Positions 1-64,000 of a DNA stretch of 64,000 nucleotides are shown here, one piece after another (the stretch's first letter is position 1; each line of letters starts with the position of its first letter). The notes under the pieces are model-generated. The model was given only the letters and a program-made list of their open reading frames with translations, was not told the origin of the DNA and ran no database searches. The translations under genes were made by a program, and so were the position numbers. The stretch is from an uncultured virus (IMG/VR IMGVR_UViG_3300050821_012144) (Duplodnaviria; Heunggongvirae; Uroviricota; Caudoviricetes). The stretch lies in IMG/VR virus record IMGVR_UViG_3300050821_012144; one strand, written 5' to 3'.

Positions 1-335
1 GGGGAAATGCGGATTCCTAGCCGCAAAACCTCCTGTCCCGAGAGCTGCTTAGCCACAAGCTGCACCTGATCTCGCGTGGTTGGGGCCACCGCAGAAAAAC
101 TCGCATCTAAGGCCGTTAGCGCTTCGCCAACGAAGCCTTGTCCCATTTGGGTAGCCTGCGCACGTGCGCGCTCTAAGATGAACCTCCACATGGGGGGCTC
201 CTGAACCAGCGCCCGACTCACGACCCTAAGCAGGCTGAGGCCCGCGTTATCCACAAACTTGCCACTAGTGTCTGCAGTCTTGGCCCGCAGTGTATGTGTG
301 TACTCGGGGCTGCCTAATCGACTGCGTCTACGCAT
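1..335 (-). CDS. Hypothetical protein running off the window edge; begins MRRRSRLG-SPE (LG tag); not in ORF track
   Basis: Translated by hand: open from ATG at 335 to position 1; TGaTATGCT extended -10 lies 7 nt upstream. Confidence 0.7.
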   Translation of the reverse strand, partial: MRRRSRLGSPEYTHTLRAKTADTSGKFVDNAGLSLLRVVSRALVQEPPMWRFILERARAQATQMGQGFVGEALTALDASFSAVAPTTRDQVQLVAKQLSGQEVLRLGIRIS

Positions 336-354
336 GGTTATTAGCATATCATAG

Positions 355-370
355 GATCGCTAGAGCGATC
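355..370. promoter_or_regulatory. 16-bp palindrome GATCGC-TAGA-GCGATC
   Basis: Exact motif, intergenic, 3 nt from the extended -10 (343-351, minus strand). Confidence 0.8.
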
Positions 371-375
371 ACTAG

Positions 376-639
376 TCACTTTCGTGTACGCGATCTAGTT
401 CGTTTATACCCTAACCCGGAATCAACAGAGCGACAAAAGGATATGCCACGTTCACGACTGACCGTTGCTTCGAAATCCTTGACCATTTCAGGTGACAGCG
501 TACGAGCCCCTGACTTATTTGCTGTGTAGCGCCACCCTGCCCGTCCTTTGGTTTCTGCTACACTCGTAACATATGCCGGACGATGGCTACCGAGGTCTAC
601 TCGCCAGCATATGAATCTGGGACCTGCAGCACGCTTCAT
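376..639 (-). CDS. Small basic protein with Arg-rich C-terminus
   Basis: Follows 646-1074 by 6 nt on the same strand; ends KRTRSRTRK. Confidence 0.55.
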   Translation of the reverse strand: MKRAAGPRFICWRVDLGSHRPAYVTSVAETKGRAGWRYTANKSGARTLSPEMVKDFEATVSRERGISFCRSVDSGLGYKRTRSRTRK

Positions 640-645
640 TGAAGA

Positions 646-1074
646 TTACTTGAAAGAGTCACGGCCAGTAAGGTACTTAATGACTGTCAACGTCGCTACA
701 ATCGCAATTGAAGCCGCTGAGATTGTCTGGAGAAATGTTTGGGTACGCTCTATTTTATTTAATCGATGCAGCTCTTCAGTGCTTGATCGATCGTGCCTGC
801 TATAGCCCCCGCCTCCGCCACATCCTCCACTACAACCTAATTGGCTGCCGTAGTACCAACCTTCACGCACTGGTGTATATTGTAAATCTACGCTTGCCTC
901 AAAATCGTTTGGCACATCTCCAAAACAACCGCCCAAGATCTGAGGTTTGATTGGTGGAACAGCAGGAAGGGTATTTCTTGGATACGGCATGTACATACCG
1001 TACGGGACTATTTCATGTTCATAGTCCGCGCCGTTGAGACTCCGTTGTGCTTCGTTTACTGTAATGCCTAGCAT
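646..1074 (-). CDS. Putative virion membrane protein, C-terminal TM helix
   Basis: Hydrophobic ISAASIAIVATLTVI near the C-terminus; MLG, CFG-D and QLG motifs. Confidence 0.65.
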   Translation of the reverse strand: MLGITVNEAQRSLNGADYEHEIVPYGMYMPYPRNTLPAVPPIKPQILGGCFGDVPNDFEASVDLQYTPVREGWYYGSQLGCSGGCGGGGGYSRHDRSSTEELHRLNKIERTQTFLQTISAASIAIVATLTVIKYLTGRDSFK

Positions 1075-1075
1075 A

Positions 1076-1570
1076 TTAGTAGCCCTTCCGACGATTAGCT
1101 ACACCAGCGACAATCGCTGCAGCAACTGTACCGACAGTCAGCCCTCCTAACAGCGATGTCCAGAACGCAATTCTGTGCAACGACTTTTGGGCAGCCCTTT
1201 GGCTGCCGGCAAGCATCCATAGTGCAGCCGTAGCGTCATCATCAGACGGCATAGCACCGTTGGAGCCGTCTGGGCCTCGTAGGGTAGCGTTATATTTGCC
1301 ATTGGCGCCTTGAGTAAGTCTTACAGTAGCTGTACCAGGTAGACCGTAAGGTCTGCCTGTCATCCAAGCATCGCCTTCATGGATCAAACCTAATCCTGAT
1401 CCCTTTAGATTGGACGGTGTTGCATAAGGATCATAGTGCGTACCTAAGTGCTTACCCAAAATATTGGGAGGTCCGCCACCTGGCCCGGGAATATTGATAG
1501 TCATAGTACCAGGCGCGACACCGACTTTTTCTGCGAACCGGACAGCCGGTGTGCGAGTGGCTTGCAACAT
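1076..1570 (-). CDS. Putative virion membrane protein, C-terminal TM plus RRKGY
   Basis: TM helix then basic tail; TGaTATGCT 6 nt before ATG. Confidence 0.7.
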   Translation of the reverse strand: MLQATRTPAVRFAEKVGVAPGTMTINIPGPGGGPPNILGKHLGTHYDPYATPSNLKGSGLGLIHEGDAWMTGRPYGLPGTATVRLTQGANGKYNATLRGPDGSNGAMPSDDDATAALWMLAGSQRAAQKSLHRIAFWTSLLGGLTVGTVAAAIVAGVANRRKGY

Positions 1571-1611
1571 GTCACTAGCATATCATGCTAGTGAGGCGAT
1601 AAGACACTCAA

Positions 1612-2493
1612 TTAATAACTGCGGCGACGCCCAAATGCAGCTGTAGGCTTCTTACGCATCAAGAAATAGCCGCCGATGACAACCACACCTGCTGCAGCAA
1701 TCAGGATCGTTTTGTTTTGATACCACGGAACCGTAGTTACTACAGGAGTAGCGATTGCGGGCGGGTAATAAGGCAGTTGTGGAGCATACGTTGGAGGGTT
1801 ATATGCTGAAGGATTATATGTTGGCGGAGCGATGATTGTATTGGTTGAGTATGGAGGTGGAGATGGTGAAGACGGTGGAGTAGGTGCAATTATGGTGTTA
1901 GTGGAATAGGCTGCACCGCTTGAGTCTGTAGCACTCGAACCGTCATCGGTAGTAGAACCATCGCTTGTTGAACCATCACTTGTTGAACCATCACTGGATC
2001 CATCACTGCTTGTAGTTGTGGTTGAGCCGTTGCTTGTATTAATCGGTGCAGGCGGAGACGTAACAGGTCCAGTAGACGGCCCCGATTGAACTGGTATGCT
2101 GACAATGGGTGTCCATGTCGCTGGCGCTGGCGCGGGTGAGGACGGTGGACCGTATTGTGTGGTATAGCCACTGGGTGCTGGCACCGGGTTGTATTGTGCA
2201 GTATACCCAGATGACGGTGCTGGATTGTATTGTGCGGTATAACCTGCAGAATTAGTACGTGCGATCAACGATCCACTTGCAGGCGTGGTGCTGAAACTTG
2301 TCGATCCAGGCAATAATGTAGCGCCAAAGTTGGCGCCGAAGTTGGAGAGATTAGACCACATTGGCTGAATGAACGCAGGCGTCACATTTACTGGCGTTCG
2401 AGATAGTGGACTAGGGCTGTATGGATTTTGAATGGCTACAGGCGAAGTAGAAACCGCCGGTATAGTTCCACCTGCACGTGTAGCGAAAATCAT
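1612..2493 (-). CDS. Ser/Thr/Pro-rich C-tail-anchored membrane protein
   Basis: Low-complexity body with GYTAQY repeats; VPWYQN-TM-RKKPTAAFG-RRRSY; NFG-ANFG near the N-terminus. Confidence 0.75.
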   Translation of the reverse strand: MIFATRAGGTIPAVSTSPVAIQNPYSPSPLSRTPVNVTPAFIQPMWSNLSNFGANFGATLLPGSTSFSTTPASGSLIARTNSAGYTAQYNPAPSSGYTAQYNPVPAPSGYTTQYGPPSSPAPAPATWTPIVSIPVQSGPSTGPVTSPPAPINTSNGSTTTTSSDGSSDGSTSDGSTSDGSTTDDGSSATDSSGAAYSTNTIIAPTPPSSPSPPPYSTNTIIAPPTYNPSAYNPPTYAPQLPYYPPAIATPVVTTVPWYQNKTILIAAAGVVVIGGYFLMRKKPTAAFGRRRSY

Positions 2494-2535
2494 AGCTTAT
2501 TGTATCAGTACTTGAATGCTACTGCAATAACGGGC

Positions 2536-2886
2536 TTATTTCTTCATGAGTAGATACGCTGCACCTATTCCAACAACGGCAATGCCAATCAGATAGGTCG
2601 TGTTCTGATACCAAGGAACTGTTACCGGCAACAATGGTGGTGTATATAATGGTGCTGGCGGATATAACGATGGTGCAGGGAAAGGTGACGACGGGAATGT
2701 TGCCGGTAATGGTGCTGGTGGATACACGGGCGGTGGTAGCACTGGCGGTGTATAGGGCGATGGAATAACAGTCTGATTGGTACTACCAGGTGGTGTGGTT
2801 TGTACCGATATACCGGTGTTAGCGCCGTATGTATAGCCGGTACTAGTATTGTACTGCGCCGTGTCGTTAGTCGGTATATACATCAT
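2536..2886 (-). CDS. Pro-rich C-tail-anchored membrane protein, paralog of 1612-2493
   Basis: Shared TVPWYQN-TM-MKK end. Confidence 0.75.
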   Translation of the reverse strand: MMYIPTNDTAQYNTSTGYTYGANTGISVQTTPPGSTNQTVIPSPYTPPVLPPPVYPPAPLPATFPSSPFPAPSLYPPAPLYTPPLLPVTVPWYQNTTYLIGIAVVGIGAAYLLMKK

Positions 2887-2914
2887 GATTGAACTATCTT
2901 AACATCGTCACGGT

Positions 2915-4285
2915 CTACTTACGTTGTCTATTTTTTCGTATGATGACAATCACAGCGGCACCAAAAACACCGAGACCAAGCAAGACAAGGGAGTTGATGG
3001 AAGTTGCCGCTACGGGTGTAGTTGGAGGGGGAAACGGTAAAGACGGATATGGTAAAGGTGAAGGTAAATATGGCGGCGGTTGTGTTGTGGCGTCATATAC
3101 CTGTGCACCTGTTTGAAATATTTGACTATTAATCGGTAAAGTTGTGGGTTGCGCAGCCTTTGGAACTAGCAAAACATCAGCTAAACAAGTTAGCGCCAAT
3201 ACAACACCGGCTATCTGTGCTCCAGGAATTAACGCCATGATTGGTCCAGCGCCGCATGCAAGTTTGGCTATAAAGTCAAAAGCGCCTAAAAGAGAGTCTC
3301 CAACACGTTGCCACCATGTGGGGTCTTCATGGTTTAATTGAAGGTATATTAAGGAGCCGTCAGTGCTAACGGCAGCCTTAGCGTCCCACCAACTATTGGT
3401 AGTGCTACCGCCTACTTGTACACCTGTATCAGTTAGCAATCCCATAATCTTTCCAATATAACCGTTGCCACAGTCGCACGGCATAATGGTGTTGACCGAA
3501 ATATACCCACCGCCAATGGATACCCCGCCAGCGGCAGCTTGCTCGGAGATAGGAAAACCGCCACGAGCAAGCCAGGCATTATAGCCGCCACTATTCGTCA
3601 ACTCGGCTGCGGTCGGCTGAATAGGTAGATTATGAAATCCAGGGCGATTATACTGGAAGTCAGGTACTAATTTCTGAGCGTCTTGAATAGACAGTTGAGT
3701 AATAATCGAGTTGACGGTCTGTCGACCTATTGTACTAGCAACACCCGTTGACACTGAACCTGCGCTAGACATTGCTGTAGCCGCATTGGTTATAGCGTCA
3801 TTGATACTCTTCGCTGATGTTTGAATAATAGCGTATTCAATAAATATTCGTTGATCGTCTGATGGTGTAAAATTACGTGCAAATTCTCCGTTGTTGATAA
3901 CCTCACCGACAAAGAATGGGACATTGTAAAAGGTAAATATGCCTGGAATAGCCGTGGCATCCAAAAGATATCCGCCTGAACCGCACGCATTGGAAGGGAT
4001 ATTTGGAGAAGTACAGCTAGGAAGACTGCCAGGTGTTATTTTAACTGGACACGCCATCGTAGCCATACCTGCGGATGTACCGCAGACTGCAGCGCCTGGG
4101 GCCATTGTGAGATTAACTGCAAGAGTAGGTGCTAGATTTGAACCCGTCCATGGCACAAGCGGGCCGTCAAGCACCTTCCACGGAAACATGAACGCGTCTA
4201 GATTAGACAGCGTCCAGTAAATCGTGGCGTTAGTCGAAACCGAAGCATTATATACAGCTGTAGTGGGTGCATTCGGTCTATACAT
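2915..4285 (-). CDS. Cys-containing membrane protein with C-terminal TM segments
   Basis: 456 aa; internal hydrophobic hairpin, Pro linker, TM plus RKNRQRK; TGaTACGGT 6 nt before ATG. Confidence 0.75.
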   Translation of the reverse strand: MYRPNAPTTAVYNASVSTNATIYWTLSNLDAFMFPWKVLDGPLVPWTGSNLAPTLAVNLTMAPGAAVCGTSAGMATMACPVKITPGSLPSCTSPNIPSNACGSGGYLLDATAIPGIFTFYNVPFFVGEVINNGEFARNFTPSDDQRIFIEYAIIQTSAKSINDAITNAATAMSSAGSVSTGVASTIGRQTVNSIITQLSIQDAQKLVPDFQYNRPGFHNLPIQPTAAELTNSGGYNAWLARGGFPISEQAAAGGVSIGGGYISVNTIMPCDCGNGYIGKIMGLLTDTGVQVGGSTTNSWWDAKAAVSTDGSLIYLQLNHEDPTWWQRVGDSLLGAFDFIAKLACGAGPIMALIPGAQIAGVVLALTCLADVLLVPKAAQPTTLPINSQIFQTGAQVYDATTQPPPYLPSPLPYPSLPFPPPTTPVAATSINSLVLLGLGVFGAAVIVIIRKNRQRK

Positions 4286-4320
4286 AACACTACCGTATCA
4301 CGCCCGTAGGCGAGTTAGCT

Positions 4321-4959
4321 TTAGCTTTTCTTAGTAGCTAGATAGATAGCGCCACCAACTAGCAAACCGCCAAACAATAAATAAGTCGGGTTCGAATACC
4401 ACGCTGCCGCTACCGGTGCAATATAGCCCGGAGTGCCTGGTAGTGCTCCTGGGAGTGCTCCTGGAATCGCGCCTGGGGCTGCTGCACACTGGCCGGTGAC
4501 AGGATTTACTGTCAGGCCGACAGCACACGCTCGGTTACCGATAGGGCTGATTGGTTGGTTTACCGCGCCTGGATAACCTGCAGGAGGAACAGCTTGAGAC
4601 GCTGCATAGGCATTGATGCCTGCCGTAATTGCGCTATAGGCATTAGCAGTACCTGCACCTGGAGGCGGCGGATAACCGCCACCTGCGCCATAACTCGGTG
4701 GATAGTAGTTTGAATAGCTAGATGGAGGATAGGTGCCGCTAGAATAAGAGCTGCTGCCTGCAGAACTGGTCGTTGGATCAGGCGGCATACTGTTGATTGC
4801 CGACATTGTAGCGTAGTAGTCATTTACTTCGCCAATGCAGGTTGCATCACCGTTACAAGCCGCAATCTCTGATGTCTGATCGCCGAAGGAGCCGAGCATG
4901 GTCGGCATACGTCGTGGCCCACCCAGTAACGAGGGCGAGATCATGTGTGCTTGTAGCAT
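4321..4959 (-). CDS. Pro/Gly/Ala-rich C-tail-anchored membrane protein
   Basis: MLG-SFG-DQ leader; AWYSNP-TM-KKS end. Confidence 0.75.
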   Translation of the reverse strand: MLQAHMISPSLLGGPRRMPTMLGSFGDQTSEIAACNGDATCIGEVNDYYATMSAINSMPPDPTTSSAGSSSYSSGTYPPSSYSNYYPPSYGAGGGYPPPPGAGTANAYSAITAGINAYAASQAVPPAGYPGAVNQPISPIGNRACAVGLTVNPVTGQCAAAPGAIPGALPGALPGTPGYIAPVAAAWYSNPTYLLFGGLLVGGAIYLATKKS

Positions 4960-4998
4960 TGGTGTTTTGCCTTGTTTCTTGGTGGGGTTTGATCTGTT

Positions 4999-5014
4999 GA
5001 TCGCTGCTGCGATC
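4999..5014. promoter_or_regulatory. 16-bp palindrome GATCGC-TGCT-GCGATC
   Basis: Exact motif between divergent genes. Confidence 0.75.
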
Positions 5015-5085
5015 TAGGTCCTATATCAAGAGTGTACTGAAGTTTTAGGGTTATGTCTAGGTATAGTCGTGATACGCTATTATTT

Positions 5086-5868
5086 ATGAGCGGCGATATG
5101 ATTCTGTTCGGTGACTCGTTTAATGGCTGGTCGCAGGATAGGAAATGGGCTGTTGGTCTTGCTACAGTAGGTGGAATCCTGCTTGCTGCGGGTGCCTTGA
5201 CGTACGTTATGGCGAAAAGACAGGAACAGCAGAACGGTTTTGGCCGAGGCAAGTTGCCTAAGTCAACGTCAAGGACGCGCATTGGTGGAATGACACTGAC
5301 ACACCATTATGACCCGGACATGCCGGTAGAGAAGCGAGTAGCATTACTCCAAGGCTTAGTTTGGAAGGGCGTGCAGAACCCTCAAATGCGCCATCTAGCT
5401 TTGGCTATTACAGGCAAGGGTACACGAAAGGTCAAAGTTGGCAGTCAGACTTTTGTAGTAGAAGGTGCAAACTGCCCTGCTCGTGATGGCCTTTGTGAAA
5501 CTCAAGCTATCTATGATTGGGTTAGAGAAAATATTCGTTACTCCGGGGACGTGGCACCGATAAAACTTCCTAACGGAAATGTTGAAGGTGTAGATTTATT
5601 TCAAAGCGCGAAGCGTTCGAGTGAATTCGGCGCAGGCGACTGTGATGACCATTCTGTATTAAGTGCAACCTTGTTATCGTTAAACGGTATCCAAGGACGG
5701 TTCAGGGTAACTGCACCAGATAAAAACAGCGATTGGCAACATATATACACGACAGCTTTACTACCGAAAAATAATCCATCGCGTGCAGTAGCCCTAGATA
5801 CTACACTACCAGGCAATTTCTTTTCGCGAGAGGCGCCGTTCGCCAAAAAACTTGACTTTGATGTTTAG
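5086..5868 (+). CDS. Membrane-anchored transglutaminase-like cysteine protease; candidate virion maturation protease
   Basis: IYDWVRENIRY, GDCDD (Cys), WQHIY (His), ALDTT (Asp); N-terminal TM; start moved to ATG 5086, 7 nt after TGaTACGCT. Confidence 0.8.
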   Translation: MSGDMILFGDSFNGWSQDRKWAVGLATVGGILLAAGALTYVMAKRQEQQNGFGRGKLPKSTSRTRIGGMTLTHHYDPDMPVEKRVALLQGLVWKGVQNPQMRHLALAITGKGTRKVKVGSQTFVVEGANCPARDGLCETQAIYDWVRENIRYSGDVAPIKLPNGNVEGVDLFQSAKRSSEFGAGDCDDHSVLSATLLSLNGIQGRFRVTAPDKNSDWQHIYTTALLPKNNPSRAVALDTTLPGNFFSREAPFAKKLDFDV

Positions 5869-5957
5869 TTAAATAATGTTACGGGAGAAATGAAACCAAA
5901 AGGACGTAGGATCACCGACGATAAATTTCCAATGATTGAAAATGTGATCTATCGGCT

Positions 5958-6332
5958 TTGTACATCAACCGGGCCGATGAAGCAATTAAGGTTGCCTGGA
6001 CTGTGATCAGATTGAAGAAAACCGATCGCGGTTACTTGGTCTACTACAATCCTAAAGACCAGACTCACCCTGTTCGTGTTTGGGAGGAAGATGTAGAGGC
6101 GATAGGCGAGGTCTGTAAACTGTTCGGTAAGTGCAAGCCTTTAGCGTCAGGCGATTACAGTCACGAGAATCTGCATCGTGCATTGATTGCATTGACTGGT
6201 GTCAAAGAAAAATTGGATCATGGCCCTCGATATGAAGACGAAGATGAAGACGCCCAAGACGATTATGTCGATCTGTTGACTGCAATCGACGACTTAACGG
6301 GTATCATTAGACGAATAGAAGAGATAGAATAA
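5958..6332 (+). CDS. Hypothetical protein with acidic C-terminus; start uncertain
   Basis: 124 aa ORF with TTG start; may be joined to the ATG at 5890 by a frameshift. Confidence 0.5.
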   Translation: MYINRADEAIKVAWTVIRLKKTDRGYLVYYNPKDQTHPVRVWEEDVEAIGEVCKLFGKCKPLASGDYSHENLHRALIALTGVKEKLDHGPRYEDEDEDAQDDYVDLLTAIDDLTGIIRRIEEIE

Positions 6333-6336
6333 GCCT

Positions 6337-6603
6337 ATGTCATGTCATCCAGTGATAGGAACAACATTAGGTGCAGCCCTTGGTTTCTACATTGGTGGCA
6401 TAATAGCCTCTGAAGCGTTGATAAAGTCCAGTTCTGGAATCACAGGCTTTATAGCCAACAAAGTGTTCTCGCAGTCTGATGTCTTTAAGCCGTCGACAGC
6501 GATGGTTGCTTTAACACTTCCACCTGCGAGTTGGGTGCGTCCTACTGTTGCGATTCTGATCGTGGCTGGTGCTTTGACTGGACATCATCTGACACGTTGC
6601 TGA
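6337..6603 (+). CDS. Small two-TM Gly-zipper membrane protein
   Basis: IGTTLGAALGFYIGG and a second hydrophobic helix; Cys near both termini. Confidence 0.6.
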   Translation: MSCHPVIGTTLGAALGFYIGGIIASEALIKSSSGITGFIANKVFSQSDVFKPSTAMVALTLPPASWVRPTVAILIVAGALTGHHLTRC

Positions 6604-6648
6604 TAAAAAAGCCCCACAATCAATCAGACTAGTTATATACTAGTCTGC

Positions 6649-6981
6649 ATGAGATATCGCAGATCGCTTGGACGCTTTTCTGATGCCGGTGATAACAAGG
6701 GTCGTAATAAAGGCGCTCTCATCGGCGCAGCAGCGGGCCTTGGCGTCGGGTATCTAACAGGGTCGTTGAGCCTGGGAGTGATGCAGACGTGGCTATATGG
6801 CCACGGCTTCCCATCAACAACTACGTTTGCATGGCAATGGCCGTGGGCATCTACAACGACGCCGGTTGCTATTGGTCAGCCAATTCCTATCGGCATCAAC
6901 TGGGGAACTTTCTTGTTGATGGGCATTGGTGCTGGCGTTGGTGCGTGGGCGGGTTCTGTGAAGGACAAGTGTAAGGTTTAA
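6649..6981 (+). CDS. Small two-TM Gly-zipper membrane protein with MRYRRSLG leader
   Basis: GALIGAAAGLGVG and MGIGAGVGAWAG helices; TATACT 7 nt before ATG. Confidence 0.7.
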   Translation: MRYRRSLGRFSDAGDNKGRNKGALIGAAAGLGVGYLTGSLSLGVMQTWLYGHGFPSTTTFAWQWPWASTTTPVAIGQPIPIGINWGTFLLMGIGAGVGAWAGSVKDKCKV

Positions 6982-6983
6982 TT

Positions 6984-7181
6984 ATGAATTCTCTTAAAGA
7001 TGAGATGAGAGAGCTTGTATCACGAGTACGTAAGCTCAACAGTCTAGTAGAAGAAGACACTCATTCGTCCTTGCAACGTGCATTGCGACAAGCGAAAGAG
7101 ATAGCCGAGATAGCGTCATTGTTATCATCTATGCTGACGACTGAACTCCGCGACTGGCGCGCGATGCAGTGGGATGATTAA
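6984..7181 (+). CDS. Small coiled-coil protein
   Basis: Heptad-like charged helix; operon position. Confidence 0.5.
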   Translation: MNSLKDEMRELVSRVRKLNSLVEEDTHSSLQRALRQAKEIAEIASLLSSMLTTELRDWRAMQWDD

Positions 7182-7184
7182 GGT

Positions 7185-7632
7185 ATGAACAAGCGATCTC
7201 TCTCCTCTGTAGACGATCAAGAGAGTAACTACCATTGCTCTACTTGGAGTCGTACTTGGCGAGGCATTGGAGGTTTTCTTCTCTTTGGTCTCATAGGTAG
7301 GTGACGGGATAAACGCTGCCATAGGTAATCCCTCTGTAGGAGAGTCTATTTTAACGTCAGTTACTGACACTTCTGCAACACCGTCAGTACAAAGCGGCGT
7401 AAATTTAGCGCCAATTGCTGGCCTTCTAGGGGCAGGCTTTGGGGTATGGCTGTTTACACGTAAACCAACGTGTAATGTTATGCCTAGCTATTACAAAGTA
7501 CCGAAGAAACGAAAAGATAAATCGTCAGATTCGGAACCAGCCCGAGGCGAAGTAGATAAAGTGCCAGTAAGTAATCAGTTATTGCTCACTGAAAAATCTA
7601 GCGTTAGCGGTCGTAGGCGACGGCGTCGTTAA
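7185..7632 (+). pseudogene. Two-TM membrane protein gene frameshifted by a 4-bp duplication (AGGT-AGGT, 7295-7302)
   Basis: Removing one AGGT joins GIGGFLLFGLIG to DGINAAIG...IAGLLGAGFGVWLF...VSGRRRRR-stop. Confidence 0.65.
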
Positions 7633-7905
7633 TCAGGGCTTCTTTCCGTACTTGCCACGAAAGTGTTCGAGCACGTCTTTAGGTAGAAAACGAATCCGCT
7701 TCCCTACCGTGAAGTGCGGAATGTCGGTTAGGTTACGTCTAATCGTAGCCGGACTGACACGCAAGAAATTAGCGATCTCCTTTGGAGACATTGGACGATC
7801 GACAGTAACAGGTGGAGTAGCGACCGGCGGCACAGCAATTGGCTTAATTGCCGAAACAGCCGCTTCACCAAGGCCAGTTTTCTTAGGAGGAACCCGAGGA
7901 GGCAT
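7633..7905 (-). CDS. Excisionase-like (MerR-type) helix-turn-helix DNA-binding protein
   Basis: MSPKEIANFLRVSPATIRR...IPHFTVGKRIRF pattern. Confidence 0.75.
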   Translation of the reverse strand: MPPRVPPKKTGLGEAAVSAIKPIAVPPVATPPVTVDRPMSPKEIANFLRVSPATIRRNLTDIPHFTVGKRIRFLPKDVLEHFRGKYGKKP

Positions 7906-8032
7906 TTATTACTTCCTACAATCATGCCTCGTTTTCCATCAAAGTGCAATTAATGATCTAGTCTGTCACGATTTGGTGAATTCATGATTGGTTCTAAAAA
8001 ATGTCAATAGCTTAGCTAACTATTTTTGTTGT

Positions 8033-8048
8033 GATCGCTACAGCGATC
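8033..8048. promoter_or_regulatory. 16-bp palindrome GATCGC-TACA-GCGATC at the head of the putative capsid operon
   Basis: Exact motif; TAGAGT follows at 8052-8057. Confidence 0.8.
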
Positions 8049-8058
8049 ATATAGAGTA

Positions 8059-8991
8059 ATGCTCATGATGTCTTCGTGGATAACCCCGGGCATACACAGC
8101 ATGATGCACTTGCCTCGCCCGGATAGCGTTATTCGCACGTCGGTTATACAGCCGATGTGGACACGTTTTATCTCCCCGGTCGACATTGCACGACACACTA
8201 TTGATCCATTCATCGCAAGCGTCCGTGGTCCAGGTCCTCAGGTAGTTCCTACGCCTGATCCAAATAGTATCGCCGCTGCTGCACAGCAGGTAGCTAGTCA
8301 TTTCACGAACGGTCAAAGCGCAACTATCAACGTTGGCAGTCAGTCTGTAACTGTCTCGATGACTACACCTGCTTCAGGTGGCCTCATCGGCGTCATCACG
8401 CAAGCAGCTCAACAGCTAGCCAGTGGTCAGGCTGTTGCTATTCAGGTTGGTCCGTACAAAGTCATTGTCCTGCCCAGCGACGATTCAACTACAGATGGCA
8501 CGTCTAGTACTACCGACGCGGCCAGTGGTGTATCGACGGACTCTAATGTCACGGCTACAACAGCTACGCCGTCGCCGAGTAGCAGCGGTTTTGGCGCTCC
8601 GATGGCCAATGAGGCTACGTTGCCAGCCATTCCAGCGCCAATTGGCACACGCCCACTTCCTTGGCCAGCGCAGGGCGTTCAGTGGCGTCAGCAGAACTAT
8701 ACGGATAATCCGATGGCATGGAGCATGATGCAGGCAGGTAACGCTGCTGCATATGCGCCGTTCGCTGTCCAGCGTGTAGCTGATCTCGATGAAACTGCGA
8801 TTCGGTGGGCTCAACAGCAGTCTGCACCTGCACTGATGTCGCGGACGATTCCTGCAACACAAGCAAACGTCAATACCAATCCATTCGTTCCGACACTTCC
8901 AGTGTCACCGCGTCAGACTCCTCAACCGTCGCAATCGAGTAGCGGGTTTGGTGCTGCTCAATTCGGTATTCGTGGGATTACACAAGTCTGA
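8059..8991 (+). CDS. Putative internal virion protein with repeated SSSGFG-A motifs (start may be 8065)
   Basis: Internal repeat (AAQQ.AS..GQ...I.VG); PSPSSSGFG-A and QSSSGFG-AAQFG-I. Confidence 0.7.
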   Translation: MLMMSSWITPGIHSMMHLPRPDSVIRTSVIQPMWTRFISPVDIARHTIDPFIASVRGPGPQVVPTPDPNSIAAAAQQVASHFTNGQSATINVGSQSVTVSMTTPASGGLIGVITQAAQQLASGQAVAIQVGPYKVIVLPSDDSTTDGTSSTTDAASGVSTDSNVTATTATPSPSSSGFGAPMANEATLPAIPAPIGTRPLPWPAQGVQWRQQNYTDNPMAWSMMQAGNAAAYAPFAVQRVADLDETAIRWAQQQSAPALMSRTIPATQANVNTNPFVPTLPVSPRQTPQPSQSSSGFGAAQFGIRGITQV

Positions 8992-9018
8992 TTACACAAG
9001 TCTAATTACACAAGTCTA
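8977..9018 (+). repeat. Three tandem 14-bp units ATTACACAAGTCTR spanning a stop codon
   Basis: Units start at 8977, 8991 and 9005. Confidence 0.9.
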
Positions 9019-9025
9019 ATAAAAA

Positions 9026-9184
9026 ATGCCTAGCGTAATAACAATAGACGGTCCAGCACGGCTCCCTAAAGGGACCAAGCGGCCAGCTATCGGTACGTGC
9101 AAGCGGACCAAGAAAGGCCGTCTGCTTTGCTACGTAGGTAAGAGCAAAAAAGCACCAACTGGCTGGTCCTTCAAAAAAGGTTAG
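9026..9184 (+). CDS. 52-aa Lys-rich protein in the capsid operon; not in ORF track
   Basis: MPSVITIDGPARLPKGTKRPAIGTCKRTKKGRLLCYVGKSKKAPTGWSFKKG; fills the gap on the operon strand. Confidence 0.6.
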   Translation: MPSVITIDGPARLPKGTKRPAIGTCKRTKKGRLLCYVGKSKKAPTGWSFKKG

Positions 9185-9252
9185 ATCAACATTTTTCTTA
9201 ACGCCGAATAAGGCGGTCACTCACAATCACAATGATCAAAGGAAAGAAACAA

Positions 9253-10179
9253 ATGAAGAAGCAAGCGACCCTGGGTGACGCCGACGGGCAGTTCGGCGAA
9301 ACCGATTTTTTCGGACTCGATGAGTTCGGCCTACCAACCTCACGTGAGGCTCACGGTGCCCTTATCGGCGCTGGCGTTGGTGCCATTGGCACCATCGCTG
9401 TCCAGAAGTACAGTGCTCCGGGCAGCAAGCTGCGTCGGTACGCTGAAGGCGTTGGCATGATTGCTGGCGTAGCGGTCGGTGGCGCCATGATGCTCAAGGA
9501 GTCGACTAAGTCGATGGGCTATGCGGCTGCGATGACAGCGCTGGTCGCTAACGGACTTCGTCAAGTCAATAACATGCTTTTCCCGCAGAAGTATGCCGTT
9601 GCTGACCTTCAGAATATGATGGCTTATGCAACGTCGGCTGGTGGTGGATATGTTGACCCGCTCAACTATGCTGCACCTGCTTACGCAGCACCAATGCCAG
9701 TAACGGTTGCCCCAGCGTACACCGCTCCGGCACCGGCACCGGCTGGATACACCACTCAGGCTGCATTGCCGGCTGCTACTGGCGCAAGCGCAAGCGCGGG
9801 TACAGCGTCGAGCACGACTTCGACCGGTACCAACCAGACCGTGACCACGACTTCTCCAGCAACTTCGGGTTGGGGCGGCACCGTGATCAACCCAGCGTAC
9901 CGCGCTGGTCGTGGCGGCTTTGGTATCCACGCGATCGAGCCTGGCTACAATGTTCCAGGTGGCGGCTTCGGCACCCCAGTGATCCAAAAGGCATTCCCTG
10001 TTGCGTCTCCTGGATTCGGCGCTGCAATGAAGCGTAGCGGTCCCCCAACGTTGGTTGGCGCTGGTGACTACGGCCTCGGCCGTAATCCAGGTGTGAGCCA
10101 GCTTGGTCGTCTTGGTGGCCCAGCCATCAGTGCGATGGGCGCTCACTTCGGTAGCACCCTATTTGGAGCCAATGGTTAA
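9253..10179 (+). CDS. Candidate major membrane/scaffold protein with many FG/LG motifs
   Basis: Purine-rich RBS, biased codons, three hydrophobic helices, over 12 hydrophobic-Gly motifs at both ends; directly upstream of the putative MCP. Confidence 0.7.
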   Translation: MKKQATLGDADGQFGETDFFGLDEFGLPTSREAHGALIGAGVGAIGTIAVQKYSAPGSKLRRYAEGVGMIAGVAVGGAMMLKESTKSMGYAAAMTALVANGLRQVNNMLFPQKYAVADLQNMMAYATSAGGGYVDPLNYAAPAYAAPMPVTVAPAYTAPAPAPAGYTTQAALPAATGASASAGTASSTTSTGTNQTVTTTSPATSGWGGTVINPAYRAGRGGFGIHAIEPGYNVPGGGFGTPVIQKAFPVASPGFGAAMKRSGPPTLVGAGDYGLGRNPGVSQLGRLGGPAISAMGAHFGSTLFGANG

Positions 10180-10286
10180 TCGTTAAATGAATATCTGCAG
10201 TGATTAATTCTAATCGCTGCAGTAATCAAACTAGGTCGCGTTGAGCGGCTGAGACTCAAAACAAGTCAAGGAAAAGGAAAAAGACA

Positions 10287-11042
10287 ATGGGAGCAGTAGG
10301 CGTAGCACCATCAACCACAACCCTCACCCTGCCGGACGGTTCCACGATCGCCCTGGCAGACTGGATCGACGACAAGCTTTACGGTTGCGTCCAGTTCACC
10401 AACGGCCAGACCACGCCTCTCCAGGCGTACAGCTCGGGTCGTAGCCAGTCGATTCCTGGCGGTACTCGTGTACAGACTCGCGTTGATACGAACATCCCGC
10501 GTAACGGCGACTCCGGTCTCCCCAAGGACTGGGAAATGCTAGTTTACGGCTGGGGTATCCAGATCGTTCGCATCATGCGTGGTCCTGACACCTCGAACAC
10601 AGCCCCAACCTTGGTCGACTCGTTCGCGACCGGTTTGACTGCGCCTCTCGTCACCAACGGTCAGGTGACTCCGTGGGCACTGTCTGACCCGCCGCTGTTG
10701 GCCACCCTGTTCCAGATGGACCGTGTTGTATTCTTCCAGTATGAATACAATGCCAAGTTCTACACCCAGGGCGTCCTTCAGGACTTCCCCCAGGGACACG
10801 GCTACTATGTTGGTTCGACCAACACGTCGTTCGAGTACGCGCAGCTTGGTCTGCCATCGCCGCGTGACCGCGTAGCCCTCGTGCTACCTGTACACGAACG
10901 TGAAAATCTCGGGTATACCGGCACTTTCCAGCCTGAGGCCGCTGTAAAGATCATCCAGGCAGCATCAGATGGTTCGACCGCACTCAACTTCGCTGACGTA
11001 AAATTGTACAAGTACGGATTGATTAAGCGCACGGTTGTCTAA
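10287..11042 (+). CDS. Putative major capsid protein, jelly-roll type
   Basis: Strong RBS, marked C-ending codon bias, followed by a terminator, beta-rich 251 aa with DTN..NG..GLP...MLVYGWGI; fold is inferred. Confidence 0.55.
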   Translation: MGAVGVAPSTTTLTLPDGSTIALADWIDDKLYGCVQFTNGQTTPLQAYSSGRSQSIPGGTRVQTRVDTNIPRNGDSGLPKDWEMLVYGWGIQIVRIMRGPDTSNTAPTLVDSFATGLTAPLVTNGQVTPWALSDPPLLATLFQMDRVVFFQYEYNAKFYTQGVLQDFPQGHGYYVGSTNTSFEYAQLGLPSPRDRVALVLPVHERENLGYTGTFQPEAAVKIIQAASDGSTALNFADVKLYKYGLIKRTVV

Positions 11043-11066
11043 GTAATTTCATATACTTGGACCAAG

Positions 11067-11096
11067 CGGCCACGTAGTACACGTGGCCGTTTTATT
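11067..11096 (+). terminator. Rho-independent terminator after the putative MCP
   Basis: CGGCCACGT-agtac-ACGTGGCCG then TTTTATT. Confidence 0.8.
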
Positions 11097-11168
11097 GCCT
11101 GGATTGCATAAATACGACCTGATTTTAATACTTGCTTTGCTGAACGCTATCAAGTATGAATACGGGTA

Positions 11169-12332
11169 TTGCGCGCAACCAAATTTTCATCACAACCTGA
11201 CTTGGACCCTGACCCCAGCCTGAGTTTACGAAAGCTAATTGGCTGTGAATTCGTTCGGCTTACTGTCAAGGGGGTAGCTTTGAACCGGAATGAATACGGT
11301 CAAGCTAAATTAGTCTGCCAATGTAGTTGCCCAGAAGGAGGATATGTCCTTGTCATGCCTTCTAGCCTACGCAGTGGTGCAACCACATCGTGCGGTTGTA
11401 TACATTCCGAGATGGTGTGTGCGAAGAATGAATTAAACGCTAAACACGGTCACGCAAAGAACGGTACCACTACCCCAGAATACAAAGCCTGGCAGGCTAT
11501 GCTGAATCGTTGCTATAGGGTCAAAGATGCACGCTACAAATGGTATGGCGCTAAGGGCGTCATAGTATGTGATCGTTGGCGAAATAGCTTTGAGGCTTTT
11601 ATCGAGGATATAGGACTTAGACCGTCTAAGTTGCACTCTTTAGATCGATTCCCTAATCCTGCAGGAAATTACGAACCTGGAAATGTTCGTTGGGCGACTT
11701 CAAAGGAACAAGGTAGAAATCTTCGTGATACGGTCAGATATGCTTTTCACGACGAAAATCTAACCATAGGTGAGATATCCGAACGGACTGGGGTGCCTCA
11801 ACAGCGAATCTACCAACGAATAACCAAGTATAATTGGACGGCCGAACAAGCTGTTTTGCCTCGCAGTTCGGCACCTGTTACCCGTGAGCTAGTCTATAAA
11901 CGGTGGTATCAAATGGTCAGCCGTTGCACTGATCCTAGCCATGACCGCTATGCTGATTATGGTGGTAGAGGCATCAAGGTGCACACAGCCTGGATGGATT
12001 TCGATCGTTTTATCGCTGATGTTGGAATGCCAGCATCCCGCGATCTGACTTTCGATCGATTCCCTAACAATGATGGGCACTATGAACCGGGCAATTTTAG
12101 GTGGGCTACCTATCAGGAGCAGAATACGAATCGGCGAAATACTAAATTTTTCACGTTAGAAGGGGAGACAAAGACCCTAAATGAATGGGCTGAACTTGCT
12201 GGAATTGACTACAGTCGTGTGAAGAGTCGAATGCATAACGGATGGTCATTAGATGAAGCTCTCGGAACTCCAATCGGGAACATGGGCCGTGCACCTAAGG
12301 ATACACGTCGGAAGTGGACAGAGCATAAATGA
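11169..12332 (+). CDS. HNH-type homing endonuclease with two tandem nuclease modules
   Basis: Two copies of W..M..RC...YG..G..V...W..F..F..D.G...DR.PN..G.YEPGN.RWAT..EQ..N. Confidence 0.8.
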   Translation: MRATKFSSQPDLDPDPSLSLRKLIGCEFVRLTVKGVALNRNEYGQAKLVCQCSCPEGGYVLVMPSSLRSGATTSCGCIHSEMVCAKNELNAKHGHAKNGTTTPEYKAWQAMLNRCYRVKDARYKWYGAKGVIVCDRWRNSFEAFIEDIGLRPSKLHSLDRFPNPAGNYEPGNVRWATSKEQGRNLRDTVRYAFHDENLTIGEISERTGVPQQRIYQRITKYNWTAEQAVLPRSSAPVTRELVYKRWYQMVSRCTDPSHDRYADYGGRGIKVHTAWMDFDRFIADVGMPASRDLTFDRFPNNDGHYEPGNFRWATYQEQNTNRRNTKFFTLEGETKTLNEWAELAGIDYSRVKSRMHNGWSLDEALGTPIGNMGRAPKDTRRKWTEHK

Positions 12333-13519
12333 ATCGTAGATATCTAAGTCACAACGTTTATGAAGCAGCTAAGGAGCGGATCAGTCTTATTTTTGATAGA
12401 TTTGAGGCTATCTATGTTGGATTCAGTGGAGGCAAGGACAGCGCCGTACTTCTTCATCTAGTAGCAGAAGAAGCTAAACTACGACAACGTAAATTTGGGG
12501 TGTTGTTTATTGACTGGGAAGCGCAATTCAACAGAACAATAACGTTCGTATCCGACATGTTTAAACGGTACGCTGAAAATATAATCCCGTATTGGGTAGC
12601 GTTACCACTGCGTACTACTAATGCGTGTAGCATGATTGCGCCCGAATGGACCTGTTGGGATCCTGATAAGCAGCTTGCTTGGGTCAGATCTCTACCAGAA
12701 CAGGCAAATAAAGAAAAGCTCCCATTCTACCACCACAACATGACATTCGAAGAGTTTGTAGTCGAATTTGGTAATTGGTACGCGAGAGATACGCCTGCAA
12801 TAGGACTGCTCGGATTACGTACGTCAGAGAGCCTTAACCGTTGGCGTGCGATAACCCAAGAAAAAGCAATGCTAGATGACTTGCGATGGACAACGTATTA
12901 TGGAAAAGGTAGCTACGCTGCGTATCCAATATACGACTGGCAAGTAAATGATATTTGGGGGTACCTTGCCAAAGGAAAGCCCTATAACACGATATACGAC
13001 TTGATGTTCAAGGCAGGGCTAAAGGTCTCACAAATGCGTGTTTGCGAGCCGTATGGAGACGAACAACGGCGCGGACTCTGGCTCTATCAGATCCTTGAGC
13101 CTGCCACTTGGGGTGCTGTAGCAGCCCGTGTAGCAGGCGCTAATAGCGCCTCTTTGTACTGTAAAGAGAAGGGGAACATTCTAGGTAACCGGGCAATTAC
13201 TAAACCTCCAGGACACACGTGGGAGTCCTTTACCAAGTTCCTGTTGAGTACTATTCCACGTACTACAGCTGAACACTATAGGAACAAGTTTAGCGTATGG
13301 AGAAAATGGTATGAGAATCATGGGCAAGTAATCGCGGACGAACTGCCAGGAGATACTGGATCTACTGATATGCCGTCTTGGCGCAGACTGTGCCGTGTGC
13401 TGTTGAAGAACGACTACTGGTGTCGATCTCTATCGTTTGCTCCTATGAAGACAAGCGCATACGAAAGATACAAGCAGCTTATGGCTAAGCGTCGAGCGGC
13501 TTGGAAGATGGAGTGGTGA
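12329..13519 (+). CDS. ibrA: PAPS-reductase-family protein, IbrA/YbdN-like (DUF3440)
   Basis: FSGGKDS PP-loop, IDWEAQ, GLRTSESLNR, YPIYDW, MRVCEPYG, PSWRRLC...LKNDYWC. Confidence 0.85.
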   Translation: MNRRYLSHNVYEAAKERISLIFDRFEAIYVGFSGGKDSAVLLHLVAEEAKLRQRKFGVLFIDWEAQFNRTITFVSDMFKRYAENIIPYWVALPLRTTNACSMIAPEWTCWDPDKQLAWVRSLPEQANKEKLPFYHHNMTFEEFVVEFGNWYARDTPAIGLLGLRTSESLNRWRAITQEKAMLDDLRWTTYYGKGSYAAYPIYDWQVNDIWGYLAKGKPYNTIYDLMFKAGLKVSQMRVCEPYGDEQRRGLWLYQILEPATWGAVAARVAGANSASLYCKEKGNILGNRAITKPPGHTWESFTKFLLSTIPRTTAEHYRNKFSVWRKWYENHGQVIADELPGDTGSTDMPSWRRLCRVLLKNDYWCRSLSFAPMKTSAYERYKQLMAKRRAAWKMEW

Positions 13520-13520
13520 T

Positions 13521-14144
13521 ATGGACGAATTGATTAAAGCTATGTTAGCAAAGCTAGAGACGCTGTCACTAGAAGAACGTATTGAAGCGATAAACCAAAT
13601 TCGGATAGCTGTCCATGGAATAAGCCCATTTAGGAATGAGCCTGTGGATTGCGTTCTGTGGATGAAACAGGATACAGTAGTAGCTAATGACTACAATCCA
13701 AACGCTGTAGCACCGCCCGAAATGACGCTCTTGGAGCACTCCATTCGTGAAGACGGCTATACACAGCCGATTGTGGCTTGGGAGCATGAAGATGAATTCG
13801 AAGTTGTGGATGGATTCCACAGAAACCGTGTAGGACGAGAGGTAACGGACATATCAGATCGCGTCCACGGTTATCTGCCTGTTGTAGTGATCAATCAAAA
13901 TCGTGACAAGCGAACGGACCGTATGGCTGCAACCGTACGGCATAATCGGGCACGAGGGAAACATCACGTTGAAGCGATGAGCGATATAGTCCAAGAACTA
14001 ACGCGGTCCAACTGGAGCAATGAAAGAATCGGTAAAGAGTTGGGTATGGAACCAGACGAGGTGCTGCGGCTCAAACAGGTCACCGGACTCGCTGAAATGT
14101 TCAAGGACCATGAATTTTCCAAAGCGTGGGAACCGGAAGATTGA
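13521..14144 (+). CDS. ibrB: ParB/sulfiredoxin-like protein, IbrB/YbdM-like
   Basis: ANDYNPNAVAPPEM, DGYTQPIV, VVDGFHR, TVRHNRARGKH; adjacent to the ibrA-like gene. Confidence 0.85.
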   Translation: MDELIKAMLAKLETLSLEERIEAINQIRIAVHGISPFRNEPVDCVLWMKQDTVVANDYNPNAVAPPEMTLLEHSIREDGYTQPIVAWEHEDEFEVVDGFHRNRVGREVTDISDRVHGYLPVVVINQNRDKRTDRMAATVRHNRARGKHHVEAMSDIVQELTRSNWSNERIGKELGMEPDEVLRLKQVTGLAEMFKDHEFSKAWEPED

Positions 14145-14153
14145 CCTTCTCTA

Positions 14154-14996
14154 ATGGCAAGAGCAACGGATGGCCTAACAGCGGCAGAACGGTTTTTTAG
14201 CAAGATCGTAATCGACAAGGGTTGTGAAATATTTCCGTGGAGCGTCTATAAAGGCATAGGACGCTTCAACCTACGTGTCGATGATCCAGAGCTACTTGTA
14301 TTTGGGAATAAGGGTGTAAACGCGCCTTTGTTCGCTTGGTACTTGAAGACTGGCCATAGGGTTAAGACACTTTGGCATACATGCAATAATAGTCTGTGTG
14401 TTAAGCCTTCACATTTATTCGCGCCAGAGACACCGCAGGATTTCTTCCTATGGCACGTAACCAAATTAGCGCCAGACTGTAATCCATGGCCGAAAGGGTG
14501 TTTCAATTGGACTGCCGGGACCAGTTCAACCGGCTATGGTAGCTGGTGGTTTCCGACGCGATTCGAAAATCCGTGGGGGATAGCCAGTGATGCAGCTCAC
14601 CGTTGGGCGTATCGCCTATTTGTAGGACCAATCCCTGAAGGTATGCAGGTGCTTCACGGTTGTGATAATCGCTTGTGCGTCAACACTGAAGATCCTGCAA
14701 ATCATTTACATCTAGGAACGCAGCAACAAAATATTCTGGAGATGCAGGAACGTGGGCGTGCTAGATACGCTAGGGCTGAGCGTATTGCTTGCAGTCAATT
14801 TACAAATGAACAGGCGCGGTTGATACGACAATTGAACGGACGAGGTGTTTCACCAGAAGATATTGCGACGCTCATGAACGCGGATCTTGCTGCAATTCAG
14901 CGTGTCAGACTTAATAGAACGTATATGGTTTACGATGCTTTTGACGACAACAATCGTCCCGACAATATCCTTATAGCTACAGTTGTTGTACACTAA
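14154..14996 (+). CDS. HNH endonuclease with a degenerate upstream copy
   Basis: AHRWAY...GPIPEGMQVLHGCDNRLCVN...HLHLGT..QN; earlier HTCNNSLCVKPSHL. Confidence 0.8.
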   Translation: MARATDGLTAAERFFSKIVIDKGCEIFPWSVYKGIGRFNLRVDDPELLVFGNKGVNAPLFAWYLKTGHRVKTLWHTCNNSLCVKPSHLFAPETPQDFFLWHVTKLAPDCNPWPKGCFNWTAGTSSTGYGSWWFPTRFENPWGIASDAAHRWAYRLFVGPIPEGMQVLHGCDNRLCVNTEDPANHLHLGTQQQNILEMQERGRARYARAERIACSQFTNEQARLIRQLNGRGVSPEDIATLMNADLAAIQRVRLNRTYMVYDAFDDNNRPDNILIATVVVH

Positions 14997-15002
14997 ACGT
15001 GT

Positions 15003-15587
15003 ATGGCCTTTTCTGATGATGCCTTCGGCCGCCTTGCTCTAACTGACTACAAGAAATTTGTTCCTGTAGTCGCCCAAGCTTATTTGGCCCGGCCGCTGTT
15101 TGAGGAAGACGCGACACCGTCTTGGTTGGCGCTTCAAGCCAGCACCGACCGGCTATTTCGTCAGATGTCGCGTAAGGTCAATGTTATATTTACGTCTAAA
15201 GATCCATACCCAGATTTTGAGACGATGAAGCATGACATCGAGACGAACCACAAAATGCTAGTCTGGACAGGTGCCAGCGATCACCAGGTCTGGACGCCCA
15301 AAGAGAATCACCGATTTCGTGCTGTACACGATTACATGATTCACTTGGCCGGCGGGCATCCGTTTACCCTACGCGGTGAAATGGGCGCCTACAATCGACA
15401 CGTCAAGCTTGCACCACCAGTGGCGCGATTAGCTTTGTTCGTTGAGATAGTCGCTCAGACATGTACTTTCTTGTATCTCGACAATCAGTTCGGCGAGCAG
15501 AAAGTCTGCGAGCTATACGGTTTTGATTTCGTGAACGTAGGGCTGTGGGATGAAGACTACTACGGGCTCAATTTCGATGATCAATAA
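15003..15587 (+). CDS. Hypothetical protein with NHRFRAVHD...H motif and N-terminal DAFG tag
   Basis: 194 aa; His/Asp/Glu cluster suggests metal binding; TACACT 8 nt before ATG. Confidence 0.6.
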   Translation: MAFSDDAFGRLALTDYKKFVPVVAQAYLARPLFEEDATPSWLALQASTDRLFRQMSRKVNVIFTSKDPYPDFETMKHDIETNHKMLVWTGASDHQVWTPKENHRFRAVHDYMIHLAGGHPFTLRGEMGAYNRHVKLAPPVARLALFVEIVAQTCTFLYLDNQFGEQKVCELYGFDFVNVGLWDEDYYGLNFDDQ

Positions 15588-15820
15588 TAGTTCCCGAATC
15601 CTGCACACGGTCGACTAACCAACTGTTGCTGGCCGTTTGGCAGTGTCACTACGTATTGACACATTTGCGTCTCATCAGAAACAATTAACACATCAGGGCC
15701 CTCATCAATCCACCCTGGATAGGATCCGCCATGACCGTGTCCGCCACCACCATGATGACCGCCACCGCCGTGTCCTCCACCGTGGCCAAAACTACCGCTG
15801 AGCATCGTTATAGCAAGCAT
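15581..15820 (-). CDS. Small Gly/His-rich protein with SFG and GFG tags
   Basis: TGgTAAACT 7 nt before ATG; ends CAGFG-NYY. Confidence 0.6.
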   Translation of the reverse strand: MLAITMLSGSFGHGGGHGGGGHHGGGGHGHGGSYPGWIDEGPDVLIVSDETQMCQYVVTLPNGQQQLVSRPCAGFGNYY

Positions 15821-15869
15821 ATTAGACAGTTTACCACGTATAAGGTGATACCTATGGTACTCTTTAGCT

Positions 15870-17072
15870 ATGCCTGCGCAGCTAAAGAATATTGTTAACT
15901 TCGTAGGTATCGCAACTGGTAGTACTGCATCACTCCCACACGGGCTTCAGGATCAGTTTGGGCGGCCATTGGTGCCAGATTCGTTGATTACTAGTATTGG
16001 TAATTCGGCCACATTGTCGGCTGACGCATTTAACGTAACCGCTACAAACACCACCAGTACCTCGCTCACTGTAGCTGTACTATGTGAGAGTTGGCACTCT
16101 TTCGAACGCGCATTCGGGGGCGTACAGAATAAGAAGTTGGCTACGCAGCCTTTTGTTGGGGCGCAAAGTTTCCCTTTATCAGGCGTAGTCTCATCGATTG
16201 CATACGGTGATGGACATAATGGTGTTGCTGTGTTCAATGGTATTAACACCTTTCCATTTGCTACTTTATTAGGGAGTACATATACCCTGAATAAAGACAT
16301 TTTTCTTGCTGGGGGTAGTTCTATATCGGGCGGGATAACTGTCAATGCTGCAGGGTTTAGAGGTTTCGTCAATGGCCTTTTTACCAACAATGGCTTGTTA
16401 TTATGCAGCAGTAACAATGCTATCGGTGCGACCGGAGGGCTAGCAACGGCAACAGGTACTTATGGCTTCGGTGTTGCTGGCGGTAATGGACATACTGGTG
16501 TGGGGGCAGGGGCAAATGGAACCAATGTTTCTTCATCAGCAACGCTTCAAGATGCCTCGGCAACAGGTGGTGCAGGAGGGCAAGCTGACGGATCGCATTT
16601 GGGAGGTAATGGTGGCACATACCCTACGACTGTGAATAACGGCGGTGCTAGTTATCTAATTCCAATCTTAACAGGTTTCTTATTCGGTCTTCAGATTCCT
16701 AGTGGACAGCCTCAAGTATTTACGATTGGCGGTGGTGCAGGAGGCGGTGGTGGGGGGTCTAACAATGCAGGGGTAAATGGTGGAGGTGGAGGTAGCGGAG
16801 GCGGTGTCCTTATCTGGCACGCTGCCGTATTTATTAACAATGGCACAGTAGAGGCACTAGGCGGTAATGGCGCTGCAGCATCGGGTACTGGTGGAGATGG
16901 CGGTGGCGGCGGCGGTGGAGGAGGAGGTACTATCCTCAGCCTCGCATCCGTGCGTAGCGGTAGCGGACTGTTTCTCGTAACTGGGGGTTCAGGCGGTGCA
17001 GGTATAGGCGCAGGTGCTGCAGGATCGCCTGGGGCTATTGGGGACGCAAACGTATTTCTGTCACCTGTGTAA
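15870..17072 (+). CDS. Spike/fibre protein: shared N-terminal adaptor plus Gly-rich domain
   Basis: LKN...LPH.L...ESWH adaptor shared with 17766, 23261 and 38568; poly-Gly C-terminal half. Confidence 0.7.
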   Translation: MPAQLKNIVNFVGIATGSTASLPHGLQDQFGRPLVPDSLITSIGNSATLSADAFNVTATNTTSTSLTVAVLCESWHSFERAFGGVQNKKLATQPFVGAQSFPLSGVVSSIAYGDGHNGVAVFNGINTFPFATLLGSTYTLNKDIFLAGGSSISGGITVNAAGFRGFVNGLFTNNGLLLCSSNNAIGATGGLATATGTYGFGVAGGNGHTGVGAGANGTNVSSSATLQDASATGGAGGQADGSHLGGNGGTYPTTVNNGGASYLIPILTGFLFGLQIPSGQPQVFTIGGGAGGGGGGSNNAGVNGGGGGSGGGVLIWHAAVFINNGTVEALGGNGAAASGTGGDGGGGGGGGGGTILSLASVRSGSGLFLVTGGSGGAGIGAGAAGSPGAIGDANVFLSPV

Positions 17073-17091
17073 GTGCTATAATACCTTGATT

Positions 17092-17271
17092 ATGATCAAG
17101 CGATGCATATGGACCTTAGCCAAAGGTCAGGTTGGCAAACGTAAGTTCGACGGTTGTTTCTCGACCCGTGCTGAAGCGGAACGCGCAGCTAGCGCTGGCT
17201 GGGTACCTGTAGTAGTACCTCCACCAGGAGTGCCTTTACAATCTCGTAGGCGACGTAAGAGGCGGAAATAA
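17092..17271 (+). CDS. Small basic protein ending RRRRKRRK
   Basis: TGcTATAAT 9 nt before ATG 17092. Confidence 0.6.
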   Translation: MIKRCIWTLAKGQVGKRKFDGCFSTRAEAERAASAGWVPVVVPPPGVPLQSRRRRKRRK

Positions 17272-17303
17272 GCTAAGCGTCTAGAACGTTATCATTTCAA
17301 CAA

Positions 17304-17714
17304 ATGCTGCCAACGATCCTATTTCTTGACGATAGCGAACCGCGTCACAAAGCCTTCAAGGAACGTGTTCAAGCTGCTGGGTATCTATCTAGGTTCCAAA
17401 TAGTGTATGCATACACCGCGAAGTATGCGATTGAGACGCTGGATAAGTACCAAGACAATATCTGTCAGGCATTTCTAGACCATGATCTAGACGAAGCTGA
17501 TACCTTGTGTAAAGTAGGTGCTAAGACGAAAGCGCCGACTGGTATGACTGTCGTTGATCACATCGTCAAGATGCAACGTCCGCCAAGAGCTGTCATTGTT
17601 CATTCGCTGAATTATGTTGCAGCATTGGAAATGTGCACACGACTAAAGAGTGTCCCTAGCAGCTTCGATGTTTTTCGGATACCGTTCCATGAACTACTAA
17701 ACAAGTTTATGTAG
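17304..17714 (+). CDS. Stand-alone receiver-like domain (cyclic-phosphate-processing receiver type)
   Basis: ILFLDD, FLDHDL, TG..V, VIVHSLN motifs. Confidence 0.65.
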   Translation: MLPTILFLDDSEPRHKAFKERVQAAGYLSRFQIVYAYTAKYAIETLDKYQDNICQAFLDHDLDEADTLCKVGAKTKAPTGMTVVDHIVKMQRPPRAVIVHSLNYVAALEMCTRLKSVPSSFDVFRIPFHELLNKFM

Positions 17715-17724
17715 AATGTATACC

Positions 17725-17740
17725 GATCGCTGTAGCGATC
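17725..17740. promoter_or_regulatory. 16-bp palindrome GATCGC-TGTA-GCGATC
   Basis: Exact motif 4 nt before TGtTATTCT. Confidence 0.8.
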
Positions 17741-17765
17741 AGTATGTTATTCTAATAGGGTAGCT

Positions 17766-18911
17766 ATGACTATCCTGAAGAATACGTTGGCGTTCACTGG
17801 GCTATTGGTTGGATTTCCCCAGTCCCTGCCGCACCTTATCAATGTCAACGGTAAGCCAACACAACCCAAGATTGTATTGGCTGATACGGGCGGATTTACA
17901 ATTACTGCCGATGTCAACTTCGTCACGGTAACCCGAAATGTAAACGGTGCCAGCTCCGTAAATGTCTACGTTGAATTCTGGCACACGATCGAGGCTGCAC
18001 TACCACCTCCGTTTAACCGTAACGCTACTGGATTCACCCAATTTCTTCTCCAGGGCGGTGCAAGCGATCTAACGAATGCATTAGGCGGTGTTGCTGCAGG
18101 AACACAGACAGCAACGTCCGGGACGGTAGTCTTCTCTAATAGCAACGGCCTCACGTTCGGCATGTCTAACTCCAGTATCGTCACTGGTAGCTACTCACAA
18201 TCTACAGCACCGGGTGGTATCGCTGCAGGTACACAGACGGGGACATCCGGGACGATAGTCTTCTCGAATAGCAACAACGTAACGTTCGGCTTGAGCAACT
18301 CCAGTGTGGTTACGGCGTCAGCCTCGGTCGCACCAGTGCAAATAGCCGTCCTAAGTGAAGGCGTAAACTTTCGCGGTTCCTGGTCAATCAGCAACGCCGC
18401 ATTGACGGTACAGAAAATGTCTGTGCCTATTTCTATTTCAGCCTCGCAGGCTGTGTTCTATATCTCGATGACAGACAATACCAGTATATCGTCTAACGCC
18501 TTGACGCTGAGTATGGGCATCTACACCTTCAATGCTTCAACGGCCAGCCTAGCCAGCTCAGGGTCACGTTTGTTCACCTGGAATACAGGTACAGTGTTTA
18601 GTTCGCTCAGCGGTGCACAGTTACGTACAATGCCAATAACAGCTAACTTAACACCAGGCGACTACCTGTTTGGCTTTCACATGAGGACACAAAATTCTAA
18701 CAACAGTGGGACTTTCGTAGCGATCGGCCAACCTTGGCTAGTTGCGCCCGCTGCTAATGCCGATGGATTTACTAGCCAATGGCAAGATGGCATCTTGAAT
18801 GCAACCTTCTCTACAGCTATGCCTGCATCGATTGCAGCTTCAGACGCGAACTATGTTCGGCCAGGTGGCGGGTCGTTGATGCCGGGGTGGTACCTGTACA
18901 GTACGATCTGA
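17766..18911 (+). CDS. Spike/fibre protein: adaptor, shaft repeats, head domain
   Basis: Adaptor; two AAGTQT.TSGT.VFSNSN..TFG repeats; LTPGDYLF head. Confidence 0.75.
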   Translation: MTILKNTLAFTGLLVGFPQSLPHLINVNGKPTQPKIVLADTGGFTITADVNFVTVTRNVNGASSVNVYVEFWHTIEAALPPPFNRNATGFTQFLLQGGASDLTNALGGVAAGTQTATSGTVVFSNSNGLTFGMSNSSIVTGSYSQSTAPGGIAAGTQTGTSGTIVFSNSNNVTFGLSNSSVVTASASVAPVQIAVLSEGVNFRGSWSISNAALTVQKMSVPISISASQAVFYISMTDNTSISSNALTLSMGIYTFNASTASLASSGSRLFTWNTGTVFSSLSGAQLRTMPITANLTPGDYLFGFHMRTQNSNNSGTFVAIGQPWLVAPAANADGFTSQWQDGILNATFSTAMPASIAASDANYVRPGGGSLMPGWYLYSTI

Positions 18912-18965
18912 TTCTAATTGACTCTTGACAAGTATGGCAGGCTATGCCCAAATAGCTTTTACGTC

Positions 18966-19211
18966 ATGCCGATCACAAAAAATTCTACCCTCAACGAAAT
19001 TGTCGGAGTGAAGGCTCTACTGGGCAATCCGACCATTCTAGTAATCATGGGTGCGAACAACGTCACGTGTCGAATTGTTGGCCTAGCATCTGCCTCAGCA
19101 GAGGCCGAGGATCTCGCTACTGCGCTAGCTGACGCCTTTGATGCCTATCGTAAGACCTACGAAGTTCTGGTTGGTATGGGTGCGGTTATCAACCCTTCGG
19201 CTAAGGTATAG
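18966..19211 (+). CDS. Hypothetical protein
   Basis: ORF; ATG start chosen over the upstream TTG. Confidence 0.45.
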   Translation: MPITKNSTLNEIVGVKALLGNPTILVIMGANNVTCRIVGLASASAEAEDLATALADAFDAYRKTYEVLVGMGAVINPSAKV

Positions 19212-19216
19212 CACGA

Positions 19217-19594
19217 ATGGCGGTATATTGCGGGGTATGCGGTGAACGCCTAGAAGGCGCGTGGGAGAATGGCGGATCCTTCAAGGTGTCCAGCAAATTT
19301 AGTAACGGTTGGTTGACCGACGAGAAAACAGGTAAACCTGTAATCCGTGAAACCTGTGAGAGTTGTGTAGTTACTCTTTCAGATGCTATAGCCAAAGCCG
19401 CTACGACCATAGCCAACAAACATAGATCACGTATAGCTAGCCTGAAGGCTGAGGTCGTTGCTGGCCGTGAACGGCAAGCACAACAGGCCAAAGAAAGAGC
19501 AGAATTTGAGGCCGAGTGGGCTAGCCGCCCATTACATACTGCAAAATGTAATAGTACTCCAGGTACCGGCTGTATATGCGGCGCAGGTCGGTAG
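19217..19594 (+). CDS. Zn-ribbon-like hypothetical protein
   Basis: CGVC and CESC pairs, coiled coil. Confidence 0.55.
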   Translation: MAVYCGVCGERLEGAWENGGSFKVSSKFSNGWLTDEKTGKPVIRETCESCVVTLSDAIAKAATTIANKHRSRIASLKAEVVAGRERQAQQAKERAEFEAEWASRPLHTAKCNSTPGTGCICGAGR

Positions 19595-19595
19595 C

Positions 19596-19611
19596 GATCT
19601 GTGTAGCGATC
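19596..19611. promoter_or_regulatory. Degenerate palindrome GATCTG-TGTA-GCGATC
   Basis: Two mismatches; 2 nt before TGtTAAAAT. Confidence 0.6.
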
Positions 19612-19628
19612 TATGTTAAAATTAACGG

Positions 19629-19868
19629 ATGGCTGATCGATTTGTAGTAACGGGCCCTGCTGGATTTCCTCGGGCCTACCATACTAAATTCCCGGACGCG
19701 TTAAAGGCGGTTCAGAAATGTTCCGCTAAGCACCCTAACGCTATCTGCACGATTAGCCGAGGTCTACCAGGTCTACAGCGGCCGGTAATGGAATGTGCCA
19801 GGTCCGAATGCTACACGGTTGAAGGCGGGATGGGTAGACGGCGTAAGCGTAGCCGTAAGCGACGTTAA
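19629..19868 (+). CDS. Small Cys-containing protein ending GGMG-RRRKRSRKRR
   Basis: Leaderless-type promoter; tag plus Arg tail. Confidence 0.7.
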   Translation: MADRFVVTGPAGFPRAYHTKFPDALKAVQKCSAKHPNAICTISRGLPGLQRPVMECARSECYTVEGGMGRRRKRSRKRR

Positions 19869-19971
19869 TTTTTCGCGTTGTGGCGAAAGTGATCCCTAGC
19901 CATAAGAAATGTATACGCTAAGTCAGGTCTCTGTGGCAACTGTCAGAGGTTCGTGAGATAACCTCCAGCCA

Positions 19972-22311
19972 ATGACAAAGCCACAATCTGTCTACTTCAA
20001 GATCGACCGGAACCTCTACCTGATAAAGCAGGACATCGAAAAGAAATCCGCGATCACTGCGCGGCCAGCATCGACAAATTTCTGTGTAATTCTAGACGTT
20101 TCCGGATCGATGTCTAACGACCTGCCCAAAATCAAGAGCCAGTTGAAGCTCAAGCTTCCGACGCTATTGAAAGAGGGCGACACGCTCTCGATGATCTGGT
20201 TCAGCGGCAAGAACGAATTCGGAGTTATCTTCGAGGGCGAGCACGTTGCCACACTGAAGGACCTGAACAAGGTAAATACTGCCATCGATCGTTGGCTGCG
20301 TCCGGTTGGAATGACGGGATTCAAGGAGCCGATCGAGGAAGTTCAAAAACTAATTACCAGGATCGGGAAGTCGAACAAGAATCCTTTCGCGCTGTATTTC
20401 ATGTCCGATGGGCATGATAATCAGAGCAACCGTGATGAAATCATCGAGGCGGTCAACGATCTAGCACCGAGTTTGGCTTCAGCAACGTTTGTTGAGTATG
20501 GCTACTATGCTGACCGCAGGTTATTGGCCTCTATGGCGGAGAAGGCAGGCGGGACATTGATCTTTGCTGAAGCGTTTGACAAGTACGAGCCTGTGTTCGA
20601 GGCCGCGTTATCGAAGAGACCGTTAGGGTGTAAACGTGTAGACGTCGCCGTAGATGCACCAATAGACGGCTTTGCTTGGACGCTTGCCGATAATGAACTG
20701 ACGACATTTGATGCTACTGATGGCACAGCAAGCGTTCCTGAGGGGACTGAAACTATCTACTACTTGTCCAAGGAGCCAAATGGCGCTGAAGGCTTGATGT
20801 TGAGCCAGCAGGCAGGTAACTATGCTAACGGCGTGGCCGATTCTGGGGCTTATTTTGGAGTTCCCCAGGCCTACGCTGCACTCTCTTTGTTCGCTGTCCG
20901 CATGAAGCCTGATATCGTATTGCCTATTCTGAAGGCGTTAGGCGATGTCCGCTTCATTACTGCCTTCTCGACCTGCTTTGGCAAGCAACGGTATAGCGAG
21001 TTCATGGATGCTGCCAAGACTGCTGCATTCGATACTAAGAAACGGTTTGTCAGTGGACGGAATCCTGAGCTTGTTCCTGCCGATGACGCATTCACTGTGC
21101 TTGATTTGCTCAAGCTGATTTCGAATGATCAGGCAACGCATTTGCTCATGGACCATCCCGAGTTCAAATATTCTCGTATCAGTCGAGGGCGTGTCGACGG
21201 CAACGAAGACACTTTATCTGATGCTGAGCAGTATAAAGTCGATGAAATTCAAGCCAAGATGGCGGGCGAGAAGTCCGTCAAGAAGTTGAAGGCCTACCAG
21301 GCTGAGATTACAGCGATTATTGAAGCGCGTAAGATCGCGCTTAAATTTGTTCCAGATCCTACGCCGAACGGCTATTCAGTGTCTAATCTAACCTATAACG
21401 AGGACCGTCCAAATATCAGTGTCCTGATCAAGAAGACGGGAACTGTTGATCTTAGCCCACGATCCAAGGAGCTGCCTAAGGGCGTGCCGACTATATTCCC
21501 TACCAATATCTGGCGCAACTACAGTATTGTTCGGGATGGCTTAGTGAACGTTGATAAGCTTCCTGCTGTTATCTCGTCGAAAATGTTTGAGGATCTCACA
21601 AGTAATAACGTTCCTATGAAGCTGATCAGCGATGAGGGCAGCAGTAAGGCCGTCGTTATTGATGTCAAGGCATTGCCGATCTTGAATCGTAGAATGGTCA
21701 AGAGCGTGTCAGCCAAAGAGACGATTGAACTGGCGTATGCATTGACAAAGGCACGCGCTGCACAGAAAGTGTACAACTTCTATTCGAACACGAAGTTCTC
21801 TCGTGAAGGCGGGCAGAAGTTAACGGGCCAATACGGTGCCGATGCTGCGGAATGGTTGTCCGAACAAGGCATCACCGACGGCGGTTTCTCACCGAAGAAT
21901 CAGGTAGCCGCGCCCGTGGCAGATCGATACACGGGGAAGGAGCTAGCCGTGAAGCTAAAGGGCTTGAGCACGTTGAAGACCGTAAACGATGTAAAGGACA
22001 AACTAGCTAAAGGCAAAGCCCTTACAGGTTGTGATGCCATGATGGGTGCAGTGATCGTCGAGGTCGAAGCTTTTCTAGCGAAGAATCCTGCCAACGTCCA
22101 TGAGAAGTGGCTAGAGGGTAAAGTCGAGGCAGCCAAGGCTGCTGTACGCGGGCTCATTCATCAATTGGCGGTCCAAAAGTTCGGAGTAATCGTCGGACAA
22201 AACTGGTTCAGCGAATTTTCTTCTCTAGACGAGACGACGCTGGTTGTTGACATTGACGGACTGAAGATCGAAGGCAAGTTTGAGATGCGGGAGATCCAGA
22301 TCGAAATCTAG
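19972..22311 (+). CDS. vWA (MIDAS) domain protein
   Basis: ILDVSGSMS (DxSxS), GMT, FMSDG; long C-terminal region of unknown function. Confidence 0.8.
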   Translation: MTKPQSVYFKIDRNLYLIKQDIEKKSAITARPASTNFCVILDVSGSMSNDLPKIKSQLKLKLPTLLKEGDTLSMIWFSGKNEFGVIFEGEHVATLKDLNKVNTAIDRWLRPVGMTGFKEPIEEVQKLITRIGKSNKNPFALYFMSDGHDNQSNRDEIIEAVNDLAPSLASATFVEYGYYADRRLLASMAEKAGGTLIFAEAFDKYEPVFEAALSKRPLGCKRVDVAVDAPIDGFAWTLADNELTTFDATDGTASVPEGTETIYYLSKEPNGAEGLMLSQQAGNYANGVADSGAYFGVPQAYAALSLFAVRMKPDIVLPILKALGDVRFITAFSTCFGKQRYSEFMDAAKTAAFDTKKRFVSGRNPELVPADDAFTVLDLLKLISNDQATHLLMDHPEFKYSRISRGRVDGNEDTLSDAEQYKVDEIQAKMAGEKSVKKLKAYQAEITAIIEARKIALKFVPDPTPNGYSVSNLTYNEDRPNISVLIKKTGTVDLSPRSKELPKGVPTIFPTNIWRNYSIVRDGLVNVDKLPAVISSKMFEDLTSNNVPMKLISDEGSSKAVVIDVKALPILNRRMVKSVSAKETIELAYALTKARAAQKVYNFYSNTKFSREGGQKLTGQYGADAAEWLSEQGITDGGFSPKNQVAAPVADRYTGKELAVKLKGLSTLKTVNDVKDKLAKGKALTGCDAMMGAVIVEVEAFLAKNPANVHEKWLEGKVEAAKAAVRGLIHQLAVQKFGVIVGQNWFSEFSSLDETTLVVDIDGLKIEGKFEMREIQIEI

Positions 22312-22643
22312 CCTTTAAGCACGGCTTCAATATTAGCCGCTTGCTGTCGATAATTAGCCAATGCTGAGTAAGCGTTGGCTTGTTTGGTTTGTTCGGCAAG
22401 CATAGCCGTCCGTAATTGCTGAAGTTTGGCCAGTAGATTTTGGTCTTGGCCGAACGTTGCTGATACGATTTGAGGGTCGGCTAGTTGACCGCTACCGGAA
22501 CAGTGATGTTCTGGTGTGGTTCTTACTGTTGGGTCAAAGGTACTAAAAGACCTGTCACAGACAGCACAAATTATCACGTATGATACGGGCTGGGTCTTGG
22601 TCTGTGTCTGTATAGTCTTACGTCTACGTGGCATACGCTGCAT
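22308..22643 (-). CDS. Basic Zn-finger plus coiled-coil protein with TFG motif
   Basis: TATACT 7 nt before ATG 22643; CAVC...HHC. Confidence 0.55.
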   Translation of the reverse strand: MQRMPRRRKTIQTQTKTQPVSYVIICAVCDRSFSTFDPTVRTTPEHHCSGSGQLADPQIVSATFGQDQNLLAKLQQLRTAMLAEQTKQANAYSALANYRQQAANIEAVLKG

Positions 22644-22690
22644 ACCGTCGAGTATAGCGCTTGACATGCCGCCTATGACAAGGGAACATC

Positions 22691-22969
22691 GTGCCCGTGT
22701 CGGAGCCAGAAAAACATTTAGCAATATTAGTGGAAGTCAGAGAGACTGAGGTCGAGACGGACGCCGATTTTTTAGGGCGGGAAATTGACCGGGTGTCTAC
22801 CCTTTTGGAACTTACTGCCAGCCAATTACGTGCTGCTAAGACCAGGCAAGACTATCAAGAGATAGAAAGACTGCTTAAACCCTACGATGCTAATCTAGCC
22901 ACTGAAGCGCAAGTAATCACGCTTAAGAAGCGGTGGCTCACTGATCTAGTTAAACTATTGAATCGCTGA
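22691..22969 (+). CDS. Hypothetical helical protein
   Basis: 92 aa ORF filling the gap. Confidence 0.45.
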   Translation: MPVSEPEKHLAILVEVRETEVETDADFLGREIDRVSTLLELTASQLRAAKTRQDYQEIERLLKPYDANLATEAQVITLKKRWLTDLVKLLNR

Positions 22970-22998
22970 AGCGAATCTAAACTGCTATAGTTAGCGAC

Positions 22999-23220
22999 AT
23001 GAGATTACTGGATAATCACAATGCCCTGGGGGTACTGATTCTGATTCTTGCTAGTGTTCTTACATATCTAGGTAAGATTTCAGGGACTGAATGGGCGTCA
23101 ACAGTAGCCATAATATTTGGAACCTTGGTTAGTGGCAATGCAGTGATGCATACAGCAACACAAATAACGGGGCGATCTGCTATTCAGCCTGTGGATAAGA
23201 GCGTGCCCAAGCCCAGCTAA
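22999..23220 (+). CDS. Small two-TM membrane protein, holin-like size
   Basis: Two hydrophobic helices; TGcTATAGT 7 nt before ATG. Confidence 0.6.
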   Translation: MRLLDNHNALGVLILILASVLTYLGKISGTEWASTVAIIFGTLVSGNAVMHTATQITGRSAIQPVDKSVPKPS

Positions 23221-23260
23221 TACTGCATTTGACCTCGATTTTGTTGTACAATTAGTCGAG

Positions 23261-23965
23261 ATGCCTACGTCAATCCTGAAGAACATTGTCAGGTTCACAG
23301 GCCTCCTAGTGGGAGTACCAGTAGCCCTTCCACATCTATTGAACGTGAAGGGCGCTCCGGTTACACCGAATATTACACTGCCAAACAATGGTGGATTTAC
23401 TATCGCGGTCTCTCCAACTAATGTGACCGTTACAAGAGGAACTGGGCCCGGTAATGTCGATGTATACGTAGAATTTTGGCACACGATCGATGCTGTTACG
23501 CCGCCTGGTGCATTGACTGGGTTGCTCCCTTTCATTCTTAGTAGCAGTGCAGGAAGCGTAAATCCTGCGATTTTACAAAGTACTAATGCTAATGGAAGTT
23601 CAATTACTATTTGTCAAGCTGTATACCAAACAGCTGTAGCTGATAATGTAAATTTAGCTCGGGCGAACGCTGCGAGCACGGCCCAGGTTTTTGGGCTTGT
23701 AGCCCAACCTTCGATTGCTTCTGGTGCTTCAGGATCTATCCTAACTGCAGGGCCTTTGGTAGCTACGACAGCGCAGTGGGATGCTGTCGTGACAGGCGAA
23801 GTTGGCGGACTAACACCCGGGGCCCAGTATTGGCTTGATCCGACGACTGCTGGAAATTTAACAGCTACAGCGCCTACAACACCAGGTCAATTTGATACTT
23901 ATGTTGGGCAGGCTAAGAACCCAACGACACTATTGATTGACATCGCGCAGGCTATAGGCGCATAA
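23261..23965 (+). CDS. Adaptor-domain structural protein with a cement/decoration-like C-terminal domain
   Basis: Shared adaptor; QAVY...LARA...GLTPGAQYWL...AGNLTATAP...VGQA. Confidence 0.65.
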   Translation: MPTSILKNIVRFTGLLVGVPVALPHLLNVKGAPVTPNITLPNNGGFTIAVSPTNVTVTRGTGPGNVDVYVEFWHTIDAVTPPGALTGLLPFILSSSAGSVNPAILQSTNANGSSITICQAVYQTAVADNVNLARANAASTAQVFGLVAQPSIASGASGSILTAGPLVATTAQWDAVVTGEVGGLTPGAQYWLDPTTAGNLTATAPTTPGQFDTYVGQAKNPTTLLIDIAQAIGA

Positions 23966-23977
23966 AGGACAGATAAC

Positions 23978-25276
23978 ATGCGTCCACAGACCTATATTTC
24001 TGGAATTTCATCTGCATTGATAGTAGCAGCGATTTGCTTAGTTGGGATGTGCTGGCTAACGACCAAGTCATGTACGTCTGAATATAGTACTACTGAAAAT
24101 AGTACGTTAGCAACGCACTCACCTGCTGTAATTGTCAGTGGGCGCGTCGAGAGTATGCCCACTGGCGATACACTTAACGTTAACGGTCCACTTAGTGCTA
24201 CAAGTACTATTACAGCTACTGCTGGACAAAGTGAGTTAGGTAACCTAAATCTAGGTGTTCTGACACCGGCTGCCATTACAGGTACAGTAAACGATTGGAG
24301 TCCAGTCAACTGGACAAATGCAACCACAACTGTAATCGAAGTATCTCTTTCTGGGGCGACTACACTTAACAGTCTAGTAGCCTTGAATGCGGGATCTACA
24401 GTGACGCTGTGCAATATGAGCGCAACGTTTGATTTAACTATCCCAGATGCTGCAACGGCTAGTGGTGGTACGGCGGCTAATCAATTTGAAAACCAAGGTG
24501 GGTTGATTAAGCTATCTCATCATGCTGGGCCCGAACCAGAATGTGCTAACTATATATATGATAACACTCTCACAAAGTGGATGGGCACGAGCACGACCGC
24601 GAGCACGATTCACAACCTAACGATTTCATCTGGACTCAGTGTACAGTCGAGTGGAGCTACTATCTCAGGTGGTACACAGCTATTGCTATCTACTGCTGGT
24701 TTCACCGCTAATGAGACCGATGCCAACGTAAACAATTCTTCGACCTTCGATACGACCGCCGGCCCATTAACGTCTATTGGAATCGCGTGCACTAATACTT
24801 CTAGCCGTTCGGCTGGAGCTAACAACCTTACAGATATATGTGGTCAGTTCAATGCCTCCGGTGGACAGGTCAATCAAGCGCTTCTGACACTTGCAGGCGA
24901 TGTCGTGTTGAATCAGACATCAGGCGGCGCCTTTCTTGAGGGCGGATCGACATTTAGTGGTGGCCGAACAGTGCTTTCAACCGGTGCAGCACGCATAGCT
25001 GACACTGCGCCGGCTGCAGGATTAGGCGGTAACTGTACCTCAGGCGGCGGTTCATCGATTACTGCTGGAGAAGCTAAATTCACAGTTACAGTCGGAGCAT
25101 CTTCGACTGCATGTACAATTACGTTCGCTACTGCTCTAACATCAACTACACCGACATGCACAGTGTCACCACGAAACGGGACAAATCCGGGTTACTCGCT
25201 CAGCACGAACGTATCGATTACCCTTACGGCCGTGTCCGCTGGAGCTGTCTACGATATCGATTGTACGGATCACTAA
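23978..25276 (+). CDS. Thr/Ser/Gly-rich beta-structured spike-like protein with N-terminal TM
   Basis: LTPAAITGTVNDWSP...AANQF module shared with 39729-42674. Confidence 0.65.
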   Translation: MRPQTYISGISSALIVAAICLVGMCWLTTKSCTSEYSTTENSTLATHSPAVIVSGRVESMPTGDTLNVNGPLSATSTITATAGQSELGNLNLGVLTPAAITGTVNDWSPVNWTNATTTVIEVSLSGATTLNSLVALNAGSTVTLCNMSATFDLTIPDAATASGGTAANQFENQGGLIKLSHHAGPEPECANYIYDNTLTKWMGTSTTASTIHNLTISSGLSVQSSGATISGGTQLLLSTAGFTANETDANVNNSSTFDTTAGPLTSIGIACTNTSSRSAGANNLTDICGQFNASGGQVNQALLTLAGDVVLNQTSGGAFLEGGSTFSGGRTVLSTGAARIADTAPAAGLGGNCTSGGGSSITAGEAKFTVTVGASSTACTITFATALTSTTPTCTVSPRNGTNPGYSLSTNVSITLTAVSAGAVYDIDCTDH

Positions 25277-25549
25277 ATGAGGAAAACGGTCGTCGAGGTC
25301 CGTCAAATGACAGAACCTTGTGACCTGACATTTGGAGCAGAAGGTCTAGGTTATACAGACACCGACGAAGCATGTGAATTATTAGTTAGTCTTGCATCTC
25401 ACACTAGTTCAATAGTTCGTGAGGGCGCGATTTACGGGCTGTCGCGACATTTGAAGCGAGAATCTGCACGAAATACGCTTCAGCTATTAGCTACCACAGA
25501 CGTATCGATAACGATTCGTGAATGCGCCCTGGAAGTACTTGAAATCTAA
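25277..25549 (+). CDS. Small HEAT-repeat-like protein
   Basis: SIVREGAIYGL and ITIRECALEVL helices. Confidence 0.5.
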   Translation: MRKTVVEVRQMTEPCDLTFGAEGLGYTDTDEACELLVSLASHTSSIVREGAIYGLSRHLKRESARNTLQLLATTDVSITIRECALEVLEI

Positions 25550-27402
25550 TCTTCGTCGTTATCATCAACGTCCGCTTCAGCACTCCCTCGCATCTTGATG
25601 CCGCCAACGATTGCGCGAATCTTTCGATAACCGTCAGCAGTTCTGGCTATATTCATAGTTAGTGCTGCAGCGAAGCTTTCATCGTGGTACGACAATCCGT
25701 CTACAGCATGCGTTGACTCGTGTACAGCCGCTGCGTAGAGCCACTTTAGATCAGCGTCCGTAGTCGGGTGCCAGATGCCCCCGTCTCGCATGTTTGTAAA
25801 CGGGTTAAGCATTATCCAGTGCTCTGTGTCACCGTTGCTATTAGCTTCAGTCACACAGGCTGCGGCAGTAGTCTCGCTGAATATCCAGCCTACACCAAAA
25901 TGCTGTTCGGAGCCCAATTGCATAAATACGTAACGCACAAGCTCAACCCACGTCTTGGCTAGCTTCAGGACACGCGGTGTCATCGTGGCAGGAAAGAATT
26001 TCTTGGGCACTCGAAAACCTTCGATTTCATTGATGATAAAGAAATCAGGCTCCCATACAAGCTGCTTTAGCGCTGCTTCAATGTGGCTTGGGCCTGTAAA
26101 TTTCTGGTCGAGTAGAACTTCGGTAGTTACCGACGATGGTAGCTGTGTAGCGCGTCCGGCCTCAGTATCGCGTTCGCGGTAGCCGTCAATGACTTCTACC
26201 AGTTGTTGGCTATCTGCCTCAGATAATTTCTTGAAATCCTGTGTGGGACCGATTTGCTCTAGCAAGCCAGCTGCAAGTTTCTTTGCCCGGAACTTGCCTG
26301 AGCCCTCGAACTTTTGCCTAATTAAGCCGGCCTTAGACCGCAGAGCGCTCATGTTGTCTTTGGCAATGCGCATACCTAAGCGGTCAAGAGCATTCTTGAC
26401 AGAATAGTCTCGAAAGCCGTCTCTATTGGCTGTGAGTATGTCTATAGATGGCGCAGTGAGTTCAGCGACGATATATCCAGGTATCTCACCGACGTATTGC
26501 TCGAACATGAATAGGCCCTTGGTTCGGACAAACAGATACGGCTGTTTGCCCTTACCAGGAGTGAAGTACACGTCGATCTTACCAGTCACAGAATCGACTA
26601 TATCTTTGCCTCTTAGATTAGCCTTCTGACGGTTGCCGTTGACAAGAAAATGGACGTCAGGAAGATCACATTTCTCGATGAAAGCGATTGCCTGATAAGC
26701 TTTGGTATACTTGTCAGCGGGCATGATGACTTCCAGCCGTGTGCCAGGCTTGTATTCAGCCTTTGAGACCGTATAGTCGATACCAGCCCCGTCAACTACT
26801 GTATCGCGCGTATGCACTCGCCATGAGATCCACGGGAGAAGTAGTAGTTCTTTAGCCTTACCGAACCCACCAGCGGCTCCAGACTCGGCTACCTTGGTAG
26901 TCGCTCCAAGGACCAGAAACTTGTTGAGTAGAACATCTTCGGTCATACCCCCGCCGTCATCGTCAACGACTACGGTATGGGTTTGATCGTCGTTCTCTCG
27001 TTCCTCGATGATGATATGTCTAGCGCCAGCGTCTACGCTATTTTGAATAGCCTCACGCCACCACTTGATAGGCCAGTCATGATAGTCCTTGAGAGCCGTT
27101 AAGAAAAATTCACGTCCGATGGTGATCGTTCGCCGTTGGTCGTCAGCTGCACCGAAGTTGTCCATGGCACGCTTGCTAGGTGCTGTTACGACGTGCAGGG
27201 TGACGACTTTATTGCCCTCGTCATCGTAGGACTCACCGACTATACGCGCGTCGTTGGCAGTCGCTAGAGCGATAGCAGGGAAGAAAGCGGCGCTACCGGA
27301 TACGACTATGTAGATGCCCGGAGGAGCTGTTACAACGTCATCGTATGTACGTAGAACGAGGGCTTCGACTTGGTCAGGTGAAGGGTTAGTCCCGAAGAAC
27401 AT
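25546..27402 (-). CDS. GHKL (HATPase_c) ATPase fused to a C-terminal HExxH zincin-like domain
   Basis: REAIQNSVDAGA, DDDGGGM, GGFGKAK, GT motifs; AVHESTH...HDESF; DNFG-AAD precedes the ATPase domain. Confidence 0.8.
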   Translation of the reverse strand: MFFGTNPSPDQVEALVLRTYDDVVTAPPGIYIVVSGSAAFFPAIALATANDARIVGESYDDEGNKVVTLHVVTAPSKRAMDNFGAADDQRRTITIGREFFLTALKDYHDWPIKWWREAIQNSVDAGARHIIIEERENDDQTHTVVVDDDGGGMTEDVLLNKFLVLGATTKVAESGAAGGFGKAKELLLLPWISWRVHTRDTVVDGAGIDYTVSKAEYKPGTRLEVIMPADKYTKAYQAIAFIEKCDLPDVHFLVNGNRQKANLRGKDIVDSVTGKIDVYFTPGKGKQPYLFVRTKGLFMFEQYVGEIPGYIVAELTAPSIDILTANRDGFRDYSVKNALDRLGMRIAKDNMSALRSKAGLIRQKFEGSGKFRAKKLAAGLLEQIGPTQDFKKLSEADSQQLVEVIDGYRERDTEAGRATQLPSSVTTEVLLDQKFTGPSHIEAALKQLVWEPDFFIINEIEGFRVPKKFFPATMTPRVLKLAKTWVELVRYVFMQLGSEQHFGVGWIFSETTAAACVTEANSNGDTEHWIMLNPFTNMRDGGIWHPTTDADLKWLYAAAVHESTHAVDGLSYHDESFAAALTMNIARTADGYRKIRAIVGGIKMRGSAEADVDDNDED

Positions 27403-27432
27403 ACCCTAAATATACCTTACTTTGTCAATAGT

Positions 27433-27858
27433 TCAGCGGCGTTTTGCATACTGACGTTGGAGCGCGTTGAACTTCTTCTGGAGCGCTTTCTCAAAGAGCT
27501 GTAGTTTGGGAACTGGATCAGATCCCCTAGAAACTTTTGTTAATAGTTCCCCCAGATCGTCATGAAATTTGTCTGTGAAGTTCATTACGGGCTCTATAGA
27601 TTGGTATATCTTATCCTGGTACTTACCCCAGTTTTTCGATACGACGTCATCGGCAAAGTAGCCCGCTTCATCGCCAATTTCTTTGATCAAGTAGGCGGCT
27701 TTAACGATCTGTTGAAAGACTTCACGCCATTTGGTATTCAGTTCTTGTATTGCATCAAGGGCAATATCAAGGGCGTTGTGAGCGGAATCGCACGTATCGT
27801 TGATGAGATCGGTTAGCTCCTTATCAGATAGATCTGCGTAGTCGGCGCCTAACGACAT
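27433..27858 (-). CDS. Helical hypothetical protein beginning MSLG-AD
   Basis: TGaTATACT 6 nt before ATG 27858. Confidence 0.65.
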   Translation of the reverse strand: MSLGADYADLSDKELTDLINDTCDSAHNALDIALDAIQELNTKWREVFQQIVKAAYLIKEIGDEAGYFADDVVSKNWGKYQDKIYQSIEPVMNFTDKFHDDLGELLTKVSRGSDPVPKLQLFEKALQKKFNALQRQYAKRR

Positions 27859-27870
27859 CACTGAAGTATA

Positions 27871-28527
27871 TCAGATCGCCTTCAATTTGGCGTGGAAATC
27901 TATGACAGTATTCCAGTAATTATTCATGTGTGTTGATTGAACCTCTTCAGCGCGTGTGCTGAGTTCAATCGGGATAGTGGGATTTACACTGATCTCGTAA
28001 TCACATTTAACGCCGTAGTGGTCGAGCTTGTTCATCTCACGCCAGGCCTTAGCCAAGTACAGAAACGTCTCAGCGACGATAAATCTACGGTGCGTAGGAT
28101 CTTGAAACGCTCTGTTGTTTCGTGCAGCCGGTACAATCACCGTCAAGAATCCACCAGGAACGAGGATTCGATGGCACTCATCGAAGAACTTGAATAGGGC
28201 GTCGACACCGTCGCCGGGTCGTGTTGGATTGCCGTTCTTATCGACATACTCCATTGGAATATGTTCTACGTAGTGACTGCAATGCAGCTCGAAAACAGAA
28301 TTGTCCTCGAATGGCCACGGATACTTCATCAGGTCGACAACGTGCTGGGCTTTGGGCCAGATATCGACACCCTCGAAGCCTTCACGTGGACTTTGGCCAC
28401 ATGCAAGGTCTAGCTTGCGTGTTACGTCGGGGGCTGCCATGGGTAGAGGTGTTGTCACAGCTTCGACAACGGCCTTACGCGTCTTGGCGCTTATTTGTTT
28501 GGGTGCGATCGTCTTTTTCTTTGTCAT
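27871..28527 (-). CDS. Class I SAM-dependent methyltransferase
   Basis: LDLACG, GVDI, WPFEDNSV, SHYVEHI, RILVPGG, FQDPTH. Confidence 0.85.
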   Translation of the reverse strand: MTKKKTIAPKQISAKTRKAVVEAVTTPLPMAAPDVTRKLDLACGQSPREGFEGVDIWPKAQHVVDLMKYPWPFEDNSVFELHCSHYVEHIPMEYVDKNGNPTRPGDGVDALFKFFDECHRILVPGGFLTVIVPAARNNRAFQDPTHRRFIVAETFLYLAKAWREMNKLDHYGVKCDYEISVNPTIPIELSTRAEEVQSTHMNNYWNTVIDFHAKLKAI

Positions 28528-28748
28528 TTTTGACTCTTCCTCATCCGTTTATATACCCTACGCGCTTTAGCTAAGTTCCTTTGTACTGCTGCCAAAGCTT
28601 TGTCTGTTTTAGGCTTTTTTCGTAACCTCAACAAACACTCACGTTGCGCCATTGTCCATTTAGTAATTTGATCTCGATTCGGGCCTTTAGACCAGTGCAT
28701 ATTTAGTATATTACGCCCGAAACGAGGTCCATATGTCCAACGCGGCAA
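28524..28748 (-). CDS. Small basic hypothetical protein
   Basis: Between the GT and MTase genes; stop overlaps the MTase start. Confidence 0.35.
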   Translation of the reverse strand: MPRWTYGPRFGRNILNMHWSKGPNRDQITKWTMAQRECLLRLRKKPKTDKALAAVQRNLAKARRVYKRMRKSQK

Positions 28749-29539
28749 CGCATGTCGACGGCGAAACGTTTACCTGCAGCTACAGCCCGAGAACAAAATC
28801 CAAGGTCTTGTGTGAAGCATTGAATACCCTTCCCAGGAACTACATCGTTAACAGTAACGAACCAAGGAGGCTCAATCTGACGAAACATATCAATGCGCCA
28901 CAGAGCGCATCCCATGGCAATGCCATTTACGTCCATTATCTGCCCTTTCTGTAAGGCAGCACGAATATCTCGGGGTTTGAAACTCAGTACGCCCGTTCGC
29001 CGGTACTCATCAGGATCACCGTATGCTTGAGGCATATTGATTTCACCGCGGGTGAAGTAAATCCCTGACACAGCATCATAGTTACCTGCTTCTATGGTCT
29101 CTAATAAACGAATGTGTGCATCTGGTGGCGGTATATTATCGCTTTCAAGGGTAAGTATGTACTTCCACGTCGATAGTTCTTTATCAGCAAGAATATGCTG
29201 AATCATATTCGTGTAGGCTTTACCTACTTCTTCATTAGTGACAAAGATGAAACACCGTTTGGAGTTCATCGGTGCGATCAAGTTCTGCCATGCCTGAACT
29301 ACACGTTGATGAAAAAACGGCGTGCGTTCGGGAACGATGATTACCGTCGAAGAATCGCGATAGGTACTTCCAGGGATGTGCTCAATCCGATCGAATCCGA
29401 GCCCTAGTTGTTGTTTGATGTCATCGATTCCTAGTTTCTTTTGCTCGGGTGCCTGATTGCCTTTGTTGACGATTAGAACTGGCGGTGCGTGTGTCGCAAA
29501 CTGAGGTGCCTGTGCTAGAGGCTTGTCTTTCTTCGTCAT
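28703..29539 (-). CDS. Glycosyltransferase-like protein (GT-A fold)
   Basis: YILTLESDNIPP, DAVSGIYF, GIAMGCAL...F..IEPPWF, QDLGFC...G.RF.VD....GH. Confidence 0.7.
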   Translation of the reverse strand: MTKKDKPLAQAPQFATHAPPVLIVNKGNQAPEQKKLGIDDIKQQLGLGFDRIEHIPGSTYRDSSTVIIVPERTPFFHQRVVQAWQNLIAPMNSKRCFIFVTNEEVGKAYTNMIQHILADKELSTWKYILTLESDNIPPPDAHIRLLETIEAGNYDAVSGIYFTRGEINMPQAYGDPDEYRRTGVLSFKPRDIRAALQKGQIMDVNGIAMGCALWRIDMFRQIEPPWFVTVNDVVPGKGIQCFTQDLGFCSRAVAAGKRFAVDMRCRVGHMDLVSGVIY

Positions 29540-29553
29540 CGGTTAATAACCCT

Positions 29554-29733
29554 TTAGATCTTTGCCTTTAGGCGATCCCGTCGAGACTGCTCGCCCTTGT
29601 CGGCTAGCCACTGTCGAATTATGTACGAATAGGGCACGCCTTGTTCGCGGGCTATTCGTTTGGCCTCTACGACATCTGTTCTCCTCAACCGAATCGTCAC
29701 CATTAACAGCTCGACTGCGGTTGTCTTTGCCAT
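29554..29733 (-). CDS. Ribbon-helix-helix (CopG/antitoxin-like) protein
   Basis: VTIRL...V..AKRIAREQGVPYSYIIRQWL; paralog of 58501-58659. Confidence 0.7.
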   Translation of the reverse strand: MAKTTAVELLMVTIRLRRTDVVEAKRIAREQGVPYSYIIRQWLADKGEQSRRDRLKAKI

Positions 29734-29830
29734 TGCGAACCGCAGTATGGCGTATGACAGTACAGCAGTCAAGTACATATCTACAATCGACATTGACCGT
29801 CGAGAAAGAATGCCGTACGCTCTATGTCTA

Positions 29831-30109
29831 ATGTCGTTAGCCGATCACAAGGGTTCGCCTAATCATCCTGAAATTTTCAAGCATCTGATTGGCGATGTTA
29901 TTCGAGCAGCTTTCTTGGACAAGGACGGTCGAGTCTGGCTTCTAATGACCTGTGGTCATGCCATCGTGTTTAGCGGGCCCAATGCAGTCTCACCTGTGTA
30001 TTGGCATGAACTGCCGGATGGTGTTAAGCGTGCCATTGATGAGCGTACAGAGGACGTTAAAAGGAAGATGCTTGACCTGAAAAACCAAGTAGCGGGGCTG
30101 GACGTATAA
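29831..30109 (+). CDS. Hypothetical protein
   Basis: TTGACC-17-TACGCT promoter 9 nt before ATG 29831. Confidence 0.55.
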   Translation: MSLADHKGSPNHPEIFKHLIGDVIRAAFLDKDGRVWLLMTCGHAIVFSGPNAVSPVYWHELPDGVKRAIDERTEDVKRKMLDLKNQVAGLDV

Positions 30110-30114
30110 CTGTT

Positions 30115-31167
30115 CTACGGTCCTGAACCGATTAGTCTGAAGTGTGGCAAAGCTAATGCTGTCGACCCTGTCTGAAGCAATGCTGACAAATGAATCGATG
30201 CAGGAAATGCTGCGGTGCCACCAGAAAAAATACCGTCAGCCCAGTACTGACTAAAGTTACCACCGCCCCAAGCTGCCACAACAGATACAGTCGATATACC
30301 GTAGAGTGATAGTGTTCCGGTTGTACCTGCAGGTCCGTTGATCGACCCCGCTATAGCCATCAAGTATTCACCTGGCGTTATGTTCCAGGTATTGATAGAC
30401 ATCGTGCGCCAACGAGTTCCGCTGTTACCGCCGTAAATTGATGACGCTCCAGTATTTGTTCCGCTGTTCCAGGTGTATCCCACAGAACCTGAACTAACAG
30501 ATGATGCGGTAGATCCTGCGAATGTATACATGCAAGCCGAAAGAGTGAAACTGCCGGCTGTAGAACCGGCAAGAGTCAAATGTGCTAGCATGTCCAGTTC
30601 GGTAGCACTAATCTGATTCGGTACGGATATACGACGAATTGTTACATTAGAGCCTGCAGTCGAATTACCGACTATCGGGAAACCGACTTCAACATTATCG
30701 CTTGGACGGTACAGACTGAACGACGGCTCTTTGGCTGTTATCGTCGCGCCATTAGCGCCAAAGCTGATACCGTTTGCATTGCTGAATACAACCTGATTAC
30801 CGGTAGCGTTCGTTGTGCCTGCGCTGACTGACGCAACGTAACCGGCTGAAGCTGTTATTGTTGAGGCGTTGACACCGAACGAAACTAGGTTCGAGTTAGA
30901 TAGTACGATCTGCCCGTTACTCTGAAGCGTAGTACCAGCTGATATGGCTGTTATCAGTCCTACGGTCCCGTTTGCGTTCGGGTGAATGTGCGAGATCTGT
31001 GCAGTAGGATTTGAAGCAATCAGGAACAGCGCTGAAGCTTGTGCTGGATCTTGCGCTAATATAATCGATTTGGAACCTACATCGGTGCCAATAATCAGCG
31101 CCTCAACTCCAACTGTTAACGTATTGGAATGGAGAACTACAACATCCTGAAAATTTGATTCGGCCAT
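30115..31167 (-). CDS. Spike/fibre protein: second adaptor type, shaft repeats, head
   Basis: SNFQDVVVL N-terminus shared with 31175; ITPGEYL head. Confidence 0.75.
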   Translation of the reverse strand: MAESNFQDVVVLHSNTLTVGVEALIIGTDVGSKSIILAQDPAQASALFLIASNPTAQISHIHPNANGTVGLITAISAGTTLQSNGQIVLSNSNLVSFGVNASTITASAGYVASVSAGTTNATGNQVVFSNANGISFGANGATITAKEPSFSLYRPSDNVEVGFPIVGNSTAGSNVTIRRISVPNQISATELDMLAHLTLAGSTAGSFTLSACMYTFAGSTASSVSSGSVGYTWNSGTNTGASSIYGGNSGTRWRTMSINTWNITPGEYLMAIAGSINGPAGTTGTLSLYGISTVSVVAAWGGGNFSQYWADGIFSGGTAAFPASIHLSALLQTGSTALALPHFRLIGSGP

Positions 31168-31174
31168 CTAACGC

Positions 31175-33097
31175 TCAGTAGGTGCCGAGGAGTATAACAC
31201 CCGGTTGGCGTAGTGCTGCAAGGCCTGTCCTACCGTAGTTCGTGTTGGTTGCAACAATAGAGCTTGGGAATGCCCCTGTACTGCTACCTGACGTCCCATC
31301 GAGGAAATAGGCTGTTTCAATGCCATCAAATACGTTAACAACGTTGACCCCTTGCCGCCCAAACACTTGCCATGTACCGTTGTTGGTGGTCGAGAAATTG
31401 TATGCGAATAGGTAATCGCCTGGCGTTAGGCTGAGGTTGATCCCGATTGTACGATACTGGGTGCCGCTCACACCGCCATAGGCTGAGCTTACGGACGTCG
31501 ATGTCCCTGAAGTCCAAGAAATTTGTCTTGACCCTGAGCTAGCCAAACTAGCTGTGCTGTGCAGCATTGTGTACACGCCCATGCTGACTGTTAGCGCACC
31601 AGTAGAGTTGGTATTGCCGGACAGGTTCAGCATCAGTAATGCTGCCGTTGCGGAAATATACGCAGGGATAGAGACTTTCTGCATGGACATTGTAGCGTTG
31701 CTAAGAGACCAGTTCGTCCCCCATTCCGCCCATTGACTGAATGCGGTCATGCTATAGCTGTTGCCGCCGGCAGTAACGCTAGCGGTAACAACACTGGAGT
31801 TGCTCATACCAAACACAACGCCGTTAGAGTTACTGAAAACGACAGTACCGGATGTGGCCGTTTGTGTACCGGCAGCAATAGCGCCAGGCGCGGTCGATTG
31901 CGTCATGCTGATCGACACGGTAGCTAATGATCCTGCTGCAGTACTTTGGCTCAATGTCACACCGCCAGCGCCAGCAAGTACATAAGTACCTTGTGTAGTA
32001 CCGGTATTACCAGCCGTGTTACCTACGTTGCTGACACCTATGGCTGTAACGCCTGGTTGGACTGTCTGTGAGAAGCTAGCAGTGATGACACTGCTGTTGC
32101 TCATGCCAAACGTGATGCTATTCGAGTTACTGAAAACTACAGTACCGCTTGTAGCTGTCTGTGTTCCTGCAGCAATGGCCCCAGGCGCTGTGGACTGTGT
32201 CATGCTGATCGAGACAGTAGCCAGTGATCCGGCCGCAGTAGACTGTGATAGCGACACACCGCCTGCACCAGCGAGTACATACGTCCCAAACGTTGTTCCA
32301 GTGTTGCCGGCTGTGTTGCCTCCAGTGGACACGCCGATACCGGATACGGCGTTTGCCCCAACAACGTTGACGGTAGCCGTTATCGTTGCGCCGTTAGCGC
32401 CGAAAGAAATATTGTTGCTGTTCGAGAATACAATCTGATTACCGGTAGCGTTAGTTGTACCGGCGCTGATAGACCGGACATAGTCTGCGGTTGCCGTGAC
32501 AGTCAAACTGCCCGACATGCCGAATGTGAGACCATTGCTATTCGAAAAAATTACAGTACCGGATGTTGCTGTCTGGGTACCTGCTTGAATCGCCGCTGGT
32601 GCAGTAGACTGTGAACCGCTTATTGTGATCGTCGCAAGAGAGCCGCCAGCTGTAACTTGGCTTAATGTGATATTGCCGAGTGCAGCAAAGACAACAGTGC
32701 CTTGTGTCGTACCGGTGTTACCGAGGGTATTACCGCCAGTCGAAACGCCTAGAGCTGTGACGCCAGGTTGAACCGTCTGTGAGAAACTGGCCGTGATCGT
32801 CGATGCATTCAGCCCGAACGAAATGCTATTGGAGTTTGAGAAGACAACTTGACCTTGGGAGACTAGTGCAGCACCAGCGCTGATCGCTGTAATCAATCCA
32901 ACTGTACCGCCCGCGTCGGGCAGCATGATTGTTTCATTGGCCGATGGGTTCGCACCTAGAGCTTGAGCGAATGCATTGTTAGAGAATACGACTGCCTTCG
33001 ACCCGGCATCGGTGCCGAGGATGATCTGCTCACCTTTAACAGATAGTGAATCCTGATTTAGGACTACTACGTCTTGAAAGTTAGATTGAGCGGGCAT
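31175..33097 (-). CDS. Long spike/fibre protein with many shaft repeats
   Basis: Repeats AAGTQTATSGTVVFSNSN and GNTAGNTGTT.GT; LTPGDYLF head. Confidence 0.8.
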   Translation of the reverse strand: MPAQSNFQDVVVLNQDSLSVKGEQIILGTDAGSKAVVFSNNAFAQALGANPSANETIMLPDAGGTVGLITAISAGAALVSQGQVVFSNSNSISFGLNASTITASFSQTVQPGVTALGVSTGGNTLGNTGTTQGTVVFAALGNITLSQVTAGGSLATITISGSQSTAPAAIQAGTQTATSGTVIFSNSNGLTFGMSGSLTVTATADYVRSISAGTTNATGNQIVFSNSNNISFGANGATITATVNVVGANAVSGIGVSTGGNTAGNTGTTFGTYVLAGAGGVSLSQSTAAGSLATVSISMTQSTAPGAIAAGTQTATSGTVVFSNSNSITFGMSNSSVITASFSQTVQPGVTAIGVSNVGNTAGNTGTTQGTYVLAGAGGVTLSQSTAAGSLATVSISMTQSTAPGAIAAGTQTATSGTVVFSNSNGVVFGMSNSSVVTASVTAGGNSYSMTAFSQWAEWGTNWSLSNATMSMQKVSIPAYISATAALLMLNLSGNTNSTGALTVSMGVYTMLHSTASLASSGSRQISWTSGTSTSVSSAYGGVSGTQYRTIGINLSLTPGDYLFAYNFSTTNNGTWQVFGRQGVNVVNVFDGIETAYFLDGTSGSSTGAFPSSIVATNTNYGRTGLAALRQPGVILLGTY

Positions 33098-33126
33098 AGA
33101 TTACATCGCCTTTCAGGGTACCATTT

Positions 33127-33984
33127 TTATGTCGTTCCGATCAGGATAAAACCGGGCTGTTGTAGTGCTGATAATCCGGTTCGAACATAATTTGCATCAC
33201 TGCCAAATACAGAAGACGGGAATCCGGTGACTGTTGTCGATGAACAACCGTCGAGAAGATAGTTAGTATCAAACCCAGCGTATGTACCTACTATATTTAC
33301 ACCCTGCCTGCCGAACATACGCACTGTAGCACTATTAGTAGTATTTATGATGAATGCAAATAAGTAATCGCCAGGTGTCATGTTGACAGGCCACCCAAGG
33401 GAACGATAACGTGTGCCGCTGACACCACCGTATATTGAACTTGCTGTAGTTTGTGTTCCGCTAGTCCAGGTGATGTTTACAGAAGTAGTCGTAGGATTGA
33501 TGGCTACAAGCGTTGGTCCGTTGCTTATAGAGTAGGCGGCCATATTTACTGTTACACCGCCGAAACTATTAGTGATTCCTGAGATATCAAGCAGAACTAG
33601 CGCGGCACTGCCGGAGATCCCCATCGGCATGGAAACACGTTCAAGCGATAAGAAATTGGCATTAATCGTATAGTTGGTATTGAACTCTGCTAGATGACTA
33701 AAGGCGTTTATAGATTGCGAGTCAGCGGCAGCTACGACACTTGCAGTAACCGTGTTGCCATTTACTCCGAAGTTGACATTGTTGCTGTTTGCAAAAACTA
33801 TTTGATTGCCGGTAGCGTTGGTCGTTCCTGCTGAAATCGATTGAACAGCGTTGATAGAAGCAGTAACTACGCTGCTGTTCGACATTCCAAACGTGACGCC
33901 GTTGGAATTAGCTAGTACAACAGTCCCCTGATTAGCTGTTTGGGTACCTGCCGCAATCTCTATGGGTGGATAGAATAGAGGCAT
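33127..33984 (-). CDS. Short spike/fibre protein: two repeats plus head
   Basis: Same repeat; MTPGDYLF head closely similar to 31175-33097. Confidence 0.75.
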   Translation of the reverse strand: MPLFYPPIEIAAGTQTANQGTVVLANSNGVTFGMSNSSVVTASINAVQSISAGTTNATGNQIVFANSNNVNFGVNGNTVTASVVAAADSQSINAFSHLAEFNTNYTINANFLSLERVSMPMGISGSAALVLLDISGITNSFGGVTVNMAAYSISNGPTLVAINPTTTSVNITWTSGTQTTASSIYGGVSGTRYRSLGWPVNMTPGDYLFAFIINTTNSATVRMFGRQGVNIVGTYAGFDTNYLLDGCSSTTVTGFPSSVFGSDANYVRTGLSALQQPGFILIGTT

Positions 33985-33987
33985 GAG

Positions 33988-34383
33988 TTAGGCATATTCG
34001 GTTACGTACGCTGTGCCATTCGCGCTCGCCCATACGCCGGTAACTATGCCAACGTAATTGTATGGATCTTCGTAATAGACTTGCGGGTTTATACTGACTG
34101 TATAGAAACCTGATGATACAGTGGCTCCGTTAGTGCTTGCCTTGACGTAAAGAATCGCCGTTGATGAATTGAAGATCGAGAAACCGTGGCGACTTGGGTT
34201 GGCAGCCAATAAGGTAACTGACGTGATTGTTGAGGGTATAGCGGTAAGCGTTCCGTTGTTCGATTGCTCAGGCGTTAATGGCGGTAGTGGCGCTTTGACA
34301 ACAACGACTTCAGCCGGATCAGCTGGATCAGGAGAATCTGTACGAACTTGCGCGGTTAGCTGAATAGGTGGGCCCGCAGCCAT
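33988..34383 (-). CDS. Small beta-sandwich structural protein
   Basis: LLAANPSRHGFSIFNSSTAILYV...VTGVW...AYVTEY. Confidence 0.6.
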   Translation of the reverse strand: MAAGPPIQLTAQVRTDSPDPADPAEVVVVKAPLPPLTPEQSNNGTLTAIPSTITSVTLLAANPSRHGFSIFNSSTAILYVKASTNGATVSSGFYTVSINPQVYYEDPYNYVGIVTGVWASANGTAYVTEYA

Positions 34384-34411
34384 ACCTATATACTACCGCG
34401 TTTGTAGGTTA

Positions 34412-34427
34412 GATCGCTCTAGCGATC
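34412..34427. promoter_or_regulatory. 16-bp palindrome GATCGC-TCTA-GCGATC
   Basis: Exact motif 13 nt from CGgTAGTAT (minus strand) heading the fibre operon. Confidence 0.8.
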
Positions 34428-34431
34428 TTAA

Positions 34432-34620
34432 TCAGTTACCGTCGAGTGAATTTAGCATTGCCAACATGTCTAGTCGGTTCTGCTCCTCAAGACGTTCCTT
34501 CATTTCACGTTCAGCGCGGTCGATCATCTCTAGCGCTTCACGGTCAATTTCGATCTCGACAATCTCATTGGTATCAAGATCGTAGGCTTCAATCTTGACG
34601 GTATCAGGTTCTTTAGCCAT
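34432..34620 (-). CDS. Small acidic protein
   Basis: Overlaps the stop of 34613-35518. Confidence 0.5.
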   Translation of the reverse strand: MAKEPDTVKIEAYDLDTNEIVEIEIDREALEMIDRAEREMKERLEEQNRLDMLAMLNSLDGN

Positions 34621-35518
34621 ACACGCGTTCTACGGCTTCAGATGCAGTAACTGAAACTAGTACATTTGCGGCTGAGCCCTTGCCGAACACGGCCTGTTTA
34701 GGACTTAGACGTATGGTATGAAATTGACCGCTGGGAACGATTAGAGCATCACCGGTCGGTACTGCTACATTTGCTATGTCTGGACGGTCTAGTGCACCAG
34801 GTACAGTGGTAAAGATTGCGTAGGTGCCGCCTGGACCGACAACGCGTAGCACAGCTTCATAAGGTACGTCGGTAGCAGAGACGCAGCGAATTTGCTGTGC
34901 GTTAGGATCGAGAACACTAGGCAGACGAACGGTCTGCATGTATGGCTCACGAGGTAGACGGCCAGGACTACCAAAGTTAGAAATTGCACGTTCAAGTCGG
35001 TCTAGCACTGAAGTTGTACGATCAGAGTTTGGATCGGCGGGTCCGATAGCCTCGGCGTGACCATTGTTTACTAGGTAGACCTGAGGCTGTTGGCTGGGCG
35101 CTGTGATGATGATCGGCTGCTGAGGACTACTTGAGTCGCCTAGGGCATAGTTTCGTCTACGAGACAGCAATAAATAGACTACAACGCCAGCAGCTGTGAT
35201 AGCGGCGAAAACACCTAGGCCAATTGCAATAGCTACCCAAGGGGACTTAGTCGATCTTTCTGTCTCGCGTGCGATTACTAAGCGCCTAGAAGGCTCGATC
35301 GTATCTGCGTCATCATCATCATCATCGTTTGCGTCCTGGTCGACTTCGTTATCATCGTTCGCGTAGAAACGCTCGATTTCAGTGTCAGTCGCACCAAACC
35401 GTTTCATGAGCTTATGCTCTTCGTGCTCACGGCGCTTGGCTAATGACAGCTGACGCCATTCACGTTCACGAAGACGTCGGAGCGCCTCGTGCTCTTCACG
35501 CGTTAGGCGAGGGGCCAT
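34613..35518 (-). CDS. Membrane protein: charged N-terminus, TM, beta-sandwich C-terminus paralogous to 37772-38074
   Basis: RFG-A, ALG-D and NFG-S motifs; LSPKQAVFG...SVTASEA matches LAPQEAVYG...SVAISEA. Confidence 0.7.
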   Translation of the reverse strand: MAPRLTREEHEALRRLREREWRQLSLAKRREHEEHKLMKRFGATDTEIERFYANDDNEVDQDANDDDDDDADTIEPSRRLVIARETERSTKSPWVAIAIGLGVFAAITAAGVVVYLLLSRRRNYALGDSSSPQQPIIITAPSQQPQVYLVNNGHAEAIGPADPNSDRTTSVLDRLERAISNFGSPGRLPREPYMQTVRLPSVLDPNAQQIRCVSATDVPYEAVLRVVGPGGTYAIFTTVPGALDRPDIANVAVPTGDALIVPSGQFHTIRLSPKQAVFGKGSAANVLVSVTASEAVERVYG

Positions 35519-35563
35519 GGGCTACGTTACCTTAGTGTATCACTTGTTAGCTATTGATGCGAG

Positions 35564-37084
35564 TTAGGTTACTTGTGTCAGGTTAAATGTCAATTTGCGA
35601 TTAGCTGGTAGGTGTTGTATACGTTTCCCAATGTAAATTCGCGCACTAGAGTATTTGGCATCAATTTCCAATCTTGCTCTTATTTTTGGGTAGCCTTCAG
35701 CTTGAATGTACACTCGGTCAAGCTCCCAATTATCTTGCTTTATTCTCCGTACGATATCACTAGGTACAGAAACGGTTACACCTCCATTGTGAACTCGTCT
35801 AGGCCTATATTTGAATATAGCTGCGCCTTCATATAAATTGGCTAGCCCTGTTCCACGAAGCGGGGAGAAAACAGCCTCCTTTGGTGTAAGCCCCTTTTTT
35901 AGCCGTGTATGAACTCGTTGGTAATCTAGTCCGGTTACCATTGCCCACTCCTTTATAGATTTAGTCTCTCCCTCTATGGTTATTGTTGCGGTGGGATCCT
36001 TACGATTGACCTTGATCCAGTTATCTGTTGTAGCGGTTGCCACGCCGTAATAGATCTTTTTCCCCTTACCTTTACGCCATATTTTTTGGTCAACTATAAG
36101 TTGACTTAGCAAAACTGGGAGCGCTTCGGTTCCATCTATGAATCTAGCGGCTATTTGGTTAATTGTAGTTATATTTGCATCTTGAATAATGGCTAAGACT
36201 CTTTCCATTGCCGTTGTCAGAGATACAGTACAGGGGAAAGACTCAATTGTTTGACGTAGCATCTCTAACTTAATGTTTAGGACAAGGCCTTCAAAATCAG
36301 ACATTAATGGTGAATAATCCGTAAGGATTAAATCGATCTGCGGCTTTTTTTCTATCGAGAACGGTTGAATATCCCGTAAGAAAGTTAGGACGGTTTCTCG
36401 AACCGAAATTCGCCACGAGAGTTGGTTCCTTCTAGGCTTAACCTTTATTTTGAATCCGCTATAGCCTAAGTAATTAGCGGCTAATTTTAGGATGCCTTCT
36501 TTACGTGTCTGATTAAAGGTCACCGTCAAGTGCCATGTAGAGGCCTTGCGTCGTACTTCAATCGAACCGTCACCGTCGAAAAATCCTGCGGCATATGCGC
36601 GTTCAGTTAAACTAGGTGGGGCTTGGCAAATGGTACTTAATTCAACAGGTAAGTATTGAAGCTCTAATTTTTTTTCTACCGTTAATAATGCTTGTAAAGC
36701 GTCTCCAGCTTCTCTAGTCATCCTTGCATTAAATCGTTGTAGTACTGCTTCTACTTGTGCACGTTTCTCGCCGAGATAAGGAAGAATGTCCTGTAAAAAA
36801 CAGCATACACCCCTAAATTTTCTTAACTGCCAGACAGTTTGTCGTCGCCAATTAGGGGGCGGATCCTTTTTGACCGGACTTAGACGCCCACCGTAAAAAC
36901 TGTGCATATATTTAAGTACACTTGGATTTGTTTGACCAAATCCAATAGCCAAGCCCCATCCACACTCAGTGCAAGTCCGTAATGGAATTTCGTGCAACGA
37001 CAAGCAACCTTCGGCATCGAAATATCCGCCTATGAACGCGCAACCTTCATTAGTTGGACGAGGTAGAGGAGTAGAAATCTGCAT
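35564..37084 (-). CDS. Free-standing double-motif LAGLIDADG homing endonuclease with extra DNA-binding modules
   Basis: FIGGYFDAEGCL and YAAGFFDGDGSI; visibly AT-rich relative to flanks. Confidence 0.85.
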   Translation of the reverse strand: MQISTPLPRPTNEGCAFIGGYFDAEGCLSLHEIPLRTCTECGWGLAIGFGQTNPSVLKYMHSFYGGRLSPVKKDPPPNWRRQTVWQLRKFRGVCCFLQDILPYLGEKRAQVEAVLQRFNARMTREAGDALQALLTVEKKLELQYLPVELSTICQAPPSLTERAYAAGFFDGDGSIEVRRKASTWHLTVTFNQTRKEGILKLAANYLGYSGFKIKVKPRRNQLSWRISVRETVLTFLRDIQPFSIEKKPQIDLILTDYSPLMSDFEGLVLNIKLEMLRQTIESFPCTVSLTTAMERVLAIIQDANITTINQIAARFIDGTEALPVLLSQLIVDQKIWRKGKGKKIYYGVATATTDNWIKVNRKDPTATITIEGETKSIKEWAMVTGLDYQRVHTRLKKGLTPKEAVFSPLRGTGLANLYEGAAIFKYRPRRVHNGGVTVSVPSDIVRRIKQDNWELDRVYIQAEGYPKIRARLEIDAKYSSARIYIGKRIQHLPANRKLTFNLTQVT

Positions 37085-37228
37085 TCGAAGTTCAACAGCT
37101 TAGTACAATTCCGTAACCCGGTCAATTTTTTTAATAGAACAGAGTGCAGTTGATGATTGAAGTATCTATCTAAGTATAAGATAGTGTAACGGAACCTGTA
37201 ACTGATCCTTTTATCGGAGACAATAAAC

Positions 37229-37765
37229 ATGGGTAGATTACCATTACAATTCAGTGGAAAATCGGTTACGTTTCGCGTGCCATTCAATGTAGCTGCAGAA
37301 TTAGCCGTGGGCCCGTCGCAAAGTGGCGTGACCTTTGCTGATAGTTCATTTTTGGTCTCGCAAGAGAAGCCTTTTGAGGTTCACAGAATTATTATTCGTT
37401 TGACAGCGCAGGGAACACCGTCAGGTTATAGTTCTGCTGTTACCCTGGAACCACAGCCTTCTACGATGGACGAACGTGTACACCTTAATATCCTTGACTT
37501 TAGTAAGAACGAGAAGTTAACTAAGTCAACTACGCTAGTAAGTACGTTGCTAAATAAGGCAACCGGTACGTGGGAGTTTGAGGAGCCCTATACGTTGGTT
37601 CGTAGTGAAGGCTTTCAAATTAGCGTTGATACCTTAGACTTTCCACTCGATATAGTCACTGATAGCAATGGACAACCTCAAGTTGTCACTGTTCAGTTTG
37701 TTAATGTTGAAATCAATCTCCAAGGGTTCCTTCTAGTCGTGGCACCGCCAAGTGAAATACGTTAA
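37229..37765 (+). CDS. Putative second jelly-roll capsid or penton-like protein
   Basis: 178 aa with an alternating beta-strand pattern, GGAG RBS, heads a structural operon; fold inferred. Confidence 0.45.
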   Translation: MGRLPLQFSGKSVTFRVPFNVAAELAVGPSQSGVTFADSSFLVSQEKPFEVHRIIIRLTAQGTPSGYSSAVTLEPQPSTMDERVHLNILDFSKNEKLTKSTTLVSTLLNKATGTWEFEEPYTLVRSEGFQISVDTLDFPLDIVTDSNGQPQVVTVQFVNVEINLQGFLLVVAPPSEIR

Positions 37766-37771
37766 TATAAA

Positions 37772-38074
37772 GTGCGCCGTTCAATCTTCAATACGTATAC
37801 AGTAGCTGCGGTTGGATCCAATACTCCAACAACGCTTGCACGCGCGGCTACTGTACCGATTCGGGTGTTGGTAAACAACGTTGGAACCACGTTGATATTC
37901 ATTGCTGGTGAAACAGCTTCTGTTGCACCTCAACCAGGAACTGATACATATCGCATTGCTGCAGGTGAGCAGCATGTATTCGTGTTAGCGCCACAAGAAG
38001 CGGTATATGGTATCGCTGCTGGTGCAGGCGGGCTTATGAGCGTAGCTATATCTGAAGCGTGGCCCGTAACGTAA
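37772..38074 (+). CDS. Small beta-sandwich structural protein
   Basis: Paralogous to the C-terminal domain of 34613-35518. Confidence 0.6.
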   Translation: MRRSIFNTYTVAAVGSNTPTTLARAATVPIRVLVNNVGTTLIFIAGETASVAPQPGTDTYRIAAGEQHVFVLAPQEAVYGIAAGAGGLMSVAISEAWPVT

Positions 38075-38102
38075 TAACCCTTTAAACGAAAAGAGAATCT
38101 AT

Positions 38103-38468
38103 ATGAATAGCAATCCAATAGACTTCATGGGGTTATTCGGCCGATTCGCACTGCTTAACCAGATGTGGCAGCATTGGGGAATCGTATCAACAGGTACTGC
38201 GTGGAGTGCAGGCGTGACAGGCCCTCAGGCAGTCATTGTGGCAACTGCAGCGATCACGGTAACCTTGCCGCAAGCGTCTAAGTCGCTTGGTAGAGCGTAC
38301 TTCATCAAAAATGTCTTTGCAGGTACTGTTACTGTCTCTGCAACTGGTGCCGATACAATTGATGGCTTAGGATCAAAATCACTGCCGCACCAATACAACT
38401 CTATGTTGGTAGTATGTGATGGCGTGTCAAACTGGTGGATTCTAGCCGAGTTCCCGCAGCCGTTGTAA
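38103..38468 (+). CDS. Small fibre-associated beta domain protein
   Basis: ITVTLP.A...GR.YFIKN...VTV...GADTIDG...Y.S..VV.DG..NW. Confidence 0.6.
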   Translation: MNSNPIDFMGLFGRFALLNQMWQHWGIVSTGTAWSAGVTGPQAVIVATAAITVTLPQASKSLGRAYFIKNVFAGTVTVSATGADTIDGLGSKSLPHQYNSMLVVCDGVSNWWILAEFPQPL

Positions 38469-38496
38469 CTAGTCTGGAACTAGGAACATCCATTAG

Positions 38497-38512
38497 GATC
38501 GCTACAGCGATC
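38497..38512. promoter_or_regulatory. 16-bp palindrome GATCGC-TACA-GCGATC
   Basis: Exact motif 13 nt before TGtTAAACT. Confidence 0.8.
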
Positions 38513-38567
38513 TTAGTGGATTGTATGTTAAACTTACGAGGTGGCAAAGGGAGTTAGATAACCCCCG

Positions 38568-39719
38568 ATGGCGACTGTACTCAAGAACGTTCTGACGTTC
38601 ACAGGTCTAGCTGTTGGGGTTCCAGCAAGTCTGCCACACCTGCTAAACGTACACGGTGTACCGGTAAAGCCACATCTTGTCCTTCCTCAGGTGGGAGGCT
38701 TCTTTGTCATTGCAGATCAGAACAACGTTACAGTCACTCGTCTAGCTTCTGGCGGGTCCTCGGTAGAGGTCTATGTTGAACATTGGCATACGATTGAGGA
38801 CGCAGAACCGCCGGGCAGTTTAGGAACCCTTACACCGTATATTCTACAACCCGGTAATTCTGGTACAGGGCAGGTAGCTATAAGTGCTGGGACGCAAGTA
38901 GCGCAGACCGGCACAGTAGTCTTTAGCAATAGCAATAACATCTCATTCGGGATGTCCAATAACAGCGTTGTCACAGCTAGTGCTGCGCTCGGAGGTATCG
39001 CAGCAGGTACACAGACAGGTACTGCAGGAACTATTCTTTTCTCGAATGCAAGCGGTGTCTCATTTGGAATGAACAATAGCAGCGTAGTCACAGCTACCGT
39101 TGATGGAATCAAAGCCATTTCCGCTAGCAACGCTGAAGTCTCTAACGGTGCTGTTTTCTTTTCCAATGGTGGCGGAGTTACGTTTGGAATCGTCGGTTCT
39201 ACAATCACAGCGTCCGTGCAAACTGTAGGTGGTACTGCATCTGGTATCGCAATGATTGTAGGCACCGCAACACAGTCAACTGGTGCAGTAGTACTGTCTA
39301 ATAGCAACAACGTCTCGGTTGGCTATAGTGCCTCTACAATAACATTCAGTGCAGCCTTTGGAGGTATCGCCGCAGGGACTCAAACAGGTACAGCGGGCAC
39401 AATAGTATTGAGCAACTCAAATAGTGTCACGTTTGGGATGAGCAACAACAGTGTAATTACAGCCTCGTTTTATCAACCAAGTATCCAAAAAGTAGTCGGC
39501 TATACGGCAACTGGAGGCGAGACCGATTTCAGCGTTACTATGGCAGCCGTTGCCAATACCAATTACGACGTGTTTGCAGGGTTAGCTGGAGTCTCGTTAA
39601 TGCCGATTCTAGATATGCCGTTGGGGACGGCGAATCGCGCATTGACTGCATTCCGTGTTGTTCCCAGCGGTACGCTGAGTACAGGGGATGTCCTACGGTT
39701 CTTTATTTTCGCATCATAA
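38568..39719 (+). CDS. Spike/fibre protein: adaptor, about five shaft repeats, distinct C-terminus
   Basis: Shared adaptor and repeat. Confidence 0.75.
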   Translation: MATVLKNVLTFTGLAVGVPASLPHLLNVHGVPVKPHLVLPQVGGFFVIADQNNVTVTRLASGGSSVEVYVEHWHTIEDAEPPGSLGTLTPYILQPGNSGTGQVAISAGTQVAQTGTVVFSNSNNISFGMSNNSVVTASAALGGIAAGTQTGTAGTILFSNASGVSFGMNNSSVVTATVDGIKAISASNAEVSNGAVFFSNGGGVTFGIVGSTITASVQTVGGTASGIAMIVGTATQSTGAVVLSNSNNVSVGYSASTITFSAAFGGIAAGTQTGTAGTIVLSNSNSVTFGMSNNSVITASFYQPSIQKVVGYTATGGETDFSVTMAAVANTNYDVFAGLAGVSLMPILDMPLGTANRALTAFRVVPSGTLSTGDVLRFFIFAS

Positions 39720-39728
39720 GACAGGATA

Positions 39729-42674
39729 TTGATTATGACAAAACCAGTAACCATTGGACAGCTAAACAACGTCGGCGGAGCGGTATTTCAAATAAGTACA
39801 GCGCTTTCTGCTGCAGCCTCGATTACGCCCGCATCAATCAACGGGGCTGTCAATGACTACAACCCAACAGGATTGGTTACTACTTCTACTATTTACCAGA
39901 ACCTAACCGCTGACGCTACTTTGTCTGGGTTGAACTCGACTGGATTTATTGATGGACAGATTGTCTGGATCACTAATATCTCGACGAGTTTCAATATCAA
40001 TTTAGTACATCAAACCCTTTCTGCTGCTGCAAATCAGTTTACGTTAGCCAATAGTGAATTAACGCCTATCCCGCCAGGCGCAACAATCGGCGTTAAGTAT
40101 TCAACTGCAACCTCCAAATTTATTCCTCTTGGTGCAGCCGTCACCAAGATGCCGTTCTTCAACGTAAGATCATACGGTGCAACTGGTGGGGGTATTGTTG
40201 ATGACACTATTGCGGTAAACAATGCCGGTGCTGCAGCCTTCGCAGCGGGCGGTGGAACTGTCTACTTCCCGAACGGAACCTATCTGGTATCTGAATATCT
40301 AGGGGCTTTCCAAACGATCAAGATGATGACGGGCGTGTCATGGCTTGGACAGAGCCGTGAAGGTGTCGTTATTATAACTGCGGCTAATCAGCGTGCAAGT
40401 GTGCGAGGGTTTAGCAATCAAGCGGGTACTACGATCTCAGATTTTATCATAGAAAATCTGACCTACGACGGCAACAAAATAAATCAATCTATACCTGATA
40501 ATAACCATCGCGACGATGTGTTTTTGAATAACTGTCAACGTGTGACAGTACGCAATGTTGAATTACGTAACGGTACAGGGTCGGGAATCGTGTTCTTCCA
40601 GAACAGTACCGATTGCATAGTCAACAACGTATATATCCACGACAACAAGTGGATGGGGATATCATGGGGCGACGCTGGAACTGATCATCGTTCTAGCGTT
40701 CGAGACTTTTACATCACCAACAATGCAGGCGGATTACACGTCGAATGTAGTCAGTTAGATGGCGAGATCATTATCGACCATGGTTATGTAGACAGTACTC
40801 CTGGGAATTGGGCCGTACAGTTTGCAGGTTCTAATAACGCAAGCGGTATTGACTTTGTCGTTAATGGATGGATGCGAGACGTGTTTGTGAATGGTGGTGT
40901 CTTGGTAAACAATGCGGCTAATATCGTAGTAGATAGCTGTTCAATCAATTGCTCTGATAGTGCAATAACCGAACAGATGCCGATCGAAATTTCAGGTAAT
41001 GTGCAAGATGTATGGTTCTCCCGCTGTCAGGTTATATTAGCTGACACAGCTACATCTCCTCAGGCGGTGCTAATAGCAGGGAATCAGAGTGGACAAGCAA
41101 GTGACAATCTATGTGTGAGTGATTGTTCTATATACGTTAATTCGACTACTGCACACGGTATCGTGATGCAAGCGTCTGGAACTGCCCGTGCTGAACGGAA
41201 TCGCGTATTCGCGATTGGAGCAACAGCGTGGCAGGCTAACACAGTTTATGCAGAATCTGTGTTCTACAATAACGCTACACGCGTTACCAACGGTGGCAAT
41301 GTCTATCAAGTAATTGCAGGTACTAGCGCAGGCGCTGGTGGCCCGACAGGTACTGGCTCTGGCATCGTCGACAACACTGTGGTTTGGAACTACGTTGGCG
41401 CTGGCTCGACCGGCTCGTTATGGGCGCCAAACACAGTCTATGCCCTAGGCACCACATCGACACCTACTGAAGTTCACAACGGAGGTAATGTCTATCAAGT
41501 AGCTCCCGGTACTAGTGCAGGTTCAGGTGGACCGACAGGAACTGGATCATCGATCACTGACAATACTGTTGTATGGGAGTTTGTTGGCGTAGCGTCAACA
41601 ACACAGTACGGTATTTTCTTGGATCTGTCAGTAGCTCGGAACATGGATACTGCAATCATTCGTGGAAATGAGTGTACTGATTTCAATATAGGTGTTGCTA
41701 CGGCATCTGTTGGAGGTGGCACACTGTGCAACTACGCCGACATAAGCGCGAATACTTTCCATGCTGTCACCGCTGGAGTGATGACAGCGTGCATATCTTG
41801 GGAGATTGATGGCCGGACATCGGTAACTATACCTGTTGCTGTTGATAATGTATGCTCAGACAGCACGATCCCAATGTTTGGCGGTGGCGTATCGACAAAC
41901 TTTGGGTACCCTCATGCGCCCTTACAAATTGGAGGTAACGGCAACGACATCGCAATATACTCTTATGCGTCAGCTCCAGCCGTCGCCGCTCCAATCGGAT
42001 CAGTTGCTATTGTCCGAGGTGCTGGGACTGCTTTTATCAACCAAACCGGTCTATCAGGCGGCTGGCAGCAGCTTCTGACAACAACTGCAGGTATTGGACA
42101 GGTTCTTGGTCAAGGCCCGTACTCGTCCAATTGGCAGCACGGTAGATGGTATGCTGCACCTAACTTTGGAAGTGTCTCTACTAGCATCACCCTTAATAAC
42201 GGTGCACTGAGGGCTACACCTTTTTGGGTACCTAATGCTGTAACCGTTCAGGCTATAGCTTGCGAGGTCACTACGGGGGGTGGTGCAGGGGCGCTTTATC
42301 GCGCCGGCATTTATGCCGATGACGGAACGGGACGCCCGGGCGCATTGTTACTAGACGCGGGTACATTTAGTGTAGCCGCTGGAGATCCTGGAGTACCGGG
42401 TGTATTGACGATTACTGGACTTAGTACAGCATTAACACCAGGCGTATACTGGATAGCAGGTGTCGTGCAGGGCAATCCTGCACCTCAGCCAACCTTGCGA
42501 ACAATCGCCCCCGCAGGTATCATGCCCAATATTGATTTTGGTACATCGACTCCTACGGCAGCCGAGATTACTGCAGGTGTAAATGCAACGGGAAGCCAAA
42601 CCGGCGCTTTACCCAACCCATTCGTCTACTCATCCGTATCATCAGCAGCACCGCGAATCTACATTCAAGTCTAA
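39729..42674 (+). CDS. Large spike with pectate-lyase-like beta-helix; candidate depolymerase or receptor-binding protein
   Basis: NVRSYGATG...DDTIA...GGGTVYFPNGTYLVS; two W..NTVY...NGGNVYQV...GGPTGTG repeats; LTPGVYW head. Confidence 0.8.
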   Translation: MIMTKPVTIGQLNNVGGAVFQISTALSAAASITPASINGAVNDYNPTGLVTTSTIYQNLTADATLSGLNSTGFIDGQIVWITNISTSFNINLVHQTLSAAANQFTLANSELTPIPPGATIGVKYSTATSKFIPLGAAVTKMPFFNVRSYGATGGGIVDDTIAVNNAGAAAFAAGGGTVYFPNGTYLVSEYLGAFQTIKMMTGVSWLGQSREGVVIITAANQRASVRGFSNQAGTTISDFIIENLTYDGNKINQSIPDNNHRDDVFLNNCQRVTVRNVELRNGTGSGIVFFQNSTDCIVNNVYIHDNKWMGISWGDAGTDHRSSVRDFYITNNAGGLHVECSQLDGEIIIDHGYVDSTPGNWAVQFAGSNNASGIDFVVNGWMRDVFVNGGVLVNNAANIVVDSCSINCSDSAITEQMPIEISGNVQDVWFSRCQVILADTATSPQAVLIAGNQSGQASDNLCVSDCSIYVNSTTAHGIVMQASGTARAERNRVFAIGATAWQANTVYAESVFYNNATRVTNGGNVYQVIAGTSAGAGGPTGTGSGIVDNTVVWNYVGAGSTGSLWAPNTVYALGTTSTPTEVHNGGNVYQVAPGTSAGSGGPTGTGSSITDNTVVWEFVGVASTTQYGIFLDLSVARNMDTAIIRGNECTDFNIGVATASVGGGTLCNYADISANTFHAVTAGVMTACISWEIDGRTSVTIPVAVDNVCSDSTIPMFGGGVSTNFGYPHAPLQIGGNGNDIAIYSYASAPAVAAPIGSVAIVRGAGTAFINQTGLSGGWQQLLTTTAGIGQVLGQGPYSSNWQHGRWYAAPNFGSVSTSITLNNGALRATPFWVPNAVTVQAIACEVTTGGGAGALYRAGIYADDGTGRPGALLLDAGTFSVAAGDPGVPGVLTITGLSTALTPGVYWIAGVVQGNPAPQPTLRTIAPAGIMPNIDFGTSTPTAAEITAGVNATGSQTGALPNPFVYSSVSSAAPRIYIQV

Positions 42675-42677
42675 ATC

Positions 42678-44237
42678 TTAGACTGTCTGACCAAAGTAAT
42701 ATATCGGCGCACGCCTATCGTTAGCACCTGTGCCGATAATATCGGAAAAGGCTATAGAAGAAGGCATTGCGCCGGTCGTTAAGCTGTAGTGGCCTAGGCC
42801 CAATACTTCCTGAACACTTGCCGAAGTTACGTTGCCCAGCACGCCTACAAAGTTAGTAGACGGCTGGCTGCCTAGAATATTTTCTAGCGCGTTAACGTTC
42901 TGACTCGAAAATGTTGTACTGGACAGTAGTCCAATATAGTAATCGCCGCGGTTAAGTGTACTTGTCCATGCCACAGTCACAACACGTTCACTGGCGTACA
43001 AACTGTTGTTAATATTGCCCGAGTGATTGATTGACCCGTTAAATGATGTCGACATTACTAGTGACATTGATGAGATGCTCTTGGTATACACGCCTACTTG
43101 GAAAGTATAGCTAATCGTAGCTGTTGAGTTAGATGTACCAGACCAGAGCACACGTTGTGCGAACAATGAAAATGCTACTGGTTCCGCAGTTATAGCGTGC
43201 AGTACCAATGAATTCTGGCCGTTTTGTGTTGTAAGTTGCAGGGGCCATTGACCTGCTGGATAGAGGAACGAGTGCGTGAAATCGCTCGCACTTGCTGTAA
43301 CAGTGTTGCCATTCATGCCGAACGAAATGTTGTTGCTGTTGCTGAATACAACTGTACCGCTTGAAGCAGAGGCACCGGCCGCACTGATAGCGGCAGGACC
43401 TACCATACTGATTGATAAGGTTGCTAGTGATCCGGCTGCTGTACTCTGGCTCAATGTCACCCCGCCCGCGCCTGCAAATACGTAAGTTCCTTGTGTCGTG
43501 CCGGTATTACCTGCCGTATTGCCTATGTTGCTGACGCCGATCGCTGTAACGCCAGGCTGAACCGTCTGGGAGAAGCTAGCAGTAATAACACTGCTGTTGC
43601 TCATGCCAAATGAGATATTGTTGGAATTGCTAAATACGACTGTCCCGGACGTCGCCGTTTGTGTACCAGCTGCTAACCCGCCAGGAGAGGTAGATTGAGA
43701 ATAGCTCCCAGTGATTTGGGTGCTTCCGCTCATTCCAAACGTAAGCCCGTTGGAATTTGCAAATACCACAGTCCCGCTTGTAGCTGTCTGCGTCCCTGCT
43801 GCAAGAGCGCTCGGCGCAGTCGATTGTGAGTAGCTAGCAGTTATGATGCTGCTGTTGCTCATTCCAAACGTCAAGCCGTTGCTATTTGAAAATACAACTG
43901 TACCGCTTGTAGCCGTCTGAGTCCCAGCCGCGATAGCACCAGGCGCTGTCGATTGTGAAGCGGTTGCTGAGGCAGTAATTGTACTGCCTGCCATTCCGAA
44001 CGATACGTTGTTGCTATTGGAAAATACCAGTGTACCGGCTGATACGCTGTTACCGTTAGCACTAACAGCTAAGTCAGTATCACCTCCGCCTCCAATAACG
44101 CTAGCAGTGACCGTATTACCGCTGACGCCAAAACTTACACCATTGGAGTTACTAAAAACAACTTGCGGCCCTGTAGCATTAGTTGTCCCTGCCGAGATCG
44201 ACAGAATCGCAGGATTACAGCTAGGTGGTAGTGCCAT
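42678..44237 (-). CDS. Spike/fibre protein with multiple shaft repeats and a diverged head
   Basis: Same repeat family; LNRGDYYI head. Confidence 0.75.
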   Translation of the reverse strand: MALPPSCNPAILSISAGTTNATGPQVVFSNSNGVSFGVSGNTVTASVIGGGGDTDLAVSANGNSVSAGTLVFSNSNNVSFGMAGSTITASATASQSTAPGAIAAGTQTATSGTVVFSNSNGLTFGMSNSSIITASYSQSTAPSALAAGTQTATSGTVVFANSNGLTFGMSGSTQITGSYSQSTSPGGLAAGTQTATSGTVVFSNSNNISFGMSNSSVITASFSQTVQPGVTAIGVSNIGNTAGNTGTTQGTYVFAGAGGVTLSQSTAAGSLATLSISMVGPAAISAAGASASSGTVVFSNSNNISFGMNGNTVTASASDFTHSFLYPAGQWPLQLTTQNGQNSLVLHAITAEPVAFSLFAQRVLWSGTSNSTATISYTFQVGVYTKSISSMSLVMSTSFNGSINHSGNINNSLYASERVVTVAWTSTLNRGDYYIGLLSSTTFSSQNVNALENILGSQPSTNFVGVLGNVTSASVQEVLGLGHYSLTTGAMPSSIAFSDIIGTGANDRRAPIYYFGQTV

Positions 44238-44249
44238 TGGATTACACCT

Positions 44250-45239
44250 TTAGCCAATATCTTGGGCGGAGATTATGAAATTGCCAATACCGCTACCTCC
44301 ACCGCCAGCTGGTGCAGGTTCCATGTATATCAATAAGAATGTTATGCCACTAGGGATATCGCTTGAACAAATAGTCATGTTCTGTGATGCAGATCCAGCT
44401 ATTGTCGTAGTCGGGAAGAGAGGGATTTCTATGTTCCCTGCAGCAGGATTATTTCCAAGATAGACCATGCCTGTCAGTCTTACCGTGAATGACGTACCAC
44501 TGACGCTCTGAACACTAACCACAATTTGCGTCCTACCGCTTATAGGCAGAATACGGATCAGTTTCTCAGTCGTATTACCAGAAACGTCTTCAGAGAAGCC
44601 CCAAATTGCAGGGGCACGAATAGTTGGTGGTAGGGGCGCCTTGCTACTTGTATACATTAGCAATCGTAACTGCGGTATCTGAAATATGTTCTTGGCTGCA
44701 GGCGGAAATGGAAAACCGCCTAGGAACACGCCAGAATTAGTTCCGAATGCTAATGACGAACCAGTAGTTGTCTGAACATACGTATCACCGAAAAAGGTCG
44801 ACGGATGTGCCCGAATCACTAATGGGCCTACTTGCTGTCCAATTAGAGGACTATTGATACTTAACACCTGTTCCGTTTCTAGGATGCCGCCATTCTGAAC
44901 AAAACCCGTGGCAAATGTACTACCGGGTAATGGTGGCGGGACAGTTAAACTCGGTGCTGCTTGGGGTTGGCTAATGTAGTTGATTATGCAACGATCTATA
45001 TCGGATCGTGGAGCGATAGCTAATGCATACATGCCTTGAGGGGGCGGGAAACTGTACGCACTCAGGTTTTGAGTAATAGCTAGAGTTACCTGGTTGCCCG
45101 GTAATGAGGGGTAAATAATCGACCCATTGTTTGGCTCAGCAGCAGTACCAAGATTACCCCAATTGGTCAGAATCAATTCATATATGCCTGCACCAACCTG
45201 GACGGCACTAGTAAGTGTGAGGGGATTGATATTAGCCAT
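44250..45239 (-). CDS. Beta-rich putative structural protein
   Basis: 329 aa, co-oriented with the fibre gene, downstream of a palindrome-linked promoter. Confidence 0.6.
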   Translation of the reverse strand: MANINPLTLTSAVQVGAGIYELILTNWGNLGTAAEPNNGSIIYPSLPGNQVTLAITQNLSAYSFPPPQGMYALAIAPRSDIDRCIINYISQPQAAPSLTVPPPLPGSTFATGFVQNGGILETEQVLSINSPLIGQQVGPLVIRAHPSTFFGDTYVQTTTGSSLAFGTNSGVFLGGFPFPPAAKNIFQIPQLRLLMYTSSKAPLPPTIRAPAIWGFSEDVSGNTTEKLIRILPISGRTQIVVSVQSVSGTSFTVRLTGMVYLGNNPAAGNIEIPLFPTTTIAGSASQNMTICSSDIPSGITFLLIYMEPAPAGGGGSGIGNFIISAQDIG

Positions 45240-45300
45240 CGGGGTTGAGACCTCGGGATAGGGGAAGGAGGCGTATCTAGAATAGCATACTTAACCTTGT

Positions 45301-45316
45301 GATCGCTGTAGCGATC
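45301..45316. promoter_or_regulatory. 16-bp palindrome GATCGC-TGTA-GCGATC between divergent promoters
   Basis: 13 nt from TGcTATTCT (minus) and 11 nt from TGtTATCAT (plus). Confidence 0.85.
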
Positions 45317-45343
45317 CTTGCTATCCGTGTTATCATATTTGCT

Positions 45344-45445
45344 ATGACAACGCCTGCATTTAACAAAAATTGCTGTGTGCGGAGGCCATCTCAGCCTCAG
45401 CCACGTCCAGTTCAACGTCCATCCGGTTCAGCAGTCAAGAAATAA
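45344..45445 (+). CDS. 33-aa peptide; not in ORF track
   Basis: ATG 7 nt after TGtTATCAT; MTTPAFNKNCCVRRPSQPQPRPVQRPSGSAVKK. Confidence 0.4.
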   Translation: MTTPAFNKNCCVRRPSQPQPRPVQRPSGSAVKK

Positions 45446-45460
45446 CGAAGGGAAAATCAA

Positions 45461-45604
45461 ATGGTAAAGCATCGTAGTGCAGCTCAACGCGCGTGGCAGA
45501 CCAAATTCGGCCGCGCGGCCAAAATGTGTAAGGGTCGCAGTAAGCGGGCTCGTGCTTCGTGCATGAGTGCTGCGCTTGGTGGGCGTTCGCGTCGTCGGCG
45601 TTAA
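45461..45604 (+). CDS. 47-aa protamine-like protein; not in ORF track
   Basis: MVKHRSAAQRAWQTKFGRAAKMCKGRSKRARASCMSAALGGRSRRRR; RBS; paralog of the next gene. Confidence 0.7.
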   Translation: MVKHRSAAQRAWQTKFGRAAKMCKGRSKRARASCMSAALGGRSRRRR

Positions 45605-45639
45605 TTTTCTCAACCTTCAAAATCAGGAGCAAAGCCAAA

Positions 45640-45786
45640 ATGGCCAAACGTCGTCGTAAGTCCCGTCGTGCTGCAAGTCCAGCTCAGAAACGTGCTAGGG
45701 CACGGTTCAAGGCTGCAGCTAAAATTTGCAAGCACCGAAGAAGCGGCAAATATATTACCTGCATGCGCAAACAGCTTCGCAAGTAG
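45640..45786 (+). CDS. 48-aa protamine-like protein
   Basis: AGGAG RBS; S.AQ....F..AAK.CK...CM...L shared with the previous gene. Confidence 0.75.
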   Translation: MAKRRRKSRRAASPAQKRARARFKAAAKICKHRRSGKYITCMRKQLRK

Positions 45787-45822
45787 ATAATTCGGTTAAA
45801 CCCTCAACCTAAGGTCGGTTAA

Positions 45823-46029
45823 GTGTGGGAAATTATTCAAAATTTAATCGAGCGGTGGGGGTTCCCGACGGGATTTGGTGTATGGCTGATGTGGATGTTC
45901 TCAAGGGAATTGATGGAGATGCGCAAGATGATGCATAAACTCGTTACGTTTAATGCTGTGATCTTGCGTATTCTTGAAGCGCCTGAATCGGCTCTTCCTG
46001 ACAAAACTTCCAACAAGGAAGATGCATAA
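45823..46029 (+). CDS. Small membrane protein, holin-like
   Basis: IERWGFPTGFGVWLMW TM then amphipathic helix. Confidence 0.5.
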   Translation: MWEIIQNLIERWGFPTGFGVWLMWMFSRELMEMRKMMHKLVTFNAVILRILEAPESALPDKTSNKEDA

Positions 46030-46030
46030 G

Positions 46031-46357
46031 ATGCATACATCATTCATAATCTCGATGGGGTTGTTCTGTATGATCATCGTCGTTGCCTCGATTTGGCAAC
46101 GTTGGTGGTGGCGCAAGAACCATCATCAAACTGCCGAGTTTGATCACATGCTCACTGAACAAGCGCTGGCTATTCAAGCACACCATCAACGCCGTTATGG
46201 TCAACCGTCTGATGTCATACAGACACTAGTGAACACGTCAAATGGGTTAGCTAAGAACGGTGTCAAAAACGGCGTTCACGGGAAAACTTCTCGAAGCGAC
46301 GCAACGCAACCTGATAGTCCTATAGCGCTCAGGTCAATCGGCAAAGGAGTTCGATAA
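46031..46357 (+). CDS. N-terminal TM protein
   Basis: FIISMGLFCMIIVVASIW; coupled to neighbours. Confidence 0.55.
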   Translation: MHTSFIISMGLFCMIIVVASIWQRWWWRKNHHQTAEFDHMLTEQALAIQAHHQRRYGQPSDVIQTLVNTSNGLAKNGVKNGVHGKTSRSDATQPDSPIALRSIGKGVR

Positions 46358-46863
46358 TGTTGGCAGCAGCACGTATTCTTGGAGATGGATCCGATGGTAA
46401 TTACGATTCCGAAAATTGGCCATCTTCTAACGGATATAGCCACCGTCGTGGCCATTGGGGCCATAGATTAGCTGCTGTCGGTGTACCTGCTGCAATTATC
46501 GGCGGTGCGCTTACAACGCTGACATTTGGGGTCGCATTCAAGCTAGCCAAGACCGAACGTGCATGGACGCCTGCACTGTTTCTAGGCGGTATTACGGCGC
46601 TCGCAGGGCTTGTTAAGCTTGCTCACTGTGCTAACAACTATGGGCAGGCCGACGGTATAGCTGTACAGGCTGCAGCGCCAGGTATGACGGTTGTAACCAC
46701 GCCAGATAGTGCAGCTACTGCTTATAATACGCCTGCCACACCGGTAGCCGTTGTAACTACGCCCATTGCACCAGATGATAACTATGACGATGGATCAGGT
46801 GACTCGTCAGGTGACTCGTCTGGTGATGGTTCGTTCGGTCGAGTATTAGCCTATTGGCGATAG
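46357..46863 (+). CDS. Two-TM membrane protein with ILG-D and SFG-R tags
   Basis: Two hydrophobic helices; acidic Gly/Ser tail. Confidence 0.7.
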   Translation: MLAAARILGDGSDGNYDSENWPSSNGYSHRRGHWGHRLAAVGVPAAIIGGALTTLTFGVAFKLAKTERAWTPALFLGGITALAGLVKLAHCANNYGQADGIAVQAAAPGMTVVTTPDSAATAYNTPATPVAVVTTPIAPDDNYDDGSGDSSGDSSGDGSFGRVLAYWR

Positions 46864-46869
46864 AACGTC

Positions 46870-47664
46870 ATGATGCGACGCAAGTCTTTAGGCGCTGCTA
46901 TGTCCAAGGCTAAAGCTGAGGAACATATCGAGGATTTGCTGAGTCAATATGATCCTGATGATTCTGAAGCAGCTCAAGCATTGTCGACCGCCGAGGATCT
47001 TGCTGAAGAACAGCACCTGATTCAGTACCTGATTTTGTTTGATATGGCTAGAGCATTGGACGTTGATCCGACAGACTTGGATATCGAAGAATCAGACTCC
47101 GACGACGGCTATGAAATAAAGCTAGGACGCAAAGAATATCGTGCGTTCGAAAAAAAAGAGACCGCTGAAGAAATGGCGCGTGATCAAGTTCGAGAAACCT
47201 TGAACAATGAGCCTGAGATTTTCAATCAAGACTTCATTGCGCGACATATCAACATAGCTAAATTACGGGAGTGGGTCAAAGACGCTGAGATGGAAGATGA
47301 ATATTGGAACGAAATTGCTAAGGATGATCCGGAACGTTTTTGGGAAGACGCCAAGCGATGGGATATAGACATCCCTGAACCCGACGAAGAAACTGGGGCC
47401 ATGCCGTCGGCGGTCGCCGACAAGTATATTGAAGAAATTAAAGAAAAGACAGCTGAAGAACGTTCGCAAGACCCAATGCAGTGGTTGAACGATTTGGGCT
47501 ATGAAAATCCAACGGAGAAGGCTATTGAAATTGCTGGGATTGATATCGAACAGGCCGTAAACGAAGCTATTTCAAGCGATGGGTGGGCACGTTTTACCAA
47601 TAGCTACGACGGGGACTCCCACGAAACACCTAGACATCACTATGTCTATTGGCGTACAAACTAG
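46870..47664 (+). CDS. Highly acidic protein with basic leader MMRRKSLG
   Basis: 264 aa, Asp/Glu-rich body. Confidence 0.75.
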   Translation: MMRRKSLGAAMSKAKAEEHIEDLLSQYDPDDSEAAQALSTAEDLAEEQHLIQYLILFDMARALDVDPTDLDIEESDSDDGYEIKLGRKEYRAFEKKETAEEMARDQVRETLNNEPEIFNQDFIARHINIAKLREWVKDAEMEDEYWNEIAKDDPERFWEDAKRWDIDIPEPDEETGAMPSAVADKYIEEIKEKTAEERSQDPMQWLNDLGYENPTEKAIEIAGIDIEQAVNEAISSDGWARFTNSYDGDSHETPRHHYVYWRTN

Positions 47665-47666
47665 GC

Positions 47667-47885
47667 ATGAAATCAACTATTGTCAGTAAGCGTGTGATTA
47701 AAGAGACGCCGAACGGCTCCACGATTATTGAATATACGTTGACTGATGAAGCGCGTCAAGGATTGACGGTAAAACGGCCCGGGCGTGTACAAGTCTACAA
47801 GCGTACGCGATTCGATATGATGATGGACGTAATTGTATTAGCGACACTGATAGTAGTCGCGGCAGCGTCAGTGGCATTCTGCTGA
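47667..47885 (+). CDS. Small C-terminal TM protein
   Basis: VIVLATLIVVAAASVAFC end. Confidence 0.45.
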   Translation: MKSTIVSKRVIKETPNGSTIIEYTLTDEARQGLTVKRPGRVQVYKRTRFDMMMDVIVLATLIVVAAASVAFC

Positions 47886-47890
47886 ACGGC

Positions 47891-48235
47891 TTAAAAGGCT
47901 GAGTTCGGGTATCGCATCTCTCGGGCGGCAATATTCAATAGCCAAATTACTTGGCTATCTGGGACGGCACCGTCGACGCGAATCATACCTGCTGGCTTGC
48001 GTAGTACAAACGTAGCAGGAACGCCTTGAACGTTGAGTCGATTGGCCAGAGACTCAAATTTAGGGTCGTTGGCATCAGCCATAACGATCGGTACTAGATC
48101 GGCGTATGGAGCAGCTAATTTCTGGAATCGCGGTTTGAAATCTATACAAAAATGACACCCTTTTAGGGTAAACATTACAACTACGACAGGCGATTGATCG
48201 AGTACTTGCTCGCTAGGCATACGGAACTGCGCCAC
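47891..48235 (-). CDS. Thioredoxin-like protein
   Basis: VVVMF...GCHFC..FKP.F, NVQGVPATF. Confidence 0.8.
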   Translation of the reverse strand: MAQFRMPSEQVLDQSPVVVVMFTLKGCHFCIDFKPRFQKLAAPYADLVPIVMADANDPKFESLANRLNVQGVPATFVLRKPAGMIRVDGAVPDSQVIWLLNIAAREMRYPNSAF

Positions 48236-48272
48236 ACATCTATATTACCTCAAAGTGAGGCATAAAGGCAAT

Positions 48273-48288
48273 GATCGCTATCGCGATC
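48273..48288. promoter_or_regulatory. 16-bp palindrome GATCGC-TATC-GCGATC between divergent promoters
   Basis: 22 nt from AGgTAATAT (minus) and 25 nt from TGgTTTAAT (plus). Confidence 0.8.
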
Positions 48289-48328
48289 ATTACTTGTAAG
48301 CTATCGTCAATCATGGTTTAATTGATGT

Positions 48329-49432
48329 ATGATTTTCTCGACTAAGGTCGATAGCCAAACCGTTAATGGCTACGCTACGCGAGTCGGCCCGAGCCCCGGT
48401 ATTAATGCGTACGGTTACCGTGGACAATTCGGGTCATTTAGCGCTGCTGCATTTCAATGTCAAAACGAAGCAGGTTTCTTGATTTGTCGGCCACTGTCGA
48501 CGTTTCAAGCAAATCATGGGCTCGTACCTCAGGCTACGGCCGAAGGCAATCAAGCTGAGCAGACTGTCTACCAGATGCAACAAGCGGTCGATCAGGCACT
48601 AGCTGCTATCGCTGCAGCGCAGCAGCAGTATGGCATGGCCGATCCGGCAGCGCTTGCTGCAAAATTAGGTATCCCCGCGGGCACACCAACGCTAGGGACT
48701 TTTCCGCTACTCAACAGTGCCGCAGGCGGCTACGACGGTGTCGTCAGTGAAGGTACTCACTCTTGGACGATTCTCTGTCTCGACGTCCTAGCCAACCTGC
48801 AGCCGCTAGATGCGACCCTGCAACAGGCTATGCAGGACGGCTCGGTAACGATGATTGCCCAGATGTCACCAGAAATCCTGGCGTACTTGCAGCAAGTCAC
48901 GCCACAGATTCCTACTCTAGTCAGCCAATTCGTTGCAGGTCAACTTCCAGGCAATGAGCCTGAACTGCCACCACAAGTAAGTGCGACGGCTACTGACAGC
49001 GGTAGTGCGGCACTACCTCCACCGCCCGACGGCTCTACACCGCTGCCTATCGATTCTTCGGGTGGTGTTGATATGTCCAATATCAATACATCAACTGGAG
49101 ACGGTTCTGGGGACGGTTCTGGTGATCAATATGCAACAGATAACTACCCTGTTGGCGGGGATCAGAGTGGCGGTTACGCGCCAACCGGATATGCACCAAC
49201 CGGATATGCACCGCAAGGTGGAGGTTACGCTCCCAGTGGTGTTGCGACAAGTTATGCAGCGCCTGGTGGAGCAGCGTATGCCGCTCCAGCAACCGGCTCC
49301 TACACGTGGCTATACCTAATCGGAGGTCTAGCAGCGCTTGGCGGAGTCGTTTACGTCGTAAAGAAACGGCGTGAACAAAAGCCGGCTGCCTTTGGCCATC
49401 GGTTTGGTCGTCGTTTTTCGAGAAGGGGTTAA
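48329..49432 (+). CDS. C-tail-anchored membrane protein
   Basis: GQFG-S leader; GYAP repeats; TM then KKRR...AAFG-HRFG-RRFSRRG. Confidence 0.75.
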   Translation: MIFSTKVDSQTVNGYATRVGPSPGINAYGYRGQFGSFSAAAFQCQNEAGFLICRPLSTFQANHGLVPQATAEGNQAEQTVYQMQQAVDQALAAIAAAQQQYGMADPAALAAKLGIPAGTPTLGTFPLLNSAAGGYDGVVSEGTHSWTILCLDVLANLQPLDATLQQAMQDGSVTMIAQMSPEILAYLQQVTPQIPTLVSQFVAGQLPGNEPELPPQVSATATDSGSAALPPPPDGSTPLPIDSSGGVDMSNINTSTGDGSGDGSGDQYATDNYPVGGDQSGGYAPTGYAPTGYAPQGGGYAPSGVATSYAAPGGAAYAAPATGSYTWLYLIGGLAALGGVVYVVKKRREQKPAAFGHRFGRRFSRRG

Positions 49433-49435
49433 TCA

Positions 49436-49987
49436 ATGATATCAGCAACTCTACAAGACAGCGTCGGGTTTGGGGACGAAACTAGTAGCGGCTTTGATGC
49501 CGTTGCGGCGTGCGTTGCTGGTGGGGGTTCTGCTGCAAGCTGCGCGTCCGCAGGACCAAACGTAGCATCATCTGCATCGGGATTCAGTCCAGGCTTCGAT
49601 CCTGTAGCTGCATGTGTTGCCGGTGGAGGGTCACAAACATCTTGTACACAAGGCATAAACTTTACGCCCACTGCAAGTGGGTCAGGGTTTACTCCTGGGT
49701 TTGACCCCGTTGCGGCATGTATCGCTGGTGGAGGTTCTGCAGCTTCCTGTGGCCAGATCAATACCAGTGCAGGTGGAGCCGCAGCTACACTAGCCTCGAT
49801 GGGAATAACATCTGGAGCAACGCCAGGTATTACAACGAGTTCTACGGGAATGGTATTTGGCCTTATTGCGGCTGGGGTTGCGATAGCAGCAACTGCAGTA
49901 ATATTGATGAAGCATAATAAGCAGCAAGCGTCTCGAACGGCTGCATTTGGACGCCGTCGTCGGAGATATCCAAGGTTCTATAAATGA
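49436..49987 (+). CDS. C-tail-anchored protein with three Cys-paired repeats
   Basis: GFD.VAAC.AGGGS..SC x3; VGFG-D leader; AAFG-RRRRR tail. Confidence 0.75.
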   Translation: MISATLQDSVGFGDETSSGFDAVAACVAGGGSAASCASAGPNVASSASGFSPGFDPVAACVAGGGSQTSCTQGINFTPTASGSGFTPGFDPVAACIAGGGSAASCGQINTSAGGAAATLASMGITSGATPGITTSSTGMVFGLIAAGVAIAATAVILMKHNKQQASRTAAFGRRRRRYPRFYK

Positions 49988-50283
49988 ACGCTACCGAAAT
50001 CGTTCCACCGCCAATGCGTCGTGCGTATGATGAGCAGCGCATTTATAGTAACGTGTATGGCAACGATAGCTATTCGTATATGTATGACCCCAACGTCTAT
50101 TACGTTGGATTTGGACCGCAGGGCTTTGGCGATGCAACGGCAGCAACGACATCTCTATTTGGACTTAGCACAACCACATTGTTAGGTGGAGGGGCGATAT
50201 TAGCTATCGGTATCGGCGTGTGGATGGCTAAAAGGGCTGCTAAAAAATCGGGATTGGGTCGGCGTAGGCATAGACGACGTTAA
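49984..50283 (+). CDS. Small C-tail-anchored protein
   Basis: VGFG-PQGFG-D, TM, SGLG-RRRHRRR. Confidence 0.75.
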   Translation: MNATEIVPPPMRRAYDEQRIYSNVYGNDSYSYMYDPNVYYVGFGPQGFGDATAATTSLFGLSTTTLLGGGAILAIGIGVWMAKRAAKKSGLGRRRHRRR

Positions 50284-50363
50284 AAAGCAAAACCCGATCT
50301 TGCGACCGGGCTTTGAGTGCAGCCACCGTACGGTGACCTCATGGGCTGGGCCCAATGACTATG

Positions 50364-51656
50364 CTAGCTGTTGTAGAGCGCCTTGACTAGACCAATAATC
50401 ACGTCTGTAGCCTTATCCATGCCTTTCTTGATTGCATCGATAACATCGTCCTCAGTTGGACCTGCTGGGGGAGGCGGCGTCGGTGTTGGAGTTGGAGTCG
50501 GTGTTGGAGTTGGAGTCGGAGTTGGCGTCGGATCTGGCGTAGGCGTCGGATCTGGCGGAGTTGGCGTCGGATCTGGTGTAGGTCCCGGAGCTGGTGGCGT
50601 TGGCGCTACAGCGTTACCGCTAATCGCAGCTACCAATAAATTGCCAATCGGTGCTCCTAGGCCTGTACACGGGTCGGGCCCAACAGCGGCCTTGAACGCG
50701 CCATTATCGCCACTCGTGATATCGGTAAAGCAATTCGGGTTTGCCCAAATTGTCGCTCCGATATTAGCGCCTTTCTTAGTTCCTGCTGCAGCAGCAAGAC
50801 CAGCATACAACGGCGCAACCGCACTCGTACCGCCAATTATCTGTTGGCTACCGTGAAAGAAAATCTGATACCCTGTGTTTGGATCGGCGTCGGCAGCGAC
50901 ATCAGGCACCATACGGCCATTGTTAGGTCCCGCGGGTGCGCCTGTCATCCAGGCTGACATCTGAAACAACGTAGAATAGCCGCCACCGGTACCTTCACCG
51001 TTGCTTTGGCCAGGATTGTTATTCCAGACCGACTCAGCAGTAGAAGTCTTGTTTGTACCACCGCAGCCTATTACGTGCGGCGCCGAGGCAGGAAGGTCGA
51101 CGTTAGCTGCGCCGGGGCCGCCGTCACTGGAGTCGTTATCGCCAGCAGCCGCAAATACAATCACGCCTGCAGCATTGGCTTCCTGGGCAGCTGCTTCCAT
51201 GTCATTGGCTGCCGTTGCACCCCATTGAGCTTCATCCGCACCCCAACTGATAGAGATAACATCGCAACCGTCAGCTACCGCCTTGCGCACAGCGCTAGCG
51301 ATATCTTGTGACCAATAAACCCGGATATTAGCCGGCTGGTTCGTAGCTGCAAAGTAAGCCGCAGCAGCGACTTCGATATCGAGTGCTACTTCACCATCTG
51401 CACTATTGGGGCTAGGGTCGGGGGTATTAACAGTCGTGTCTACAGAGACATCTGTGACTGTTGGCATCGGTTGGCTGATAGATGAGAAAAAGGCTTGTAG
51501 ATCAGAGGCCACCCAGCCTCCACCAAGCTCGACAATGCCGATAACTCCGCCACCAGCTAATCCAGTAGGCCAATTATATGCAGCACAAAGCGCGGGAACT
51601 GTCCAAGAACCGTCACTCGCTGCACGCGGTTTATAATACGGTTTTATGTTTGACAT
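50364..51656 (-). CDS. S53 (sedolisin/kumamolisin-like) peptidase lacking the prodomain, with PT linker
   Basis: EVALDIE (Glu/Asp), ISISWG, AAGDN, RMVPDVA, GGTSAVAP (Ser), CTGLG. Confidence 0.85.
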   Translation of the reverse strand: MSNIKPYYKPRAASDGSWTVPALCAAYNWPTGLAGGGVIGIVELGGGWVASDLQAFFSSISQPMPTVTDVSVDTTVNTPDPSPNSADGEVALDIEVAAAAYFAATNQPANIRVYWSQDIASAVRKAVADGCDVISISWGADEAQWGATAANDMEAAAQEANAAGVIVFAAAGDNDSSDGGPGAANVDLPASAPHVIGCGGTNKTSTAESVWNNNPGQSNGEGTGGGYSTLFQMSAWMTGAPAGPNNGRMVPDVAADADPNTGYQIFFHGSQQIIGGTSAVAPLYAGLAAAAGTKKGANIGATIWANPNCFTDITSGDNGAFKAAVGPDPCTGLGAPIGNLLVAAISGNAVAPTPPAPGPTPDPTPTPPDPTPTPDPTPTPTPTPTPTPTPTPTPPPPAGPTEDDVIDAIKKGMDKATDVIIGLVKALYNS

Positions 51657-51673
51657 GCACCCATAATACCATT

Positions 51674-51689
51674 GATCGATATAACGATC
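51674..51689. promoter_or_regulatory. Degenerate palindrome GATCG-N6-CGATC
   Basis: 2 nt from TGgTATTAT (minus) before the S53 gene. Confidence 0.6.
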
Positions 51690-51701
51690 AGTGGGGTATT
51701 T

Positions 51702-51938
51702 TTACCGACTGCGCCGACGACGGCGGGGGACCTTACGCAGCTTTACAAAACTCCCGCTAGGAGTCACAGCCTTGTAGCTAGTGTGCTTACCGTTCTTTGT
51801 CGGGCATACCTGAACTCGGCCAGTAACGGCAGACTTCAATCGATAAGACTTACTGCCGATCTTGATTGTACCGGACTTAGCCGAATAGCTCTTACACTTC
51901 GTCCATGTCTTACGGTATCTACGCTTTCTTCTTGCCAT
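51702..51938 (-). CDS. Very basic small protein, candidate DNA-condensing protein
   Basis: MARRKRRYRK...PRRRRRSR; TGaTAGATT 6 nt before ATG. Confidence 0.7.
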   Translation of the reverse strand: MARRKRRYRKTWTKCKSYSAKSGTIKIGSKSYRLKSAVTGRVQVCPTKNGKHTSYKAVTPSGSFVKLRKVPRRRRRSR

Positions 51939-51991
51939 GTTTCAAATCTATCATGATAGTAGCCAGTAGTGCGTGGTAAAATACATAGACT

Positions 51992-52198
51992 ATGGCAATT
52001 AGGAAGTATCATGAGACCTACGTAGGCACTAAATGTCGAGTACGGATTTGTCGCGACTCGGATACCAAGGAATACATCGTAAAGGTTATGGTGAGAAATC
52101 GAGTCCGCGGTAGCTATTTCGCGAGCGACAAACAAGACGCACGGCAGACGGCCGCACACGAGATCCGGTGGCTGAGGAAGCATCAGCGTTGTAGTTAA
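51992..52198 (+). CDS. Small basic hypothetical protein
   Basis: TGgTAAAAT 9 nt before ATG. Confidence 0.6.
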   Translation: MAIRKYHETYVGTKCRVRICRDSDTKEYIVKVMVRNRVRGSYFASDKQDARQTAAHEIRWLRKHQRCS

Positions 52199-52213
52199 AG
52201 GGCTTTTTTTTTT

Positions 52214-52489
52214 ATGAAAAAGAAACCGATTTGGTACGAAAGCGCTAAACGACATGCCTACCAGGCTTGGGTAGGTAATAATTGCGCGGTAGCGATTTTG
52301 CCGGAGAAATATGAGTGGCGTTGGCGTGTCGGCACTGGAGATTTGACGTCTACACCTGAACCATTCGACCCTGCTAGCAGAGTAGCCAAAGAAGGTGTCG
52401 TAAAGACCCGCGAAGCAGCTAAACGTGCAGCTTTGAAGGCGGCAGCTAAGACTTGTCCAATCGGACCACGACGAAAGCGAGCCAGGTAG
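52214..52489 (+). CDS. Small basic hypothetical protein
   Basis: Ends CPIG-PRRKRAR. Confidence 0.55.
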   Translation: MKKKPIWYESAKRHAYQAWVGNNCAVAILPEKYEWRWRVGTGDLTSTPEPFDPASRVAKEGVVKTREAAKRAALKAAAKTCPIGPRRKRAR

Positions 52490-52750
52490 ATGGCAGTCGT
52501 GGTAACGCACCCGAGTTGTGCTAAAAGCTCGCGGTTTACCCGCGGTGGACTGATGGTCACGGGAGGGCTACTTATGGGAGGTGCACTAGTAGCTTTAGTG
52601 CAGGCTATGAACAATTCTGCCCGACAGCAGCAGAATCTACCGCCTTTGACCTTTTCTGAGACCCTCGGCCAAAGTCCGTTGCTGTTAATTGTGCCTCCTC
52701 TAGCCACTATACCGATAGCGCTTTGGCTAGCAGTCGACCCCCAATGTTGA
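52490..52750 (+). CDS. Small two-TM membrane protein
   Basis: Two hydrophobic helices with Cys near both termini, like 6337-6603. Confidence 0.6.
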   Translation: MAVVVTHPSCAKSSRFTRGGLMVTGGLLMGGALVALVQAMNNSARQQQNLPPLTFSETLGQSPLLLIVPPLATIPIALWLAVDPQC

Positions 52751-52962
52751 TCTTCGACGCTGCTAAACGCTATCGAGAGCTGTTCATTGAATTGCTATTT
52801 CGAAGGAAGATGGCAGAGCAGAACAACCGTGAGCTGTCTGAACACGAAGAAGCCTGGTTCGTTGAACAACTTGACGAGTGTTGGCGGTTGATGAATGAAG
52901 AACAGCAGAAAATTGCTGAGTACCTATCGATGTGGTTGTCTTCTAACGAAGAATCGCAATAG
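52744..52962 (+). CDS. Small acidic helical protein
   Basis: ATG overlaps the previous stop. Confidence 0.45.
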   Translation: MLIFDAAKRYRELFIELLFRRKMAEQNNRELSEHEEAWFVEQLDECWRLMNEEQQKIAEYLSMWLSSNEESQ

Positions 52963-52998
52963 GGTCTTGACTAGGGTCTTGGTATAGGTAAGATCTTG
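52960..52998 (+). promoter_or_regulatory. Sigma70-type promoter TTGACT-16-TAAGAT overlapped by direct repeats TAGGGTCTTG x2 and TAAGATCTTG
   Basis: Repeats at 52960, 52972 and 52989; GTG start 7 nt after the -10. Confidence 0.6.
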
Positions 52999-53001
52999 TT
53001 T

Positions 53002-53271
53002 GTGAAGACAACAAGTACAACAAGTAAGCCAACATCTAAAAAGACGAAGTCCGACGATCTGCACCATCTACATGTTGTCGTCGACGATACGCTAAAAGAC
53101 AAGTTAGAGGCACACGCCAGAAAGCTGCTTGTAGCCTCTGGCATAGCCGTCAATTCCAGGCGATACAAGATGCAAAAATTGAATTTGAGCGAAGCTGTGC
53201 GCGATCTACTCCGTGCCGGTCTTGGTATGCCGCGTACCGAAGCTGATCTAGCGGTCCTGCAAGGCCTTTAA
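53002..53271 (+). CDS. Ribbon-helix-helix-like regulator
   Basis: LHVVVDDTLKDKLEAHA...NLSEAVRDLLRAGL. Confidence 0.6.
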   Translation: MKTTSTTSKPTSKKTKSDDLHHLHVVVDDTLKDKLEAHARKLLVASGIAVNSRRYKMQKLNLSEAVRDLLRAGLGMPRTEADLAVLQGL

Positions 53272-53673
53272 CGCACGAAAGGCGTAAGTACACACAAACA
53301 TCCATGCTTCGTCCTTGATAATCGGACGAGCGTCAGAAGGCTGAGATAGAGCAGCTGCTATGCTTGCAATTGCTTCGTGGCCATCAGGCGTATTCAGGTC
53401 AGCAGGCTGGAAACCTCTGCAGCCAAAATAGTGAATAATCCTAATGATAGCTATCCCATAACCGGCTGAAATGCCTATGCGGCGTTCCTTGTTGTGATTC
53501 TCATAAGGAACTAGCACATAATCAGCAAGTGCGTCGGCAATAACGTCACCGACAGCCTTGTACACTCTAGCCGTCTCGATCGGCAGGAGATTGGTCTTTA
53601 GTCTGGCAATTGGAGATTGCGAGTCCCCGATTCTGCCACTTCTGCCACAGTCCAAAATATCGAATTTATTCAT
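53248..53673 (-). CDS. Hypothetical protein
   Basis: 3' part of the 53248-53967 ORF; start overlaps the upstream stop. Confidence 0.5.
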   Translation of the reverse strand: MNKFDILDCGRSGRIGDSQSPIARLKTNLLPIETARVYKAVGDVIADALADYVLVPYENHNKERRIGISAGYGIAIIRIIHYFGCRGFQPADLNTPDGHEAIASIAAALSQPSDARPIIKDEAWMFVCTYAFRALKALQDR

Positions 53674-54292
53674 CGTCATTTGACGCTTCGTGCGCAATAC
53701 GAGCACCTTCGTTGTCAGCCGCTTCTCGCCAGCTGCCTTCGTACGGGTCATCGTCGTCGTCGGCGTCGAACGAATGTCCACAGGCTCGGCAATGGAAATA
53801 ATCGCTACCCGACGGTCCGATAGCGTCACAAGCAGGACTAGAACAATGTGGGCACTTTGTTCCGCCTGCCTCAAGACTCGGAAGCGGTCGATCAAGCTCA
53901 CCAAGCGGTTCAGGTGCAAGAAGCTCTGGAAGAGGACGATCAAGATCGCCAAGCGGTTCAGGTGCAAGAAGTTCAGGAACGTCGATTACTGTTGAATGGT
54001 CGACGCACGGCATCGGCATCTCGGGATTATCGAGGTGCCAAACCGCATGCCCGATAGTTGGCTCAGGTCTAGGATTATAACGCTTGTCCCGACATTCACC
54101 GTTGCCTGTGGCACGAATCGCGTCAGCGATCTTCAAGATCAACTTGGGGTCGATATCGAGCACAACATCTCGATTTTTCTTGCCGTGTGGGATCGTTCCG
54201 CAGAACCGCACTTGAGATGAACCGGCTAGGCCCTGCAGATACTTATACTTTGCTTCGATGGGAAACTTACGCATTAGCGGTATACCGTCCAA
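53666..54292 (-). CDS. Hypothetical protein with 16-aa duplication and Zn ribbon
   Basis: PELLAPEPLG.LDRPL x2; CPHC...CRAC. Confidence 0.6.
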   Translation of the reverse strand: MDGIPLMRKFPIEAKYKYLQGLAGSSQVRFCGTIPHGKKNRDVVLDIDPKLILKIADAIRATGNGECRDKRYNPRPEPTIGHAVWHLDNPEMPMPCVDHSTVIDVPELLAPEPLGDLDRPLPELLAPEPLGELDRPLPSLEAGGTKCPHCSSPACDAIGPSGSDYFHCRACGHSFDADDDDDPYEGSWREAADNEGARIAHEASNDDE

Positions 54293-54528
54293 TCTTGTGC
54301 CCAGGCCAGCGCATCGTTGGCGTCACGAATAAGTTTTGTCGCTAGCTGAAGCGCGCGTGTTTGTTGTGCAATGAAGGCCTGAACCGCTGCCTGTTTAGAG
54401 TGGAAGAACCAAGTGCCGATAGCCGCCTTTGAAACCAGTTCGATATCACGTGACTCGATCACCCATTCGTCTGGACGATTCAACTGCGGCTCATGGATAA
54501 AAAGCTTGACACGATAGACTTTGGTCAT
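54274..54528 (-). CDS. Hypothetical protein
   Basis: GAGGT RBS before ATG 54528. Confidence 0.5.
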   Translation of the reverse strand: MTKVYRVKLFIHEPQLNRPDEWVIESRDIELVSKAAIGTWFFHSKQAAVQAFIAQQTRALQLATKLIRDANDALAWAQDWTVYR

Positions 54529-54539
54529 GCACTTACCTC

Positions 54540-55157
54540 TCAAGGTGTATGACGATATTCTAATTCTGGTACTTCTAGCCATTCTCGAAAGGCTCGTTTG
54601 GTAGCGTGAATACCGTCTTGAAACCCGCGCTTATACGTATCCTGTACTAATTTCTTGCCATGATTTAGCAGATCTAGCATTCTCTCTGGTGTCATCTGGC
54701 GTATATACTCTTGTATGGCGATGTCAGCAATGTGATTCAACACAGCAGGCAGGCTCAGTGATACTGCAAGCTCGAAATTATGTGCGCTCATGGCCGCTTC
54801 GATAGCGTGCTTGAGTTCTGCAGGATCGGTAGGATCGGTAGGCGGCAAAGGCTGCTGGTCGGCTTTCTTCCAAGGATGGTGAACACGATTATGTAGAGCT
54901 TTCAACAATAGGGGAAGATCCATAATAGATTCTTCAACGACAAGGGACAGCGTTCCGATACGGACATTGACGATCTTAGTCGATCCATTAGGACCGTAGA
55001 CAGTCCCCCACCACAACTCGATGTCATCGTGCTTGCCAAGCAGCACACTAGACCCCCACCACAACTCGATGTCATCGTGCTTGCCAAGCAGCACACTAGA
55101 CCCAGATGGATGTTTATCGTTGGACTCATATAGCCTTACTACAAGTTCATTGGACAT
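54540..55157 (-). CDS. Hypothetical protein with exact 16-aa tandem duplication
   Basis: SSVLLGKHDDIELWWG x2. Confidence 0.6.
   Translation of the reverse strand: MSNELVVRLYESNDKHPSGSSVLLGKHDDIELWWGSSVLLGKHDDIELWWGTVYGPNGSTKIVNVRIGTLSLVVEESIMDLPLLLKALHNRVHHPWKKADQQPLPPTDPTDPAELKHAIEAAMSAHNFELAVSLSLPAVLNHIADIAIQEYIRQMTPERMLDLLNHGKKLVQDTYKRGFQDGIHATKRAFREWLEVPELEYRHTP
55005..55100. repeat. Perfect 48-bp tandem duplication
   Basis: 55005-55052 equals 55053-55100. Confidence 0.9.
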
Positions 55158-55431
55158 CGTGAGACTCCGTCTTCAAAACTGCATCGGTATTAGCCTGTAC
55201 AGCCTGATTTACCGTCTCTTTCAGCTCCAAGTTAGTGTAGTAGTCAGGATCAAGCGGAGACGGCTCACCACGAGCCTGCATGCAGTCGTAATGTCCGCAG
55301 GCATTGCGGCACGGAAAAATATCACCGCACTTACAACATTTCTCGCGCAGCAAGCCATTACGTGACCGTTGCATAGGTTCGTAAACATGGTCGCCGTTTA
55401 GACAGCGTGGAATAGCTCTACGACGACCCAT
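55147..55431 (-). CDS. Cys/His-rich small protein
   Basis: CCKCG..FPC..ACGHYDC. Confidence 0.55.
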   Translation of the reverse strand: MGRRRAIPRCLNGDHVYEPMQRSRNGLLREKCCKCGDIFPCRNACGHYDCMQARGEPSPLDPDYYTNLELKETVNQAVQANTDAVLKTESHDVQ

Positions 55432-55659
55432 TTAATTGGCTTTCTTTGGTTGTACTGGTGGCCGGGGAATAATATCCATACGGTCTTTCTTACCCGTTAC
55501 TAGCTTTTCGAGTCTAGCGATTTCGTCGCGCATCATCTGCAGACTCAGGTCTTGTCGCGACAGGCGATACGCAATCTGGCCATACCAAACATATAGGGCG
55601 AGAAGCCCAGCATGAGCAAGTATGGCAAGGACGTATAGGGCTACAATGAAGGCGAACAT
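55432..55659 (-). CDS. Small N-terminal TM protein
   Basis: AAGGAAG RBS; hydrophobic N-terminus. Confidence 0.55.
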   Translation of the reverse strand: MFAFIVALYVLAILAHAGLLALYVWYGQIAYRLSRQDLSLQMMRDEIARLEKLVTGKKDRMDIIPRPPVQPKKAN

Positions 55660-55683
55660 TTTACTTCCTTACTTGCTGTTCAT

Positions 55684-55884
55684 CTAAGCGTTGTACGCCA
55701 GATAGTCGTCTACCTGATAGATGTTATCGACGAACAACTCCGGGTTGTGGATCTTGTGGCGGGTTGGCCCATGGTTGTAGGCGATGCTAGCAGCCGCCGA
55801 CACGAGGCTCAGCAGATATTGCTCGATAGCCGGAATTTCATGATAGTTAGAGATCAGTTGGATGAGGCTGTTGGTGTCTCGCAT
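55684..55884 (-). CDS. Hypothetical protein
   Basis: First gene of a minus-strand run. Confidence 0.4.
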   Translation of the reverse strand: MRDTNSLIQLISNYHEIPAIEQYLLSLVSAAASIAYNHGPTRHKIHNPELFVDNIYQVDDYLAYNA

Positions 55885-56159
55885 GACGGTATAACGTCTT
55901 GTTGGAGGTTTTATTTCTTACGAACACCAAAAAATCTAGGCGCGGGAACCCGATTTCCTCCTATAGCATAATTTTTATTTCGTTGTCGATCGAATACATT
56001 TATAGTTGATGTTTCGTCTACTTCCAGAACGCATCACAAAATACTCTCGACAAGTGAAATAGGATTGTGGTACCAAACGTCTTGCATCTACAACAAGGGC
56101 CATACAGGGCAAATTCAACAACCAAAACGCCAACGGCCTGATTTTCATCTTTCAAGGAA

Positions 56160-57185
56160 ATGAATATGCGTAAGAAGTCTGATAAGTCCGATACCGATAA
56201 CGTTACGAACAAGAAGCAGTCCTTCGATTTTTCTCGTGTCGGTGGGTTCTTCAACGTCGACCCTATCACCGATCTTCGTATCATCGGCGGCAAGAGTTTG
56301 CCTGCCGAGGAGGCAGGTGACCTGGACACTGACGACGGCCCGACCCACACGCTCTGGGATAGCCGTAACACCATGGCGCTGAAGAAGTCGTTCGTGGCCA
56401 ATGTCGATTACAACGGTGTCCTGGAGACCGTTCTCGTTGCCAAGATCGACGGTGTGGCTACGGTCGTGGCTGGCCGGCGACGTGTCCGTGCTGCTCGTGC
56501 TGTCAATCGGCAGCGCAAGGAGCGCGGCGAGCCCGAGATGAAGGTCGAGATCAAGATCGTGCGGCCGTCTAGCGACGCTCGTATGCTCGGAATCTCGATT
56601 GCCGAGAACGAGGCCCGCTTCGATGATGACATCGCCACCAAGATCCTCAAGGTCAAGCAGCTCAAGGAGCGGGGTGTGGACGACGAGACCGTGGCGATTC
56701 AGTTCGACACGACCGTCACGACGATCCGCAACTGGCTCGATTACGACGACAACGCTGTTGCGTCCGTCAAGAAGGCGGTCGAGTCCGGCAAGATCAGCCA
56801 GACCTCTGGCTGGGAACTGTCGACGATCAAGGACTCCGAGAAGCAGAAGGCGGCACTTGACGAGATTTTGGCCAACGCCGGGTCGTTGGGCACGTCTCAG
56901 CGCGAGGTCAAGCAGGCCAAGGCGCGGGTCACCAACAAGCGTGTTGGCGTGTCCGACAAGATGACGCAGAAGCGGATTCTGGCGGCGATCGTCGAGTCGC
57001 CAAGGTCGACCAAGGATGAGAGCCAAGCGTTCTGGAATGGCGCTGCTGCAGCCATCAAGCTGATCCTCGGTGAGGAGGGCGTCGATCCTCGGATGGGTGT
57101 GCTGCTGACCCAGGTTCGGGAGATGGCTAAGAAGGCCAAGCCGCGTAAGCGGAAGGGTACAGCGGCTGAGGCAGTTGCTGCCTAA
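56160..57185 (+). CDS. ParB-like protein (ParB N-domain plus HTH)
   Basis: GVLETVLV, VVAGRRRVRAA, ISIAENEAR, HTH-like VAIQFDTTVTTIRNWL; visibly GC-rich codon usage. Confidence 0.8.
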   Translation: MNMRKKSDKSDTDNVTNKKQSFDFSRVGGFFNVDPITDLRIIGGKSLPAEEAGDLDTDDGPTHTLWDSRNTMALKKSFVANVDYNGVLETVLVAKIDGVATVVAGRRRVRAARAVNRQRKERGEPEMKVEIKIVRPSSDARMLGISIAENEARFDDDIATKILKVKQLKERGVDDETVAIQFDTTVTTIRNWLDYDDNAVASVKKAVESGKISQTSGWELSTIKDSEKQKAALDEILANAGSLGTSQREVKQAKARVTNKRVGVSDKMTQKRILAAIVESPRSTKDESQAFWNGAAAAIKLILGEEGVDPRMGVLLTQVREMAKKAKPRKRKGTAAEAVAA

Positions 57186-57264
57186 CTTTTTCTTAAATAG
57201 AATGGCATAGGAAAATGTTTGAGCGTGATCGTTTTTTGCGCACAGCGAGCTGAACGGAATTCAC

Positions 57265-57447
57265 ATGAAGCTACACGAAATCGACCTTACTAAAGCTAAG
57301 GCACTCCACGACGAGGCGCAGTCGCTCATTGCTACGCGAAGTGCTCCCGAGAAGGTCAGAGCTGCACTAGACCTTCTCGGATTTCTCATTGAGGAACTAC
57401 AACGCCTCGACTCCACCGACACACGAGATATTACGGAGCATGTGTAA
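57265..57447 (+). CDS. Hypothetical protein
   Basis: 60 aa ORF coupled to the next gene. Confidence 0.4.
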   Translation: MKLHEIDLTKAKALHDEAQSLIATRSAPEKVRAALDLLGFLIEELQRLDSTDTRDITEHV

Positions 57448-57789
57448 ATGAGAGTCGCTGATGCTATCACGAATCCAAAGTTCCTTGATGGTACACAGTC
57501 TATCGAGTACGACACTGCGGATTGGGCCGGAAACAGTAGCCTAGGCGCGTACACCGTTAGACAGGTGTCTGTCGCGAAGGACAAAGTAGGAAGATTTCTC
57601 GTCGAGCGACATCGGGCATTCAAATCCGTCGCGAACAGTCCGTGGCCAAAATGGCGTGCGATCCGAGATAGCAGTGCAGGTGAGTATGGATTCTTCGGGT
57701 TGTGGCTACCGCATCTCAACGATCTACTTGCTGACTGCAAGCTAGTCGAACTTGACACGGCTGATCGCGTTGGGTTATTGGATACTTAA
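57448..57789 (+). CDS. Hypothetical protein
   Basis: 113 aa ORF. Confidence 0.5.
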   Translation: MRVADAITNPKFLDGTQSIEYDTADWAGNSSLGAYTVRQVSVAKDKVGRFLVERHRAFKSVANSPWPKWRAIRDSSAGEYGFFGLWLPHLNDLLADCKLVELDTADRVGLLDT

Positions 57790-57802
57790 TGCTTAGAACC
57801 TG

Positions 57803-57904
57803 GCCTAATCCTGAGGCAGAAGCGGTGACGCTGAGAGTAGGGATTTACTCGTTCTGCCAGCGGTAATCATCTGAAGAGATTCAGACTAAGACCATGAATT
57901 AGGC
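57803..57904 (+). ncRNA. Candidate structured RNA, multibranch with two GNRA tetraloops
   Basis: GCCTAAT/ATTAGGC, GGCAGAA/TTCTGCC, GCG-GTGA-CGC, GAGTA/TACTC and TCTGAA-GAGA-TTCAGA in an intergenic gap. Confidence 0.4.
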
Positions 57905-57994
57905 GAAACAATCCTGACTGACGACGACGGCATGCGATACTGCTACGAGAATATTATTAGCGCACGCCTAGGGTTTCGTGTATATAGTAGAGAC

Positions 57995-58501
57995 ATGGCA
58001 AAGAAGCGTAAGACAGAACCTCCAATCCTTCGTAAATTTACGGCAAGTAACAAGAAGGCCAAAGTCACCGACGTTGGAAAAATTGACACAGGCGCGAATG
58101 CAACTTTCCTGAGTCGAACACTAGCCTGCCGTCTGGAGCCGAATATGTCTGCACCAGACACCTTAGGAGAGACTAATGCAGGTTTAGTAGGCGGTAACCT
58201 GATTGAAGTTGTCCTACGTGTTGGTAAGCGAGAGCTACCTGTTAAGGCTTACGTTCCAGCTGTAGTATACCTGCCTGACGGCTCCACGCAGTCAGTCCGT
58301 GAAGGAAAGAATCTGATCGGACTAGATTTTCTTAGAGGAACTAAGGCTGTAATAGACTTCAAACGCAGAAGAGGCGATGAGTTACTTCAGGGCATCCCAG
58401 ACCCACGTGAGATTACTAGCTTTCGTCCAATGACTAAACGTGAACGGGCACAGGTGGCGCACATACGATGCCGCGTACCTGTAAGAAAGAAACGTCGTTA
58501 A
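57995..58501 (+). CDS. Retropepsin-like (clan AA) aspartic protease with basic termini
   Basis: KIDTGANATFL and NLIGLDFL; TATAGT 6 nt before ATG 57995. Confidence 0.8.
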   Translation: MAKKRKTEPPILRKFTASNKKAKVTDVGKIDTGANATFLSRTLACRLEPNMSAPDTLGETNAGLVGGNLIEVVLRVGKRELPVKAYVPAVVYLPDGSTQSVREGKNLIGLDFLRGTKAVIDFKRRRGDELLQGIPDPREITSFRPMTKRERAQVAHIRCRVPVRKKRR

Positions 58502-58659
58502 TGCCGCGTAAGAAAGATTTAGGGCTTATTCTTATCAATCTAAGGTTACGAAAGAAGGACGTAGCGCAGGCTAAGCGTCTAGCTAAGGAACGTAATATAC
58601 CTTATCAGCATGTTATCCGCACATGGGTAGCAAGTGCAGCTGAAGGTGCACGGCCATAA
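58501..58659 (+). CDS. Ribbon-helix-helix (CopG/antitoxin-like) protein
   Basis: INLRL...V.QAKRLAKERNIPYQHVIRTWV; coupled to the protease gene. Confidence 0.7.
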   Translation: MPRKKDLGLILINLRLRKKDVAQAKRLAKERNIPYQHVIRTWVASAAEGARP

Positions 58660-58662
58660 CAT

Positions 58663-58941
58663 ATGCGCGAGACAATCCTAACCGACGACGAGGGCACTCG
58701 GTATTGCTACGAGAATATTAAGACACAAGGTTGGCTTGACGGCCACACTAGCGGGTTGGACGCTGCTGTAAATTTTCTTAAAGATCGTGCTGTTGAACTG
58801 TTCAAGGCCGGCAAAGACTCTGAAGCGACTCAGTTACGTAAGCTGGCTGACGAAATGCAGTGTAAGCTTGAGCCTAATATGAAGGCACGTGCACGTAGGC
58901 ATGAAGATGAATTTCCGGCTATTGTTCTTCCAGAAGAATAA
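58663..58941 (+). CDS. Hypothetical protein
   Basis: 92 aa; its 5' end is duplicated at about 57905-57955. Confidence 0.6.
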   Translation: MRETILTDDEGTRYCYENIKTQGWLDGHTSGLDAAVNFLKDRAVELFKAGKDSEATQLRKLADEMQCKLEPNMKARARRHEDEFPAIVLPEE

Positions 58942-58943
58942 AT

Positions 58944-59138
58944 ATGTACGGTGAGCAAAATCTAATTCGTGCCGGGTACGCCTGGCACGTTTTTGCCTAT
59001 TTCTCGTGTAATTCTAGTGGTGTGCGTATAGCTGTACGTAAGACTGAGCAAGGCGCCGTGCGATATGGACTAGCATTCGCTAGGCGTAACAACGTCCAAG
59101 TTGCTTGGAGTCTAAAGCATACTCCAGGCACGGAATAA
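58944..59138 (+). CDS. Hypothetical protein
   Basis: Operon position. Confidence 0.4.
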   Translation: MYGEQNLIRAGYAWHVFAYFSCNSSGVRIAVRKTEQGAVRYGLAFARRNNVQVAWSLKHTPGTE

Positions 59139-59165
59139 GTCGCCTAGGTAGTTCGTTTGATATTT

Positions 59166-59471
59166 ATGTTGAACAAAATCGCAATCGCAATCGTCCTCTT
59201 CTCTTCTACGGGCTGCCTCATTTACGAGGACTCAAACAGCTCAAACGGATCTGGTTCGGGATCAGACGGTTCAGGCAGCCAAACCGCTACCCTGCCTAAC
59301 GTCGTGCCGACTACCAAGATCTCGTGTTACATTGGTTCGGGCTCGGATAGTACCTGGGTCCCTCAGGAAGGTTCCATCGGTACTGGTGAGTGGGGCCTGG
59401 ATCTGTCCGCGAGTTGTATCGCCGCTGGAGCGCATCTGCTTGTTGAGGTCGGTACGCTGCCGGTTGAGTAA
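59166..59471 (+). CDS. Putative lipoprotein with GSGSGS linker
   Basis: MLNKIAIAIVLFSSTG-C lipobox-like signal. Confidence 0.6.
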   Translation: MLNKIAIAIVLFSSTGCLIYEDSNSSNGSGSGSDGSGSQTATLPNVVPTTKISCYIGSGSDSTWVPQEGSIGTGEWGLDLSASCIAAGAHLLVEVGTLPVE

Positions 59472-59474
59472 TCA

Positions 59475-59681
59475 ATGTTGACCGCCGATACGATCACCGA
59501 CGAGCAGATCCGTGAGCTATTGGAATTGCGCGCGATTAACCGCATTCAATTTCATAAAGCTACCAACGATATTGTAGGTTGGGTGGATACTGCATATCAA
59601 GACGAACGGCGAGCAGCCCGTGCACGTTGCGCTGAAATCTATAACTGCAAGATTAGAACGGCTGATTGGATCAAGAAATGA
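59475..59681 (+). CDS. Hypothetical protein
   Basis: ATGA overlap with the next gene. Confidence 0.5.
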   Translation: MLTADTITDEQIRELLELRAINRIQFHKATNDIVGWVDTAYQDERRAARARCAEIYNCKIRTADWIKK

Positions 59682-60346
59682 AGTCTTTTCCCAGTCTCAC
59701 GATCGCTGCCATAACATATACGTTTGTGCCTGCCTACGCAGAACACACATCGACCGCTGCTCAAGCTACGTTTGTTTATCTGAACCGAAACGGTCAAACT
59801 GTAGGGACTGGTGACGGTCACCAGGCTGGGACGCTACCTGCTTACGGCGGTTCAGAAGACGAATGGCATCAAATCGTAGCTTGTGTGCGTGATCGCTACG
59901 CCAACTTCAATGTAGATGTGCTCACTCGGCGACCGCCTGCAGCGGTTAAAGTACACTATGCAACAGTAATTGTAGGCGGCTGGGCTAGTGATGTAGGACT
60001 GTCAAACCGGGACTACAACGGTATCGCACCATACCACAAAGGACGAATTGTACTCGATGGAACCGCTCTGGTTTTTTCCAAAGTCGGGCCTCATGGCGAG
60101 CATGACATCGAAAATGTTTGCTCCGCAATTGTCCACGAGAGCGCGCACATGATCGGCGGATTGGACCACGAGCTTAAATGTGGGGACGTAATGGGTTACG
60201 CCACCAACAAGTGCGGTGCACGCGAGTTTGTCGACGAGGACGCACCATGCGGTGAAACTGTAAAACGACGATGCGGTAATGGTCAGATGACCCAGAACTC
60301 GTATAGGTTACTGGGGAGCAAAGTTGGCTTCCGAAGTGGGTATTAG
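59678..60346 (+). CDS. Secreted metzincin-like metallopeptidase
   Basis: Signal peptide ending AYA; HESAHMIGGLDH and DVM Met-turn; Cys-rich. Confidence 0.75.
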   Translation: MKSFPSLTIAAITYTFVPAYAEHTSTAAQATFVYLNRNGQTVGTGDGHQAGTLPAYGGSEDEWHQIVACVRDRYANFNVDVLTRRPPAAVKVHYATVIVGGWASDVGLSNRDYNGIAPYHKGRIVLDGTALVFSKVGPHGEHDIENVCSAIVHESAHMIGGLDHELKCGDVMGYATNKCGAREFVDEDAPCGETVKRRCGNGQMTQNSYRLLGSKVGFRSGY

Positions 60347-60525
60347 AAAGTTTGTGAATGCAATGTCGACTGATAAACTGCGAATGGCCATAGCACTTGC
60401 TACAACTCATGCAGAGCTTGCAAAGCTGGGCGCAAAGATTGTGTATCTAGATGATACAGAGGCCAAACGAGTGCTCCTAGCAGTGCAATGGCTTAGAGCG
60501 ACCGATCGAGTGCGTAGGTCTGTGA

Positions 60526-60714
60526 ATGGACGCTGATACGCTTGAAGACGTGCGGCACGCTATCCGTGCTGTCGCTTCAGTGGGAAACTATGCACTCGCA
60601 TACGATTTATCCATACGTGCAGGACTGTGGATCTGTTTGCATTGTGCCGCTGATCTCAAGCCTAAAGACTACTACCTGTCCGGGGAAGCGCTTTGCACTA
60701 TGGGCATAAAATAG
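60526..60714 (+). CDS. Small Zn-finger-like protein
   Basis: LEDVRHAI...GNY.LA..L...ICLHC. Confidence 0.55.
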   Translation: MDADTLEDVRHAIRAVASVGNYALAYDLSIRAGLWICLHCAADLKPKDYYLSGEALCTMGIK

Positions 60715-60790
60715 CGACGGCCGCGTCTGTTTTTCTTGTAGAACCAAGGTGGTTAAGACACCTGAAAACAGCTACCCGATCAGGTACTAG

Positions 60791-60961
60791 ATGGACGACC
60801 TTATGAACGACCTTGAAGATGTTCGACATGCCATACAGGCTGCTGCTGCAGCAGGTAATTATGTTCTAGCTGATAATCTAGCCATCGCGCATAACCTGTC
60901 TATCTGTTTACACTGCACTAAGGTTTTTATCCGCCCAACTCAAAATGAGCGCCTGGTGTAG
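60791..60961 (+). CDS. Paralog of 60526-60714; not in ORF track
   Basis: MDDLMNDLEDVRHAIQAAAAAGNYVLADNLAIAHNLSICLHC... Confidence 0.5.
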   Translation: MDDLMNDLEDVRHAIQAAAAAGNYVLADNLAIAHNLSICLHCTKVFIRPTQNERLV

Positions 60962-61041
60962 CTTATGGGATCTTGGAATCAATAGTTACGGGTATGTTTG
61001 CTGGTCTTGTGCTGCGTGTGTTGTGAGAACTCCTGAAAATC

Positions 61042-61087
61042 GCATCCTTGGTTTTGGTTTGGATAGCATCCTTGGTTTTGGTTTTGA
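61042..61087. repeat. Two tandem 24-bp units (GCATCCTTGGTTTTGGTTT core)
   Basis: Copies start at 61042 and 61066. Confidence 0.8.
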
Positions 61088-61108
61088 CTCTGCAAAATTT
61101 CCGGTCAA

Positions 61109-62770
61109 GTGATTATGCCTACTATGCACTTTCAAATTTCTGGCGCCGATCTAACTAATCTCGCCCGCCAACGCTTGCTAGAAGATGCTCCCGGTTCGGC
61201 TTGGCGCATCGCTAGTTGCCTTCTAAACGACGAAGGCGAAGGGGAAGACAAAGACAACGGCGTAGCTGACGCAGCACTGTCTATCCTGACTGGCACCAAG
61301 CGTCTCGTCGGCAACGAGTCAGGGATGAAGCTCGTCAAGGAGCCTGTAGCCACTACCAAATCCTTTCAGGAACAGGTCAATCATATCTACGCGGGCCGTA
61401 TCCAAATCAACGGTAGATGGTATTGTCCGGTAGCCTACGTGAGCGATATGGGCCCACGTGATATGCGAAACGATCACCAGAAGCCTGTAGTTCGCTATGG
61501 TTTTGGGCAGCGCGGCTACAAGAATCGCGCCTGGCATTACTGCAGCAAAGACGAAATCGTCGCCGAACATGCATCATATCCAGACCCAAGTGAAGACGGT
61601 TACGGCCTGGCGCGGGAGACGCTTTTTCGTGCCTGCAATGAACGGCCTCATTGGTTGACTCCACCGCGAGGCCCTCAAGAAGCCCTCGACGAATATTTGG
61701 TAGCTGGACACCGCCTTGAAGAGCGTAGCCATTCAAAATGGTACGGCACTACCTCCGAAGAAATTTGGTCGGATGATAACAGTAGCCGCGATGAGCAGGA
61801 GCAGGATCCGGTTGAGCAACCTGAGCGTGTTGCCAAAGCGATTTTCATGAACGCTGAGCGCACTAAACGTGAACAGGATGCAATCAAGAAGGGCGACCTG
61901 TTACCAATGAATGCACGGCTCAAGGCCGAGCTTGAGCTAGCCAAAGAACTCGATGAACTTAACGAGCTTGATCACAAACTGGATTCCGACGAAGAGCTTT
62001 CGCATGAAATCGTCGATGAAGGTAACGCTCAGGAAGCCCAAGATCAAATTGACCTTGAGCGCGATGACCTGTACAAGCGTCGGTTAGTTGCATACCAGAA
62101 ACAAATCCTGGAGCAAGCCAACGGTGACCTGTTTGACCTAACCTGGGAGGCGTCCAAGGGAGACGAACTAGATGCGGCCTGGGGCAGGGATCGCAATATT
62201 CCAGCAGGTAAAGTCCAGGTACCTCGTGCGCCCTTTTTACGGTGGGCATTTGCTAAAATGAAGATGTATGAAGATTTTCTTCTACCCTGGCAGAACGTAT
62301 GCCCCTCGGGCATGAAAATGCCACTGGATAATCAAGATCATACAGATTGGGTGGTTGGTGCGGGTCTTGATCCGGCTAATCGTGAATTAATGTACTATCC
62401 GAGTCCGCTCGCCGACGCTGCAATGAATAAAGTCTGCGACCTGCAGAATGAATTTCGTGAAGCTGGAAGAGGTATTACTGTCCTAGTTGACGGTCCGTGG
62501 GCATCCGGTCGAGTCGTACACGGCAAGCCGAATCTGCCCTCGGAGGAGGGCAGCGTGGTTGTCCTGCCCAACTTGCATCCCAAGTATTTGGTGTCGACCG
62601 CGCACGCTTGTGCGGTGATCACGGAGGAAGGTGGCGCTACCGCACACTTGGCTCAAATCGGCCGCGAACGGTTACTCCCGATGGTACGTATTTCTGGGGC
62701 GCTAGAGAAATATACTGAAGGAGTTGAGGTTATAGTAGATACAGCAAATAGACAAGTGCAGGAAGTCTAA
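61109..62770 (+). CDS. Large protein with C-terminal PEP-utilising (phospho-His swivel) domain
   Basis: GPWASGRV...VVVLP...AVITEEGGATAHLAQIGRE..LPMV. Confidence 0.7.
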   Translation: MIMPTMHFQISGADLTNLARQRLLEDAPGSAWRIASCLLNDEGEGEDKDNGVADAALSILTGTKRLVGNESGMKLVKEPVATTKSFQEQVNHIYAGRIQINGRWYCPVAYVSDMGPRDMRNDHQKPVVRYGFGQRGYKNRAWHYCSKDEIVAEHASYPDPSEDGYGLARETLFRACNERPHWLTPPRGPQEALDEYLVAGHRLEERSHSKWYGTTSEEIWSDDNSSRDEQEQDPVEQPERVAKAIFMNAERTKREQDAIKKGDLLPMNARLKAELELAKELDELNELDHKLDSDEELSHEIVDEGNAQEAQDQIDLERDDLYKRRLVAYQKQILEQANGDLFDLTWEASKGDELDAAWGRDRNIPAGKVQVPRAPFLRWAFAKMKMYEDFLLPWQNVCPSGMKMPLDNQDHTDWVVGAGLDPANRELMYYPSPLADAAMNKVCDLQNEFREAGRGITVLVDGPWASGRVVHGKPNLPSEEGSVVVLPNLHPKYLVSTAHACAVITEEGGATAHLAQIGRERLLPMVRISGALEKYTEGVEVIVDTANRQVQEV

Positions 62771-63483
62771 TGGGAATCGTAAGACTTAAGGACGTCGATT
62801 ACGCAAAGCTCGAAAGTATGGTAGCCAAGATTTACCAAGAAACTCTTACTGCTGATCAAGCCGCTACTGCTGTAGAGCAACTAGTTAATTGGGATTACGA
62901 ACGCATTCGATTTCTTGTAGCTGGTTTGAAGCGTCTTGCTGACCGTAAGCTCAGGATGAGTAGGAGTTCTAACCTGTTAGACGCACACACCGCAATTCCG
63001 TGCAAACTTCAACCGTATATGGTTCGTGCTGCAGCCCAACCGATGTGTATGTGGTTCGCTGACAAGCAAATTCGCGGTTTTTTCCAATTAACTTCAACGG
63101 AACAAGTTAATCGTCAGCGCAATCAGACTCTGGTCGAGACGATGATTGATGGTCTGGTTCAAGCCGCTTGGAACGAGTACATAGGGGACAAACGAGGAGA
63201 TCGGATTATGGGAGACGATCCAGAAGATGCTGTTAGGCCTATTATTTATGCTGGCTATGAATCATTTCCATCGAAAGTCAGATCTGTACGTATTGCCGTC
63301 AAGGAGGCGCTTCGTGCTGGTCTGACTCAACTGGACCTACATGAATGCGGCATTGAAGCCTTCCCGGGTTACGAACAACTGCCATCGGACTATCGCCATG
63401 CCGCTCTAGCGGTCATGGACGCAGGCGAATATAAAAAGGCACGAGAAATTATTCTCGACGGCATCAAACTAGGCCAGCGATAA
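62770..63483 (+). CDS. Hypothetical protein
   Basis: 237 aa, coupled to the previous gene. Confidence 0.6.
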   Translation: MGIVRLKDVDYAKLESMVAKIYQETLTADQAATAVEQLVNWDYERIRFLVAGLKRLADRKLRMSRSSNLLDAHTAIPCKLQPYMVRAAAQPMCMWFADKQIRGFFQLTSTEQVNRQRNQTLVETMIDGLVQAAWNEYIGDKRGDRIMGDDPEDAVRPIIYAGYESFPSKVRSVRIAVKEALRAGLTQLDLHECGIEAFPGYEQLPSDYRHAALAVMDAGEYKKAREIILDGIKLGQR

Positions 63484-63985
63484 ATATTTGGAGCTTGTGT
63501 TGTAGCCATTCGGGATCGTTCATCTCGGCTACGTTTATTCTAAGGATCTTCCACCCTGCGTTGGCATAATCTGCTGTCTCGCTATCATGTTCTGCTGAAA
63601 CATAAGAATCTAATAAGATCGCTGACTTTATGTTGTCTGTATGGATGAAATCAGGATTTCGCCAATTTCGGCATCCATCTGGTGTTGGAATTCTGAACGA
63701 TCCGTCTCCTGTATATCGGAACGGTATTCCCCAATTCTTGAACAGGATTATTAAACGTTTCTCAAGTTCCGTCGGACGTGATGCATTGAAAACAACAGGA
63801 ATACGCCCTTCAATCGCCGCCTTCGAATTCGCTGCTGATACCTTGGCTCGATGCTCAGGGTCCTCCCAGAGTTTCTTAAATCGCTTCGAAGTCACTTTCC
63901 GGGTCTCTGGCTTCCTTTGGAATTCTCCTGCTGCTATGCCGCCCATACTAGCTAAATCGGGGAACCGTTCACGCGCTGTTGCCAT
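63464..63985 (-). CDS. Putative Vsr/DUF559-like endonuclease with NUMOD-like N-terminus; may extend past the window
   Basis: KKLWEDPEHRAK, PTELEKRL, NPDF, GWKILRI. Confidence 0.6.
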   Translation of the reverse strand: MATARERFPDLASMGGIAAGEFQRKPETRKVTSKRFKKLWEDPEHRAKVSAANSKAAIEGRIPVVFNASRPTELEKRLIILFKNWGIPFRYTGDGSFRIPTPDGCRNWRNPDFIHTDNIKSAILLDSYVSAEHDSETADYANAGWKILRINVAEMNDPEWLQHKLQIFIAGLV

Positions 63986-64000
63986 TCTTTTTCGAGACGT

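Follow-up and report, generated by a model that had tools for sequence, protein, structure and literature searches.

Conserved hydrophobic-glycine joints and a membrane-anchored transglutaminase-fold enzyme suggest a possible new mode of virion protein trimming

The stretch of DNA analysed here (the window; 64,000 nucleotides) is part of a genome of about 229 kb from an uncultured bacterial virus. It encodes a membrane-anchored enzyme with a transglutaminase fold, and a subclass of its proteins, among them many membrane-anchored and small basic ones, carries a short tag in which a hydrophobic residue followed by Gly separates a variable basic handle or leader from the conserved protein body. 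Sequence evidence shows that the tags exist and are conserved, that the enzyme has this fold and an intact catalytic triad, and that its gene is syntenic with those of the tail-anchored proteins. Tags and enzyme together suggest that proteins of the virus particle may be trimmed in a new way. We infer that the joints are cut, that this enzyme cuts them and that it does so in the virion; on sequence grounds, cutting of the joints by this enzyme during particle maturation is plausible, if short of probable.

In the proposed mechanism, a dozen or so proteins would each consist of a body and a disposable end piece, which may be a short leader starting with M-[L/I], an N-terminal basic run or a C-terminal Arg run. 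A (small)-(Leu/Phe)-Gly sequence would link each end piece to the body. The enzyme would be a membrane-tethered maturation protease that cuts after the Gly, and the leaders and arginine handles would be trimmed off during particle assembly. The enzyme, held at the membrane by one helix and with the same joint in its own tether, could also free itself. The enzyme and its landmarks are as follows (a slash follows the Gly of a joint; TM, transmembrane).

5053..5868, plus strand: membrane-anchored transglutaminase-fold enzyme, TM residues 28-60, Cys-His-Asp triad
5107-5112, plus strand: LFG/D of the enzyme (F19-G20), before the TM helix
5239-5247, plus strand: linker joint F63-G64-R65 of the enzyme, after the TM helix
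5641-5643, 5740-5742 and 5797-5799, plus strand: C197, H230 and D249, the intact triad of the enzyme

The first-pass annotation had noticed a Cys-His-Asp triad with an FG on either side of the TM anchor, and our inspection confirmed C197/H230/D249, F19-G20 and F63-G64-R65. Residues 144-233 match the Pfam family PF01841 (Transglut_core) with 30.1 bits, above the curated cut-off of 23 (E 6.2e-7), and PF01841 is precomputed in most of the 120 enzyme homologues listed. The core has a papain-like/transglutaminase fold and matches the transglutaminase type; C197, H230 and D249 are invariant in alignments of 3 and of 56 sequences. A Pfam scan of the window gave no match to Peptidase_C5 (adenain).

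An L/F-Gly joint is present in the enzyme's own linker in 103 of 108 homologues, and G64 is at least 90% conserved though the joint lies in a low-confidence linker. Among 62 linkers, P3 is T/A/G in 43, P2 is L in 54 and F in 8, and P1' is R in 35. The enzyme gene adjoins a cluster of genes for tail-anchored proteins in 9 of 9 loci. The C-terminal flank of its TM helix has a charge of +3.3 against +0.5 for the N-terminal flank, with a positive-inside arrangement in 91 of 96 homologues; in the tail-anchored proteins the C-flank charge is +3.1 and the arrangement is positive-inside in 46 of 63. By the positive-inside rule, these basic C-flanks place the catalytic domain and the Arg tails on one side of the membrane, predicted to be the cytoplasmic one. 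The tail-anchored proteins of the window are the following.

646..1074, minus strand: tail-anchored (C-terminal TM) protein, start MLGITVNEAQRSLNG, QR[ST][IL]NG leader kept in orthologues
1076..1570, minus strand: tail-anchored protein, 15-residue ML leader ending KVG, then VAPGTMT
1612..2493, minus strand: tail-anchored protein, MIFATR start, Pro/Ser/Thr-rich stalk, post-TM RKKPTAAFG/RRRSY (FG codons of this C-terminal joint at 1630-1635)
2536..4285, minus strand: two tail-anchored cluster proteins (2536-2886 and 2915-4285) without ML start and without FG-Arg tail
4321..4959, minus strand: tail-anchored protein, MLQAHM leader, MLG-SFG/D at residues 22-26
48329..49432, plus strand: tail-anchored protein, MIFSTK leader, GQFG/S at residue 34, TM helix, then KKRREQKPAAFG/HRFG/RRFSRRG
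49436..49987, plus strand: tail-anchored protein, start MISATLQDSVGFG/D, post-TM RTAAFG/RRRRRYPRFYK
49984..50283, plus strand: tail-anchored protein, VGFGPQGFG/D, post-TM KKSGLG/RRRHRRR

The joint before a C-terminal basic tail is far above chance. Within the window, [FLM]G followed by two basic residues occurs five times in the last 20 residues against 0.15 expected (z 12.6), and in five genomes [FLM]G immediately precedes 11 of the 125 basic runs at C-termini against a background of 1.1% (p 1.7e-7), a count inflated by common ancestry. In a set of 901 ORFs from the window and four related genomes, where orthologues are counted repeatedly and the counts are not independent, [AGST][FL]G[RK] occurs 28 times in the last 34 residues against 8.4 expected (z 6.6). 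Hydrophobic-Gly ahead of a C-terminal basic run is seen 32 times where 18.1 are expected (z 3.4; z 1.3 in swapped order), and an N-terminal basic run followed by hydrophobic-Gly 42 times against 23.0 (z 4.2; z 1.7 for the mirrored Gly-hydrophobic). The order hydrophobic to Gly is thus identical at both termini and not mirrored, with the handle on the side away from the body. A small residue (G/A/T/S) occupies P3, a position that had not been selected for, in 27 of 36 tail sites. In the tail-anchored proteins the joint lies 10-15 residues past the TM helix, after the first basic stretch.

Conservation of the joint was tested in the 50-member family founded by the 48329..49432 protein, using representatives clustered at 50% identity, and the joints proved to be retained in homologues. 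A and G of the A-[F/L]-G motif are invariant in 5 of 5 orthologues, [FLMY]G[RKH] is found in the last 30 residues of 18 of 47 representatives, and [FLMY]G at residues 3-22 in 34 of 41 full-length members; 30 of these 41 start with M[LI]. The joints stay constant although their flanks diverge. Residues following the Gly are likewise conserved (RRRxxPRGW), and 23 of 47 representatives end in W/F/Y, which suggests a tail that functions within the protein itself.

The leaders show a second signal. In the five genomes, 32 of 63 tail-anchored proteins start with M-[L/I], compared with 107 of 838 other ORFs. In the 901-ORF set with its repeated orthologues, [FLM]G at residues 2-31 occurs 86 times in M[LI]-start proteins against 42.7 expected (z 7.1), or against 54.4 when the terminal 30 residues only are shuffled (z 4.9), and 43 times in tail-anchored proteins against 23.2 (z 4.2); z values of 4.2-4.9 persist in the terminal-30-residue controls. 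All other proteins of that set have 208 against 198 (z 0.75). The N-termini of the tail-anchored proteins are polar, for example MLQATRTPAVRF and MIFSTKVDSQ, and a hydrophobic segment or signal peptide is found there in 0 of 63, as follows from the definition of the class.

Joints are also found on proteins of other architectures.

7633..7905, minus strand: HTH_17/excisionase-like protein, N-terminal basic run, then GLG/E
9232..10179, plus strand: FG-rich conserved protein with 14 [FLM]G, N-terminal TLG/D..QFG/E..FFGLDEFG, C-terminal GAHFGSTLFG
10287..11042, plus strand: the clade's most conserved protein, 251 aa, 60-82% identity, start MGAVG/VAPSTTT
15581..15820, minus strand: 79-aa His/Gly-rich protein, start MLAITMLSGSFG/H, end AGFG/NYY
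19629..19868, plus strand: small Cys-containing protein, end GGMG/RRRKRSRKRR
45461..45604, plus strand: 47-aa basic ORF, end ALG/GRSRRRR
46357..46863, plus strand: two-TM protein, start MLAAARILG/D, end GSFG/RVLAYWR

Each of the 4 orthologues of the HTH protein retains the order basic run, LG, D/E/Q, and both the N- and the C-terminal FG motifs of the 9232..10179 protein are retained in relatives. In one relative the orthologue of the 19629..19868 protein ends in GALG/KRRRRRRRKARK. The two-TM protein has no homologue among the fetched relatives.

The first-pass annotation had proposed a window-wide tag on more than 20 unrelated proteins. This is overstated, and the genuine signal is confined to a subclass. 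Over the 68 ORFs within 1-52750, compared with 2000 per-protein shuffles, [FLM]G occurs 212 times against 193.8 expected (z 1.5, not significant), and 36 proteins have a site in the first 60 residues against 31.0 (p 0.12). LG (95 against 104.7) and MG (20 against 25.4) are not enriched in these ORFs; FG alone is (95 against 57.8, z 5.3), and its excess is spread through the proteins, the ends not being the sole place. The number of [FLM]G sites within the first 60 residues is 61 against 43.7 (p 0.01), and that of [FLM]G[DE], a pattern chosen post hoc, is 9 against 2.9 (p 0.0035). All the listed strings that we looked for were found where they had been placed, RRRSRLG-S sitting in an ORF truncated at the window's left edge. 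Roughly half of the N-terminal sites listed correspond to chance expectation, and those at 335 (minus), 15003 (plus), 27858 (minus) and 46870 (plus) have a density equal to chance and no homologue among the fetched relatives for a conservation comparison. The pattern was said to be missing from the 53-64 kb genes, and it is: the 25 ORFs past 52.7 kb have 30 [FLM]G against 29.4 expected and no C-terminal site.

The genomes of the clade span 80-230 kb, and one is integrated in a Gemmatimonadota MAG. On present sequence evidence the clade probably builds a membrane-containing particle. A putative internal lipid membrane is suggested by the window's 8 tail-anchored proteins (63 across five genomes), together with the head-tail genes not being found. 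Head, portal and terminase genes were not recognisable in the 80-230 kb clade, where very divergent ones are possible. Capsid, portal and terminase were found neither in the window's 93 ORFs nor in the 150 largest of 324 ORFs of a 196-kb relative, nor in a complete 81.5-kb relative (123 of 123 ORFs with Pfam, 53 ORFs with PHROGs). The HK97-type capsid family PF05065 was found in 0 of 5 relatives by a search that detected only 4 of 14 controls. The tailed-phage-type matches in the window and the 196-kb relative are fibre and tailspike-type domains only. A second protease of the window, an S8 peptidase (50364-51656, minus strand), is absent from 7 of 7 relatives and therefore not part of the conserved system.

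Like the end pieces proposed here, those removed by the adenovirus protease (AVP, adenain) are leaders and basic peptides; its precursor substrates include pVI and pVII. The enzyme described here differs in its transglutaminase fold, its membrane tether and a Gly at P1 often followed by Arg, and its cutting is a candidate activity. The adenovirus protease cuts IVGL/G and frees the 11-residue basic C-terminal peptide pVIc (PMC4246237); it is a cysteine protease that, as proposed here, processes numerous proteins of the particle and DNA-binding proteins, its short sites being of hydrophobic/Gly type. The adenovirus lineage includes membrane-containing phages (PMC6356626). LapG, a transglutaminase-type cysteine proteinase, splits LapA at the Ala108-Ala109 bond, directly ahead of a Gly, leaving the new N-terminus AGPS (PMC3032545). 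The likeness to LapG/BTLCP lies in a Cys-His-Asp transglutaminase-type, site-specific protease acting close to one end of an anchored protein; the LapG site consists of small residues, and the tails of the window read T-A-A-F-G. LapG is periplasmic, soluble and controlled by LapD and c-di-GMP, whereas our enzyme is viral, predicted to face the cytoplasm and has many candidate substrates, and unlike BTLCP it gave no match to PF06035 (BTLCP/LapG) at E <= 0.01 in the Pfam scan.

A viral comparison is SSIP-1, an icosahedral phage that has no tail and contains an internal membrane (PMC6356626, PMC6260650). Its gp34, annotated as a structural protein, is the sole homologue of the enzyme among 50,697 GenBank phage records (tblastn, E 1e-5, 30% identity over residues 117-238, 122 residues; blastp E 3e-11), which makes a membrane-containing virion plausible here. 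As in the window, several late SSIP-1 proteins end in a TM helix, and both genomes carry a PAPS-reductase-like gene. The TM helix is C-terminal in gp34 and N-terminal in our enzyme, and the SSIP-1 genome has 44 kb against about 229 kb. We found no similarity to other SSIP-1 structural proteins: comparison of the 251-aa family with 26 SSIP-1 proteins by hhalign gave probabilities of at most 1.9%, and at E <= 0.01 none of 5 relatives matched the gp40 ATPase in a search run without positive control. SSIP-1 shows no evident ML leaders or Gly-Arg tails.

In phage T4, unrelated proteins have a short N-terminal leader in common that directs them into the particle, after which the prohead protease gp21 cuts it off. 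This is a serine protease of L/I-x-E sites, with neither a membrane nor Arg tails involved, and no gp21-like family was found in the window. In the sortase, exosortase and archaeosortase systems, unrelated proteins share a cassette of C-terminal TM and basic tail that is read by a dedicated cysteine enzyme.

Several observations favour cleavage of the joints: the C-terminal joint is far above chance and conserved in homologues, its direction is the same at both ends, and the unselected P3 agrees between tail substrates and enzyme linker. The abutting of enzyme gene and tail-anchored cluster in all nine loci, the predicted position of the catalytic domain on the Arg-tail side, the annotation of gp34 as a structural protein of a membrane-containing phage and the precedents of LapG and the adenovirus protease point the same way. 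Against these stand the conserved post-Gly residues of the 48329 family and the cluster proteins at 2536 and 2915, which carry no tag and are counter-examples within the cluster. The inflation of the multi-genome counts by shared ancestry weakens the case further. A single-pass protein has its leader on one side of the membrane and its tail on the other, so that one enzyme domain would have difficulty reaching both. Likewise, cytoplasmic Arg tails would require large N-terminal domains that lack signal peptides to cross the membrane, which also counts against cleavage. A promiscuous protease might be expected to drive its motif out of protein interiors, yet [AGST][FL]G[RK] shows no such avoidance there (44 observed, 30.8 expected).

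The tags may instead be functional and uncut, which we regard as possible though rather doubtful. The Arg runs would be permanent handles binding DNA or acidic lipid, and the M-[L/I] leaders permanent assembly or targeting peptides. The hydrophobic-Gly would be a helix cap or hinge, and the enzyme would cross-link particle proteins or act on the cell wall in entry or lysis. Hydrophobic-Gly pairs commonly cap helices or act as hinges ahead of disordered tails, which weakens cleavage as well. The conserved post-Gly sequence with its aromatic end and the lack of internal depletion fit uncut tags. So do the TM helices of the enzyme family, which are Gly/Ala-rich (0.45), as in releasable anchors, and the late SSIP-1 proteins, which are C-terminally anchored without obvious joints. 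Against uncut tags stand the unmirrored direction of the joint at both termini, the small P3 shared by tails and enzyme linker and the conservation of G64 in a low-confidence linker. The strongly basic C-flank of the enzyme is hard to square with a catalytic domain exported to the cell wall, and the complete relative has a separate M23 peptidase and SLT transglycosylase.

Shared descent with low complexity is unlikely. Here tail-anchored paralogues would have kept ancestral ends while their middles diverged, and FG/LG would be a by-product, carrying no signal, of low-complexity sequence that is rich in Gly and contains Phe. In its favour, the cluster genes are adjacent and have family-specific pre-TM motifs in common (WYQN(T/K)T in the window, LP.YK..FW in relatives), FG is enriched beyond the protein ends, and the five genomes counted are related, which makes the counts non-independent. 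It is at odds with the joint on unrelated architectures (HTH protein, small Cys-rich soluble proteins, enzyme, 251-aa beta protein), with the signal left after terminal shuffling, and with joints that stay fixed among representatives clustered at 50% identity while their flanks turn over.

We consider it very improbable that a host sortase, exosortase or rhombosortase-type enzyme reads motif, TM and basic tail and so anchors the viral proteins in the host envelope. The tripartite look and the conserved pre-TM motifs would suit such an enzyme, and the C-terminus of the 48329 protein matches the Pfam LPXTG anchor model weakly, below threshold (18.1 bits against a cut-off of 20). Sortase-type signals, however, place their motif ahead of the TM in substrates that have signal peptides, whereas the joint here comes after the TM and a basic stretch, in proteins that by definition of their class lack an N-terminal hydrophobic segment. 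The same joint occurs at N-termini and on soluble proteins, and the Pfam scan found no sortase-like family in the window. Pure chance, a frequent dipeptide class picked at flexible positions by a reader, is hardly credible: it agrees with the window-wide [FLM]G total, the number of proteins with an N-terminal site and the listed sites that have no homologue, and holds only for a share of those N-terminal sites, being rejected for the C-terminal joint by its z of 12.6 and conservation and for the enzyme linker by the 103 of 108 homologues.

Two further observations concern the tagged proteins. The longer counterpart of the 45461..45604 ORF in relatives opens with a short leader ending in FG/LG, followed by ARKKR. 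The 251-aa protein is predicted with low confidence to be all-beta and is a candidate capsid protein only; its start has the VG/VAPxTTT module in common with the 1076..1570 protein.

The hydrophobic-Gly strings picked out in the first-pass annotation are present in window proteins, although they mark roughly 12-14 of them and not the "over 20" it had counted. ORFs were called by a greedy ATG procedure (93 in the window), and as control each protein of the 68 ORFs lying in 1-52750 was shuffled 2000 times. The proposed window-wide enrichment of [FLM]G is not significant (212 observed vs 193.8 expected, z 1.5). FG alone is enriched (95 vs 57.8, z 5.3), LG (95 vs 104.7) and MG (20 vs 25.4) are not. 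Enrichment over shuffles holds for the C-terminal position, which is solid within the window alone: [FLM]G followed by two basic residues occurs five times in the last 20 aa vs 0.15 expected (z 12.6). The N-terminal position is weak there: 36 proteins vs 31.0 expected have a site among their first 60 aa (p 0.12); the sites themselves number 61 vs 43.7 (p 0.01), and [FLM]G[DE], a pattern chosen post hoc, 9 vs 2.9 (p 0.0035). There is no enrichment of any sort among the 25 ORFs that lie beyond 52.7 kb, in agreement with the first reading. The tags are real, and they are placed where the protein body borders on an end piece that looks disposable.

Related viruses were retrieved with two proteins as queries:

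5053-5868(+): membrane-tethered protein with a Transglut_core match (Pfam/PHROGs), hereafter the enzyme
10287-11042(+): 251-aa protein, the most conserved protein

Eight IMG/VR contigs of 49-221 kb are related to the window. The 81.5-kb relative has terminal repeats and is rated complete, those of 196 kb and 221 kb are rated 90-100% complete, and the longest contig on which the enzyme is recorded has 228,894 bases. Gene order around the tagged genes is kept among the relatives. A locus in CP070815.1, a Gemmatimonadota MAG chromosome, was matched as well (68% identity). Since the viral element adjoins ordinary metabolic genes there, the host is likely a bacterium of, or close to, Gemmatimonadota; two explanations fit the element, a prophage and a binning/assembly join. 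Its apparent border lies near 6.9 kb of the locus (L044, ~6900-18500), and some adjacent sequence reads as masked.

Across five genomes, [FLM]G directly precedes an R/K run (at least three residues, within the last 25) in 11 of 125 ORFs against a background of 1.1% (p 1.7e-7), a conservative count because only the first R/K run of each ORF was considered. The more specific pattern [AGST][FL]G[RK] occurs 28 times in the last 34 residues vs 8.4 expected (z 6.6). When positions are numbered around a presumed cut after the Gly, P3, which lay outside the search pattern, is G, A, T or S in 27 of 36 non-redundant C-terminal sites. Order matters at both ends. At the N terminus a basic run followed by [FLM]G within 8 residues was found in 42 ORFs vs 23.0 expected from local shuffles (z 4.2; window alone, 6 vs 1.8), the mirrored order giving z 1.7, and for the C terminus z is 3.4 with hydrophobic-Gly ahead of a basic run and 1.3 with the order swapped. 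A C-terminal basic run followed by Gly-hydrophobic is likewise raised (z 3.0), largely owing to a KKPGF segment of one family. As read from these orders, the joint has the same orientation at both termini.

The joint is also conserved in homologs, most clearly those of the tail-anchored protein encoded at 48329-49432(+). Its orthologues in three relatives and one metagenome protein keep the A and the G of A-[F/L]-G without exception (5/5), and they keep a second hydrophobic-Gly just ahead of the conserved domain. A word-based search with this protein gave two matches, and a profile search of 1.84 billion representatives was therefore used for the family, which has 50 members. Among the 41 that look full-length, 30 start with M[LI] and 34 have [FLMY]G at residues 3-22, and [FLMY]G[RKH] lies within the last 30 residues of 18/47, typically as P-A-F/L-G-R-R-R. 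The last residue is W, F or Y in 23/47, and this aromatic end is a second C-terminal signature of the family. Such ends often read ...PRGW or ...LPEG.F, with or without the Gly-Arg tail. A homologue search with a 79-aa basic-tail protein gave no candidates.

The N-terminal tags become clear when proteins are sorted by architecture. We call tail-anchored those proteins that lack a hydrophobic segment at the N terminus, have one TM helix, at the C terminus, and carry a short basic tail; there are eight in the window and 63 among the 901 ORFs of the window and four relatives. An M-L or M-I start is found in 32/63 of these vs 107/838 other ORFs (Fisher 6e-12), and in the window alone in 6/8 vs 9/78 (p 2.4e-4). 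In M[LI]-start proteins [FLM]G occurs 86 times within residues 2-31, vs 42.7 expected when whole proteins are shuffled (z 7.1) and 54.4 when only the terminal 30 residues are (z 4.9). The corresponding figures are 43 vs 23.2 (z 4.2) for tail-anchored proteins and 208 vs 198 (z 0.75) for all others, and GFG is found in the first 30 residues of 9/63 tail-anchored proteins vs 9/838 other ORFs. Orthologues are counted more than once in these five-genome figures, so that they are not independent.

The called start codons are credible: a TANNNT hexamer ends 4-9 nt before the ATG in 22 of 74 window genes, several ML-start genes among them, vs 9.3% of other ATGs (p 6e-7), for example upstream of 1570(-), 2493(-), 4285(-), 8059(+), 15820(-) and 48329(+). 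A Shine-Dalgarno-like word precedes only 15 of the 74. TANNNT just ahead of the ATG is typical for leaderless transcripts, which suggests that many window genes are transcribed from a promoter of their own into leaderless mRNA.

Individual families illustrate the N-terminal joint. All four orthologues of the HTH protein encoded at 7633-7905 have a basic run, LG and D/E/Q in that order. The 251-aa protein starts M-G-A-V-G|V-A-P-S-T-T-T, and the VG|VAPxTTT module recurs in the tail-anchored protein encoded at 1076-1570 and its orthologues behind an ML leader of 10-17 residues; an identical module thus follows hydrophobic-Gly after leaders of different length. In the 81.5-kb relative, a protein with an SLT lytic transglycosylase domain (L027:5203-5985(-)) starts with ML and is anchored by a C-terminal TM helix, so that the tagged, membrane-anchored proteins include cell-wall enzymes; its gene adjoins an M23 peptidase gene. 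A small basic protein (45242-45604(+)) is just 47 aa long in the window. Its counterparts in the relatives have ~100 aa and open with an acidic/hydrophobic leader whose last two residues are FG or LG; A-R-K-K-R comes next. Ahead of the 47-aa protein lies another short ORF, which encodes a KNCCVR motif, an arrangement also seen in a relative.

The enzyme has 199 metagenome homologs. Of the 120 listed, 108 have an N-terminal TM helix; [FLM]G follows this helix at a distance of up to 35 residues in 103 of the 108 and precedes it in 45. The Cys-His-Asp triad reported at first reading is intact: C197, H230 and D249 are invariant in a 56-sequence alignment, as are D196 and D198, and G64 is at least 90% conserved. 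In the structural model (pLDDT 90.4) the TM helix spans residues 28-60, and F63-G64-R65 lies in a linker (pLDDT about 66) preceding the first strand. Foldseek and scored structure comparison matched the model to 3kd4, a putative protease (13.6), 3isr, a putative cysteine protease (11.6), Factor XIII and transglutaminases 2/3 (about 10.5), PeiP (9.6), CPR-C4 protease (9.3) and LapG (9.2). The family profile found nothing below E 0.07 among PDB sequences. On the model, the fold is certain; it does not by itself fix the reaction.

The linker of the enzyme has T, A or G at P3 in 43/62 homologs, L (54) or F (8) at P2, then Gly, and Arg at P1' in 35/62, a consensus that resembles the C-terminal tail sites. 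Furthermore, the enzyme gene abuts the tail-anchored cluster at 9/9 loci. The C-terminal flank of the TM helix is more positive than the N-terminal one (+3.3 vs +0.5; 91/96 homologs), which predicts the catalytic domain on the positive, cytoplasmic side; flank charges place the Arg tails of 46/63 tail-anchored proteins on that same side.

Cleavage after the Gly of the joints by this neighbouring enzyme is the best-supported mechanism, and one that we favour tentatively. Each half of the idea has a precedent by analogy. LapG, as described in PMC3032545, is a transglutaminase-type cysteine proteinase that cuts between two Ala just before a Gly, and the adenovirus protease is described in PMC4246237 as cutting IVGL|G and thereby freeing a basic C-terminal peptide. 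The invariant Asp residues flanking the catalytic Cys would suit an Arg at P1'. The main rival, that the tags are functional and never cut, is a serious if somewhat doubtful alternative. Several points tell against cleavage: the joints are known from sequence and not as observed cuts; the motif is not avoided inside proteins, where [AGST][FL]G[RK] shows no depletion (44 observed vs 30.8 expected); in one family the sequence that follows the Gly is itself conserved; a single-pass protein has its N and C termini on opposite membrane faces; large N-terminal domains without signal peptides leave the topology unexplained; and a cross-linking enzyme or an isopeptidase would be compatible with the fold as well. 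Processing by the window's S8 peptidase (50364-51656(-)) was rejected because six-frame searches of five relatives did not find it and two more relatives lack it except for a low-complexity match; among the viruses compared, its gene is restricted to the window virus.

Returning to cleavage by the enzyme, a fuller scenario can be put forward, although as a whole it is rather unlikely. The window would belong to an undescribed lineage of tailless, membrane-containing bacterial viruses of 80-230 kb, linked only remotely to SSIP-1 (Salisaeta icosahedral phage 1). A membrane-tethered transglutaminase-fold cysteine protease would recognise (small)-(Leu/Phe)-Gly, clip N-terminal loading leaders and poly-arginine DNA/membrane "handles" off at least a dozen unrelated proteins, and free itself at an identical joint in its own tether, maturing the particle. 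Ripening would then proceed much as in adenovirus with a different tool, and the likeness to adenain and pVIc would be one of convergence.

Proteolytic ripening at Gly sites is a feature of adenoviruses, poxviruses and ASFV, and leader-directed loading one of phage T4. To our knowledge, neither occurs in membrane-containing phages, and none of these systems has a transglutaminase-fold protease. Literature searches on transglutaminase-like enzymes in phage virions, on tail-anchored proteins in membrane-containing phages, and on SSIP-1 with transglutaminase found nothing relevant in a coverage that takes in few subscription journals. If the joints are cut, they would represent a maturation code that arose independently in a lineage of viruses with no recognised particle genes, (small)-(L/F)-G beside a leader or Arg run would mark particle proteins on hundreds of metagenomic contigs, and the enzyme would be a sequence-specific protease, compact and tethered to the membrane, whose candidate substrates are defined and can be tested in E. 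coli. Even without cutting, the common end tags show which proteins of these viruses act together.

SSIP-1 is the sole GenBank phage with a homologue of the enzyme, gp34 (E 1e-5), which is annotated as a structural protein. SSIP-1 particles are icosahedral (T = 49), lack a tail and have an internal membrane, and the genome measures 44 kb (according to PMC6356626 and PMC6260650). Several of its late proteins, verified structural ones included, end in a TM helix like the tail-anchored proteins of the window. No further SSIP-1 proteins are recognisably related to the window's virus group, hhalign found no similarity between the 251-aa family and SSIP-1 proteins, and the SSIP-1 ATPase gp40 matched 0/5 relatives.

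Besides the enzyme, Pfam and PHROGs identified the following in the window:

11355-12332(+) and 14154-14996(+): HNH homing endonucleases
12329-14144: PAPS-reductase/DUF3440 and ParB pair
17304-17714(+): stand-alone cREC_REC (cyclic-phosphate-processing receiver) domain protein (E 6.6e-12), amid structural-looking genes
19972-22311(+): VWA protein of 779 aa (phrog_2426, E 6e-172)
35564-37084(-): LAGLIDADG homing endonuclease with an HNH-like end
39735-42674: pectate-lyase-type spike
47891-48220: thioredoxin
50364-51656(-): S8 peptidase (Peptidase_S8, subtilase)

No capsid, portal, terminase or tail-tube family was recognised in the window with either database, and megablast of 1-25000 against GenBank phages gave no nucleotide match. 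Capsid, portal and terminase families likewise went unrecognised in the 196-kb relative, where PHROGs was run on the 150 largest ORFs out of 324, and in the complete 81.5-kb relative, where Pfam covered 123/123 ORFs and PHROGs a set of 53, made up of its ORFs of at least 144 aa and two from L021. The relatives are nevertheless rich in replication genes. PF05065 (HK97 capsid) matched 0/5 relatives and 4/14 controls; PF09018 (PRD1 P3) also matched 0/5, with the controls likewise unmatched, which makes this negative uninformative. For the 251-aa protein, tblastn against GenBank phages gave no match, a Pfam scan at E <= 10 no family, and an Atlas search only leads to PRD1 P2/P3 families below 0.8, the level of chance. 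Its AlphaFold model is all-beta, with a quality (pLDDT 45.4) insufficient for structure search. The Atlas gave no useful lead for a conserved 328-aa protein either.

The three homing-endonuclease genes are interspersed with conserved genes, and copies of the one at 11355 are found elsewhere in the genomes of relatives. The VWA protein is an unexpected link to tailed phages, judged by sequence similarity: it shares ~33% identity with 504 phage records, mainly Ackermannviridae-like enterobacterial phages, and the 196-kb relative keeps it at 53%.

Two sets of related proteins stand out among the remaining genes. Paralogues encoded at 30115-31167(-), 31175-33097(-), 33127-33984(-) and 42678-44237(-) have a common start (...NFQDVVVL.../...GVSFG...) and a common end (...ANYVRTGLSAL.QPG..L.GT), match no family and are probably fibre or spike proteins. 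A ~100-residue N-terminal module (...LKN.L.FTGL.VG.P.SLPHLLNV.G.P...) is common to the proteins encoded at 15870-17072(+), 17766-18911(+), 23261-23965(+) and 38568-39719(+), the C-terminal parts of which are unrelated. Each relative has a single homologue matching all four, which have the look of receptor-binding proteins that can be interchanged on a shared adaptor.
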